64,000 nucleotides of DNA from Podarcis cretensis (lineage: Eukaryota): NCBI GenBank assembly GCA_951804945.1, contig OX638153.1, positions 72,168,001-72,232,000 of the forward strand, written 5' to 3'. Positions within the stretch are counted from its first letter, which is position 1. Each line of letters begins with the position of its first letter. A program made the translations under genes and the position numbers. Under the pieces are notes generated by a model. That model saw only the letters and a program-made list of their open reading frames with translations. It had not been told where the DNA came from and searched no databases. Positions 1 through 64,000 of the stretch are shown here, piece by piece.

Positions 1-231
1 CACAACAGTGGTCATTCAGCTACCACTCTCTTCCTCACCTCTAAGGCTAAATACACATGGATGGTTTAAAAAGCAATGGCATCATTTTCCCCATTGTGTG
101 TCACATCATTTTGTGTCCTTGCTGTAAACACCAGAGGTGGAGTGGGGACGTATCTGCCCAATGCACATTGTCTGATTTGCTTCCCCACACCAAACACCTA
201 CTCATTGAAGCTGTCATCTGTGCATGTACCT

Positions 232-234
<3 letters not shown>

Positions 235-278
<44 letters not shown>
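235..278. repeat. (AT)n microsatellite
   Basis: Read directly from sequence. Confidence 0.95.
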
Positions 279-281
<3 letters not shown>

Positions 282-1874
282 TCAGCTTAACCACGACTTA
301 CATTTTCAAATTGAATGGAAAGCTGGCTTGAGAGACCGAAGGAAAAAAGATAGAATGATGCCTTAGGATGATGCCCAAACATTACAAGATCAAGCTAACC
401 TATGGGAGACTTGTTGGGAAAATGCAATTCACGAGGAGCATCACATCAAGTGTAGAAATGACATGTAGTATCTTTAGATACTTGAAAGTGAGGGAGAACG
501 GAATATTGGCACCATTTTGATATTTAGAGCCTGCTTAGTCAGGAGGCTTTGACTGACAGATTGCAAGGAGTATCCAATGGGCTTAGTTGCACAGTCAGGA
601 AAGAGAAGTCTATTTCTTCAACTTTATTTTATTTTATTTTTTGCATTTATATCCCACCTTTTTCACCAAGGAGCTTCCAGATTGGGAGCCCCCATGGCTG
701 CTTCATTGAGGTATGACTAGTCCTAAGCATGTGATTTGAATATGCTTTTAATGTTAACACTTACCTATCACGTAGCAAAGGAAACCACTATTGAAAACCA
801 TTAATTGAAAGCAACTTAATATACGACAGAGGAAACTGTTGCTTGAAGTACAAGTTAACAGCTCCCACCTAAAAATTTCTCACTCGTATGTAGTAATTCA
901 GGTCAAGGCATACATGTTTAAAATTAATTGTTACGTCTTCTGTCCATTCTACAATTACTTTTGTACATGCACACCTTGACCTGAATTAAGGTATGCATAT
1001 TTAAGTTTGATTGTACAATGGACAGAAGGTGTGACAATTAATTACAAACATGACTGTGAGAAGCAAAAGTACAAGCAAGGTGGAAAACTTTCAGACATGG
1101 GGACTCCATGTACAGATCTGTTTGCATAAATGAATGAACACACTGGGTTGGTCTGCACTGTCAGCCACACATTCCACCGCGTGCTTCCACTCCCCATATT
1201 CCTATAAAGTAAGTATTTTGTTTTATTATGCTTTGTTATGTCTTGTTTGATGGTGTTCCTTGTTTCTATTAAAAATTCAATAAAAACCTATAAACAATGG
1301 AAAACAATGTCCAGTACATAACATTGAGATTGGACATCTCAATATACCTGAGTATATAAACTTTGGTTAGCCTGCTTAAAACCAGTCAGGTGACGTGATC
1401 TCTTTACCAGTAGATGCTGAAACTGGATGAACGGGTGCCTTCCCTATTCATAAATAATCTCTCACTCGCAAATGTCATTTAATTTAGCCCTCCATGTTAA
1501 TTAGGAATATTATACGCCTCCTGCCAGTCCTTTCATTTCCCTCTTTGAATTGCCAGCCTACCTTAAGGACTTAATATTTCCCATAATGCAGTGGAATCAA
1601 GGGAGGTTGCTTGCCAACCCCTTTAAGAATTCCCAGGAACTAACTCTGAAACAGAAAGGAAGCTGTGGCTCCATTTACGTTCCATTTAAAATCTTTTTAC
1701 ACTTGTTCCTCTTTAAGCCCCTCTAAGCTCTGTGTTGGTATCTATTAGGTGTAATAAGCTAAGGCTCTGTTTTATCTATATGTAGTGTAAACTCAAGCTG
1801 TTCCTCAGTGCATCAGGTTATACTGCCTTGTTAGGGGTTTGTAGTTTAGCCTTTTCTGACCTTCTCAGGGAGAG

Positions 1875-2110
1875 CCTATTCAAAGTGCTGGTTTTGATCT
1901 ATAAATCTTTACGCAGCTTCAGATCTCCTGGATCTGAAGGATCACCTCTTCACATATGTATCTACTCAGGCCTTAAGATCATCAACAGAGGCCATTCTAT
2001 GAGTGTTCCTTCACTCTTGACATAACAGAGAGAGTCTATGAGAGAGAGGCTTTTTTCAATGGTGGTCTCCCAGTGGGAAAATGCTGTCATTAAAGAGGCT
2101 CATCTGGAAC
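1875..2110 (+). mobile_element. Old L2 fragment
   Basis: FKVLVLIYKSL motif. Confidence 0.5.
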
Positions 2111-2180
2111 CTATAGTAATTTTTTTTTGTTTTCCTTTTTTACTATGTTAACATTTTTATCAGTGTTATCATTTAAACTA

Positions 2181-2422
2181 CAGTGGTACCTCAGGTTACA
2201 TACGCTTCAGGTTACATACGCTTCAAGTTACAGACTCCGCTAACCCAGAAATAGTGCTTCAGGTTAAAAACTTTGCTTCAGGATGAGAACAAAAATCGTG
2301 CTCCGGCGGCGCAGTGGCAGCAGGAGGCCCCATTAGCTAAAGTGGTGCTTCAGGTTAAGAACAGTTTCAGGTTAAGTACGGACCTCCGGAACGAATTAAG
2401 TACTTAACCTGAGGTACCACTA
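2181..2422. mobile_element. Tc1/mariner-type MITE
   Basis: TA | CAGTGGTACCTC ... GAGGTACCACTA | TA. Confidence 0.88.
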
Positions 2423-4386
2423 TACTGATCTCCATATCCCCCCCACCCTTGTATTTGCTCTTCATTGTTTGCTTATCTGTTACATTTATAGCCCACTTTT
2501 TCTTCAAGGAAAAAGTGTGTTCCATTTTCTACTGAAAACACTTAGAAGCTCTCTCCCAAATGGGAAATCCCACTAAGCCAGGATTCCTGCTGGAAGGGAG
2601 GTTTCTAAGTGTGCCTAATAGAACACACTTAAAAGCCCTCTTCAGACCTTCAGCTTGATCACACAATTTCAGGCAAATCCCTTAACGCAGCATCCTAATC
2701 ACCTCTCTTTTAAGTGGTGACAGTAGTCTTCTTTTTAATTCCACCCTTCTCTGCAAGATGTTTCAAGACCACATACAGATATGCTATAGTGCCTGCATTT
2801 CACAGTCCTCAGTCATTCTGTCTCTGGAGTAATCCAATTTACTCAACAATGCCACAGTTAAGAGGTTTAGGGGTAGTAGCCCCAGCCTGACCAATGACTG
2901 GTTATCACAGGTAATATTATTGCAAAACTTAAACCTGAGCAACATTGAGTAAGATTCTAGTGGAAAGAATTGTGGGGAAGCTGAACAGCTGTTGCGGGGC
3001 AACCTTTAAGGGAAGTAACACTAAAAGAGACCCTGAAGGAAAGGAATGGGCAGAGGACTGCTGAGTCAGCTTTAACAGAGTGATTCCTCTGTAGTCTTTA
3101 ACCCAGAGCAGAGAAGGAACCCCAGGGAGTACTGAAGGAATCTAACACATGAATCTTTCTAGCAAGGGGTGGGGGGTGGAATACAAACTCGCCAAACCAA
3201 CTCCAGCTGTTGATTGCTTTTATAGCTGTGTTCACATTAATGCGTGCAGACATCCATTAGTTATTTCTGTAGAAGATGAGCAAGGAGGACGCAGCTTTCC
3301 TTCTATACTGTTCACGAACCTTTTAAGAACATGAATATACAAGGAGAAACCAGCAAGACAAATAGCTCCAGCCCCAAACAGGAATTGTCTTGTGCAGGGC
3401 TCCAGCTGGGCTGGAACAGTAGCTTTGGAATGCTGTTCAGGGTTTGCATGGAAGGTTTCAGAAGGTGGGAAAGGATAAAGGATCTTTCCCCTCCCAGTGC
3501 CAGACAATGCCAGAGAACCCAGCCTCAAGAACCGAGTGCTTTATTGGTATAGCGGGGGTGGGGGTCTAGAGAGTGGGGAGTTACTAGAGGGAATAATGAT
3601 GATTCTACTTCTTTTTAAGCCAGGAAACTCAGACAAAGGAGTGTATGCTGTGTCAATGTTTTGGAAGCACCTTTCCTTTTTATATAGAGGAACTTGCCAT
3701 TGCTTGCCCAACGAAGGTACTAAAAACATGTCAGACGATTTAATCATGCCAATGAACTGTTTCAGGTTTACCTTTCTTGGCCCTATTCGGTGGTAACATT
3801 AGGTCATTAGGAGTTTGGGGGCAAGGTGGCATCTGCACGCTGGTGACACTCAGCTCTGTTTCTTGATAACATCTGAATCAGGAGAGGCTGTGTGGGCCCT
3901 GGATACTGTGGTGGGATGAATGAGGGAAAATAAGCATAGCTTGAATCCCGACAAGATGGAGGCACTGTAGGAGGGTGGGTCCCGGGTTTGAGAAAGACAT
4001 AGCAGACGACACAGCGATTTCTCCAAAGCACCTCTTTATTTGTAAGCTGGAACAGAACTGAACAGCAAACAGCTCAGCCGGCCTTCTTTTATAGGCAGCC
4101 GGCTGTCAACATTGTAGCAACAACAACCCAGGCTTTCCCGCCTAAAGTAACTGACGTGGACCTGAGTGAAAACTATATACATGATACTCCTGGTGGCCAG
4201 GGTGAGAACTTCAATACATAACAGCTTGCGCTCCCACTGAAGAAGCAGATACGCTGTCTGGGGTGCTCCTGGATGAGAGGTGGGACCAGAGCTAAAGGTA
4301 GGTGAAGCCATCCCATTGTTTTACCTTTCTCTTTCCAATGCCTTTATCCCTTTCTTCTCACCTCCCTTTGTTTCTGGTACCCCATA

Positions 4387-4522
4387 CAGTCATACCTCGG
4401 GTTACAGACTCTTCAGGTTGCGTGTTTTCGGTGCGCAGATGCGGCGCTGCGGGCTGCAAACGCTGCGGGTTGTGAACACTGCGGGTTGCAAACGTGCCTC
4501 CTGCATGGATCACATTCCACTG
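4387..4522. mobile_element. Internally deleted mariner-type MITE
   Basis: TA | CAGTCATACCTCGGGTTACA ... TTCCACTG | TA. Confidence 0.55.
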
Positions 4523-5689
4523 TATTTCCACCCCCCTCCTTGCCACCTGCATGAAATTAGTCCAAGGACTTACAGTCCTCAGAATTCTGGTTGGCCACCT
4601 GTGTGGTTATATAAAATAATCAAATGGGTCTATGTACTAGATTGCATGTCAAAAGCATAGAATCCTTTGCTTTAAAAAAAGATACCCGTTTGATGTGTGT
4701 TTTATAATATTCCTGTAGTTATGAGGTATAAAACATTAAATGCAAGGCCTCTTAAAATGCACCATTTATAGCAATTTAATGTATCCAAAAGACAGCCTTT
4801 AGAATCTGTTAAGAATTTTCTTCTGTCTCCAGATCTGCTACAGAAATCTGATATGGAACCCCTGTCAATTTTCCCTACTATCTTTAGAATAGTGTGTCAA
4901 TATTAATCTTTTAAAAATTACATACCGCTTTAAATTACATACCACTGTACAGTCTGTGCAGAGCAGTACACCTTCAGAACTTATTTTCTCATATTGAGAT
5001 GTACTTTATATGTGTATTTGAGTAGCATGGCCAACCAGGAAGACTCCTCCACATGAAGCATTTTTTAAAAAACAACAACAACCACCAGCACCTGCTATAT
5101 GATTAAACTATAGTGAGATGAATACTTTCTCTCTCTATGTGTCAGCAGTGAATAGCAGTTTGATGCCAAAGTGAGTATAAGTTTTGTCACAGAATTGCTT
5201 TGAATTGTCCTGGAAGTGAAACGTGTCAAATAAAAGCAGAGTAGCTGTCAGAATTCCAATTGAGGTGCTTTGCTAGAAATGGTTCGGAGAAAATATTTCC
5301 TTACAGCTCTGGTGTTCAGGAGTGCAGACTGAAATGTTTAGAAGATGAACTGCTGAAATAGTTGGACTATCGGGAGTAACTATTATGGCTTTACAGATGG
5401 CTCTGTCTAGCAGAAATCACTGCAACATAAATGCAAGGGGTGGGTGGGTGGTGGGTGTGTTGGGTGAGAGAGAAAGATAAAGCCTGCATTCAAATGAGGG
5501 ATATAAGAACACAAGAACTGCCTTATTCAGAGACAGACCTGAATAACCTTTTCCTGTCATGCCCAGCTGCTTCGTTGAATTCTGTTAGGCAAATATGCAC
5601 GGTTCATCTTGTGCTTCGTAAGATGTGTAGGAGGCAGTGATGGCCACCAGCTTTGGTGGTTTGAAAGGTGATTGGTCAAATTCATGGGG

Positions 5690-6227
5690 GAAAGGGCGTC
5701 TCCTGGTACACCTCGCGGAGGTCCTTATGGTCCAGAAATAATAATACTTTGGAGGTCCCGGGCGTCAAGGAGATTAGACTGGCCTCGACCAGGGCCAGAG
5801 CCTTCTCAGCCCTGGCCCCCGGCTTGGTGGAATGCTTTGTTGCAAGAGACCAGGGTCCTGCGGGATCTGACATCTTTCCGCAGGGACTGCAAGACGGAGC
5901 TGTTCCGCTAGGCCTTTGGTCTGGGCCCAGTCTGATCCCCTTCCTTCCTCCTTCTTCCCTCTTTCTATGGGACCCTGTATGTAAGTGACGTCTTGGCTCC
6001 TTCTATCGACCCACATGGGACCAGCATGGGTGGCTGGGCCTGGTGAACATTTAATATTCCTTACCCCTACGGTTGTGATTCGTGGGTTCCCACCCAATTT
6101 TATTTTTATTTTAAATGTGATTTTGAACTGTATTTTAATCAATTGTTTGATTTTGTGTTTTTAATGTATTATATATTTGGTGTTAGCCTCCCTGAGCCTA
6201 GTCTTGGCTGGGGAGGGCGGGGTATAA

Positions 6228-6276
<49 letters not shown>

Positions 6277-6295
6277 TAATATTATTATTATAATA
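5690..6295 (+). mobile_element. L2-like LINE 3' end with (TAT)n tail
   Basis: RARAFSALAP.LWN-like L2 C-terminal motif; GAGCC...GGGCGGGGTATAAAT(TAT)n end. Confidence 0.65.
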
Positions 6296-6713
6296 AAAGG
6301 CTATATAAAGTTAAAGGATGGGAGAAGTGGGTTTGACCACTCTTTCTGTGTGCTCTTACGGTTCAAGTGGGCTAGTGGAAATTAAGGGCTGGTATTTATT
6401 TAATGGACTTCTGGCCAGGATCTTATGTTTTCACTCTATGAATGGAATGAGAGAATTGCACTCATCGGAGGACTTTGTGTTGAGAGTCAAAATTAAGGAT
6501 CCAAACCTAATCTGGATATAAAAAATAAAATAGGCAGGCAGTTAAAGTAGTTGGCACTCTTGCCTTGGTTTTAGAGCTGAAACTTTCACTGTCTTAATTA
6601 ATGTGTGTGTATGTTTGTATGTATATGCAAAAGTATTTTATGATTCTATAATCAGTTTAGATTATTGCATTTAAAACCGTATCTCTCCCTGCTTCTTGCT
6701 TTGGTTCTTGGTA

Positions 6714-6957
6714 CAGTGGTACATTGGTTTAAGAACAGTAGTCTGGTTTAAGAATGATTTGGTTTACAACCTCTGCCAAACTGGAAATAGTGTCTTGGTT
6801 TTCAAACTTTACCTCGGTCTAAGAACAGAATCCGAATGGTGGAAGGACACCGGCAGCGGGAGGCCTCATTAGGGAAAGCACGCCTCAGTTTAAGAACGGT
6901 TTTGGTTTAAGAATGGACTTCCGGAACGGATTAAGTTCGTAAACCGAGGTACCGCTG
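6714..6957. mobile_element. Tc1/mariner-type MITE (related family)
   Basis: TA | CAGTGGTAC ... GAGGTACCGCTG | TA; colinear with 2181-2422. Confidence 0.85.
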
Positions 6958-7036
6958 TATTTGGAACCTAAATATTTAGAAATAGCCATTCTATTTTCTA
7001 CTCAGGCTACACATCTAAATGTACACTTGGAAGGAA

Positions 7037-7060
7037 TGCCCTCTAGTGGTAAAACTGAAG
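7037..7060 (-). promoter_or_regulatory. CTCF motif with upstream module
   Basis: Minus strand reads cTTCAGttttaCCACTAGAGGGCA, a strong core match with a TGCAG-like upstream motif. Confidence 0.55.
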
Positions 7061-10000
7061 ATATTACACTATCAATATGGTCCTGTTTTATTAGAAACAC
7101 ACACACACACGGATAGGCTAAAATGATTGTTCTAAGTGTTTGATTTTAGCTTCTGTTCATGCAAGTTTTGGCTTCTTAAAGTAGAGCTATTCAACCAGGA
7201 ATCAAAACATTTCCAGAAGGATTTCACGGAGGAAGTAACCATACCGTGTATCCATCCTTTTGGAAATGTTTCATCCCTTACCAATTATCTTCAGCGTCTC
7301 AGAAAGATATGCAGGTCACCTGGATAAAAAACAAATGAACCCAAAGGGCCTCATTTTGCAGTTGCCTCTTTAGTGTCCTTGCCAGCCTGGGATTCAAGAG
7401 GCCTTAACTAGGGTTGCTATATTTCAAAAAATAAAAACCAGGACACCCCAAAAGCTTTTTTTTTTTTTTTTTAAGGAAAGTTACTGACAAACTCCAAAGT
7501 CAGTTTTTCGATTGACTTGCCTAAGCTCCAGGAAAAAGCACCACCTTTCAGATATTTCACCTAGATGTCAATTCTGCCTTTGAAATCCCGGTAATGTCCA
7601 GGAAAATCTGGAAAATGTGGGGAAGATCCAGCATTGCAGACTCCCATGCGGCCACCATGGCCACAACTACATCTGTCTACAGCACATATTGTGTGCGTTG
7701 GTTGGCACTGCTAAATGTACCCATAACTGTACAGTGTACTAACATCAACATAGCCTGAGATGAATAACTGAAACCATGAAAAATATTGGGGGGTGGGGAT
7801 TGTGTGAAATAACGAGAATGAAACACTTATCCAATGAATGGATGTTTTGAGGGCAGACTATGGACTGCATGAGTTGGCTTACCTCCAGATCTCACATGCA
7901 GAGAGGTTTTGTGTGCATATTCACATTGCCCACAGGGAAAATGCTTTGCTTGGCATGCAGGTTTCATTGCTGGATCATGGCCACAGTATTGCCAGATCTC
8001 TTGCTGCCTTGCTGATGAACTAAGAACCGTTTTTCTTCAACAGCCAAATGAATCACTCTATTTTCTATGCTTTAAACCATAATGGGGAAGCATGTGGAAC
8101 TGCACTTTATCATAGCCCAGACGCTTACAAATTACACAGTCCTTCTTCAATTCAGGGAACACAGCAGCCTTTTCCAAAAATAAAATCCTCAGATGCCAGG
8201 CATGAAATTACTCCAAAATTCAGCATTACTTGGATATGCCAATGTCCCTTCTGCAAATGCTGCTCATGCCAAAGCTGGATATTCTCTCTTTTTAAAAGAA
8301 ACAGTTATGTATTTTGTTACCGAAATAATGAGGAGTACCTGCAACAGAAAGCAAACAGCATTTAAAAAAACCAAAACACATTGATGTCTAATAAATTATT
8401 CAGAATATGAATATAGGAATAAATGGAATGTGAAAGATCCCCGTCTTCATTGTTAACTGTAGCTGAAAATGAGTTGTAGTGCAATTACATATTTTGGATC
8501 TAAAGAGAGTGTCTAGGGACAAATTATCATTAGTATCTTTTAAAAAAAATGTGCAGTGTAATACTATGTTTACTTTTAAGTAAATCCCACTGAGTTCAAT
8601 GGGCTCAAGGCTACAATACTAGCCCCACTTGCCTGGAAGTAAGCTCCATTGATTTAAGTAGGACTTACTTCTGAGTTGACATGGAAGGGCTTGCACTGTA
8701 AGACTTGTAGAATCTGAATAATAATTATGTGCATTTTCCAAAGTAGCAATTGAATTTCCTCTACTAGATTTTTCATTAAGGGTTTAAAGAGAAAACATCT
8801 TTCAAGTTCAGTATTAGTTTCGCAGCTGACTGATCTGCTCATTTAGGATGATGCATTTTCATATTATCTACAAAAGACAAGGAGCATGAGGAAGAAACAC
8901 AAGCCGCTTGGCAAAATATGGATTAAGAAGGACCTAGTCATATCTGTTCATGGTCAAGGTTAGCTAGCATTCAGTTTACAACAATTTTGAACCATGAGAA
9001 TCATTGTGATTCTTACCTATGAAAATAAGGCAAGGTTGCTGGATCAGACCAATGTCCCATCTAGTCCAGCATCCTGTTCTCACACTGGCCAGTCAGATGC
9101 CTGGGTGAAGCATGTTAGCTGGAAATCAGCCAAATAGCACTCTGCTCACCTGCAATTCCCAGCAACTGGGATGCAGAGGCATCCTAACTCTGACAGTGGA
9201 GGTAGAACAGGAGCCATTGATGTTTATCTGTTAATTATTTTTCCTGGGGTTTGTTGGCAAAGTCTGAAGGACCATGATGCAACCTTGCCTGAAGCTAAGC
9301 AGATACAGATCTGGTTAGTGTCTGGATCTGAGAAGACTTGGGTCCTATTATCACAGCAGAAAAGTACAATAAATAACTCAGCAGGTTTGGCTTTTGTTGT
9401 TGTTGTTTACTTTCTGCTGTTGAGACATTCTAGTTCCACATGCATACGTTCCTTTGAGACCACGGAAACCTCATGACAAAAACAAAATGCGCAGAGGTTT
9501 TGCACATTTTTATGGTGAAGTCTCTTTTGCAAATGCATCTAGATTAGGGAGGAGGATAAGCAGCTCTCCCATTTCCCCCAGCTTATTGAAAGCACTCCAA
9601 GATGACCACTGAAGAGCATTTTTGAGGTTCATGGGGGACTCAGCCCCTGTGGGAAATGTGCTACTATTTCTCCAGCATGGCAGAGCCACCCTTCAGCATG
9701 AATTCTGTCCCAGCAAAAACCAGAAAGTGTCTTGGGAACATAGGAAGCTGCCTTATACTAAGCCAGACCACAGGTGCCATTTCTATTGTCTTTTTGGTGC
9801 CTACTGAAGACTTTCATCTTCCAACAAGCCTTTCAAAGCAGAGATCTTTCTCGGTCTGCATCTGCACTGGAAATCCTTTGTGTGTTTGCTGCCCTGAACT
9901 GCTTTGGGAGGAAGGGCTGCATATCGATTTAATAAGTAAACAATCTAGCTCAGTATCTCCCACACTGACCCAGCCCCACCTGGAGACACAAGGGATTGAA

Positions 10001-10210
10001 CCTGAGACCTTTTTGCATGCAAAACATGTGCTCTGTTCCAGACCTATGGCCCGTCCTCGGTTTCTGGCACCTTAAAGACTAACCAATTCATTGTGGCGTA
10101 AGCTTCCCTAGACCACAGCCGGTTCCATCAGATGCGTGAAATGTAATCTAAAACAGCCCGCAGGCTTGAAGGCGCCAATCAGCCTCTTCGCGGCTCTTGT
10201 GGCTCTCCAT

Positions 10211-10239
10211 TTCAGCACCAGAGACCCCTGGACAGCGCC
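10211..10239 (+). promoter_or_regulatory. Non-canonical (wide-spacer) REST/NRSF RE1 element
   Basis: TTCAGCACC-agagacccct-GGACAGCGCC: both consensus half-sites are perfect, with a 10-nt spacer instead of 2. Confidence 0.65.
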
Positions 10240-10707
10240 TTCAGTTCCAGGCAGAAGCAACGACTCAGGCAAGGCAAGGCTGCGCTCCGGCACTTAGAGA
10301 TGGAGGCGCTGCAGTCATGCAGCGCTCAGAAAGAGGCGCTGTTTTCGTGACGGGGCTGCTCAGATCCTAGGCAGTCAAAGGTGACTTCGTGGCAGGCCGA
10401 TCGTAACCTTGCAGCGGAAGAAAGGACAGAGCCACAAGCCCGTTGTGAGGCTCGGGAGAAGAGGTGGGGGGTGGGGAGTGAGCATGGGGGCTGCAGGCTC
10501 GCCGCTCAGATTTCCGAGCCCTCGAGGAGAGGCTGGTTCCTTCCAAGGTGTCACGACATCCTAGCCTCCGCCCGCGGAAAGGAGCTGGCCAGGGTCCCCG
10601 AACTAACGTGGCGTCTCCGGGGAAGGAGCAGAGAGCCAGAAGGATCACCCTGAGCGACGGGAATAAAGCAATGTTGCACGGTTCTACCGCTTGAGTCATG
10701 CGCCAGA

Positions 10708-10710
10708 ATG
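10708..10710 (+). CDS. GUCY1B2-like: sGC beta-2-like exon 1 (ATG only)
   Basis: CCAGAATG|GTGAGT in a CpG island; an ATG-only first coding exon is typical of sGC beta genes and joins in phase to YGFIN. Confidence 0.8.
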
Positions 10711-13700
10711 GTGAGTAGCGACTGTTTGTCTCCCCCACCGACCCCCAACGATCTTCCACGGGTGGTTTTTGTTTTGAAAGTTAACAGAGGGATCCGGGAT
10801 CCGGAGGAGATGCCGATGACTTTGTGTCAAATCGATTTTAGAAAAGGCCTCCTCTGAGCAGTGGGAATCTGGGAGGGAAGTTGGGGGGGGGGGGCGTTGC
10901 TGCCAGTTTAGCTCTGTTTTGCTTTTCCCGGAGAGAAAGAAAAGCAAGGGATCCTAAGCTACTTTGCTCCGGAGCAGTCCTAGTAACTTTGGAGCAAGGG
11001 CGCTGAGGACCCTGCTAAAGTCTTGCCAAGACCATCTTGGCAGAAGCCAGCGCCACGAGCAGGGCGACCACGTTCACTCGACGCCCGTCAGTCAAGTGGC
11101 TGGAGGACCAGCATCAATAGATTCTGGAGATGGCAACCTGTAGCTGTCCCCTCCCTCCTCGCGTCAGTGGCCGACCCAGCCTCCAATGAAGTCCGAGGAA
11201 CTGTGGCTGATGTCAATAGGGGGCGTCTGGCCGCACATCGGTCTGGATTCAGGAGGTAGTAAATAAAATATCCCGAAGCGCACAAGCGTCTGCTCGCGCC
11301 AAGTAAAAGTCAAGAAAAGAGTATTACGCACATTCTCATTTTAAAAAAACAACAAACAACAAAAACGGACAAGCCCAGTTGCCCCTGATTTGTTGTGGTG
11401 CGCTAGGACAGCGCTTGGTTTTGGCAATTCAGTTAGCGGCTTGGAGACGCATCAGCGCCGCTGGGCAGAGAGGCGCTGCGGTTACTAAGACCGCCAGCCT
11501 ATCAAGACGCGCTTATCTCTAAGCTTGGTGGGATTCGGGGCTGATTCAATTCTGCTTCACACCTCAGAGCGTTTGATGCCTTCTCCTATTTATGGATCCT
11601 GGAGGCACGCAGAAGGAGGCAAGAGAGAAAGGCTCCCTGTGCAGCAAACTTGTAAAGGGTGGGGATTGTGGAGGACATTCGTTTTTTAAGGAGCTCAGAG
11701 GGCGTCCAGAAGAAAAGTGCTTATTGATGAACTGGGGGAATAGGAAACTAAGAGGAGCGGGTGGGCAAGAGCTCACCGTAATTGTACTGACCCAAACAGG
11801 TCATTTTGATCAGGCACTTCTTCTGGGGATGCGCATATTCTGAATTACTAATCTGCACGACTATTACTGGACATCTAAAGTAGAGTCTTTTCTCATATGC
11901 TTTGTAACAGTACCAAAAAATCAAGCAGACATACAGAGAAAGCTATGCAGAGAGTGTGCCCCTGAATCAGGAAAATGGCAAATTCTTCCCTGACTTTTAA
12001 GGGAAGGGTGTGTTTGTTTCCTTTGCTCCTGTTTCTTTTTTTATGATAAATTTTTATTAATATTACACATATATACATATAAACATATACAAAATCCATT
12101 ACATAACTTACACATATTATATCCACTCCACAAATCATAAGTATAATACACAGTTGTTTTAGGCTCTGCCGAGCCTTGGACTTCCCTCCACTCCTTTGGT
12201 AAGTATCAGATAAATTCTATGGTCACGTATTTTATCTCTTTTACATAGTAACCCCTTACTGTTAGAGTTATTTCAACCCTGCCAGTGTCATCTGAAATTT
12301 AGTTCCAATATAGATCCAATATTTATTCCAATTATCATGAAATTTCTGTTCATCATGATCCCTTAGTCTTCCTGTTATTCTAGCGAGCTCGGCATAATTT
12401 GTCACTTTAACCTGCCAATCACTTATATTGGGTATAACCTCCGTTTTCCAATTTTGTGCTAACATGGTTCTTGCGGCTGTTGTTGCATATAGGAATAATG
12501 TCTTATCTTCTTTTTTAATTTCTTTACCCGTCATTCCTAGCAGAAAAGCTTCGGTTTTTTTGGGAAAAGTGTATTTAAAGATTTTTTTAAGTTCGTTATA
12601 GATCAATTCCCAAAAGCCTTTCACTTTGCTACATGACCACCACATATGGTAGAAGTCACCTTCTACTTCTCCGCATTTCCAACATCTTTTGTTCTTCAAC
12701 CTATAAATCTTAGCCAGTTTTGCTCCTGTTTCTGTGCTTCTGCCCGGTAAGGATGTTGAATAGCAAGAACATAGGAAACTGGTCCATCTAGCTCAGTACT
12801 GTCAGGCTGACATGGTCGCCTCAATATGTTGTTGGACTCATCAACCACAGTCATAGAATCATAGAATGGTGGAGTTGGAAAGGACCACAAGGGTCATCTC
12901 GTTCAACCCCCTGAAATTCAGGAATCTTTTGCCCATTGTGGGACTTGAACTCACAACCCTGAGATTAAGAGTCTCATGCTCTACCAACTGATCTATCCAA
13001 GTCTGTCATGTAGACTATAATGTTACGTTTTTAAAATTCTGAATTACAGCAAAATAAGCCTGAAGACACTAATAGTAAACTTCATTATCTGGCCGATTCT
13101 GTATTCGATGCGTATTTGTTTTGTAAAAGCAAGCCAAAGTTTCATGTAATAAATATAAATGTAAATATCATCCAATGTGATGCAAATGTAGCTTTTTAAA
13201 AGAGAATCTTCTATTTCCCCATTTTCATGCATTTGCTTTTGCAGTATGGCTTCATCAATACATGCCTGAAGTCTTTGGTGGTTGAAAAATATGGTGAAGA
13301 AGTATGGGAGAAATTAAGGTAATTTATACCTGGAGGAATTATTCATAGACTTTGACAAGTCATACACGTTGACAAGTGCTTCGCTGTATGCCCACCAACA
13401 CATCATAGTCTTAGACATAAGCCTAGTGAATAACAGGAGCATATGGAGTTTGTCCTACTGAGGTGGATCATTTGGTCTGTCTGTCGATCCCAGTATTGTC
13501 TACCCCAACCTTTGCCAACCCTACTGCATGCCAGATGTTTTGGGTTACAACTCTCATCAGTCTCAGCCAGTGTGGCCATGCTGATGGGAGTTGTAGATCT
13601 ATCGTAATCATCTAGAGAGGGCACCATGTTTGCAAAGCCTAGTACACTCTGCCAACAGAATTCAGAGCCCTGGGATTGGGGTGGGTGGAGGGAATTGATA

Positions 13701-14960
13701 CCATGGCAGCATTTTGCAAAGACACAACATTACTCAGTCAGGAAAGGAATATTGTTGCATGCCACCCCAATCTCTGGGTGGTGTGAGATTCTAAGGGTCC
13801 CAAGTGCTTACCGAGGGTTTGTGTTTTCTTCAGAATGAGGGACAGCAGACACTGTGGTGTCTTCATGATGTATGGTTTATTTACACATATATACAACCTG
13901 AGCCCACAATGGAGAGATTCACAGCAATTAACACCCCAAGAGGTTTTTGCTTTCCCCCAAAGACACAGCCTTGGATTGAAGCAGAAATCAAGCACCTCTT
14001 TCTCTCTCTCAGCCTTCCACCTGCTTTCATCTCTTGCCTTTGTATTTCTAACTACCAGCTCAGGGAGGGGGCCCACCCATTTGTTCTCTGGCACCAAGCC
14101 ACTTCCTTTGTTCCCTCAATGGCTCTTCACCTCACCAGGAAGCTAGCCTGGCTATTCCAGGAACTAGAAGAGGGCCAAGGCAACCTAATCCCCACAACTC
14201 ATAGCAATATGAATGGCTTTCAGAGCAGAGAGACTGAATACAGGGACTACCCATTAGATTAAATCTATAGAATTGTAGCACCCCAAAGGAGAGTAAAAGC
14301 ACATACATGCCTAACATCTGGAAGCACAAGACTCTCATAATGACTCAGCATTTGTCCCCCGCCCCTGAAGAAAATGCCTTTAGCCAAAGAATATTTAAGT
14401 GAAAGTAGAAGGAATACCATATTGCAGGAGAATGATTTCCCTGCTCTGAGGATAACCTGAAACAATTACTGAAACAAAGGCAAGAGATTGCCTCATCACA
14501 TAATGCTACTCTCCTCTAATTGCTTTATTTGTTATGCAAAATGATATAGAATGGCATGTGGTTGGGTGAACATTTTTGTGACAGAGCAGCGGCTGAAAAC
14601 TCATCATACTGGAATGAAGCCACATCAAATTTTGCAAGTATTACAGCAGGCATCCTTAGGAAGGGTTATTAACTCTAACTGAAAGCATTATATTCTCCCT
14701 CCCTCCCTCTGGACATATTCTCTTGACTGCTATGGGCTTATTCAAGGCCCACATTTTAGGAGCATAGGAATCTGCCTTATACTGAGCCACTCCGCCAGCC
14801 CATCAAGTTCAGCATTATCTATGGGCGTGCTGAGACCCTGGGATTATTGCATTAGTTTCCTTGGTTATAATGCTAGTGCAACTCTCCTGGTTCCCTGGTT
14901 TCTAACATGCCTTTTACATTGCATTACCTGTTGTGGTATGGAACTGTGGCTTTCTGTTAG

Positions 14961-15004
<44 letters not shown>

Positions 15005-18000
15005 TTATTTATATTCCGCCCATCTGGCTAGGTTTCCCCAGCCACTCTGGGTGGTTTCCAACACAATATCAAAATACAGTAATGCATCAAACATTAAAAG
15101 CTTCCCTAAACTGGGCTGCCTTCAGATGTCATCTAAAAGTCTGGTAGTTGTTGTTCTTTTTGACATCTGGATCTACTGAGGTCCAGCTCTGAGAGTTCTG
15201 CAGTTCCCTCACTGGGAGAAGTGAGGTTACAGGGAACCAGGCAGAGGGCCTTTTCAGTAGTGGCACCTGCCCTGTGAAACATCCTCTCATCAGATGTCAA
15301 GGAAATAAACAACTCTCTGACTGAAGGCAGCCCTGTTTACGGAAGTTTTAATGTTTGATGTTTTATTGTGTTTTTAATATTCTGTTGGGAGCCACCCAGA
15401 GTGGCTGGAGAAACCCAGCCAGATGGGTGGCATATAAATATTATTGTTGTTGTTGTTGTTGCTGCTGCTGTTGTTGTTATTATACAGCTATCCCACAGTA
15501 AATTGCATTTGTACCAGGGACCATGGCATGACACAACAGCAGGTGTCATAGGACATGTCACTACCCTTTATGTGCTTCTGTGTGCTTCTGTTCCCTTATG
15601 ATTACCTCATGAAAATGGTGGGAAAGAGCTATACCAGCAGGGCAGAATGTCTCATTTCACTGCTTGAAGCAAAACAGGAAGTGCTGCTGTTGTTGCCACA
15701 TGCCTTCTACTGATGCTGCCAACTGTTCTGCTGACACCATGCACCTTTTCTCATCTGCTGTGGGCAGAGAAGCTGCACAGCCATCAGGGCCAATTTTCGA
15801 TGAGATCTCAACCAAATAGATGTAATTGTGCCCAAAATTGGCATCGGAGGCAGCGGTGCTTCTCTGCCGATGGTAGAGGTGGCGGGCAGGTGGGACACCC
15901 GTGAGTGTGCTGCCGGAGGGCTTTGGCTCCCTGAAGCAATGGCCTCATCCTCTCTAATGACTGAGCCAGCTCTGGAACTATATGCCAGAATACTGCCCAA
16001 AATTTCATCACATGGCTTGATCCTAAGAGGGTCCAGTAGTGGCAGGCCAGCTGACTGAATGAGAGACTGAACCCTAAAAATGTTATTAAAATGCCAGCCA
16101 ATATTTATTTCTATTACAGAGTCCAAACTGGAGTACAGGATACCTTTTTGACTTTTGAAGTTTACAGAGATGAAATCACAATGCAGCTGATTGATAATGC
16201 ATGCAAAATGCTAGGTACGTATGGCTTGGAAAGTAATGCAGCTCTGTCTGCACCACTCCACCAGCAGACCCTCCAAGTGTCCTTATTTTCCAGGGATATC
16301 CCTGATTTAGAGAAGCCATCCTGGTTTCTGATTTGATCTCACTTTTCCTTAGGATGTCCCTGTTTTCATTGCAGAAATGTTGGACTTATCCAACCCCCGA
16401 GCCATCTGAAGGTGGCAATCCTGTATAGGGATTTTTTTAAAAAAATGTTTAATGTTTTCTTATGCTTTTATATATGTTGGAAGCTGCCCAGAGTGGCTGG
16501 GGCAACCCAGTAAGATGTGTGGGGTATATAATATCATTATGGAACAGCATGTCCCCATTTTCATTAAAGAAGTATTGGAGGGTCTGCATCAGCCACCACT
16601 GTAAAGCACATTTAAAGCACATGACTTTCCCCAAGGAATCCTGGGAACTGTAGTTGGTTAAGGGTGCTGGGAATTGTAGCTCTGTGAGGGATAAACTACA
16701 GTTCTTGGTGTTCTTTCGGGAAAGTCATGTGCTTTAAATGTGTGCTGCATACACAGCCCTAGTTAAACTGGGTTCTTGATCCTATAATATTAATTAATAG
16801 ACAATTATTTTCCCAGATGTTCCCCCCGATATGGTCCTGAAGCAGTTTGGAGAATATTTCTTTGAATTCTGCAAGCGATCAGGTTATGACCATATGCTGC
16901 GGACTCTGGGAGGGAACCTCTATGAATTTATAGAGAATCTGGATGCATTGCACAGCTACCTAAGTCTGTCTTACCAGGTAAGTGGAAATAACTTTTGTGG
17001 TTCTACATACACAGCACATGTTCACAGCAGCATAATGTGAGATATGTCTATGATTATTATACATACTCTCACTGATTAGTTACTTTGGGTGTATTGACCT
17101 TGGGCTGGAAATATTTAGCTGCTGTTTGATTGCCTTTCTCCATTGCATATGGAGCATAGGTGCTTGAGTCCAGTCAGAGTTTTTTTGCGGGGGGGGGGGG
17201 GGAAGAATCCAGAGAGATGTAACATTAATTCATGGAATGCCCCCTACCTCTTAGAACTTTGGACAACAACTTGTTTTTCTATATTTGTTCAATAGTGAGC
17301 TTAATTTCGGCCACACCTTGATTGTAATTTGGTAGAACCACCACCACAGCCCAGATCATGTGCTTAATTTGGTGCCCAGGAAGGTTGCCCATTTGCTTCA
17401 GGGCAATATTGAAAAATAAGCTGAAATATGAGATGTGTGATTATTAAGAACTCTGGGTGTTTTTCAGGAAATGAACGCTCCTTCATTTAGGGTGGAAAAG
17501 AATGAAGATGGGTCGATGCATTTGCATTATTACTCAGACAGGCGAGGCTTGTGCCATATTGTTCCAGGTATGTAGTTTCCTCTGGAATGGATTTTGAAAG
17601 GTGGGATAGTCAGCTATTGGATTAATGTCTTCTGAATGTCCTGCACACTGTGTTTTTCTCTTTACAGACCTCTTCCAAACCCTCCATTCGCTATAAACTA
17701 GCAATTGTCCCAGTGGTGTGATGTCGTGCTGATTCCTGCCATCATTCTTATTATATATTTATTTAGAGAATAATAGCTTTGTAACAAAGACTGGCCCTCT
17801 ATGCACTGACTGAAAAACAAACAAACAAACAGGAAAAAGGACTTAGTTAAAATGTCATAAATTTACGGTTGCCATATTTCAAGATGTAAAATTCACCCCA
17901 AAGAGGCAAAGAGTGATACTCAAATACACACTTTCTGGTTCTGCTGGCAAAAATCTGGACATTTGTCAATTTTTCAAAATTCCACATGGATGCTACTATC

Positions 18001-21000
18001 ACTGTTTGAATCCCAGACATACCTGGGAAATTCCTGACATATGACAACCCTAATAAATTGCTATGGTGAGTCAAATGTTTAATTTGAAATCAATCTGGAT
18101 TTGAGTTTCTTGGTGTCTCTGGTAACCTTTCTTTTACATCATGGCTGTTGGCTGGTATAATGGATGTATGATCTGTATTTTTTTATTGGTACTGTTCCTG
18201 TTTTCATGGCCTTTGGCTAGAAAATAAACTTACGTTGTATCATCTATTGGGCTGCCTTTGAAGACTTCTTGGACACTATAATTTGTCCATAATACAGCAG
18301 CTAGGCTGGTTGGTGAGGATTGTGCTATCATAATGTGTTGAAGCAGGAACCCCTGATGAGCTTTGTGGCACATGGGTGATCCAGACATGGGGGGAAATGC
18401 TGCAAACAAGTGTCTGCTAAAAGCAAAAGCAACGTCTCTAAGCTTAGTATTAGTTTAGGGTGATGTGATGGAGGAAAGGAAAGAAAAAGGCAGAGTAGGG
18501 AGTAGGTGCAGAGGAAGATTTTTGCTCTCACTGACAAATCCAGTTTGCAATCAGAGGGATTTTTAAAAATTTATCTAGAAAGTAAATCCCTCCCCCCCTC
18601 TCACTCCAGAAACACTTTAAAAGTATGTAGCACCTGAGCCCCTGGACCCATTTACTTGTAATTTAGCAGATTTTATCCAATCTTTATGGGCTACAATACC
18701 TGCAAATTTCATGCACTTCTGTTAACAGAGGGGGAAAGTTATAGCCATTCAACAAATTCCCAGTTTGTGAATGGAGGCAAGAGAATGAATCAGACTCGAA
18801 CCCCCAAGCATCAAACTGGCATCCAGAACAAATCACTGCATATCCCCAATAACATCTAGTTTTTTTTTCCTTTTGCTTCAGGAATCATTGGTGCAGCAGC
18901 TTTGGATTTTTTCAACATTGAAATTTCCATGGAAATAGTCAATCAGTCAGAAGAAGAAGAAAGAACAGGGAAAAAGGAACACATTGTATTTCTTGTGACA
19001 CAAAAACCTGTATTTTCATACAGAAGGCGAAATAAGTTCTCTTCCTCTTCACCGTTTCTTTCAAGTTCTGGAACACTGGTGGAAAAACAGCTGAATAAAG
19101 AGGTACTGTGATATTCATTTTTGTATGGAGTCACGTATGTACTGGCAGGAAGACCTATATATAAAATATATAGTATCGAAGCAGTTTTAAAGTAATAGGT
19201 TGTCATCTTCTTCTACATCATCATCATCATCATCATCATTGAAATTACTATTACTATTAGTATTGCTACTATTATTATTGTTGAAAAAAGAAAACAGGTG
19301 TCAATATAAGACACTTCATTTTCAGAATCCAGGCATATGCTCAAAACTCTGGATATTTGCTTCCAAAGAGTTCGAAACAGTGAAGGATACTGGAAGATAT
19401 CCCAAGCGCATTCCAATTCAAGAGTAGGAAGAAATTTAACTTGCTTGTGCCTTCCATTATTACATTAATTATTTTGCTGATGCAAAGACCTTGTACACTT
19501 CTCACTTTTAAAATTTTAACAGTTTGGCAATTGTTTTGGGTTCATTCCACAGGACACTGAAAGAGCCACGAACAAGAACAGGGATAAAGCCAGCCCGCCT
19601 TCGACATGCCCTGTCAAGAAAAGTCACTGGGAAACAATTAAAGGAATTGTGACAATAGGAAAAGGTAAAAGTGTAACTTTCAAAAAGCATTGAACATCAT
19701 TCATTAATACTTTCAGTATGGCATTTAAAACCCAGGCTTTTTCATTAAATATTATTAATTTCTATCCCATCTTTCCTCCAAGGAGGTCAAGGTGGTGGAC
19801 CTTCTTCATTTTACCCTGATAACAATCTTGTGCAGTGGGTTAGGCTGAGAGATGATGAATAGCTCACGGTCCCCCAATGAGCTTCATGTCTGTGTTGGGA
19901 TTTGAATTCTGTTCTCCAAGGTCCTAGCCCAACACTAACCACTTCACCCTGGTGGCATCCCAGTAAAAACGACCGCGTTGTATTAAGGAAAAACACAAGA
20001 TAATGGTTATGTTACATGTCATACATTTTTATTTTTGAAAACCCTTCCCAGGTTCTAATTTATAGAACCTGTTCAGCCTGTTCTTCCAATCACATCATAT
20101 TCATATACATGGAAGGTCCCCGTGTACATTATTATGGAGTTCTTGGAGGAAGACGGAGGGAAATGAATTTATTTATGAATGAGAATTAAATTATCTTGCA
20201 GAATCATGCTACCTGAATAATGGTACTGATTCTATCAGGGAATTATGGTAGGACTGAAATTACCACCCCACCCCCCATATTGCAGGACGACTTCTGAAAG
20301 GATTTGATCCTGTCTATCCTAAGACCCTTTGCATAGATCCGAAGACATTTTGCAATGGGCTTCCTTTCCACATTGTATTTGATGAAGAGGTGAGTGAAAC
20401 TAATGATAACTTGTTTCCCTACATATGTGAACCAAACACAGCCATTTTACAACACAATCTTCTGCATAGCAACTCAGAAGAAAATCACAGTGAGTTCAGT
20501 GGGACTCGTTCCAAGACAAGTAGGCATAGGATTACAGATTCAATCACCTAATGTAATAAATTGTTTACTGCTACTGCCTACTGTTGACCTAGAAGCTTGT
20601 TCGCATGATAAGTTAACCTGAGACATTCTGTTTCATAATATATTAATACCGGGATTAATAACTACCCTTCCAGTAGTTAGCTGCTGAAAATTGCCCAGAC
20701 GGCAATCAAGCTTCGTCTTATAGCCTACTTTTCACCATTATTCCAGCATGGTCTCAGCAATACTGTTATGTGAGACAATGCAAAATCCACTCCAGCCTTT
20801 AAGTAGAGAGGCGTGGGATGGGTGCTGTGAGGATCAGTGTGCTGCCTCTGCCCCCTGTCACTCTTCTGATGGTGTTCCATCAATGGTAGGCCAATCTTCT
20901 AAAGCAGGAAGCCTTATGTCCCTTCCCTGCATGCATTCAGGGTTCTAAAATGAACAGCAAAGCTTTCATGTGTACAAGAGGCCCCCTCACTTCAGAAGAT

Positions 21001-24000
21001 CACTCTCCAACTCATGGAGGATGGTCGGAGCAGCAGCAAGGGGTTGGAAATAGTGGACTTCCGTCTCATGCTTCCTTACCTTTGGGATGGGGGACCTTTG
21101 GCCCTCTGGATGTTGATGGACTCCAATTCCTACCAGCTCCAGCAAGCCTGGCCAGTGATCATGGACAATGGGAGTTGTATCCCCAACCTTGCTACTGCCC
21201 TATCAACCTAGTGATAATGCTACCAGGTGGTTGGCTCTGTGGTGCTACCATTCCATGCTGGCTGTTCTCGTTCTTACTCCAGAGGTAGGATTGCAAGACA
21301 ATTCTGAGGGGGGTTGACGCTAAAGAGTTGTGATTCTATCTTTTAAGCTTAGAGTGAAGCAAGCCGGAGTCAGCATTCAAAAGATCGTGCCAGGCCTTCA
21401 GACACTAGGCATCCACCTCAACCAATACTTCAGTATCGTACGTCCTGAAGTGAAATTCACCATCTCCAGTGTCCAGAAATTTATCAACAGCCAATTTGTT
21501 TTCCGGACCAAGAGGGAGATGATGCCAGAATCTTGGAAGCAGCGTCCTATGTTAGAACTGAGAGGTAACTCATTGTCTCCATAAATATCGGGGTCAGGCA
21601 TGATTAAGGCGACTAGATGAAGAGCTGGCTGCAGGGCTGGGCAACCCTTGAAGAGTGTTAAGGCACTTGCTTCAGGCCGAGTTCTGAGGGGTGGGACACC
21701 CACTCCCCACCCACTGTTACTCCCCACTGCCTGTCGCCTGGACAGTAGCAAATATGGGAACACCCTCCCCACAAATCTATTCCCTAACCCTCTCCCCTCC
21801 CCTTGAATTCTGAAATTGTGTCTTCATTGTAATAATTGAGACAACTTTTTATATGTTCTGGGTGTTAGGATTCTTTTCCCATGTTGCAGTCATGGGATTG
21901 GCTTTATCTCATGACGGTGTATGTTTTCATTCCACATTGTGGGAAGTGACGAAGACAGGATGTTTTTACTACTGTGTTTCCGTGATGTAGGACATTTGTC
22001 CTTTGTTCTCTCTTTGCTGTATGATGCTGAAGAGGAAGGAGCTGAGTTACGATGTTCCAGGTATATATATGTTAATAAACGTAGTTTAGCCAAAAAGCTG
22101 TGCTACTGAGTCTGAACGCTGACTGCCTATATTCTGCTGATCCTGAAGTGTGCTGATGCCTCTGAGGTATCAGTCGCTGTGATGTTCGAACTGGAGAAAG
22201 ATTTTGAATCTCCCGACCGACCAGGGGGGAGAGAACATGCCAGTCGCTGTGATGTTCAAACTGGAGAAAGATTTTGAATCTCCCGACCGACCAGGGGGGA
22301 GAGAACATGCCAGTTGGGCATGTGTCTCTGCTAGACTCCTACTCATGTGTAGGACCTCCTGACACTGGGTGGAGTAGAAGTCTAGTGAAGGGTTGGAAGT
22401 TTAACAATGCAGATATAATCTGGAGGGAAAGAACAGCAACCAAAAACGTAAATAACTAGAATGAATGGCATGCAGGAAATGTACCTGTGATTCTGTATTT
22501 TTTTTAATCAGGTCAGATGATTTGGATGGAGTCTGCCCAGTGCATGCTGTACCTTTGCTCCCCTCTCCTGCGCACGCTGCATGAGCTGGAAGAGAGGCAC
22601 ATGCACATCGCCGACATCGCCCCCCATGATGTCACCAGGGATTTGATCCTTCTGAACCAGCAGCGGCTGGCTGAGATGGAGCTGTCCAATCAGCTCGAGA
22701 GGAAGAAAGAGGAGCTGCGGATTCTGTCAAAGCATCTCGAGGAGGAGAAGAAAAAGACGGAAGCCCTTCTCTACGCCATGCTCCCAAAGCATGTGGCCAA
22801 CCAGCTCAAAGAAGGGAAACGAGTCGAGGCAGGTGAATGAGCGTGAGGCAGATAAAACATTTGGGGCCAATGTGCAGGTGCTTAGCTTTTAAGGAAGGCC
22901 AAAATGAGAAACTTCAGAGAAAAATTGGTCCAGGCTCCCTTTCCCCCTTATTCGAATGTTGCCATTAGCCATTCATTTTAATGCCAAGGGTTGGAAACTT
23001 GGGGTCCTTCACAAATTTGTTGAACTTCAGCTCCAGTCTCCCACCCAGACAGTATGGCTAATAGTCAGGGAAGAAGGTAGTTCATTGGTGTTCCCCAGAG
23101 CACCTCCATTGTTTAGAGGGCACATACTTCTAAATATCAGATGCTGGGGAGAAAGAACAAGGGAGGGCTGTTCTTATCAGGTCTTGCTTTGGAAGCTTGT
23201 AGGAAGCATCTGGTTCTCCACTATGAAACTAAATGCTGGACCAGATGAACTTTTGATATGATCTAGCAATGCTCTTCTTGTTTTTATATGGATGGAGAGT
23301 TAAGCATGTGCTTAACTCTTATAACAAAAAGGACTGAACCACTCTTGGCCTAAATCAGGGTGAGAGTCTGTGACTCTCCAAGTTCTGTTGGACTACAACT
23401 CTCAACATCCCAAACCACTGGCCACACTGGCTGGGGCTAATGTGAGAGATGGAGTTCAACAACTTTTGGAGGTCTAGAGGTTCCCCATCCCCAGGCTATA
23501 TCATATGTATATATAATTTTATAGTTGGCTGTTTGGATCTTTTGCTGTGCAGGTGCATGAATTTTAGCTACATAATTTATTTATTTTTTATTACAAGATC
23601 TAGATATCTAGGAATGAATGAATAACTTGAGTATAGGTACAAGTCTTGACCACATTTATTCACTAAACTATCCCCACCCCTAACCTTTGTCCTTTTGGGC
23701 TTGCAGGAGAGTTTAAAGAGTGCACCATATTATTCAGCGATGTTGTAACTTTCACCAACATTTGTGCCCAGTGCGAACCTATTCAGATTGTCCTCCTGCT
23801 AAATGCGATGTACCTGCGATTTGACAGGCTGACCACAGTGCATGATGTCTACAAGGTCAGTGACAAATGTTCAGCCACAATTTAATGAAAGTGATGTTAG
23901 GGGGAAAGATGTCAACAGTGGCGTAGCTTGGATTATCAGCAGCCGGGGCAAGGCAAGTAATTTGCACCCCCTAACCCATGGATTTGCGCCCCCTAACCCG

Positions 24001-26378
24001 TGGATTTGCGCCCCCTAACCCGTGGATTTCCCTAACCCCCAGATGTTGCGCCCAGTGCGGCCGGCCCCCCCTGCACCCCCACGCTACGCCACTGGATGTC
24101 AAGGACCATTTCTACCCCCTCCTCTTCCTCCTCCCCCCTTGGTACCTTGTAATTCCCTGCTCTCTTTGGCTCCACCTTCTCAGCAGCCCCTATAAAAGAA
24201 AGGAGAAAAGAGATGGGTAAAATTCTCCTGTCTTATTCCCGATACCTGGGCTCTGATGCCCCCATTCCTTTTGCTTTGCTCTGCCTGAATCCTGTCTAAA
24301 GTGTGTGCATCTTCTCCGTCTGCTTACCCTTAATGTGGGGGTGGGGGTGGAAATGTCTTTGCGATGACAATGTGGGCAAGGCTCTCACAACATGCCCACT
24401 GCAGCCTGTTGAAAGACATCAGGTGGGCCTGAGGGAGTGGGATGCAAGTAGCAGCAGCAAAATGCACAAAGGAAGTTGAGGAGGAAGTGTGCTGACTAGC
24501 ACATAGCAGCAAGGGAGAGATAAAAAGCAAAGGTGACCTCTGGCCCCATGAGGTTGTTTGGAAGGAATATGAATTGAGAGTGGGAGAATAGGAAAATGGG
24601 GTGCGGGGAGGAGTGGTAGGAGTGGTAGAGATAAAGCAGAAGGTCAGGGTGAGACAGCTGTGAGAGAAACATCTGTGAAAGAAAGGGATGGGGGGGAGGG
24701 CAGTAAATCTGAGGTTACAAACTCTGTGGCAAGCCTGAGATGCCAGAGAGAATTTATGAGGACTGCATATAAGAAAGAGGATCCTGTGCTGAGAAGCTAC
24801 TAGGGGAAACCTGGAGTAAGGAACCATTTTTGGACTCTGAGGTCACCCTGTGTGTTGTTATAGGGAGCAAGAATCCTGACTGTTTTCCTCTGAGGCCCTG
24901 GTCCATTCTATGGCCTCTGTGCACTGGCTTATCAGTAGCTGTATCAGAAGAGAGGGTGGCCGTGATTTTAAAAAAACGCCGCGCAAAATCACAAACAGAA
25001 TGCATTGTAATGCTTTAGTTTCTTGAAGAACAAAAAAAGTTTGCATTATTGTTCAAAACAGCAATGTTACGTGTTAAAATAATTTGAATATCAAAAATGT
25101 TAGAATTCCATGCTAACGATATTTCACACTAACCCTCTCTCCCCGAAACCAGATCTTAAAATAATTAGGCAAGTCCTAACTAATATCACAATTCATTCAT
25201 TGATTTGTAAAAGTATTTATAGTGTTAACACACCACCCCAATCTGAGCGGTGCGAGGTTCCAGGGGTTCCAGGCACTTACCCTGGAATAATAATAAGCTC
25301 AGGCAGAGACTATTGGCCTGGCAGGGTTTGTCCGCTTCTTTTTTTAAAGGTGGAAACCATAGGAGATGCCTACATGGTAGTAGGGGGTGTTCCTGTGCCT
25401 GTATCCACACATGCTGAACGGGTTGCCAACTTTGCGCTGGGAATGATCATAGCTGCAAAAGACATAAAGAATCCAGTGTCTGGGAATCCTATTCAAGTGA
25501 GTAGCTAATAGACACATGCACATTATCTGCTTACTATTTGCAAATGGAGATGACGCAATGTAGGGCCATAATGATCAGCAATCTCAGACTTGATTTGTGC
25601 ATCATGTGCAGTAAATTGTAGGCTTCTAGGCTGTCATAATAAAAAAAAGCCAGTATGTAAAAGATCCCGTTGGTTGGCTTGACAAGTTTGCTGGGATGAC
25701 TAAAGACCAACGTCCCAAAGGCCATCAGTTCTTGTCAATTGCAAGATATTTAATGTGCACACAGAGCTCTGAACCCTGCAAGGGTACCATAATTCAGTTC
25801 AAGGGAACAGGAAGCTTTGCTCATGCAAAGGGATGAGTGTGTGGAGCTGGCTTGTGCAACACAACACAACAGGGATCCCTGATCATGCAGGAGGGCTAGT
25901 CTCTGCACACAGATTTGGACTGGGGGATATATGGCTAAAGGTTCTGTTTTTATATGTGAGATACAAGGGCTAGAAGGACAGGAGACCATGAGCACACACA
26001 AATGTCTCTGCAGGATTGGTCTTGAGGCCTGAGATTCCCCCATTCCAGTTATAGAAGTTCCCATTTTGTGTACTCAATAACTCCATTTTCTTTTAAAGGG
26101 TTGGGGATGTTGAGCAAGACCTTCCTGGTAGATCGTGTCCTCCTGTGTCAGCTGTAGTAATGTCCTTGCAAGCGTGATCGAGAGAATTGCACTTATTTTC
26201 AGACCTTTGAATTCAGGGCTAGAGCTTCAGTTTCTGTCTCTCAGAAAGAACAGCCTGATAGATTTGCTTCCCACCGTGCACCACAATGCTTATGAATAGT
26301 ATCAATTTTTATGAAGAATTACTATGGCCTGGGTTCAACAGTGCTTACAAGCCATTTTGGCATGGAAGCAGTATATAA

Positions 26379-26411
<33 letters not shown>

Positions 26412-29400
26412 ACAGAGTTCATCATAGGGAACTGTGGATTATGGCTTGTGACTGTTTAGTTTGTGTTTAGAACTTATGGATAGATTGTGCTTGAAACGAA
26501 ACCTGTTGTGGAAGTGATCTTTTCCCCAAAAAACTCTTGCTCAGATCAGAGTTGGGATCCACACAGGGCCTGTCCTTGCTGGAGTTGTTGGAGAAAAAAT
26601 GCCACGTTATTGCTTGTTTGGAGACACAGTGAATATAGCATCCCGGATGGAGAGCCATGGGGTACCAAGCAAAATTCACCTGAGTGCCAGCGTTCATCAG
26701 TGAGTAAGCTCTGAGACAATCCATTAATAGTGCTTTGCACTGAACTCTTGACTTGGCATATGTCTCTGAATATCAGCTGCTGGGGAGCACCCACACCCAC
26801 CCACCCTTGTGATAGGATAGTGTCTGATTTCTTATTGGAGCTACTTTAAAAGTATTTAGATTTGTTCCCAAATTAGTGGAGTTAATTACCAAATGTTTCC
26901 TTCCTACAAAAATACATGTCATTTACATTTTGGCTGTTGAGCTCTACTTTACTGGGGAATGGTGATTTTTGTGGTTGTGGTTTTGAAAATACAAGATAGA
27001 TGATGGCACGATTTAGAGCACAGAAGTTCCTAAAATGATTTGTTCACAGATGATGGTGACCTAGCTGTATCAACATCATCCAAAAAGAATCCTTAGATTC
27101 TGGGTGTAGATTCAACCTTCCACACTCAAGATCCCCTAGGGTTAACGTGAGATCCTTGTTTTGCTGAAAATTGCAGTGGGATCATTTTTAGTGTAGCAAT
27201 TTGGGTGGTGACATGGAATGTCGTGTTTGTCTGCCCTGGCTGAGATGTACTTTAAATGCATGTTACAAGAGAACAATGTGGAGAAAGGCATTAATGTAGA
27301 CAAGAAGCCTTATAAGAATCCTTGCTTCTGTGAAGGGATGAATTACTGCAATAAAATGCATGTTTCCACCTGCGCTTTCTGCATTTTAAAGAAAATAGCC
27401 ATTGACTTTAATTAATTCTGAATGAGTGGATTTTTATTTTTTTTAGATTCTAGTATTTATTTATAGCATCTTACCTGAATGGCCCCCACCAATTTGCACT
27501 GAACACTGGGACATAAGCATCATTGTATAAGAACAGTGATATTGCTAAGTGCTGACAAAAGGGCAGGCACAGTTCATGCCATTCAGGACACTGTCATAAC
27601 ACCACTAATATTTCAGGCAGGTGCAGAGCCTGTGCTTGAAGGTGTTGGGCTGTGAGTTCAGAGCCATCATTCTATAGCCATGAGTCAAGCATTTCAATGC
27701 ATGTCGTTTTATAGGCTTCTGCTAGTTAAATTACCATTGTGTCACCATTCCAGGTCTTTCAATAGAACCTTATCTATGTTGAACTTTCCACATTAGAGGC
27801 TGATATAATTATTGTCATTGCGCCATTTTCATAACCCACTGCTTAGATGTGCTGCTTTATTTATGTTTCAGGTGCCTAAAGGACAAGAATTTTGAAATGA
27901 TGGAAAGGGGAGAAATTGATGTAAAGGGCAAAGGGAAAATGCACACTTACTTCCTGGTCCGAAATACAATGGCAACTGAGGATGAGGTCATGGGAAGACC
28001 ACCGAGGGATCCTGTTCCCAGCCATGAATCTGCTCAACTGTCTCTCGAGTGCAGCGCTGAAGCATTCCAAAGCACATGTCCACAAGGTAGAGGAAGGAGA
28101 ACAAATGGACTCCTTTTTATTTCATCATTTTGCTGTTTCTGATGCTCAGGCCATGAGTGCCCTTGCTTATGTTGTCAGCAGGGCATCACCCATCATGCAC
28201 TTTATCACATACACAGCCCAACAAGATAACAACAAGAATCTGCCCACAGCACAGGAATCAATCTGCAATAATAGCAATCAACACACACACACACCACTCA
28301 AACACAAAAACAAATCTCACTACAGCCAGCCAAAGACAACCAATCACACCCTAGGCCACCCCCAACATCTCTCACTACCAAGGAAATGCAACAAGCAAAT
28401 AGTAAGAGAACCCACATGTGATGCTGACACAAAACCCCACACATACATTAAGTAGAAGAATAGAAGCAGGGCCACCCCACCCCACTCACCATTCCTCCCT
28501 CCACCTCTTCCCCCCTTTTCTTCCTAATGTAATGCTAATGTCTCACAACAAATGAAACTGATCTGTAGAAAACGCAGCTTGAAAAAAGAGACATTGCGGG
28601 TATTTTTGTAAACTAAGAAATCTTAATAAAAATATATTTGAGAGAGAGAGGGAGAGGGAGGAAGAGAGAGATCAGCAGGCTTGAGGGAACTCCAAAGTTA
28701 ACAGAAACATAAAATATTTTTTTTTTGATATTGCGAAACAAGGGACTCCAAGGGAAGTGAGCAAGCTAACCATGGAAAGCTGACTGAATTTTGAGGGGTG
28801 GGGAACAGAAAACCAGGTGGAAGGCAAAACAACATGGAGTATTGTGTTGGAGGACATGGCTGACTTACTGGAAAAGTTAACAGGAGAAGCCATACTGCAA
28901 TATTTTGATGCAGGACCCAGCTGTAAAAAATAAATGACACGTACCTATTTCTATTCCTTTTCAGATTCAGATGAGACATCGCTTCCTATCATAGCAATGA
29001 AATATGCAGATAGCCCCATAGAAGCACACACCAGCGTCAAAGGAAGAAATGAATCAAGAGCAAAGGACTTCGCAGGTACAGTGGTACCTCGGGTTACATA
29101 CGCTTCAGGTTACGGACGCTTCAGGTTACAGACTCCGCTAACCCAGAAATAGTACCTCGGGTTAAAAACTTTGCTTCAGGATGAGAACAGAAATCGCACA
29201 GTGGCGGTGCAGCAGTAGCGGGAGGCCCCATTAGAGAAGCGGTGCTTCAGGTTAAGAACAGTTTCAGGTTAAGAATGGACCTCCAGAACAAATTAAGTTC
29301 TTTACCTGAGGTACCACTGTATTAAGAAGTCAGGCAGAAGTTAGGGTTTGTGGGAATGGGGCTATGATACACCCCACCTCTGGGGTGGGGCAATGGTCCT

Positions 29401-30845
29401 GAGGGGCTCTATCCTTGGTAGCAGTGACCAAGGCCAGCAGCCAAGCTGCCTGCCCAGCCCTGCCAAGCCGCCTCCCACCCACCCAATGGGTCTCCTCACA
29501 GGAAGGCAGGGAGGGAAGAGGTGGAGACAGAGAATGACAACAGAAAGAATGTAATCTGGGGCATGGAGGGGCACCCTGCCACCACCTTCACCATCAAGAG
29601 TAGGATGGGTGCCAGAGGGAAGAGGGCAGCAATGTGGGGGGCACAGTGTGATGATTTGCCCTGCCCCCACCCTCCCAGGGACAGTCCTGTCAGGATTCCA
29701 ATAACTTCAACCTTTGATGGGAGACACAGCAGTCATGTTTGCCTTGTTGCCCTGCACTAAGAAATAACTTGATGTTGATAAATAACTCTATGATTCTATG
29801 ATACTGACATCATATGATGCACCAGTTTGCATTCACGCTACTGGCTCTCAAATCACAGCACATTCAAGTTAGTGGCTGAGTAGAGGCATAGCAAGGGTAG
29901 GTATTCATTTGGGAAGAAGGAAAACAGTCCAACCCACAAACTAACCTATAGCTTCTGGAGATATTTCAAGGCAAGAAGCCTGACTTTTGCTTGTTTTAGC
30001 TTTGGGTTTTATGTACATTCTCATGTTACTAGAGAGATGAAGCTCTGTGTTAGAAAATGCATGCAGTATAAAATGATTGAATTATGGTGCAAATGTCTTT
30101 TCTTTTCTTTTGTCAAGAATACATGGTCTGGAAAGCCATAGCATGTATTAGATGAAAAAAATGCTCATTCAAACTTTATATCAGTATTTCTATCCAGCAG
30201 GTCTTGTGGCCCCTGTGAAATGGGAGGCTGTTTCAGAGTAGCTTTTAAAGAAAATCTCTCAATGTGTTCCAAGCAAAATCTTTGTCCTATAGTACTCAAA
30301 TATATATTGATGAGGCAAGAAGACACCTAAAAAGGGTTTATTCTCCACAGAGTGGAGTGTAGAGGGGTGTTGGGAGAGGATTCCTTCAACATAACACTGA
30401 GATAGCCAACACGGTGCCCACTAGATGTTGTCGCACTACAACTCCCATCATGCTGGCTGGGGGTGATGGGAGTTGGAGTCCAATAACATCTGGAGGGCAC
30501 TGCATTGGGTATCCCTGATGTAGCACATAGCACTTGGCACTGAAAACAGAGCTTCTCATCGCGGTTCTCTCCATTCTCAGGCTTTAAAATTACCCCAGAT
30601 TTTCAAGATCATGTTAGACTCAGGCTTGATGCTGTTATTAAGACAGGGCCCGCCATCTTTAAGAGCTCTCATGGAAGGAACATGTCTTTACAGGCAAACC
30701 TCGTGATTCAGAGACCAATGTAAGTCTCCATGGTGACCAGCAGTCAAGCAAAGATCCTTATCATCTTACACAAGGCAGAAGCAAGCCAGCAGCAGCGGCT
30801 CCGCGGATCAGGAACGTCCGATCCAATTTCTGCAATTTGCTTTAA
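10708..30845 (+). CDS. GUCY1B2-like: Soluble guanylate cyclase subunit beta-2-like gene, 16 coding exons, 2337 nt / 778 aa (span of spliced CDS)
   Basis: All 15 introns are GT-AG and exon phases join into one open frame: [13 protein letters not shown]... (H-NOX start), LDALHSYL (heme His103), YYSDR (YxSxR), FPFH-like PAS region, LERKKEEL coiled coil, [32 protein letters not shown] cyclase motifs, ending CNLL*. The beta-2 type is indicated by the retained first metal Asp and the CaaX tail. Confidence 0.93.
12037..12718 (-). mobile_element. 5'-truncated L1 in cyclase intron 1
   Basis: ORF2 C-terminus CWKC...HMWWSC...[10 protein letters not shown] (12268-12699), 3'UTR and A-tail; 15-bp TSD TTTGCTCCTGTTTCT at 12022-12036 and 12719-12733. 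Confidence 0.93.
13245..13318 (+). CDS. GUCY1B2-like: sGC beta-2-like exon 2
   Basis: ttttgcag|TAT GGC TTC... [25 protein letters not shown] |gtaatt; 74 nt. Confidence 0.93.
13771..14280 (-). mobile_element. Possible solo LTR
   Basis: LTR-like composition with TGTATATATGTGTAAATAAACC on minus; ends and TSD not resolved with certainty. Confidence 0.35.
14961..15482. mobile_element. Two head-to-head L2 3' ends
   Basis: 14961-15170 is the minus-strand 3' end with (TAA)n; 15171-15482 is the plus-strand 3' end of the same family as 46860-47700. Confidence 0.8.
16120..16214 (+). CDS. GUCY1B2-like: sGC beta-2-like exon 3
   Basis: ttacag| [31 protein letters not shown] |gtacgt; 95 nt. Confidence 0.92.
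16608..16747. repeat. Palindromic MITE-like repeat
   Basis: CACATTTAAAGCACATGACTTTCCC ... GGGAAAGTCATGTGCTTTAAATGTG. Confidence 0.7.
16817..16977 (+). CDS. GUCY1B2-like: sGC beta-2-like exon 4 (proximal heme His)
   Basis: tcccag| [16 protein letters not shown]...[15 protein letters not shown] |gtaagt; His codon at 16951-16953. Confidence 0.95.
17468..17567 (+). CDS. GUCY1B2-like: sGC beta-2-like exon 5 (YxSxR)
   Basis: tttcag| [33 protein letters not shown] |gtatgt. Confidence 0.95.
18882..19102 (+). CDS. GUCY1B2-like: sGC beta-2-like exon 6
   Basis: cttcag| [39 protein letters not shown]...QLNKE |gtactg. Confidence 0.88.
19553..19664 (+). CDS. GUCY1B2-like: sGC beta-2-like exon 7 (linker)
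   Basis: ccacag| DTERATNK...[16 protein letters not shown] |gtaaaa; phase 0 to 1 is required to join exons 6 and 8. Confidence 0.8.
20286..20389 (+). CDS. GUCY1B2-like: sGC beta-2-like exon 8
   Basis: ttgcag| [35 protein letters not shown] |gtgagt (start of HNOBA/PAS). Confidence 0.92.
21348..21564 (+). CDS. GUCY1B2-like: sGC beta-2-like exon 9
   Basis: tttaag| [17 protein letters not shown]...[16 protein letters not shown]...MLELR |gtaact. Confidence 0.92.
22171..22314. repeat. 70-bp tandem duplication (2 copies, 1 mismatch) in an LTR-like segment
   Basis: CAGTCGCTGTGATGTTC[G/A]AACTGG...GAGAACATGC x2. Confidence 0.9.
22512..22832 (+). CDS. GUCY1B2-like: sGC beta-2-like exon 10 (PAS end, coiled coil)
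   Basis: aatcag| [18 protein letters not shown]...[14 protein letters not shown]...[22 protein letters not shown] |gtgaat. Confidence 0.95.
23707..23855 (+). CDS. GUCY1B2-like: sGC beta-2-like exon 11 (cyclase start)
   Basis: ttgcag| [50 protein letters not shown] |gtcagt. Confidence 0.95.
23916..24094. mobile_element. Non-autonomous hAT element
   Basis: Perfect 12-bp TIR CAGTGGCGTAGC and 8-bp TSD GATGTCAA on both sides; internal ~22-bp tandem repeats. Confidence 0.92.
25350..25496 (+). CDS. GUCY1B2-like: sGC beta-2-like exon 12
   Basis: ttaaag| [15 protein letters not shown]...NPVSGNPIQ |gtgagt. Confidence 0.95.
26545..26699 (+). CDS. GUCY1B2-like: sGC beta-2-like exon 13
   Basis: gctcag| [51 protein letters not shown] |gtgagt. 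Confidence 0.95.
27872..28086 (+). CDS. GUCY1B2-like: sGC beta-2-like exon 14
   Basis: tttcag| [31 protein letters not shown]...STCPQ |gtagag; the 3' boundary is less certain (weak donor). Confidence 0.85.
28965..29075 (+). CDS. GUCY1B2-like: sGC beta-2-like exon 15 (low-conservation tail)
   Basis: ccttttcag| [18 protein letters not shown]...RAKDFA |gtacag; 111 nt, phase 1-1, open. Confidence 0.6.
29079..29319. mobile_element. Tc1/mariner-type MITE inserted in the exon 15 splice donor
   Basis: TA | CAGTGGTACCTC ... GAGGTACCACTG | TA; near-identical to 2181-2422. Confidence 0.92.
30694..30845 (+). CDS. GUCY1B2-like: sGC beta-2-like terminal exon ending in CaaX box CNLL*
   Basis: ctttacag| [14 protein letters not shown]...[17 protein letters not shown]; phase matches; CaaX as in rodent beta-2 (CVVL). 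Confidence 0.8.
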
Positions 30846-31229
30846 GAAGCTCCTGAGTTTTAAAGTCGAAGAGTACAAGTGTGTTCTGTAATGTAATGTT
30901 TTGCTGTTGCTCTCCTGGAGTCCTGACTTCGCACACAGTAGTAGTACATCAAGTGCACTGATATTGACATATTTTGAAATCACTGGTAGCAATAATGAAG
31001 CAAACTCTGGGCATTTCCCTGTTTGCAGTCTTGACTTGTTTTCTGTGTATGAACATGACACATCTTGTTGTGTGAGATTGAAGGGAGTTGTGCTCCAGAT
31101 GTCCGCGTATTTAAAAGTCTTTGTCACCTTATCCCCAAACTGTGTTTGACTTCCAAAAAAAAAAAAGAAAAAGAAAGTAGAAACATAGGAGGATATAATT
31201 GGCATGGCAGTGCATTTAAGCTTTACTAA

Positions 31230-31503
31230 GGGCTCATCCAGACTTTGCTTTTGTGCTGAGTTTTCTAGGCACAGCTCTGCGCTTTAAAGCTCTGTGCTCA
31301 AGCGCCCCCCCCCCAGTGCTTTCCCCACAAAATCCCACTCTTTACCACTGAATCAGAGCAAGTGGCAAATTGCCATTTGTTCCGATTCAGTGCTAAAGTC
31401 TTCCTGGGGAAAGTGGTGGAGGAAAACAAAGAGCTCAGACATGGACCAGGAATGGTCCTGTGCCTGGGAAAGCATGGGGCAAAAGGTGAGTGTGGATGAC
31501 CCC
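31230..31503. mobile_element. PIF/Harbinger-type MITE
   Basis: TAA | GGGCTCATCCAGACT ... AGTGTGGATGACCCC | TAA (3-bp TAA TSD). Confidence 0.75.
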
Positions 31504-31710
31504 TAAGACAATGGTCAGTGGAAGCTGTTTCACTTAGAATTTAAATTGCCCAATATCCCCTGCCCCTCTTGCTCTCTACACCCACATACACAAACAGTAT
31601 GATATAGGGATCTGCGTGTTTTCCTTTTAAGGATGAAAGCAGCCCAGAGAAGGATTTGCAGCTGGAAGGAAAGAGTTACATAGCTCCTTTCCCCTCCCCT
31701 CAGTCCTGTA

Positions 31711-32067
31711 AAAGGTAAAGGTAAAGGGACCCCTGACCATTAGGTCCAGTCGTGGCCGACTCTGGGGTTGCAGAGCTCATCTCGCTTTATTGGCTGAGGG
31801 AGCCGGCATACAGCTTTCAGGTCATGTGGCCAGCATGACGAAGCCGCTTCTGGCGAACCAGAGCAGCGCACGGAAACATCGTTTACCTTCCCGCCGGAGT
31901 GGTACCTATTTATCTACTTGCACTCTGACGTGCTTTCGAACTTCTAGGTTGGCAGGAGCAGGGACCGAGCAATAGGAGCTCACCCTGTTGCGGGGATTCG
32001 AACTGCCGACCTTCTGATCGGCAAGTCCTAGGCTCTGTGGTTTAACCCACAGCACCACCCGCGTCCC
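31711..32067 (-). mobile_element. Sauria SINE in the putative cyclase 3'UTR
   Basis: (AAAGGT)n tail, GGATTCGAAC box, CGCGTCCC end; TSD CCCCTCAGTCCTGTA at 31696-31710 and 32065-32079 (partly overlapping the SINE head). Confidence 0.93.
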
Positions 32068-32335
32068 CTCAGTCCTGTACTAGGCCCTGAAACACCTTCA
32101 CTAGCATTACATGGAAAAAAAGAGAACAGAATGTATTTTGATTTCACCCACAACTGTTTTATATCTTAGTTTTACCCATGTTAGTAAAAATCAGAAAAGG
32201 TTAGCAGCCATGGTTGCCATGCATAGCTCACTGGAAATCGATGGCTGGTTTCCAAGCAAATTCCATATATGCAGATCTGTATGAGTGTCACTGTGAAGGC
32301 ACCTTCCTGGTGTTTGGTATAGTTTCTACTTGGAC

Positions 32336-32341
32336 AATAAA
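32336..32341 (+). terminator. Candidate polyadenylation signal of the cyclase gene
   Basis: First AATAAA I found downstream of the stop at 30845, followed by T/GT-rich sequence. Confidence 0.5.
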
Positions 32342-32459
32342 TGTTTTATATGAGACATCAAATTAGCACTCGCTTTTGTGGCATGAAAGGAAGCGCCTAT
32401 CACTTGCAAAGTGATCTTTTAGTAAGAATGTCATTCTTTGCCAAAGGCCTCGTTATTGT

Positions 32460-33420
32460 GAAATGTTTCAAGTAGGGAAACCCCAACTCCCTCAACAATT
32501 CCTCATAAGCACCATCACCTCTCTGGATCTGGACACCACACCTCTGTTGATTCAGCCCAGAACAACACCAGCCTTTTTTGCTGCTGCATCACACTGTTGA
32601 CTCATGTTAAGCCTGTGGTCCACCATGACCCCCAGAACCTCATGCATCCCCGGCAAGCCAGATGTTGCCCATCCCATACCTGTGCAGCTGGTCACTCCTG
32701 CCCAAGTGCAGAACCTTACATATGTCCCCACTGAAATTCATTTTGTCTGTTCTGGCCCAGCTCTCCAATCTGTCAAGGTCATCCTGAATCCCAGTTCTGT
32801 TCTCCACAGCATTAGCCACCCTCCCAGCTTAGTGTCATCTGCAAACGTAATGAGCATCCCCTCAATTCCTTCAACCAGCTAGTTTCTAAAGGTGCTGAAC
32901 AACAATGGGCCCAAGATCCTGTGGCCCCCCACTTGTCACTTTCTTCCAGAATGATGAGGAACTACCAGTGAGTACTCTTTGGGCTCAGTCTGCCAATCAG
33001 ATACAAATCCACCTAACAGTTACTGCATCCAACCCATGCCCCACTAGCCTCTCTGCAAGAATATCATGGGGGCCTTACTGAAATCCAGATACACTATGTC
33101 CACAGCATTCCCCTGATCCACCAAGCCTGTGATTCCATGAAAAAAAGAAATGTGAGTCATCTGGCATGACTTGCTTTTGAGAAAGCCATGCTGGGTCCTA
33201 GCAATCACAGAATCTTCCTCTAAGTGCTCACAGACCAACTGTTGAATTATCTGCTCTAGGACCTCTCCTGGTATTGACGTTAAGGTGACTGGTCAGCAGT
33301 CATCTGGGTCTCCACACTTTTTGAAGATGAGGACATTTGCCCACCTCCAGTCTGCAGGAACCTCACCTGTTCTCCAAGTATTCTCAAGGATTATGGACAG
33401 TGGCTCTGAGATTGCACCCA
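32460..33420 (-). mobile_element. CR1 LINE fragment (RT region, decayed)
   Basis: QHGFLKSKSCQ...VDQGNAVDIVYLDFSKA CR1 RT motif; boundaries approximate. Confidence 0.85.
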
Positions 33421-33938
33421 CACTCTTGAGTGTCAGCATTCAGCTTGCCAAGCATCTTTGAGGACCTTTTGCCTCTTCTAATCTCATGGCCATTGACCTC
33501 ACTCTTGCCTGGGTTGTATCCAGACTCCTATCTTGCTCCATGTAGACTCACTGAAATCAATTAAGTTAGTTATGGCTAACTTAAGTCCCAATTATTTCAT
33601 TGGGTCTACTTTAAGCATAACATAGTCTGGACCCTAGGTCTGATCCAGCAATGCTCTTATGGTCTTCCTTCTTCAGGAATATTTAGCTAGAGGAAACTAG
33701 CCATCAAATCTTGAGTTTGGAAAATGAAAATGCCTACTCATGGAAGCTGGTTTAATATCTCCTGCTAGTAACAGTTTAATTACAAGAGCAATTAAACGCA
33801 TATATCAGTCATCAGGTACTGTCTGAGCAAGCATAGCAAAAAGGGAATACTTAAAATCCACCATGTTTTAATATGTATGTTTTTAGTAATTTGTCAGAAT
33901 GTTTCAGGGGCTAAATGCAAATGGACACAAACCAAACT

Positions 33939-33944
33939 TTTATT
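33939..33944 (-). terminator. Candidate polyadenylation signal of CCDC195
   Basis: tttatt on +, about 470 nt past the CCDC195 stop. Confidence 0.4.
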
Positions 33945-34415
33945 ATTTGAAAGACAGATACGCTCCTGTATTTCTTTCACATACTTTTTAAAGCTTTATA
34001 AAATAGACACTATCTCCTCTTCTTTACAAGTTTCTATATTTCTGGCAGTTTGAGCAGTAAAGGGAGGTTATAATACACGCTCTTAAAAAGACCACAGTGA
34101 ACACTGTTATATAAAATGCTGTTTAATGGGGTTCTGGAAATAAACCATGAAGTAAAAAATAAAATAAAATACAGCAGAGAGGCATTTGTTATCAGTGGGT
34201 TTCTTTCAGCCCCCACACAGGCTTTTGACAGTCTCTGTCACAGGTTCCCCCCCCCCCTTGCAAAACAATCTGCCAATGACCTGCAGTGCTGGCCCGGGTG
34301 ATTCTTTGAGGGCATTCTGCCAAACAGCTTTGCAGAAATGTAATCTGATGCAGGGCTCTCACTTCAGGCGAGTTTATCTCTGAAGTCAACGGTGGCCCTT
34401 TAAATATTCACCGGC

Positions 34416-34548
34416 TCACATGTCCTTTTCAATAATGGTGCTTAACTGTTTTGTGTTCTGATTCTGCGAGCATGTGAAAGAGCCTTGATTTTCTGAATAA
34501 CGTGACATGTCCATGGGTAACAGGAAACTGACAGCCTTTACTTTACCC
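34416..34548 (-). CDS. CCDC195: CCDC195 exon 3
   Basis: ttccctag| GKVKAVSFLLPMDMSRYSENQGSFTCSQNQNTKQLSTIIEKDM TGA; too short for the ORF track. Confidence 0.9.
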
Positions 34549-37500
34549 CTAGGGAAAAAAGAAACATGTGCAAGATATTTGGAACAAAATGTTATGCGCT
34601 ATGTTTTACCTTCTGGATCACAAATGTATCAATACAACATAATTCATCATTGCAAATGTATCCTGAATTAGATCAGGGCTGACGAACCATTAGCTCTCCA
34701 GATGTTGGACCCTGACTTCCATCTGCCCAAGCCAGCATGGCCAATGGTCAGGACTGATGGTAGCCATAGTCAATAATATCTATGGGCCACAGGTTGCCAA
34801 CTTTGTCCTAGATTGTATACCAGGGAATCAGCAAACTTTTCCAGTAGGGGGCCGGTCCACTGTCCCTCAGACCTTGTGGGGGGCCAGACTATATTTTTGG
34901 AAAAAAAAAAAAAGGATGCACGAGCACCATGAGCCCTGGTGGCTGCTGACCTGTGTCTTGTGAGCAGCAGGGGCTGGCGGTGGCAGCAGTGGAGGGATGA
35001 TGAGTGCTGTGCGAAAGGGCTCCCGAGAGGGGCTGCTTAAAATGGCGGCCGCTCGAGCGCTGCTGCTGCTGCTGGCACCAACAAACCCAGCCCCCTTACT
35101 CCTCTAGGCAGGGTGGGGAGAAGCCAGGAAGAGGGAGGGAGGAGGCACCGCCGCCACTGCCGCCATGTGAGGGAGGGAGAGGGAAATAACACACGTGCTG
35201 GCGATCCACGCAGTGATTCACGGACCATCTGTGGGCCAGATCTAGAAGGCAATTGGGCCTGATCCAGCCCGTGGTCCTAAGTTTGCAGACCCATGTTGTA
35301 TACCTTTTGGGGAATTTTTTTTTTTTTTTGGGGGGGGGAAGCATGCTAATCCATACCAGACTATAATGTTTAAAAAATAATTGTTTGAATTCCTTTCTGC
35401 TCCCCCATGGTGTAGGTTGCACTTCCTACTCATCTAGATGAATCCTCCAGCATTCCTTTTATAAGAACAACTACTCAATGTGGAAGAGACACGGAATAAC
35501 CACTTCAAAGCCACAGTGCACTATAACAAGACTAGCCATGTAGAGCCTCACAGATGTTGTTGGACTACAACTCCCATCATCCCTAACAATGGATAGGATG
35601 ATTGGGTGGTGGGAGTTTGGCTACAATATCTGGAGGGCACCATGCACTTGTATACGCTTGCAAAGGGTTTACATCTGCAAATATGGCTCCGCATTGTTAC
35701 CAAATGTTTCTGAAGCAAATACTGGGCATTGCTTGAGAGTTAACATTCATGTGCAGCTTCAGGGTCCTGGTGAAGCTATCCTCTTATGAATAGGGCAAAA
35801 GTGTTTCTTGATGCTCCTGTTCCTCATATGGAAGCTAATTATAGTCAAGACATCAAAAACTCTTCTAAATAGATGTGCACGCCCCAAAGGCACCAGTGGG
35901 ATAACTGGAATGCTTCTCACAGGGGACTGTGATTCTACAAGTGACATTGTAATCTGATACATGTTAAGACAGAAGCAAATCCTACTACAGCCAATGAGGT
36001 GAATGTTGTAGGTATTGTGTTTAGGACTGCAGCCTGAGTCACACAGAGCACTTCACGTAAGCTTCCTCTTGATTGCCATGATAGTGAAACTTGGCATTGC
36101 AAAGCTGACATGCTTTGCACAAGGGATATGGACTCTGTAGCCCTCTAGATACTGTTGGAACACAACATTCATCATCCCTGATGACTGGAGCTGATAGAAG
36201 TTGCAGTCCAGCAACATCAGGAAGGCTACAGGTTCTCCATCCCTGTTTACAGCTTGCAATATTGCACCGGGTATGCTTTGACTTTTTTTTTTTGTAAGCC
36301 TCTGTAACCAATTTTGGGTGAACAGCAGAATATAAATCTCTTAATAAAATAACTAATTCGTAAATAGATGTCTAATGGATGGATATGGTCATGAGATTTA
36401 TCAAGCTCATTCTTCAATTAAATATGCTCAAGTCCAGTCCCATAGCTGTAGGAAGCAATACCAATGATATGAAATTGCCAACTTCTGACATTATAAAATG
36501 ATTGGAGCCATCAGGTAAACCAGACTTTTGCATTCTTCAATAACCTGACAAGGGATTTCTTGAAGCTTCAACCATCATTTCATTCGGGCCTACCTGCATT
36601 TGTAAACATGGTCTTGGAAAGATCTCCTTTTGTTGGATGTACTGCTGGAGAGGCAATCGGATGGAATTTTTGCAACTCCTTTTTCTTCTTTGTTGGTTGG
36701 TTGCGTATCTGTGGGAAAGGCCGGCTGCTTGATTATCTCCTTCACATCTAGGGCTCCCTTGAATGGATTCCTCTTGTCAGATTTATGGTGTTTGTTGCCA
36801 GGGAGCGAAGGCACAGATGAGGAGATGGAATAACGCCTCACCGTCATAATGCTACCTGTGCAAAGATTGTAATCCATGTAGTTTGGTCTTTTTTAAAAAA
36901 TAAAGTAAAAACAAAAAACCTTTCTCATTAAGAGCCTGGAGTGACAATCTTAACCTAACAGATTAGCTGGAATCTGACTGAGGTGGTGGGACAATTGCCC
37001 ATGCATCCTAATGGAGCAACCTCCACTGCTAGATAGCACTGACCAGCTTCTCACCCGAGAAGGTATTCCTCTGAAAGCACAGGTTGGCTGATAACCTCCA
37101 ACCCGAGAAGTGCCACCCTTGAAAAGTGCAGATTAACTTGCAGGAGACCTTTGAAAGACTGGATCGTGGGCTTGACAAAATTCACCAGTGGGTCAGACCT
37201 AGCCTGAGAGACATAGGCCCCCTCACTTCCTGTCGTACAGAATCTCCAAAAAAGAGAGAGACCTGAATTGTACTGGAACCAAGGGAACAAGGGGAGATCC
37301 TTACATGTGAGAGCAGCCAGTAAAAAAGGTAAAGGTAAAGGTACCCCTGCCTGTACGGGCCAGTCTTGCCAGACTCTAGGCCGGGAGCCTACACTTCCGG
37401 GTCACGTGGCCAGCGTGACAAGCTGCATCTGGCAAGCCAGCACAGCACACGGAAATGCCGTTTACCTTCCCGCTAGTAAGCGGTCCCTATTTATCTACTT

Positions 37501-39874
37501 GCACCCGGGGGTGCTTTCGAACTGCTAGGTTGGGAGGCACTGGGACCGAGCAACGGGAGCGCACCCTGCTGCGGGGATTCGAACCGCCGACCTGACGATC
37601 GGCAAGTCCTAGGCGCCAGTACTGGAGCCAAATTGATTGCAAATGCAAAAGACCAATTAAACTGCAAACTGGAGACTTCCTTGAGATATTTTTTATCATT
37701 ATTTATTAAATTTCTATACCGCCCTTCATCTGAGGATCACAGGGTGGTGAATAATATAAAAACACAAAAATACATACCATAGTAACAAACAAACAAAAAA
37801 TACCCCCCACAGTATTATTACTATGTGCAACTTGTGCTGAGCTCTTGGCCATTCCCAAAGACCTTTTTGATATGCTGCAAAATGCTACTTAGCTAGGGGT
37901 GCCATGTTATCCAGCTGGCCAGATGTTAGGCATGCCACCCAATGCCCATTTACACCATTAGCTGGACTGGATTTCTAGTTCTCTCTCCTTTTTTAAAAGG
38001 AAGTCTCTTGCCCTCTGTCCTGTGACAGAAAGCAAAATGTGCTGGCGCCATTCTCCCTAGTGGTTTTGTGGGAAATGAGCCTGATCCCCCCTTGCACTGT
38101 TCTTAGCATTCCTATGAGAATTTACTCAGAAGTGAGATCTCTCTGTGTTTTTAATGAGGCTTGCCCTTGAGGTGAGACGGTCGCCTCAGGTGGAAGGTCT
38201 GGGCCCAAGGAGCCTGCTGCTTGCCCCCCCTCCTCCTACATGGCTGTGCCCCTGCCTTCTCCTCCACAGACTCATCTGTGGAGCAACAGGACGGTTAAAT
38301 GGTACACCTGCATCGCTGTCATGGTGGTGACCTGTAGCATGGTGCACCCATGGCTGTTGGAGGCAGTGGTAGGTTCATTTTATTTTTTTTACCTCAAGTG
38401 GCAAAACATCCAGCCTGAGGCTTACTTTCAGGAAAGTATGGCCAAATTCCATCTTTAGACATCCTAGTTTTCATTTATGCTTTGCAAGGTCGAATGCAAG
38501 CCTTCTCCATGTAACATGAAAGGAAAGCCCAACACTTTAAACAATCTATGGCCTTTTAAATGTGGGGGGACTGCTATTATGATATTTTTCTGTGATTGTT
38601 TTTTATTGTCTTTTATAATTATGCTATGTAAATTATGTTCTTAATGTCATACACTGCCCTGGGATCTTTGGATAAAGAGCAGTATATAAATTGAATAAAT
38701 TATTATTATTATTTTGAAAAACAACAACAACAACAACACTCCACTTCCCTGCTGTTAAGGTAAGAGGCTGCATGAGGTAAACAAAAAGCAGTGATGGTGG
38801 TGCTTAGCCATTTTCAAACTCACAACTTGATTTACATAATTAGCAAACCATTTGTATGTCAGTTACAGATAGGTAGCCGTGTTGGTCTGCCATAGTCAAA
38901 ACAAAAAAATTTTTTTTCTTTCCAGTAGCACCTTAAAGACCAACTAAGTTAGTTCTTGGTATGAGCTTTCGTGTGCATGCACACTCACACGAAAGCTCAT
39001 ACCAAGAACTAACTTAGTTGGTCTTTAAGGTGCTACTGGAAAGAAAAAAAAATTTTTCATTTGTATGTCAATTAGACTGCCTCGATTTGGGAGACTGGAA
39101 TATCAGAACTCTGTATCCAACCTTTAGTTCATGCCTCGTTACAACAGCTGCTTTTGAAATGTGGTTTTTTTTGGGGGGGGGGTGCTATTGGAATGTTGTT
39201 TTTATTTTTATTAGGTATTTTGTGCTTGATTTCATTCTGTGAACCGCCCTGAGACCCCTGGGTACAGGGCGGTATATAAATTCAATAAATAAAAATAAAA
39301 ACAACAAAAGTAATAATAATTACTGCTGTCCTAATTTCCGAGTGTAACAGGATGAGTTCCTGAGGCCTACCCAGAGCAGCTTGTGACTATCAGTGGAATA
39401 CTTTAGCTCATCTCAGGGTTAGCTAACACAGTGCTCTCCAGACTACAACTCCCCTCATCCCTGACCCATGCCAGCTGGGGCTGATGGGAACTGAATCCAA
39501 TGACATTTGGAGGGCTCCATGTTGGCTACCCTCCCTCTTCCTCTAGCCCAGGATGGGTCACTAAACAAAAGGTTCAGCCATAACTTGCCCCATCAGGAAT
39601 CATGGGTACCTTTTTGCTCCTGTAGTGTCAGAGCAGAGCCTGCTGAGACGTTCCTGCGCAGAGTCACTGGCGAGGCAGCGGCCTCTTCGACTGAGTCTGC
39701 GAGGCTCCAGCCCTTGTCCTTTTTGTCTTCGGCCCCTTCTCCATCCTCTCGCTTTGCTGCCTTCTGCCTGCTGCATGTCAGCTGCCCCCGGAGGGCTCTG
39801 TTCTCTCTCTCTAGCTTGATGATTTCCGAGCGCATTTCGTGGATGACCTTCATAAGCTGCTTGTTCCCGTCCAT
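34416..39874 (-). CDS. CCDC195: Coiled-coil domain-containing protein 195, 3 exons, 219 aa (span of spliced CDS)
   Basis: MDGNKQLMKVIHEMRSEIIKLERENRALR / GSIMTVRRYSISSSV / KVKAVSFLLPMDMS resemble human CCDC195 (MEADIQLMRLIQEMRAEIHKLEKENQALR, NVMIVRRYSISSSV, KAVSFLLPMDMS, recalled from memory); adjacent to DOCK10 as in human. Confidence 0.9.
34821..35295. mobile_element. Non-autonomous hAT (Charlie-like) element, CCDC195 intron 2
   Basis: CAGGGAATCAGCAAACT ... AGTTTGCAGACCCATG; 8-bp TSD TTGTATAC. Confidence 0.88.
36594..36855 (-). CDS. CCDC195: CCDC195 exon 2
   Basis: gcacag| GSIMTVRRYSISSSV...DHVYKCR |gtaggc; 262 nt. Confidence 0.9.
37323..37614 (-). mobile_element. Sauria SINE, 5'-truncated, CCDC195 intron 1
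   Basis: (AAAGGT)n tail; TSD GCCAGTA at 37316-37322 and 37615-37621. Confidence 0.9.
38862..39057. mobile_element. Penelope-like element remnant with inverted terminal duplication
   Basis: GTAGCCGTGTTGGTCTG / TAGCACCTTAAAGACCAAC reptile Penelope-type ends; 66-bp perfect inverted repeat; 13-bp TSD CATTTGTATGTCA. Confidence 0.75.
39610..39874 (-). CDS. CCDC195: CCDC195 exon 1
   Basis: ATG at 39874-39872; ends ...LQEQK G|gtaccc; 265 nt. Confidence 0.88.
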
Positions 39875-41183
39875 TTCCCACCTCCTTGCCAGACGGCCAA
39901 CCTGGGCGCCGCTTGCTTTAAAAAGAAACCATGAATCCAATGTGAGGGGCTCATGTGGCACATAAACACACCCGAACAATGGCACTCCCTCCTCCGGGCT
40001 CAGCATTGTGCTGTCTTTCACCACCCAAAGAGCCTTGGATAAACTGTCAAGGCTTGAAGAGCCCCTCCATGATTTATTCATTCCGGGTTTCATTTTTCCA
40101 AACTGAGTTTTCCTTTGGTGGCAGCTATTTCAGCGCAAAGACATTGGCCCTGTGAAAGTGGCAATGTGTGGGAGTGCAGGCACGATAATTCAAACACAGC
40201 ATTTGTCGTGTGTGTGTTTGTTCTCCTGCATTTGTCCCACCTGTCAAGCTCAGGCATCTTATGCTGGAAGGCTGCATTCTGCCTTCAGCAATCCTATCCT
40301 GTCCAGGGCTGCTGAATGCACCAGACTCAGAATTATTCTGAGCTGAAGCCAAGTTCACCCAGCATGCACCTCTCTCACCTCCGCCAACATGCATTGTTCC
40401 CTTCTCAGCTTCTTGAGAAGTTCCATTTTCAGAAATGACTTTGAGGGGGAGTGGGAGGGAAACAACGCCTTTCCACAGTTCCCCGCGGTTCCCATTAAAC
40501 AAAAATGCATTTCTGGCTGCCAACTAAGAATATATTTCCACCCGGCCACAGCTCAGCTTTGTTTGTGGCATTTGTTTGAACAAAGTGTGCACAGCAATAT
40601 TCTGGGATGGTAAGGAGAGACACATCAAGCATGAATGTTGCATTAGAAACGAAAGGCAATATCGTGGGCTGCTCCTGTTACCTACTCCCTGCGAGTATTT
40701 CTGCGCAGCAAAATGCCCTCCCGTAGCACTGAGAATTTTCCTTCTGTGATTTGGCATTAATATTAAAACTCAGTGTATTCTCTGATCAGCACATAAATTA
40801 TTTAAAACCTGTATGCTTTGAACTGAAGTCCCTCCACCCCACTTTATCACCTTGGAAGAGAGCGATTTCAATTCATTATGCAAAGTGGCTAATCATAGTA
40901 AAGACTGTGTGCATGTGCCATGATTGGCTCAGCCCTTTACAGATGTTCGGTAAATACAATGAGACTCACTTTGCAGTCGATGTGCACTACCCATATCAGG
41001 GGCAGTCAATGTGATGCTCTCCAAATGCTGTTGGACTCCCATCAGCCCCAGCAAGCATGGCCAATGGTGAGGGATGATGGGAGTTGTAGTCTAATAACAT
41101 CTGGAGAGCACCAGGTTGGCTACCCCTGGCCTATATTAATCCATCAGAATTGATGGAATATTTTTAGTTGCTAATGTCAGCTG

Positions 41184-41187
<4 letters not shown>

Positions 41188-41237
<50 letters not shown>

Positions 41238-41240
41238 TGT
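41188..41240. repeat. (CT)n(GT)n compound microsatellite
   Basis: Read directly from sequence. Confidence 0.95.
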
Positions 41241-44200
41241 TGTATAAAATAAAACAAAATCAAATGAGTAACATGTGGCAGGAAGGGAGCATATAGGTTC
41301 AGACAATGAAACATCTGTATGTAGCCAGGTACACATTTTAACATATACATGCATAGACTTCCTTCATACGTAAAGACTGGGGTGAAGCCTGCTTCTCTCT
41401 GCCCTGTGTGACAACAAGGGATGGGCAGACATGTCAGTTTCAGTTTCTCCCAGTTTCTCATTTTTTCAGTAATAAGTTCAATTCTCCAAATTTCTGCACA
41501 AGTTTGCATTTTTAAAAAAGTCCCTATGAAAATTCACCATCATCTTTCTACAATATGCGATTTTGCCTAACATACAGATTTTTTTTGCAAACAAATTTCC
41601 CCAAATAGGATGCATTTTAATACTTATTTTCACTAAATATGTTTTAATACATGTTCCTTACCCTAGCAACTGCATTTCTGTACACATTACGTGGCTGGAG
41701 AACTGCACTGCAAAATTTGGAGAAGCGCAAATTTTGAAAGATGACAATTTTTCAGGCTGCATCTTGTTTTGGAAAGAGAGAAAAAGGTAAATTCACCTGG
41801 TCATGTTCTAACAGTTTCCCTCTGGGTTGAAGCCGCTTCTTCCAAAGCAACATCTGCAACATCTTTCCCGCATCTCTGAGGTAAAGAAACTTAATTTGCC
41901 CCAAAGGGAAATTAAAAAAAAAAAGAATCAGAGGCCACAAGCGATTTGTTATTACCCTCCCTTTGCATGAACTTGAACAAGGCCCATTTTTGATCCAGTG
42001 CTGCTTGCAATTTTACTAAGAGGCTTTGGTCAATCATCTCACTGGTATCAAAGTTTGCAGAGTGAAAAGCAATGGCATGTGAGAGATTCAAACAGAATTC
42101 TGTCTTCAAGTTTCTTATTCCTATATTCCCCAGCAAGGGATCATGTGTAGGCTAAGTGATACCAAAAGCACCCAATTATAGTATCATTTCTGACCTCTTG
42201 GTTCACTCTGTCAACAATCAGCTTCCACTAGAGGAGTCTGAATGCGTATGACCTTTTGATCTTGTATAGGCAATATCTGCTGTAGTCATTTGTTTCTGGA
42301 AAGTAATTTCATGCATCTTTTTCCAAAGACATCCAAGGCAAGAAAATATGGAACATTCAAGGCCATAATTGTTTAATAAATGAATAAAATAGAAAACGAC
42401 CAAACCAGATAGATACCAGCAAAATGAAGGAACCCTTTTAACCTTTGCCTTCAAAGAATACATGAAAGGGGAAGGTTGTCTCTGTCCCCAGGATCCCCAT
42501 CCATTAGTTCCATGCCAGAAGGGCAGTTTGGCTGAATGTTGGTAGACTCATCTACACAATCAGGAACTTTGCATGACTGAAGCTCCCTTTTCTAGAGAGG
42601 ATTATTCACATGTTCACCTGAACTCATGAGGAATCCTCCTTTGGCCCTCCCACCCAATGCACGAAGGTGTGAAGCTGCAGCCTGTGGAGATCGGGATGGT
42701 CCAGTTAGTGTGCATGACCAGGCTCCCTCCAATATATCAGTGGTGGAGAACTTCAGATCCATTGCTCTCCAGAGCTCCCAGTTTGGCCCTTGAAACTGTT
42801 TGGGCACAGCCACACCTACCTGCCCTATACCTCATCTCATATATGGTGTCAGGTATGGAGCAAGTAAAGATGTGGCTGTGATGACAGGTGGTGGAAGGTG
42901 ACAGGTGGTCATTGCGATGTTAGGTGAGTCACAGTGGTCAAGCAAGACCTGCAGGGTGAGAAGAGAGGAGGAGATCAGAATCCTACCTGTTGGCTGGATC
43001 CAGCTCCCTGTCTCTGCTCTATGTGTTTCTGTGCAAAAGGCCTGAATCGTGGCAAGGTTAACACACAATAATATAAATCAGAAAGCACCTAATTACATTT
43101 CTGGAGCAACTGAAAAAACAACAACACACAGTTGCCCTAAAACTAAGCAGTGAGATGGACCAGTGAACCTCCCTAGGGAGGCTATAGCATAATAGCTGCA
43201 ACACTTCAGAGGAAGCCTGGTCCAGCTCCCAGGACATCCTAATGGGACCTTTCAGAAACAAGGCAGATGGAGAAAACATGCCCAAACGCGGCATGTGTCC
43301 CACTCTATTTGGCAAACATTATTACCCATAAGTGAAGGAGGATGCCTCAGGAATTTAGAGTGTTCCTCATAAAAGCTTGCTTTCAGTAGACGGTGACAGC
43401 TACTCTGCTACTGGAATTGCTAAGCAGCTGTTTACAGCCATTTGTTATGCTGAGCTGCTTCTGCTGTTCCAAAATTTAGACAGGTCAATTCTTTGTTGTT
43501 TCAACAAAAGCCAAATGGTTTTGCAAATAATCACTGTGAGCCTGGAATGCGCTTACAGATATGCAAAGATTCCCCCCCCATAAATGATGGATGTACATAT
43601 GCAGACACCAAAGTCATTCGCCTGAGATAAATTCAACCGAGAAGGTTTTAGGAAGAATGCAAATTTATCTAATAAACTAATGATTTAGTCACTGAAATGT
43701 TAACTCCCTGCTTTTCAGATATCATTGATCAAATACAGTGAAAGCCTTACCTTTTACACAAATGTCCTAGTGCAGTTCAGAGGCATATAAACATGGACAT
43801 CCTTGGAAGGTTTTAAGGAGAGGTTGGATGGCCATCTGTCATGGATGCTTTAGCTGAGATCCCTGCAATACAGGGGGTTGATCACCCTCAAGCATAGGCA
43901 TAGCCAAGGGGAGACGGGGACAGCCATTTCCCCTAGATCAAGTAAAACAATAGAAATGCTTAACTAATTGACCAATCACATCAGTTTCCCCCTCCAACAA
44001 AAATCCTGGCTGCATCCATGCCCTCGGGGGTCCCTTCCAACTCTATGGTTCTATTATTCATGTTCTAGATGGATGAGGAGCCATTTGACTGAACAAGTGC
44101 TGCATATGCAGTTACACCTCCAATCCAATAGGTGGTGTTGCCAGAAATTCAGCAAAAGAACTTCCCAGGTAGAGTAGTGAATAAGGTTTCCCGGATTGGG

Positions 44201-45385
44201 CTGGGCTGAGGACTAATTGCCTGTTATTAATAAACACCAGATATATGCATGTACTGCCTGAATATTGCTGTGTGCACTGTGTGAGTCCCACAGTACTCTA
44301 AGCATAGGGAGACATCCTCGTTCTGGGTGGCTGCTACTGGATTTGTAAGTCTCTTCTCCTAGAGACTCACCAAAGCCAGAGCCTTTATGGCTTCCTGCGC
44401 AAGACATTTTATCTGGCTGCTGTTAGTCAAGGATGGGAAAGGCAAGGCAGAAGAAACCACCATTGGGATCAAAGGATTATGCATCCAAGTCATGCCACAG
44501 TGGAGCTTGGGTATGAAAACATGGCTCAGGTAGATCAGTTGCTTGATTTTGACACATTAACCTACTTGGACCAACATTAATGTCTCTTACATAAGGGATG
44601 TTGCTTCGGTTTACGACATGTACACCCAGCACCATGTGAAGGGTGTCTTCTCTGCATCAAGAAAGCCGTAGGAACGTGGCATGTATGATTTGGCCACTAT
44701 GCAAGATCTTTCCCCTTCTGGTGAAAGACAGGAGGATCATACCAGTTAACTGATTAATACTTCTACTTGTACACCTGCCCAGCTTACTTATGTGTTCCCC
44801 ACCCTAGGTTGGTCCCAGCCCATATCATGCAAGGTTGCTGCTGCAAGATGTGATGGGATTTGATGCTATGGCTAGGACAATAAGGTGTCAGTATCAAGTT
44901 TGAAAAGTTTTCTGAGAAAGGTGTTTTCTGAGCCTCTGTACTATCCTGTTGGGCACACACACAGGATTACCAGGGCCAGTCCAACCTAATTTGCAACAAT
45001 CTGTGGCTGCACATACCTGGCTCATCTGAGGTCCTCCAAACCTGCCTGATTTGACTCAGTCGTTGGCCAAATCTGGTGCATAGCCCTATTAGATTGGGCA
45101 ACCTTTCCCACTGAGGAATGTCATCTTAAAATAGGACATGTTACCACCCTGTATTCAGGGAATGGTAGAACTGATAAGACAATCTTCATATCCATTAATC
45201 CACAAAATCCTGTAAGTATTAGTGTGACATTTTACAACTCCAATTCAAAAGGAAAAGGTTGAGAAATAGAACGTATTCTGCTGTGTTTACGCTTTTATGC
45301 TTTGCTTTTTTTCCTCCAGTATGCTTACAAACAGCTGTAATGTGCATGCTATGAAAGTAATTGTGATAGGGATTGCCAATGTTGT

Positions 45386-45755
45386 AAAAAAAGTAAAGGT
45401 AAAGGTCCAGTCAAAGGCAACTGTGGGGTTGCCGCGCTCATCTCGCTTTCAGGCAGAGGGAGTCAGCATTTGTTGACAGACAGCTTTCTGGGTCATATGG
45501 CCAGCATGACTAAAATGCTTCTGAAGCAATGGAACACTGTGATGGAAACCAGAGCGCACGGAAATGCCGTTTACCTTCCTGCCGGAGCGGTACCTATTTA
45601 TCTACTTGCACTGGCGTGCTTTCAAACTGCTAGGTTGGCAGGAGCTGGGACAGAGCAACAGGAGCTCACCCCATCACATGGATTTGAACTGCTGACCTTC
45701 TGATCAGCAACCCCAAGAGGCTCAGTAGTTTAGACCACAGCGCCACCCACATCCC
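45386..45755 (-). mobile_element. Sauria SINE (older, CpG-decayed)
   Basis: Colinear with the 31711 copy; GTAAAGGTAAAGG tail. Confidence 0.88.
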
Positions 45756-46822
45756 TGGAACCTGAAGAAATTATAACCCCGCACCTGAAATTAGATTTAA
45801 AAGAAGCATTCAGTTCTGGCCAATAGAGCAAGTTGTAGTGTGTGTGATTGTGGTGCCCACAACAATTTATCCAGTTTGCAAATTCAGCCAAAAAGGTTTA
45901 TGACTCCTCTTATAATGAACATTATGACAAAGAATGTTATTACTTATACTATACAGCTACAACTGTTTATTTCTCATGTGATTGGGCACTTGCCTTTGGG
46001 CACAAATTTGAAGATGGACATTCTAAACAGTCCAAGCATTCACCTGAACACCCCTGGCAAGAATATCTGCACCGCCACTGGGTGGGTAGTGGGCGGTTTT
46101 GCTAAGAGCACAAAAGAGATGCTGTCTGATTCAGTCCTTGTTTTGCTTTTCCTATTAATGCAACAAAGGGCTCCTTTCTTATTGCTCATGTGTCCTTTAT
46201 GTGGAATTTCACATAATTGGGTATGGAAAAAGTATGTCATATTCAATGCGAGGGTGATTTAATGCTCTCCCTTCCTTCTCAATATTAACCAAATATGCCT
46301 GTTGCAATCAACCGAGGGTCATCTAATAAAACTTCCCCTGTGAATATCGAGACATAATTACTCTGCAAGGAATGATTCCTATTAAGCATTAAATGAGTCT
46401 TCAATTTGAAATGGAAACCTTTGCCTGTGGTTTGGTGTCACTGAAGATGTGATTAAACATAAAATATGCATAACTCTTAACTCCTTTAGGGGTGTTGGGA
46501 TGACACCAACTAATGCATAAATAATACCTCAATAGATTCGTCCAATTTTACCCAACGGCAGAAAACCTTCATTTGTGAAAAGCGTGTGCTATTAGAGTTC
46601 ACAAAAGTTTTGAATGCTAGTGGTACCAGGCTGTGACCAGGTGGCAACACAAGGAATTTGCCTTATGCTAAGTCAGAACATTGGTTTATCTAGTGTTGAC
46701 ACTGACTGGCAGCAACCCCAGCCTTTCCTGCAGACACCAGGGATTGAACCCGGAACCTTCTTTGTGCAAAGCAGATGTGCTACCCCCAAACTAGGGCTAT
46801 TCCCCTTAGTTGATGATGAAAG

Positions 46823-46859
<37 letters not shown>

Positions 46860-46860
<1 letters not shown>

Positions 46861-47700
46861 ATTACCCCACCCATCCGGTTGGGTTTCCCCAGCCACTCTG
46901 GGCAGCTCCCAACAGATTAAAAACAGAATAAAACATCAAATATTAAAAACTTCCCTAAACAGGGCTGCCTTCAGATGTCTTCTAAAAGTCAAATAGTTGT
47001 TTATTTCCTTGACATCTGATGGGAGGGTGTTCCACAGGCAGGCACCACCACCGAGAAGGCCCTCTGCCTGGTTCCCTGCAACCTCACCTCTCGCAGTGAG
47101 AGAACTGCCAGAAGGCCCTCGGAGCTGGACCTCAGTGTCTGGGCTGAACGATGGGGGTGGAGATGTTCCTTCAGGTATACTGGGCCGAGGACATTTAGGG
47201 CTTTAAAGATCAGCACCAACACTTTGAATTGTGCTCAGAAACGTACTGGGAGCCAATGTAGGTCTTTCAGAACCGGTGTTATATGGTCTCGTCGGCCACT
47301 CCCAGTCACCAATCTAGCCGCTGCATTATGGATTAGTTGTAGTTTCTGGGTCACCTTCAAAGGTAGCCCCACATAGAGCACATTGCAGAAGTCCAAGCAG
47401 GAGATAACTAAAGCATTCACTACTCTGGTGAGACAGTCTGCGGGCAGGTAGGGTCTCCGCCGGCATAGCAGATGGAGCTGGTAGACAGCTGCCCTGGACA
47501 CAGAATTGACCTGCGCCTCCATGGGCAGCTGTGAGTCCAAAATGACTCCCTGGCTGTGCACCTGCTCCTTCTGGGGCACAGCTACCCCATTCAGGAGTCC
47601 CCCCCTGCCTGCCCCCTGTCCCCCCAAAACAGTACTTCTGTCTTGTTAGGATTCAACCTCAATCTGTTAGCAGCCATCCGTCCTCCAACTGCCTCCAACT
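46860..47700 (-). mobile_element. L2 LINE 3' fragment with microsatellite tail
   Basis: GVILDSQL...NALVISCLDFCNVLYVGLP...HITPVLKDLHWLPV; (GTT)n tail at 46822-46860. Confidence 0.88.
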
Positions 47701-49731
47701 GCTAATCATTCCCCCCTCCATCCCCATTTTGTTAGATAAGCCTGTAAGGCCAAATAATACCTACCTATAATCCCAAGGAGCTTTCATACTGCACTTCACC
47801 AGTGATCAATAGCTTAGCATCTGCAGTCAAGGTCTGCACTACAACTTCTGGAAAATGAAAGATTCTTGATTGGAAGACGTGTTTCCGGCTGTTCCTCCAA
47901 GTCTGAATCCTGTCCAGTTTGCCCAACGGTAGGACTGGAGGGTTGCAAGTCCTGATAAAAAGTTATCATCAGTGCTTTGTGATGCTTCCCCTCTCCCACC
48001 CACCTTGGTTATAACGTCCAAGGTCCACTCTAGGTCTTAGATTAGATTAGAAAGACACAAAGCACTCCACAGTTCAGTGGCAGGAATGCAGAAGGCCCCA
48101 GGTTACAACCCTGGCAGCTCCTGTTGAAAGGATCAGAGTGCAGGGGGTCCCCTGCTGGGAATGTGGAGAGATGCAGCAGGCCTGAAAAGACAATACCAGA
48201 CTAGATGGCCAGAGGAAAAATAACCTCCCTAAATTCCTGGGCACTGCTCAGCTTTGTGATATGTGACAGGAAATCTGAAAACTCTCTAGTCTGGGATTCT
48301 AAGCACGAAACCTTGACGCGTGCTTAGTGTCTCTAATGGTCCTGCTAGACAGGGATCAAAGAAAACTGACTCACATTTCTGAGTGGCGTATTGGGAAACT
48401 GCGAAAGGAGGGCCAAGAAGCTAAACGTCACTTTGTTCTTAGGTTTTTTTTTTACTCTGTGACCAAGAACTCTCGAGAGTATCTATTTTATGCTCTGCTG
48501 TTCTCATGTCACAGATCTGAAGAAGGAACTGAGAAATTCAGCCAGTTTTCTGCCCCTGTTTCCATTCCACAAGTAATGGCAACCTATTAGGCAGGCAGCC
48601 CAAGTGAGGGAAGTGGAAACAATCCCAAAGTGAAAACCTTGTCTAAATGTTAATTTTGTCATATTTTAGAGAGGATGGAAGGTCAGAGGCAGCTCATTAA
48701 TATCTTGCAGTAATTAATGCCTTGCTGCGATGGTTGAAAATATCCAATTATTTGAAACCTGGTGAGGAATTTGGAGGGGATCTCTATTTTAAGTTCCTCA
48801 CACATTCCGTCCCACCCCCCTGACACAGAGATTAATTGCCTGGTGAGAAAAGCAATGTAGAAACTAGCCCTAATATGAGGTGGAGAACCTCAGAACCAGG
48901 GGGAAGTGTGGCCCTCCAAAACCATCTGTCTGGTCCTCAGGACTCTCCTCAGGTCCATGTTTCACCAACCCTACCTCATGTCATTCTTGAGTAATTTTGC
49001 CTGTCTAGAAGTTTCTCCTGGATGGAATTTAAGCTCCGTGATGGAGCACAAGAGGGAGGTGTGTGTGTAGAAACTAGCCTACTGTATTGTACTTTTGCTG
49101 CTCCACCCACCCTGGGCTCCGGCCCTGCCCACCACTGGCATGTGGCCTCTGGTAATTTGTCCAGAAGGAAATGTGGCCCTCAGGCTGAAAGGCAGGGGTG
49201 AGGAAACGTTATCAACCGAGGGCCATGTTATCTTCTCCACCAGCTTCTGGGACCACATGCCAGTGGTGGGTGGAGCCAGTAGCAAAGGTGGGTGGAGCAA
49301 CAAATGTTAACGTCCCTCTCCCTATCCATCTTAGGTGAGCAAGAAGCATTATCAGAGTCCAAAGATGCATTCTAGCAAGGTGAAAATACTCAAAAGGTGC
49401 AAAGCAGGGTTGGAGAGGGTGTGTGTGTTCTAGGAAAAGTCTCGAGGGCCAGACAGAGGACTGGAGGGCTGCCTTTGGCCCCCGTGCCTGAAGATAGGCC
49501 AACAGCATCATCCATCTCTCTGATGATTAGAGAGAGTGGTTTGTCTAAAACCTCTTAGTGAGTTTTTTATGGTAGGGGGTGAGGTTCAAAATGAAAAGCC
49601 CCTGATTCATAGATCAGTAGTTGGCCACTACACCACAGAGTCTACAGGTTGATATGTTGATGGATGGAGGTAAAGCCCAGGCTTAAGCAACCGGGACATG
49701 GGGACAACCCATCAGGATAAGGTGAAGATTA

Positions 49732-49988
49732 CCGTATTTTTGCTCTATGATACTCACTTTTCCCCTCCTAAAAAGTAAGGGGAAAGGTCTGTGCGTCTTA
49801 TTGAGCAAATGCAGGCTGCGCAGCTATCCCAGAAGCCAGAACAGCAAGAGGGATTGCTGCTTTCACTGCACAGTGATCCCTCTTGTTGTTCTGGCTTCTG
49901 AGATTCAGAATATTTTTTTCTTGTTTTCCTCCTCCAAAAACTAGGTGCGTCTTATGGTCTGGTGCGTCTTATAGAGCGAAAAATACGG
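49732..49988. mobile_element. pogo/Tigger-like MITE
   Basis: TA | CCGTATTTTTGCTCTAT ... ATAGAGCGAAAAATACGG | TA. Confidence 0.85.
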
Positions 49989-50619
49989 TAGTTACCTTTC
50001 CATCTACAGTGGAATTTGATGCTCCTCTACTTAGATGCAAGCAATTTGAGTTCAATGGGTATGTGTGCATAGGATTTCAGCCTGAGTGCAGGACTAGGTC
50101 TGTCCAAGTAGAGCGGTGGCCTCCAAGATTGGGACCCACTTTGCCCCCCAGCCCATCCAATCATTAGGCACCTAAGGTGGCTGTTGCCAAGGGGCAAGAA
50201 GGTCACAGCTGTGTGTCAATGCACTATGGCAGGTGTTGGGACCCTGTGGCCTTCCAGATGTTGTCAGACTTCAACTCCCATCAGCTCCAAAACCCTGTGC
50301 TAGAACATTAGGCTTTGCATCTAAGGAGACCTAGGTGTAAATAATCAACAAAGCTTACTAGGTGTCCTTGGGTCAGCTGCATACTTGGATCCAGGAAGAA
50401 GGATGTGTGCTGCCTTGAGTTATTTGGAGATAATAAATACAATAAACCATTATCATTCCTCTTTAGGAGAGGAATTAAGCACACAAGAGATTGCCCCAAG
50501 TCAACCAGTAAATTTCAGACCTTTCAGAGGCCTTCTATTTAATTCTACCAGTGTGTGTATATTAATGTTGGGGAGTGCATTAAGCACAGCTGCAGAAAAG
50601 AGAAATACTCTGTGGTACC

Positions 50620-50758
50620 CAGTGCATTTTTTCTGGGGGTACGCATACCCCTAAACATTTTGTGAATCCAAGTTTGGTCTCAGTGAGGGGCAGTATGTCA
50701 ATATGAGTAGGAAAATGAGAGTACCCCTAAACATTTTTTTTAAAGAAAAAAAGTGCTG
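50620..50758. mobile_element. Small hAT MITE
   Basis: CAGTGCATTTTTTCT ... AAAAAAAGTGCTG; TSD GTGGTACC/GTGATACC. Confidence 0.65.
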
Positions 50759-53700
50759 GTGATACCAGAATCTACATTTATAAATAGAAATGTGCTTGGA
50801 TGCAATGACATCTTAATTCAGATTTCAGGTGGCTGTACAGTAGCATTAATCAAGGCTCAGAGTGACAGAACATCTCAACAGTTTAAGAATATTGCAGTTA
50901 CTAACACATACTGCCAGGCATAAAAACTGAACATAATGAAAGAAATTTCAAGGGTAATTGCTTTTATGGATAGAGTAGCTTGTGGCTTGACCACAACTGT
51001 AATTACATTTGTATCTTCTTCCTGATAATGATGAAAAGCAGCACAGCAAATTGGAAGAGGTGTCTCTTTTCTAAATGCGGTTTTAGAACTGAAACCAGCT
51101 CTCATATTTCTAGGATGGTAAGGGCAGCCTCAAAGTGTCAAACAGGCACTTCTCCAGGAATTGCCAGCTTGAACTACAAATATACCTTAAAACATATGAG
51201 CTACACATTAGCATCTGGAGGTGTGAGTGCCTGCTTATCTGGTAGAGGTAGGGAAAATCAATACATGAAGTTATATTCTTTCTGGGCCACAGCTGGTGGC
51301 TTTAAGCGTTTGCACAGCAAGCATTTTAAAACTGATTTCCATTAGCCAGGCATCCTTATTGGAAAATATGCATCTAAATTGCATGTTTATTCAGAAGCAA
51401 GTCCTTCTGAGTTCAGTAGAGTTTACTATCAAGTAAGTTTGCACGTCATTGCAACTTTGCAGTGCAATCCTATATACTCCTCCTTAGAAATAAGCCTAAC
51501 TGAGTTCAGTAAGAGTTAGTCCCAAGCAAGTGTGTCTATGATTGCAGCCTTGTGTGTCTTATTTACAACTGCACATTCTGCAGTTATATTGGACAATAAA
51601 TATACAATGAAGCAGCAATAAAACTAGCACATTGGCATGGTATCAAATTGGATGGGGGTGTGCATGTTGAGCAGGGGCATCTTACCCATAGAAGATAGTG
51701 GTGTGGGGCACCAAGTTCTACAGGGTGCCAGGGAAGAGGCGGAGGCTGGACGTGGCGCCTCTCAGCATCAACTCGCCGCCCGCATCCGCCATGCTGCACC
51801 GAAGCAGCACTGTGCCTGGAGCCTCCATCTGCCATGGCCACCACGGCATGAAGCGGCCAGCTGAGCCAGGAAGTGCTGCCTCCAGCCTCCTCCGCCTCTT
51901 CCCCACCGGAGGAGCTGCCCTCTAGCCACTGCCCACCTCCTCCAGCCCTGCCGGCAGCGCCGTCCTCCCTAAAAAAACTCTGGGAAACGGGAGGCGGAGG
52001 CGGCAACGCCGGAGAGAGCTTTGCACCATGGCGAAGGATATGCTTAAGACGGCCCTGATGTTGAGATTCCTGCATTGCAGGTGGTTGGAATAATGAGCCT
52101 TGGGATCCCTTCCAACTCTTCAATTCTATCAGCATATGATTCTATGAAATAATCAGACCAGAGTGACCAGGCTATCTCACTTCAGCATCTGAGGCACACA
52201 AGCAACCAAGATCACTCCAGGAAGACTAAAACCATTTGCAAAATTAAGCATATAACCACTGGTTATATTCTGAAAGACCAGTACTTATACATTGTACATT
52301 CAGATCTTACAGAACCGTTATGTTAGTCTAAGACTGCTCTAGCGCTCCTGCTGTTGCTTGGAAACTTTGTCACGGCTGTGCTGGTGTTTCTGATTCAAAT
52401 GAGCTGAAAAGTCTCCCAGAGGATGTCTACATCGTGCTTAAGTCACGAGTGGCATTTTAAATGGCTGTACCATATCTGGGACCAGGAGGGATACAGCAGT
52501 GCTAGAGCTAGTGCCAACCCTCGTTTCAAAACACAACTAGTGACATTGGGCTCAAGGGTCCTGATGATAGCAGGAAAAGTGATGTGCTCAGGTAACAGAA
52601 TATAGGGCCAATAAATTGTTCCAATTAGGTCCGCCTTGCCTCTATCCAGAGAATGGAAAAACACTACCGGCTCCTCCTGATCACTGTTACCAACCTTCAG
52701 AAAGAAGCACTTTTAACAACATACAGAGGCATTTTCTTGTTATATTTTCCTCAGCAATGCAGGAATTGCAACTCCTAGAAGATCACCGTGTAACTAAAAA
52801 GTTACTTTCAGACACTGCGTTTTCGTTAACAACCCTGTGATTTTAGTGGTTTTTAATTTTCCCAGTGCTGAATATGTAAGACAGAGCTGTCCTCACCAGC
52901 ATGAAGATTAGATCCACATTCCTTCCATTTGGTTATGTGGCTGAAGCTGATAATGAGACACAGGCTGATTTTCATTACAAGCGAGCACTTCACTCAACAG
53001 TGTGTATTATAGAGGTGACAGACGGAACAATTATCTACACACAAGCTAATGCTAGCACTATATAAATGAGAAAAGGGAACTGGAGCAGTATAGTGTATTA
53101 TGAGTAAGCAACCCCCCCCCCCCCGTATTACAAGTTATCTTCCATGAATGTGAGTAAAATACACAAATAAGTGCAAAAGTTGATAATAGAGGGGGTAAAG
53201 GATAATATTTAAGAACGATGAAATTTTACCCTTTCCCTCTATTATCAAAACTGCCTTGATTTATATATTTGCAGACTGTCCGAGTCAGCAAAATTGCTGT
53301 GTTCCAATGAGAAAAGTAACCAGTGGCGGACTTCCGGTTTGGGATCGCTAGCAGCAGGGAGCGCGGAAAAAGCCGCTGAGAGCTTTTCCGAGCTTCACGG
53401 GGGCTTGGGGGCGACGCAAAGGCACTGCGACCCCCAAAACCTCATGGGGGGCCCCCCTGAGGGATTAGCCACCCAGCAGCGTTGGAGCGGTTCCGAAGCT
53501 TTTTCGGGTTTTTTTTTTAAGGATCCAAGAGCGACGGGACTGAGAAACGCGAAATGGTAAGCTCTGCAGACCCCGTGCAGCAATGCCTCTAGCTCCCACT
53601 GAAAAAGCGACAAATCTACGTAACTTTAAGAACAGAATCCTTAGTGCTTTTGGAGTAATCTTGAATGGAAAATTTGGATTAAGCACTAAGTGAGAACTGG

Positions 53701-55412
53701 ATGAAAAGGGATTTAAAGTGAGGAACCCGACCTGTTGTTTCAGAGCAAATATGGCGCAGGGCATATAATCGTAAAAGAGAAGAAAGGAAGTGACTAAGCG
53801 CCCGCTGTGGAGAACAGAAGAGTGAAAGTCCTCAGCAACTTATTTAGCGAGGCAAAGGAAACAAAGTATTATAAAAGTAACTGAACAGACCTCTAGAGAC
53901 TTTGTATTTCTTTTGGGGGAGAAGATACTAAAATAAGGGAATAAACGGAATACAGTGGTTATAAAGGAGAAACATTCTGAAGTTACAAACGAGATACAGA
54001 AACGCAAGGGGGAAAGAAGAGACAGGAGAAAGGACGGAATAAACAAACAGCTTAAATCTTTACCTGCCCCCTCTGTTTTTGAAGTTAATTATGGAAGTTC
54101 TTATAGGATTAAACAAGAGGGCAAATCTTTCTTTCCCTCCTCTTCTCCTTTAATTTTTTTTTTTTTTTTATAAACCTGGAAGCAACCTCCCCCTTCCTCC
54201 TTTAAAGAAGCTGGAGTTTTGTCTCCTCTCTTCCTGCTTCATTCCTATGAGCTATAGAGAACTATTTGGATTTACTTATGGACTTCAGTTTAAAGAGTAG
54301 CTTCCTCCTTCCTCCTTTCTGAACAATTTGGACTGAACACACGAGTCCCTCAGAGGCTCTGATATGTGGATTTCGGTGGAGCTGAAATATATTTGAGAGA
54401 GGAATATACCCAGAGTATTGGAGGATATAGTTATACATTTGATATTTGGTTCCTCTCTTCTCTCCTTTTTTTGGACCCTTGGTTTGCGGGACCTTTGGCG
54501 ATTTTCTCAGGACTTCAGGGCATTGGGCTGCTTTTTGTTTTTTTGGGTTTTTTTTTGGGGGGGTTGTTGTTTTTCTTATTTTTTCCCCGATTTGTATAAC
54601 CTGATATTGGATTAAGCCAGCAAGTGGCTGAAGAACACAGACCTGAGGAGGTAGAAGCTAAGTAAAAATCTAGCCCTCCCTCTTTTCCACCTGTGGAACC
54701 CGAAATGTGTGGACATCATTGAATTGTGCAGCAGAGACTGGGCTCACCTCTTATCTACCTATTTAGTGATAAATTTTCTCTTTGAGAACTACTTTGATAT
54801 CTTCACTCCTCTCTTAGCTGGAGAGACCTTTTTTGGGGGCTTAACTCTTAAATAATAATTAAGGTATCCTAGTAAAAATTTAGAACTGGACTAACCTGGC
54901 TAAACTGGCTGAAGTTTAAATAGAAAGAAGGAAAAAGAGGCCCCACATAAGACAAAATTAGATAAAAGCTAAATTTCTGCTGCTGTTCTTATCATCGGTT
55001 GGTTGCTTTGTTGATCTTGTTTGGTTTTGATATTGTTTATTCTTTTTTTTATTTCTCTTATTATAAAAGCCTTATAGCAAGTTCGATAGGACATTGAAAC
55101 TATCTAAGTTAATTTATCAATATAAATGAATTTATTGGAATTTAAAGTGTCTGAAGACGAGCCTGATCTATTATAAGTATAGAGTTGACTTTCATACATT
55201 CCTTCTGAATGATTAAAGGAGTGTTCGTGAATCCGCTGCTCGATAATTAATTAGACAGAATTCAGAGTGTGCGCCCCCTAGGGGAGAGTGTCTAAGAGAG
55301 TGTTTTTGAACTCATTGCTCGATAATTAATTAGATAGAGCTTAGAGTGTGCGCCCTTTAGGGGAGAGAATAAGTATTGTAGGAGATTTAATTTAAAACCA
55401 GTGAAAGAGAAA

Positions 55413-56465
55413 ATGGCAGGGAAAGAAGGAAAAAAGGCAGGAGGAACACCATTGGAAAGGAAAACATCCCGACAAGAAGAGATAAAGGACTTAGACATCT
55501 TATGGTTAAAAATAAAAGAGGAGTTCAAACAGAGTGAAATACATATGGAAAAAAAACTAGGAGAGATGCATGAGTTAATAGATAAGAGAATAGAGGGTGC
55601 AGTTGGAGAACTGTCAAGCAAAATCAAAGACTTGGCAAGTCGGTCAAAGGCTATGGAGGAAACAAATAAAAAAATACAGAAAGAAATGAAAGAACAAAGA
55701 AAGGAGACAGACAGGATAAGGGATGAGATAGGAGAACTAAATAAAAACCAGGACCAAATCTTAGACAATCTGGCGATGATCGATATGAAACAAAAACAAT
55801 TAAATTTGAAATTTAGGGGAGTAGGTGAAGAGATAAATGAAAATATTAAGGAAAAAATGATCAAAGAGCTAGCGAAATGGTTAGAATTGAAAGAAGAAGA
55901 GGTTGCATATACGATGGAAAACGCTTTCAGAATTAAAATAAAGACAAAACAAGTGAAATTAAGGAAAATTGCAGGAGACTGCTTGGTTATCTTTAACTCG
56001 ATAGAGATGAAAAATTTGATATTAAAAAGAAGCTATCAAAAAAAATTAGTCATTGACGGCAGACCAATCATCATCTTTAAAGAGATACCAACCAGACTCC
56101 TGCGCAAAAGGGAAGGTTATAAACAATTGGCAAATGTCCTAAAAAAGAACAATATACAATATAGATGGGAGTTCCCTGAAGGAATCTCCTTTTTTTACAA
56201 AGACAAAAGATTCAGGATCGCCGAGATGCAAGAAGTGAAGAAATTTCTGCATAGATATGAGAAAGAGCTAGGAAGAATAGAAGAGAGATATGAAGGAAGA
56301 AACGAGGATACAGAGGAGAGAAGAAGGAAAAAAGAAAGAGGAAAGGACCAAGAAGAGAGAGGTGGAGGAGAGGAAGCAGACGAAGAAGAAGAAGAAGAGG
56401 TAGTAGCAGAAGAGGTAGAAGAAGAAGAGGAGGAGAACAGAGAAAACAAAACCACTCGAATTTAA
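55413..56465 (+). CDS. L1 ORF1p (coiled coil, RRM, CTD; acidic C-terminal tail), intact
   Basis: ATG 55413; heptad-rich N-terminus; NLKFRGVGE and IFKEIP..LLRKR..YRWEFPEG motifs of the Transposase_22-type L1 ORF1. Confidence 0.88.
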   Translation: MAGKEGKKAGGTPLERKTSRQEEIKDLDILWLKIKEEFKQSEIHMEKKLGEMHELIDKRIEGAVGELSSKIKDLASRSKAMEETNKKIQKEMKEQRKETDRIRDEIGELNKNQDQILDNLAMIDMKQKQLNLKFRGVGEEINENIKEKMIKELAKWLELKEEEVAYTMENAFRIKIKTKQVKLRKIAGDCLVIFNSIEMKNLILKRSYQKKLVIDGRPIIIFKEIPTRLLRKREGYKQLANVLKKNNIQYRWEFPEGISFFYKDKRFRIAEMQEVKKFLHRYEKELGRIEERYEGRNEDTEERRRKKERGKDQEERGGGEEADEEEEEEVVAEEVEEEEEENRENKTTRI

Positions 56466-56503
56466 AACACTAATTATTTGTAGACTGAAAAGTAGTCATT
56501 ATA

Positions 56504-59500
56504 ATGAACTTAAAATTTCTGTCGTGGAATGTGAATGGTCTGAATGAAAAAACCAAAAGGAATAAAATTGTAAATGTGTTGAAAAGAAAGAAATTAGACG
56601 TAATCTGTTTACAGGAGACACACGTGTGTAAAAAACATAAACATATCCTGGTACATAAAAAGTTGGGAGTTGGGTTTATAAATTGCACAACGGAAAAGAA
56701 AAGAGGGGTGGCGATATATGTGAAAGAAAAATGGGACCCCAAAGTGATCTGTAGAGATAATGAAGGAAGGATCTTGGGAGTACAAATTAACTTCCAAGGT
56801 GAAAAGCTTAATGTGATAAACATATACGCCCCAAATTCGAACAAGCCAGAATTCTTTAAGAAACTGGAACAAATGCTATTGGAGTTGGAATCTAATAAGA
56901 CGATCCTAATGGGAGACTTTAATGGAGTGCCGGAACCGGAATTAGATAAACAATTAGGAAAGGGGAAAAATAAACAAGGGAAGCTGCCAAAATCCTTTAA
57001 GAACTTGGAAGAAAACTTAGATTTAAAAGACATTTGCAGACACAAACATGCAATAGAGAAGCAATTCACCTTCTTCTCAGAACCGCATAAGAGTTGGAGT
57101 AGAATTGATCAAATCTGGGTCTCTAGAGAGCTTGCATTAAGAACTACAAATTGCGAAATTCAACCGAGAACTCTCTCGGACCATAACTCGGTTATATTGG
57201 AAATAAAAGGTAAATCACAGGGCGGTTTCAGATGGAGAATAAATGAATACCTATTAGAAAACGAGGAGGTTGTGGAAAAAGCCAAAACCACCTTAAAAGA
57301 ATACTTTACCCTGAATCTCAATACTGGGACAAGTCTGGACAAAGTCTGGGACGCTAGTAAAGCGGTTTTAAGAGGGTTTTTTATACAGCAAAACAGCTAC
57401 AGGAGGAAAGTAAGAGAACAAAAGAAGGAGGAAATTCTCAATCAGATAAGAGAGTGTGAGAAAAAATTAATAACAAACCCCAATGATGATCAAAACAGGC
57501 AAACAACAAAAATGTTACAATCTCAATATTCAATGTTAACAAGTCAAGAAATAGAATGGAAAATAAAAGTAATGAAACAAAAATATTTCGAATCAGCAAA
57601 CAAAACGGGCAAATTATTAGCATGGCAATTGAGAAGAAGGCAAGAACAAAGTGTAATAAATAAGATAAAAGTAGAAGAGCACTTGATTGAAGACCCAAAA
57701 GAAATAAAAGAGAATTTCCTCAAATTCTATGAGAAGCTGTATAAAAAAGAAGAGAAAGGAATAGCCCAAATAGAAAAATATTTAGAAGACTATAGTGGGA
57801 AGACCATAACAGATGAAGAAAGATACCAATTAAATAATCCCATAAAAATAGAAGAGATCCAGGAGGCAATAAAGAAGATGAAACCAGGAAAAGCCCCAGG
57901 ACCGGACGGATTATCAGCCAAATACTATAAAGTATTAGAACACCAATTAACACCAGTGCTATGTGACACCATGAATAAGATATTGAAAGGAGGAAAGATT
58001 CCAGAGTCCTGGAAAGAGGCTTATATAACGATGATCCCTAAACCAGATATGGACAAACTGAATATTAAGAACTATAGACCGATATCACTATTAAATAATG
58101 ATTATAAAATCTTCGCAGAGGTGTTGGCAAGCAGACTTAAGAAATGTCTAGTAAATTTAATACATAAAGATCAGGCAGGATTTCTTCCAAATAGGCAACT
58201 TAGAGATAACGTAAGGCACGCTATAAACATTATTGAGTACTTGGAATGTAAGAATGAGATACCCGCGGCGCTGATTTTTATCGATGCTGAAAAGGCATTT
58301 GATAACGTTTCTTGGCAGTTCCTATTGAAGAGCATGGAAAAAGCGGGGCTAGAGGGCGAGTTCATGAACGGAATAAGAGCAATATACTCGAAACAATCTG
58401 CAAAACTGATTATAAATAATAACTTAACAAACTCATTTAAAATTGAAAAAGGAACAAGACAGGGTTGCCCTCTATCCCCGCTTCTATTTATTATGGCACT
58501 AGAGGTAATCACAAATAAAATAAGAGTAACATCAGAGATCCGTGGGATCAAAATAGGAACAAAGGGGTATAAGTTAAAAGCGTATGCCGACGACTTTATG
58601 CTATCCCTGGAAAACCCACAAGAAAGTGTTGGTAAGGCCTTGGAGATGTTAGAAGAATTTGGTAAGGTATCTGGTTTCAAAATGAATAAATTAAAGACCA
58701 AAATTTTAACGAAGAATTTGCAAAAGGATGAAAATGAAAAGCTAGAATTACAGTATGGAATTAAAGTGGCAAAAAAAATAAAGTATCTGGGAATTTGGTT
58801 AACTACTAAAAATATAAACTTGATTCAAGACAACTACCTTACGACATGGAAGCAGATTAAGAAAGACCTGGACACCTGGAGCAGAGTGAAACTCTAGTGG
58901 ATGGGAAGGATGGCGGCAATAAAAATGAACTTACTTCCAAGAATGCTGTTTTTGTTTCAAAACATCCCCGTGATCAGAGGCTCTAAAATGTTTACAGATT
59001 GGCAAAAAACTCTTTCGAAATTCATATGGCAAGGAAAAAGGCCAAGAATTAGATTCAAACTTCTTACAGACCGGAAAGAAAGAGGGGGGTTCTCGGTACC
59101 CAACCTAAAATTATATTTCGAGGCAGCCTGCCTTTGCTGGATCAAAGATTGGATCAATTTGGAAAATACTGACTTATTAGACCTTGAGGGGTTCGACAAT
59201 AGGTTTGGCTGGCATGCCTACCTATGGCAAAACAAAGAAAAAGTACATAAAGGGTTTTCTAGTCATATTATTAGGGGGCCTTTATATGAAGGACGCAGGT
59301 GGCGCTGTGGGTTAAAGCCTCAGCGCCTAGGACTTGCCGATCGAAAGGTCGGCGGTTCGAATCCCTGCGGCGGGGTGCGCTCCCGCTGCTCAGTCCCAGC
59401 GCCTGCCAACCTAGCAGTTCGAAAGCACCTCCGGGTGCAAGTAGATAAATAGGGACCGCTTACCAGCGGGAAGGTAAACGGCGTTTCCGGCAGCGATGTC

Positions 59501-60576
59501 ACGCTGGCCACGTGACCCGGAAGTGTCTCCGGACAGCGCTGGCCCCTGGCCTCTTAAGTGAGATGGGCGCACAACCCCAGAGTCTGTCAAGACTGGCCCG
59601 TACGGGCAGGGGTACCTTTACCTTTTACCTTTATATGAAGTGTGGGAGAAGAATAAAAAACTCCTTGAATGGAAAACACCCTGGTGGCTATCACCAATCG
59701 ATATTTCAGTGATCAAAAAAACCAATATGGAAGGAAAAAGGTTTACTTATGAGGACCTACTAATAAGATCAGAAAGTGGATGGAGGATGAGAACATATGA
59801 GGAGCTGAAAGAGAAATTAACAAGCTGGTTACAATTCCACCAAATAAACGCAATATGGACGGAACATAAAAAAGTAGGGATGAATGAGAAGAAATCCAAA
59901 TTTCAGATAGAAATAATAGAGGGTAAATCCAAATTATTATCTAAAATGTATGATATACTATTAGAATGGGACACCAAAGATGAGGAAATAAAGGAGGTCA
60001 TGACAAGATGGGCAATGGATCTGGGATATAATATAGAGTATGATAAGTGGCTGAATTTATGGACTAGCGGAATGAAATTCACGGCATGTGTAACACTGAG
60101 GGAAAATTTCCCTAGGAAAGCTAGGGAAAATGTACAAGACAGGGAATAAGTTTTGCTGGAAGTGTAAAACTAAAGAAGGTAATTTTTTCCACATGTGGTG
60201 GACATGCGACAAAATGAAGAAATACTGGGAATATATTTACAATGAGTTAAAAAAAATATTTAAATATACATTTCCCAAAAGACCAGAGGCTTTTCTTCTG
60301 GGAATAATTGGGGACGAAATTAAAAAAGAAGATAAGACATTATTCCAGTATGCTACAGCTGCCGCTAGATTATTAATTGCCCAAAATTGGAAAAGCCAAA
60401 GTATCCCACCAATTAGTGATTGGCAAACAAAGTTATTCGAATTTGTAGAACTTGCAAAAATGACACAAAAAATTAGAAACCAAAAGAATACAAAGTTTAT
60501 TAATGACTGGAATAAATTTATGATTTATATTGAAGGGAATTACAAGAACCTAAAAACTATAGCAGGACTGATATAG
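56504..60576 (+). pseudogene. L1 ORF2p (APE endonuclease, reverse transcriptase, CCHC) disrupted
   Basis: SWNVNGL, LQETH, GDFN, SDHN (EN); GTRQGCPLSP, YADD (RT); CWKC..HMWWTC. Premature TAG at 58895-58897, SINE insertion 59292-59627, deletion/frameshift near 60110. Confidence 0.95.
59292..59627 (+). mobile_element. Sauria SINE inserted in L1 ORF2
   Basis: GGACGCAGGTGGCGCTGTGG head, tRNA-like B box GGTTCGAATCC, (ACCTTT)n tail; 13-bp TSD CCTTTATATGAAG at 59279-59291 and 59628-59640. Confidence 0.95.
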
Positions 60577-61168
60577 ATCTTACGATGTGCAAATCATTAT
60601 AATTATCAACTGCAGGAGAAATAAACTATTCATATTAAGAAGCCTGAAACCGGGAGGGATGGAAGTCAATAGATGTGTAGAAGAATGATTAAAATACTTA
60701 AAGATATAAAGATATAAATGAGAAGACAAAGAAGCGTAATGGAAATCGACATTGTTTATACGTTATGTTTTGATATTTATTTAGTTTTCTTTTTTGTGTG
60801 TGTTGGGGTTTTTTACAACTGTTGTAACCGTTGATTTGTTTTTCTTTTTGGTGATCTAATGTGAAAATTAATAAAAAGAATTAAAAAAAAAAGAGAAAAG
60901 TAACCAGTGGCAACTCACAAAGTGATGGGACTGCTTCTCTGGTTTGAGCAGGATGGAGGATCACCGTTCACTCCATTTCTTCAGTCCCGCACCCCATGTC
61001 TTTCACTCACTCAACACATCTTGTTTGATCTCCATTACGTACTGCTCTCTACAGTCATACACACCTTCACTTATTCTTCCCTCTGTGTACACATATCACC
61101 CAACTTTTTCACATACTAAGCTACACATCCCATTCTTTACCTTCACAAATGCACCTACCAATCCATCA

Positions 61169-61197
61169 ACACACACACACACACACACACACACACA
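61169..61197. repeat. (CA)n microsatellite
   Basis: Read directly from sequence. Confidence 0.9.
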
Positions 61198-62089
61198 GCT
61201 CATACCCCAGTTGCACACAAATACCCAACACAACCAGGAAGGGTACCACAAGCCCTTTTAAATCACATCAAATTCATCCAACTTTGAAAGATAATCACCT
61301 TTCTAAATCAACTTCATCTCAGCAAGGGCTAGGAAGGTGTCAGCAACATTCAAAGGACTATCCCACAAGGGAACTTCATTTGCATGTCAACATTCCCAGC
61401 TCCTCACCTTTAAAGACAGGCAAAGTCTTCAAGCACAGTTTGGGCAACTTCCTCACAAGGATGTTCCAGCTCTGAAATTCCTGCACTGAGCAGAAGGCTG
61501 GGCAGGAAGATCTACAACAGAGATGTTGTTGGACTCTAACACTCTCAAGGAGTGTAAAATCACATTTAACCCTCAAGCAAACCACCCTGGGCTTCTTGGA
61601 GGAGGGGCCAGATAAAAATGTGATAGATCAGAGATAGATCAACCCCAGCCAGCAAGGAAATCCAGTAACATCTGGAGAGTGTTTGGTTCCCCACTCCTGT
61701 GACAGGCAGAATTGTGTGTGAATGTACCTTAAGTTTATAATGCCAGAGTGGGAGGTGATCAATGCCTCCTGAGCCCAGCTGAGCCTGTAATCTGCTGGAT
61801 GAGCTGGAGATCTGCTGCACCTTAAACAGCTCATCCCAATGGATCTTACCATAGGATTGCCCCTCAATGAAGAACTTTTTATGCAGGGGAGAAAGGAGAA
61901 TACAGTAGGCAGGGAAAGGTGAATGAAATTGAGTGCATGGAACCCTGAACCAAAGCACTGCACAATGAAACACTCCTGTTGCAGGACCCAACTTGTATGG
62001 TGAATTCACAATGGACATTGCAACATGCCGATGAATTCCCATATCACAAAGAAATAATTATCAGTAATTTTCTACACGTAGACAAATAT

Positions 62090-62095
62090 TTTAAT
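62090..62095 (-). terminator. Candidate DOCK10 polyadenylation signal (ATTAAA)
   Basis: tttaat on +, about 470 nt downstream of the DOCK10 stop in AU-rich sequence. Confidence 0.35.
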
Positions 62096-62565
62096 ATAAT
62101 TGTATCTGAAACGTTATCCACATTTTAGTAATTATTAACTAAAAACTTTGTAAAAATGACATATTTTACACATCTTCTATTTACAATCGCAATATTCTTA
62201 AAGGTTATAAAACATCCACTTTTGACTTTTAAAATATATGTATACTAGGACTTGTATTAGATTATATTATCATTTACAGCAAGCGTAAGGCTTGTTGAGA
62301 AACCGAACTTTCAATGGAAATATCACGTTCAGTCTGTTTAATAAAGGCTGAACCATAATAAAGAAAACCATAGGAAATGTGCAAATATCAGGAAAGGCAA
62401 GAACATTAAAAATATCAAACTTACAATTAAAAAAAACAAAACACTGAAAATGTTCAATAAATTAAAACAATGCACCACGTTTAATTTTCATGGGATCCAT
62501 CATGATTTTGCTTATTCAGAATAATCCCAGTTTTCTAGCAATCCGTCGAAAGTCAATTTCAGTCA

Positions 62566-62685
62566 TCAAATGTCAGCACTGGAGGCAATCAGCGGCCCAG
62601 GTGGGCCTGTGATTGTTCTACTGATTGCATGGGAATAAGTTGGTTCCGCTCCTTGCTGCTTTGCCGAATCCTCCTTGTACGTGAT
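62566..62685 (-). CDS. DOCK10: Dedicator of cytokinesis 10, last coding exon (rest of gene lies beyond the window end)
   Basis: ttctttaaaag| ITYKEDSAKQQGAEPTYSHAISRTITGPPGPLIASSADI TGA; resembles the human DOCK10 C-terminus (ITGRDDLSKRGVDQTCTRVISKATPALPTVSISSSAEV, recalled); followed by an AU-rich 3'UTR; syntenic with CCDC195. Confidence 0.8.
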   Translation of the reverse strand: MTYKEDSAKQQGAEPTYSHAISRTITGPPGPLIASSADI

Positions 62686-63029
62686 CTTTTAAAGAACAAG
62701 TTTTTTAAAAAGACTTATGAGATGCAGAAAAACTGGCAGAAATCAATACAATTGCACTATATTAAACACAGTTGTTCCAAAATATAACTTTCCAAGGATC
62801 GTACTGGATGGCAGTTACTGCCATATGAAAAGGAAGGCAAGCATGGGGCCTTTTGCCACCTTGCTCATTCCTCCCCCAGCCCCCTTCTGGAATCCTGTAA
62901 GGTGGAATGCTCCCTGAATAGAAAGCGGAAAGCAAAACACACTAACACCACCCCCCTGCCAAAAAAACCCTGCCCTGATTCCAACTTTGGTTCTGTCTTT
63001 GTAACATCACCATGCTGCTTCTGCTACAG

Positions 63030-63480
63030 AGAGAGGTTCAAGGTTCTTATATTAATTTACAAAGCCCTGAACAACTTAGGTCCAGGGTATCTTCAGGCGA
63101 TGTCTGAATACTTCCTTATATTCCCAGCTCCATCACTGAGATAATCTGCAGGAGCCTTGTTGGTCATTTCCCAAATTGGTGATGCTCATTTGACAACAAG
63201 AAGAAACCGGTCCAGCATTGTGGAATACTCTGCCAATAGAGATTCAGCAGGTGCCTTTTGTACTACCCTTTAAATGCCTACTGGAAACTTCTCTATTCTG
63301 CCAGGCCTATGTGGGCAATTAAGAAGATCACTTTCCACATTGGTTCATTGATGTCTGGGTTTTTAAATATTTTTATATGTTTTTTGTTGCAGGTTTAATG
63401 TATCATTGCTGTAAATAACTTGGGCATTTTTCTTTTTGTGATGTAACAGTATAATAACAACAATAACAATAACAACAACA
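63030..63480 (+). mobile_element. Old L2 3' fragment in a DOCK10 intron
   Basis: FKVLILIYKALNNLGPGYL L2 motif; (AAC)n tail. Confidence 0.65.
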
Positions 63481-63788
63481 ATAAAAAACATGATTGCTAT
63501 GGCACTTCTATATCTCAAAACATGTATATGAATCTGGTTTGCTGTGATTACAGGTCACATTTACCAAGTTAGGTAAAAATAATTGTGTTTGTGGGGCACA
63601 AATGTTCAAAAGAAATATTAATGCAAGTGAGAAGTGTGTGTATTAAAAAATAAACATAGGAAATGGGCCTCAGTTATAAGTCCGCAAAGGCCTAAACCAG
63701 AGTACACTGTATCCTATCCTTACATTTCTCTCTGATCCCATATTATGTCCTAAGCTCTTTAAAGGAAATGGTGACTCATGCCCATTCC

Positions 63789-63910
63789 CAGTGCTATTTT
63801 TCTAGAAAAAGAGGTGCTGGAGCTCACCACAAACTTTCCCCTTATTCTCTTATGTCAATGGCATCCATCTGAGAGGTTTCGGAGCTGAGCTCTGGCTGAA
63901 AAAAGCCTTG
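63789..63910. mobile_element. Small hAT MITE
   Basis: 8-bp TSD CCCATTCC at 63781-63788 and 63911-63918; CAGTGCTATTTT ... AAAAGCCTTG. Confidence 0.7.
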
Positions 63911-64000
63911 CCCATTCCTATGCTACAAGAATCGAAACAGAGATGATGTCCTAAGTAGACAGTAAAAGTTGGGCTACACAGAAGACTAGCCAAGTGAGGA

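Follow-up and report, generated by a model that had tools for sequence, protein, structure and literature searches.

Introduction

Textbooks and pharmacology guides list four subunits of soluble guanylate cyclase (sGC), alpha-1, alpha-2, beta-1, and beta-2, a count that is based on mammals. Proteins of the beta-2 type are usually grouped with atypical, O2-sensing cyclases. The Drosophila proteins Gyc-88E and Gyc-89D and the Caenorhabditis elegans proteins GCY-35 and GCY-36 are heme-containing soluble cyclases of sensory neurons, which can act without the canonical alpha/beta-1 pair. Rodent beta-2 was reported to be activated directly by NO, and zebrafish gucy1b2 was found in olfactory neurons (Saraiva et al., PMC4480006). 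The human gene, GUCY1B2, is a pseudogene (PMC7555810; PMC3879169).

The stretch of Podarcis cretensis DNA analyzed here (64,000 nucleotides, denoted as the window) contains an intact and transcribed gene of the beta-2 type. We propose that this gene belongs to a vertebrate paralog group of its own, clade A, with the GUCY1B2 group (clade B) as its sister, and that the gene has the duplication origin and the mechanism put forward in the following sections. The probability of this reading as a whole is estimated at about 0.78.

Gene structure and expression

A splice-aware fit to a crocodile homolog yielded 16 exons on the + strand between positions 10708 and 30845, all with GT-AG borders, and a coding sequence of 2337 nt (778 aa) with a single, terminal stop codon (TAA, 30843-30845). 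The complete 778-aa sGC gene claimed by the initial annotation thus proved exact in position and length. The encoded protein and a Zootoca vivipara protein named "beta-2-like" share 97% identity. Database queries were single exons or full-length database proteins (exon 10 of the window gene served as query for the representative search), and the joined 778-aa model was used for local alignment and tree building. Pfam recovered three domains from single exons, in the order HNOB (exons 2-5), HNOBA (exons 9-10), and Guanylate_cyc (exons 11-14).

All parts of the gene described here lie on the + strand. A CpG-rich island at 10000-11750 (GC content 0.55-0.61, CpG observed/expected ratio 0.6-0.83 vs. 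about 0.4 in the flanks) surrounds exon 1 and probably comprises the promoter and the 5' UTR, for which the coordinates of the X1 transcript record suggest a length of about 226 nt. In the model, the coding part of exon 1 consists of the ATG alone (10708-10710), directly followed by the donor GTGAGT. It is the first in-frame ATG downstream of a stop codon and the sole ATG followed by GTRAG within 9.5-13.2 kb, and it yields the protein start MYGFIN, as in Anolis, Sceloporus, and Paroedura. A longer form of exon 1, extended over 10711-10761 to a candidate alternative donor (GTGGTT after 10761), would possibly add 17 residues; the start of the Zootoca RefSeq model (P0171) equals the window reading from 10708.

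The H-NOX domain begins in exon 2 (13245-13318; positions 1-24 of Pfam HNOB, tblastn, and splice fit) and continues in exon 3 (16120-16214; HNOB positions 29-59 and splice fit). Exon 4 (16817-16977; HNOB, E 1.9e-13) encodes the proximal heme His, residue 103 of the model, which is present in 28/28 clade A rows, and exon 5 (17468-17567; HNOB, E 1.2e-11) the Y-x-S-x-R heme-propionate motif together with the distal-site Ile, as read from the residue table. The end of the domain and a variable linker are found in exon 6 (18882-19102; tblastn 75% to the crocodile protein P0001, splice fit), and the linker extends through exon 7 (19553-19664; tblastn and splice fit). The PAS-like HNOBA domain starts in exon 8 (20286-20389; tblastn 83%, splice fit), proceeds in exon 9 (21348-21564; Pfam HNOBA, E 2.4e-9, and splice fit), and ends in exon 10 (22512-22832; HNOBA, E 3.7e-31), which also encodes the signaling coiled coil. 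Of the four exons of the cyclase domain, exon 11 (23707-23855; Guanylate_cyc, E 1.4e-14) carries the first metal-binding Asp in the motif LFSD, exon 12 (25350-25496; Pfam) the specificity Glu and the second metal Asp in VETIGD, exon 13 (26545-26699; Pfam, E 2.6e-24) the specificity Cys, the Asn, and the Arg, and exon 14 (27872-28086; Pfam) the domain end and the start of a C-terminal tail. This tail continues in exon 15 (28965-29075; also recovered by tblastn to the crocodile protein) and ends in the coding part of exon 16 (30694-30845) with a basic stretch, the CaaX box CNLL, and TAA. The 3' UTR starts at 30846; transcript contigs are colinear with the window to 30900, and the X1 record holds a further 413 nt.

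Spliced contigs of 2.9-3.0 kb from three public runs (X1, X2, and X5) reproduce the last four junctions of the model (25496>26545, 26699>27872, 28086>28965, and 29075>30694), and hence the gene is transcribed. A further run, X6, contains two of these four joints, and 29075>30694 is seen in all four runs. In the catalytic exons 12 and 13, 6/6 differences are synonymous (3/3 in each exon). Judged by its sequence, the gene is under purifying selection. A pseudogene is ruled out by the intact frame, the spliced transcripts, and the synonymous changes in the catalytic exons.

Phylogenetic position

Maximum likelihood analysis (LG+G4; supports given as UFboot/SH-aLRT) separates the vertebrate beta-2-type proteins into two clades. 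Clade A (100/98) unites the window protein with proteins from other squamates, turtles, crocodiles, birds, amphibians, coelacanth, lungfish, ray-finned fishes, sharks, and rays. Clade B (99/99) contains all mammalian GUCY1B2 proteins as well as second copies from Zootoca, Podarcis, crocodiles, turtles, amphibians, coelacanth, lungfish, Megalops, and rays. Both clades thus include cartilaginous fishes, ray-finned fishes, and lobe-fins with tetrapods. Their union is supported at 97/87, and a hagfish sequence falls outside of it (100/99) on a long branch; since this sequence is partial and long-branched, the lower time bound that it sets for the duplication is soft. The window protein is 74% identical to the clade A protein of a shark, compared with only 62-65% for the clade B proteins of lacertids. 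In all eight species with both copies, the distance to the A/B ancestor is smaller for A (0.30-0.51) than for B (0.49-0.91).

The phylogeny with related proteins, proposed beforehand as a check, does not nest the window protein among the GUCY1B2 orthologs: it groups in clade A (100/98), apart from the mammalian proteins in clade B (99/99), in agreement with the view of the initial annotation that the gene is not the GUCY1B2 ortholog. A tree constrained to join clade A with mammalian B costs 41 lnL units and is rejected by the AU test (p 0.005). The constraint that places all sauropsid copies together is likewise rejected (p 5e-6), which excludes a reptile-specific duplicate. A second beta-2 gene, which had been suggested as a search target, is present in the close relatives Zootoca and Podarcis as a clade B copy on another chromosome.

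These results bear directly on the simplest alternative, an ordinary GUCY1B2 ortholog that was relocated in reptiles. Such a translocation would suit the database names, since clade A proteins are listed as "guanylate cyclase soluble subunit beta-2" in chicken, Xenopus, Anolis, and Chelonia, and also the domain order, catalytic residues, and CaaX box that are common to both clades. It is nevertheless extremely improbable, because lacertids, crocodiles, turtles, amphibians, coelacanth, lungfish, Megalops, and rays each harbor both A and B, the mammalian proteins join the B copies at 99/99, and the constraint that unites A with mammalian B is rejected as described above.

The distribution of the two clades is complementary in mammals and birds. 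No mammal was found in clade A among annotated proteins, nor among the 120 best matches of two clade A queries, so that the loss in mammals claimed at the outset is borne out at this level; no bird was found in clade B among annotated proteins. Clade A is present in many cyprinids, and no Danio entry was among the matches listed in the clade A searches. The claim of a fifth sGC subunit kept in reptiles holds for reptiles but is too narrow, as the gene was also retained in birds, amphibians, lobe-fins, ray-fins, sharks, and rays. It has been annotated before, and a literature search for two beta-2 paralog groups found no paper describing them. The branch, called essentially uncharacterized in the initial annotation, is not entirely so, as the database GUCY1B2 of chicken, Xenopus, Anolis, and many fishes is the clade A gene.

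Genomic neighborhood and origin of the paralogs

Downstream of the cyclase gene, the window contains candidate exons of a convergent neighbor on the - strand, which is tentatively assigned to CCDC195. The candidate first coding exon (39596-39874, MDGNKQLMKVIHEMRSEIIKLERENRALRGQL..., with an ATG at 39874) has the top codon-usage score outside the cyclase gene and shows an ESM-Atlas feature match of 0.80 to a cluster named "putative coiled-coil domain-containing protein 195", which serves as a lead only. A candidate middle exon (36593-36892, ...RRYSISSSVPSLPGNK...) is delimited by its ORF bounds and has the second-best codon-usage score; it gave no Pfam or Atlas match and presumably resembles human CCDC195. 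The candidate last exon (34419-34548, ...VSFLLPMDMSRYSENQGS...IIEKDM, followed by a stop codon) is an ORF with a good acceptor at 34548. No Pfam family was found in the exons of this neighbor. The convergent arrangement with CCDC195 noted by the initial annotation is thus weakly supported, by the Atlas match in the first exon of the - strand neighbor. The proximity to the DOCK10 3' end was not confirmed, as no DOCK10 coding exon was detected in the window by ORF lists, a codon-usage scan, a splice-aware exon scan, or Pfam on the best candidates; a DOCK10 3' UTR may lie within the window. Neither RNASEH2B nor FAM124A lies in the window.

In every species with both copies, A and B are located on different chromosome-sized contigs, e.g. 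of 98.2 vs. 120.5 Mb in Zootoca and of 45.4 vs. 203.6 Mb in Crocodylus; the clade A gene of chicken is on a 23.7-Mb contig. Cattle GUCY1B2 is situated between RNASEH2B and FAM124A (PMC3879169). A list for chicken chromosome 1 (171-172 Mb) contains RNASEH2B, FAM124A, SERPINE3, and WDFY2, without GUCY1B2 (PMC10976558), and a human 2q36 deletion lists CCDC195 together with CUL3, DOCK10, FAM124B, SERPINE2, and WDFY1 (PMC12549294). The published lists would pair the two blocks through FAM124A/B, SERPINE3/2, and WDFY2/1; on the side of the window, CCDC195 is weakly supported and no DOCK10 coding exon was found.

The A/B pair is consistent with an origin by whole-genome duplication. The split would date to the vertebrate genome duplications, later than the branching of the hagfish lineage and earlier than the divergence of sharks from bony vertebrates. 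The RNASEH2B-FAM124A block would have kept one copy and the CUL3/CCDC195/DOCK10-FAM124B block the other, with later losses of A in mammals and of B in birds. The pair might instead go back to a small-scale event in the vertebrate stem, either a tandem or a dispersed duplication, with a coincidental or secondary likeness of the neighborhoods. CCDC195, the sole neighbor tested, has no known paralog in the other block, timing alone fits either mode, and gene order was read only within the window. We consider this improbable, though, as species with both copies carry them on separate chromosome-sized contigs, as FAM124A, SERPINE3, and WDFY2 are listed in the literature next to the B locus, but FAM124B, SERPINE2, and WDFY1 together with CCDC195, and as a split after hagfish and before the jawed-vertebrate radiation falls into the interval expected for whole-genome duplication. 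The gene had been called the whole-genome-duplication sister of GUCY1B2: the ancient sister relationship holds, and timing, separate chromosomes, and the paired FAM124, SERPINE, and WDFY genes fit the proposed mode.

Conserved residues and proposed mechanism

The residue alignment comprises 28 rows of clade A, 25 rows of clade B, and outgroups; the best solved relatives of the window-type protein are sGC beta-1 chains. His103, Tyr132, Ser134, and Arg136 (model numbering) are present in 28/28 clade A and 25/25 clade B rows, and D481, E521, D525, C591, N598, and R602 are invariant in 28/28 clade A rows. The first metal-binding Asp, replaced by Gly in beta-1, is found in all 53 rows of A and B as well as in hagfish, sea cucumber, and acorn worm. 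Like the NO-selective beta-1, all clade B rows and 27/28 clade A rows (the remaining one has a gap) contain Ile in the distal heme pocket. A CaaX box terminates 25/28 clade A proteins, from sharks to birds, and also that of the sea cucumber outgroup.

These invariant residues, together with the known properties of rat beta-2, suggest the following mechanism. The H-NOX domain would hold a ferrous heme via the conserved His and the Y-x-S-x-R motif, and the distal Ile in place of Tyr would permit the binding of NO (and CO) and exclude O2. The ligand signal would then pass via the PAS-like domain and the coiled coil to the class III cyclase domain. Both metal-binding Asp residues, the GTP-specifying Glu and Cys, and the catalytic Asn and Arg reside in one chain, so a homodimer can have two complete active sites and would produce cGMP without an alpha subunit. 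The basic stretch and the CNLL box would be geranylgeranylated and thereby tether the enzyme to membranes. By analogy, the product is likely a membrane-anchored, NO-sensing cyclase able to act as a homodimer.

For residues 420-690 of the Zootoca protein (coiled coil and cyclase domain; 97% identical), the predicted homodimer reached an ipSAE of 0.69 compared with 0.02 for the best control, a value that may reflect memory of solved sGC dimers. This mark was reached by 21/30 proteins solved as one-chain pairs and by 0/23 solved as single chains. Three runs share at least 90% of contacts, with a partner pLDDT of at least 86.

The subunit might, on the other hand, be mainly a partner or competitor of alpha, either as a heterodimer or dominant-negative on alpha/beta-1, rather than a self-sufficient homodimer. 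The solved sGC holoenzymes that were found (6jt0 and 6pas) are alpha/beta heterodimers, early work on rat beta-2 reportedly observed weak activity of alpha/beta-2 and inhibition of alpha-1/beta-1, and the homodimer prediction may only echo solved dimers. A role of this kind is regarded as unlikely, yet it is the strongest of the competing explanations. The invariance of the first metal Asp in A, B, and the three outgroups would be puzzling in a subunit that never contributed this half of the active site, and the margin of the homodimer model over its control points in the same direction.

As to the ligand, the protein might sense oxygen instead of NO, in the manner of atypical fly and nematode cyclases. 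In the tree, proteins of the beta-2 type fall with invertebrate "beta-2-like" or atypical cyclases, not with beta-1, and mouse Gucy1b2 neurons are reportedly required for the response to low environmental oxygen, as described by Bleymehl et al. in 2016. The site of the O2-stabilizing Tyr, however, is occupied by Ile throughout both clades apart from the gapped row, and in this set Tyr occurs only in the sea cucumber, which makes oxygen sensing quite improbable, slightly more so than the small-scale duplication considered above.

Implications

With less confidence, somewhat below even odds, a broader picture may be drawn. Jawed vertebrates would ancestrally have possessed five rather than four sGC subunit genes, with clade A as the slower-evolving, membrane-anchored, and self-sufficient NO sensor. 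Mammals would have lost A and birds B, and the "GUCY1B2" or "gucy1b2" of chicken, Xenopus, and many fishes would be a hidden paralog of mouse Gucy1b2, with a distinct, non-redundant, and possibly chemosensory role. Reptiles, amphibians, and several lineages of fishes have retained both copies over more than 400 million years, which argues for such a distinct, non-redundant role.

With a fifth subunit, strongly conserved in lineages from sharks to birds, the NO/cGMP toolkit of most vertebrates would exceed the mammalian one. As each lineage lost the other copy, the "GUCY1B2" of birds is not orthologous to the mouse gene, and the misleading names affect how results on expression and knockouts in chicken, frog, and fish are transferred to mammals. 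They also bear on what mammals have lost or re-assigned. Humans lack any protein-coding gene of the beta-2 type, with the A-type absent as in other mammals and GUCY1B2 a pseudogene. The clade A protein is a candidate for a heme-based gas sensor at the membrane that acts without an alpha subunit.

Comparison with known systems

The oxygen-pocket features of Gyc-88E, Gyc-89D, GCY-35, and GCY-36, which are not in the tree by name, are absent from the window protein with its distal Ile. GUCY1B1 (beta-1; 6jt0 and 6pas) is the best solved relative (E 9e-130) and shares the H-NOX heme ligands and the overall architecture. A lizard protein of the beta-1 type, however, is only about 39% identical to the window protein, and beta-1 has neither the long tail nor the CaaX box. 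It requires an alpha subunit because Gly occupies the position of the first metal-binding Asp. The split between beta-1 and beta-2 is deep, with both types in invertebrates.

The "beta-2-like" proteins of the sea cucumber Apostichopus (P0018) and the acorn worm Glandiceps (P0022) are sister to vertebrate A and B and predate their duplication. They share the catalytic set of the window protein at about 46% identity. The Apostichopus protein also ends in a CaaX box (CTLL), but its distal pocket contains Tyr instead of the Ile of A and B.

Closest are the mammalian GUCY1B2/Gucy1b2 proteins of clade B, with about 63-66% identity to the window protein. They show the same succession of H-NOX, PAS-like HNOBA, coiled coil, and class III cyclase domains, the same invariant heme and catalytic residues, including the Asp absent from beta-1, and a long C-terminal tail that frequently ends in a CaaX box, although several placental models end without one. 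Clade B differs from A in forming a separate paralog group since before the split of sharks and bony vertebrates, in residing on another chromosome wherever both occur, and in evolving faster in each of the eight paired species.

Structure and transcripts of the cyclase gene

The coding sequence of a soluble guanylate cyclase (sGC) is clear in the stop-to-stop open reading frames of the + strand between 13 and 28 kb. Exon by exon, Pfam returns four pieces of HNOB, two of HNOBA (E 3.7e-31 for the larger one), and four of Guanylate_cyc along the gene, which is the expected order. A search among 1.8 billion representative proteins with the largest exon (22514-22834) as query recovered a 781-aa protein from Crocodylus porosus, 98% identical across this exon. 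The exon model was built by placing the crocodile protein onto the window via tblastn and solving the junctions for GT/AG, frame, and fit. It comprises 16 exons, all with GT-AG borders, and 2337 nt encoding 778 aa with a single terminal stop; the length and end points (10708-30845) of the complete gene claimed in the initial annotation are thereby reproduced by a splice-aware model. The joined protein was used for local comparison and trees alone, and database queries were single exons or database proteins. The coding part of exon 1 is the ATG alone (10708-10710), followed by GTGAGT. This is the sole ATG directly adjoining a GTRAG donor within 9.5-13.2 kb, and it lies downstream of an in-frame stop and inside a CpG-rich island. 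In the Zootoca RefSeq protein, the reading frame opens at the homologous ATG and continues for 54 nt to a weaker donor (in the window, GTGGTT after 10761); reading to this candidate donor would yield an 18-residue leader in place of the canonical M-YGFIN start.

Public contig sets were screened for transcripts, none of the runs listed being recorded as RNA. Several small sets contain 5-13% of the sampled words of 21300-30900, approximately the exon share of this region. Four of the sets, from the public sequencing runs X1 and X2 (both from organism A), X5, and X6, were aligned to 25300-30900 (5.6 kb). The joints 25496 to 26545, 26699 to 27872, 28086 to 28965, and 29075 to 30694, each flanked by GT..AG, occur in single contigs of X1 (3037 nt), X2 (2861 nt), and X5 (2959 nt), representing two organisms and two studies, and two of the four joints are present in X6, from a third organism and a third study. 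These contigs represent spliced transcripts of the modelled gene in closely related organisms (95-99% similarity). As judged from the record coordinates, the length of the X1 contig would fit the whole coding sequence plus ~226 nt of 5' UTR and ~470 nt of 3' UTR. All six differences between window and transcripts in the catalytic exons 12-13 are synonymous; in the C-terminal tail, synonymous and nonsynonymous differences are mixed.

Two variants were seen among the transcripts. A low-depth contig of X6 joins exon 12 (25496) to an acceptor at 26567, 22 nt inside exon 13. This joint would put the downstream sequence out of frame and probably represents a minor splice form that is non-productive. 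In organism A (X1, X2), the transcripts have an additional CCG inserted in frame after 30800, where the C-terminal tail is rich in Ala and Pro.

Two families of beta-2-type subunits in vertebrates

Over 777 residues, the window model shares 97.2% identity with a 'beta-2-like' protein of Zootoca vivipara, and it is 87-89% identical to proteins of other squamates; these values place the window in a lacertid lizard. With the Crocodylus porosus protein as query, 120 matches were listed (65-100% identity), spanning squamates, turtles, crocodiles, many birds, amphibians, coelacanth, and lungfish as well as sturgeon, gar, bichir, teleosts, sharks, and rays, with no mammal among these 120. The search among representative proteins had in addition recovered a further beta-2 protein of lower similarity in Rhinophrynus, Ranitomeya, and Varanus, species already represented among the 120 matches. 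A gecko second copy used as query led to mammalian GUCY1B2, from a monotreme and marsupials to placentals, and to second copies in Zootoca, Podarcis muralis, P. lilfordi, other squamates, tuatara, turtles, crocodilians, amphibians, coelacanth, lungfish, Megalops, Clupea, and rays. No bird is among the proteins listed for this query, though crocodiles and turtles are present.

In a maximum-likelihood tree of 73 proteins (737 columns, LG+G4), the group holding the window gene (clade A; UFboot/SH-aLRT 100/98) and its sister group holding mammalian GUCY1B2 (clade B; 99/99) are separate, and together they form one group (97/87). A hagfish protein lies outside A+B (100/99), followed by sea cucumber and acorn worm and then by other invertebrate beta-2-like proteins; beta-1 proteins, one from Podarcis included, are far from the beta-2 groups. 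The branching within each clade matches the species tree. Two alternative topologies were rejected, namely all sauropsid copies as one group (-381 lnL units, AU p 5e-6) and clade A joined to mammalian B (-41 lnL units, AU p 0.005), with formal p-values somewhat weakened as both groupings were chosen after the tree was seen. The window protein shares 74% identity with a clade A protein of the horn shark versus 62-65% with the clade B proteins of lacertids, and the clade A copy is the slower-evolving one in 8 of 8 species compared. Clade A is also present in many cyprinids. In the tilapia clade A cluster (P0418), one nr entry bears the name Mustela putorius furo; because it is at least 90% identical to a fish protein, this entry looks like sample contamination and not a mammalian clade A gene.

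The initial view of the gene as a non-orthologous, ancient sister of GUCY1B2 is therefore supported in its core by the two separate clades and the AU tests, the window protein being placed outside the GUCY1B2 clade when beta-2 and 'beta-2-like' proteins are analyzed together. Its proposed loss in mammals agrees with the clade A proteins listed, and its retention in reptiles is borne out within a much wider range that includes birds, amphibians, lobe-fins, ray-fins, sharks, and rays. The loss is reciprocal: among the matches listed, birds are without clade B and mammals without clade A, and hence the bird 'GUCY1B2' and mouse Gucy1b2 are not orthologues. Clade A constitutes a fifth family of sGC subunits in vertebrates, one masked by sharing its name with the fourth. 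Many genomes already annotate the gene as 'beta-2' or 'beta-2-like', and it is named plain beta-2 in chicken, Xenopus, Anolis, and green turtle, and the initial description of the branch as essentially uncharacterised is therefore too strong. A full-text literature search found no paper separating two beta-2 paralogue groups or noting reciprocal loss, and orthology databases may well show the split.

Genomic location of the two families

Wherever a species has both genes, the clade A contig and the clade B contig differ in length, each being chromosome-like in size; examples are 98.2 and 120.5 Mb in Zootoca, 45.4 and 203.6 Mb in Crocodylus, 39.1 and 34.6 Mb in Megalops, and 125 and 217 Mb in Narcine (A and B, respectively). 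The two genes are therefore not tandem copies. GUCY1B2 is located between RNASEH2B and FAM124A in cattle and other mammals (PMC3879169). The gene list for chicken chromosome 1 at 171-172 Mb comprises RNASEH2B, INTS6, FAM124A, SERPINE3, DLEU7, and WDFY2, with GUCY1B2 absent (PMC10976558). The chicken clade A gene is found on a contig of 23.7 Mb, a size that excludes chromosome 1. CCDC195 is listed together with CUL3, DOCK10, FAM124B, SERPINE2, and WDFY1 in one human 2q36 deletion (PMC12549294), and one dog interval contains the same genes (PMC9755188). The occurrence of FAM124A/B, SERPINE3/2, and WDFY2/1 as pairs is in line with the expectation for two genome-duplication blocks, and a genome-duplication origin of clades A and B is a well-motivated inference.

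Neighboring genes and repeats

Three candidate exons on the - strand form a neighbor convergent with the cyclase, as initially claimed for CCDC195. Apart from the cyclase itself, its coiled-coil first candidate exon (MDGNKQLMKVIHEMRSEIIKLERENRALRGQL) scores highest as coding sequence, and it has a weak Atlas match (0.80) to a 'putative CCDC195' cluster, suggesting this identity; the other candidate exons gave no matches and presumably resemble human CCDC195. A nearby 3' end of DOCK10 had also been claimed, and no DOCK10 coding exon was found within the 64-kb window by ORF listing, codon-usage scan, exon scan, or Pfam on the best candidates. Two GC-rich islands, one inside the probable CCDC195 gene (~34900-35300) and one in otherwise gene-free sequence (~51600-52100), contain extended open frames in either orientation and match no family.

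An L1-type LINE occupies 55338-60573 (+), with an ORF1 of 375 aa (55338-56462, +) and an ORF2 of 802 aa (56489-58894, +) harboring endonuclease and reverse transcriptase domains (Pfam RVT_1, E 4e-41). Downstream of ORF2 the element is broken, with a SINE-like piece inserted near 59.3-59.6 kb. Repeat fragments are also found in cyclase intron 1 (12268-12699, -, and 12938-12995, -), including a 3' fragment of the same LINE family, whose protein resembles 60100-60573, and a tRNA-derived SINE piece (Rfam tRNA 37 bits, partial model). In the transcript-like runs, the intron 15 repeats at 29040-29413 and 30349-30535 are covered to summed contig depths between 1e3 and 3e5 and show numerous loose ends; they resemble SINE-type elements of very high abundance that form part of many transcripts.

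Conserved residues and proposed mechanism

The aligned sequences used to compare residues comprised 28 rows from clade A and 25 from clade B, together with three proteins of the beta-1 type and three outgroups. Neither the proximal His nor the haem-propionate residues Tyr, Ser, and Arg vary within A or B. The distal-pocket site is Ile in both clades (with one gap in A), as in the NO-selective beta-1; oxygen-binding H-NOX domains have Tyr at this position. Rodent beta-2 is reported to be directly activated by NO, and in mouse it labels a small subset of olfactory neurons; the zebrafish gene called gucy1b2 likewise marks such a set (PMC4480006). The tail of the window protein terminates in a basic stretch and CNLL. 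Such a CaaX box is retained by 25 of the 28 sequences of clade A and by the sea cucumber outgroup, a pattern that points to geranylgeranylation and membrane tethering as a putative ancestral feature.

For the coiled coil and cyclase domain of the Zootoca protein (97% identical), a homodimer was predicted at 0.69 versus 0.02 for the best control, a pass that may reflect memory and not evidence for this copy, because sGC dimers have already been solved. Of the proteins solved as one-chain pairs, 21 of 30 reached this mark, compared with 0 of 23 for proteins solved as single chains; three runs agreed in at least 90% of contacts, with a partner pLDDT of at least 86. Clade A shows no variation at either metal-binding Asp, at the Glu and Cys that specify guanine, or at the catalytic Asn and Arg. 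With this full residue set, a single chain of the window protein carries both halves of a class III cyclase active site. Beta-1, in contrast, has Gly at the position of the first metal-binding Asp, and for this reason needs an alpha subunit.
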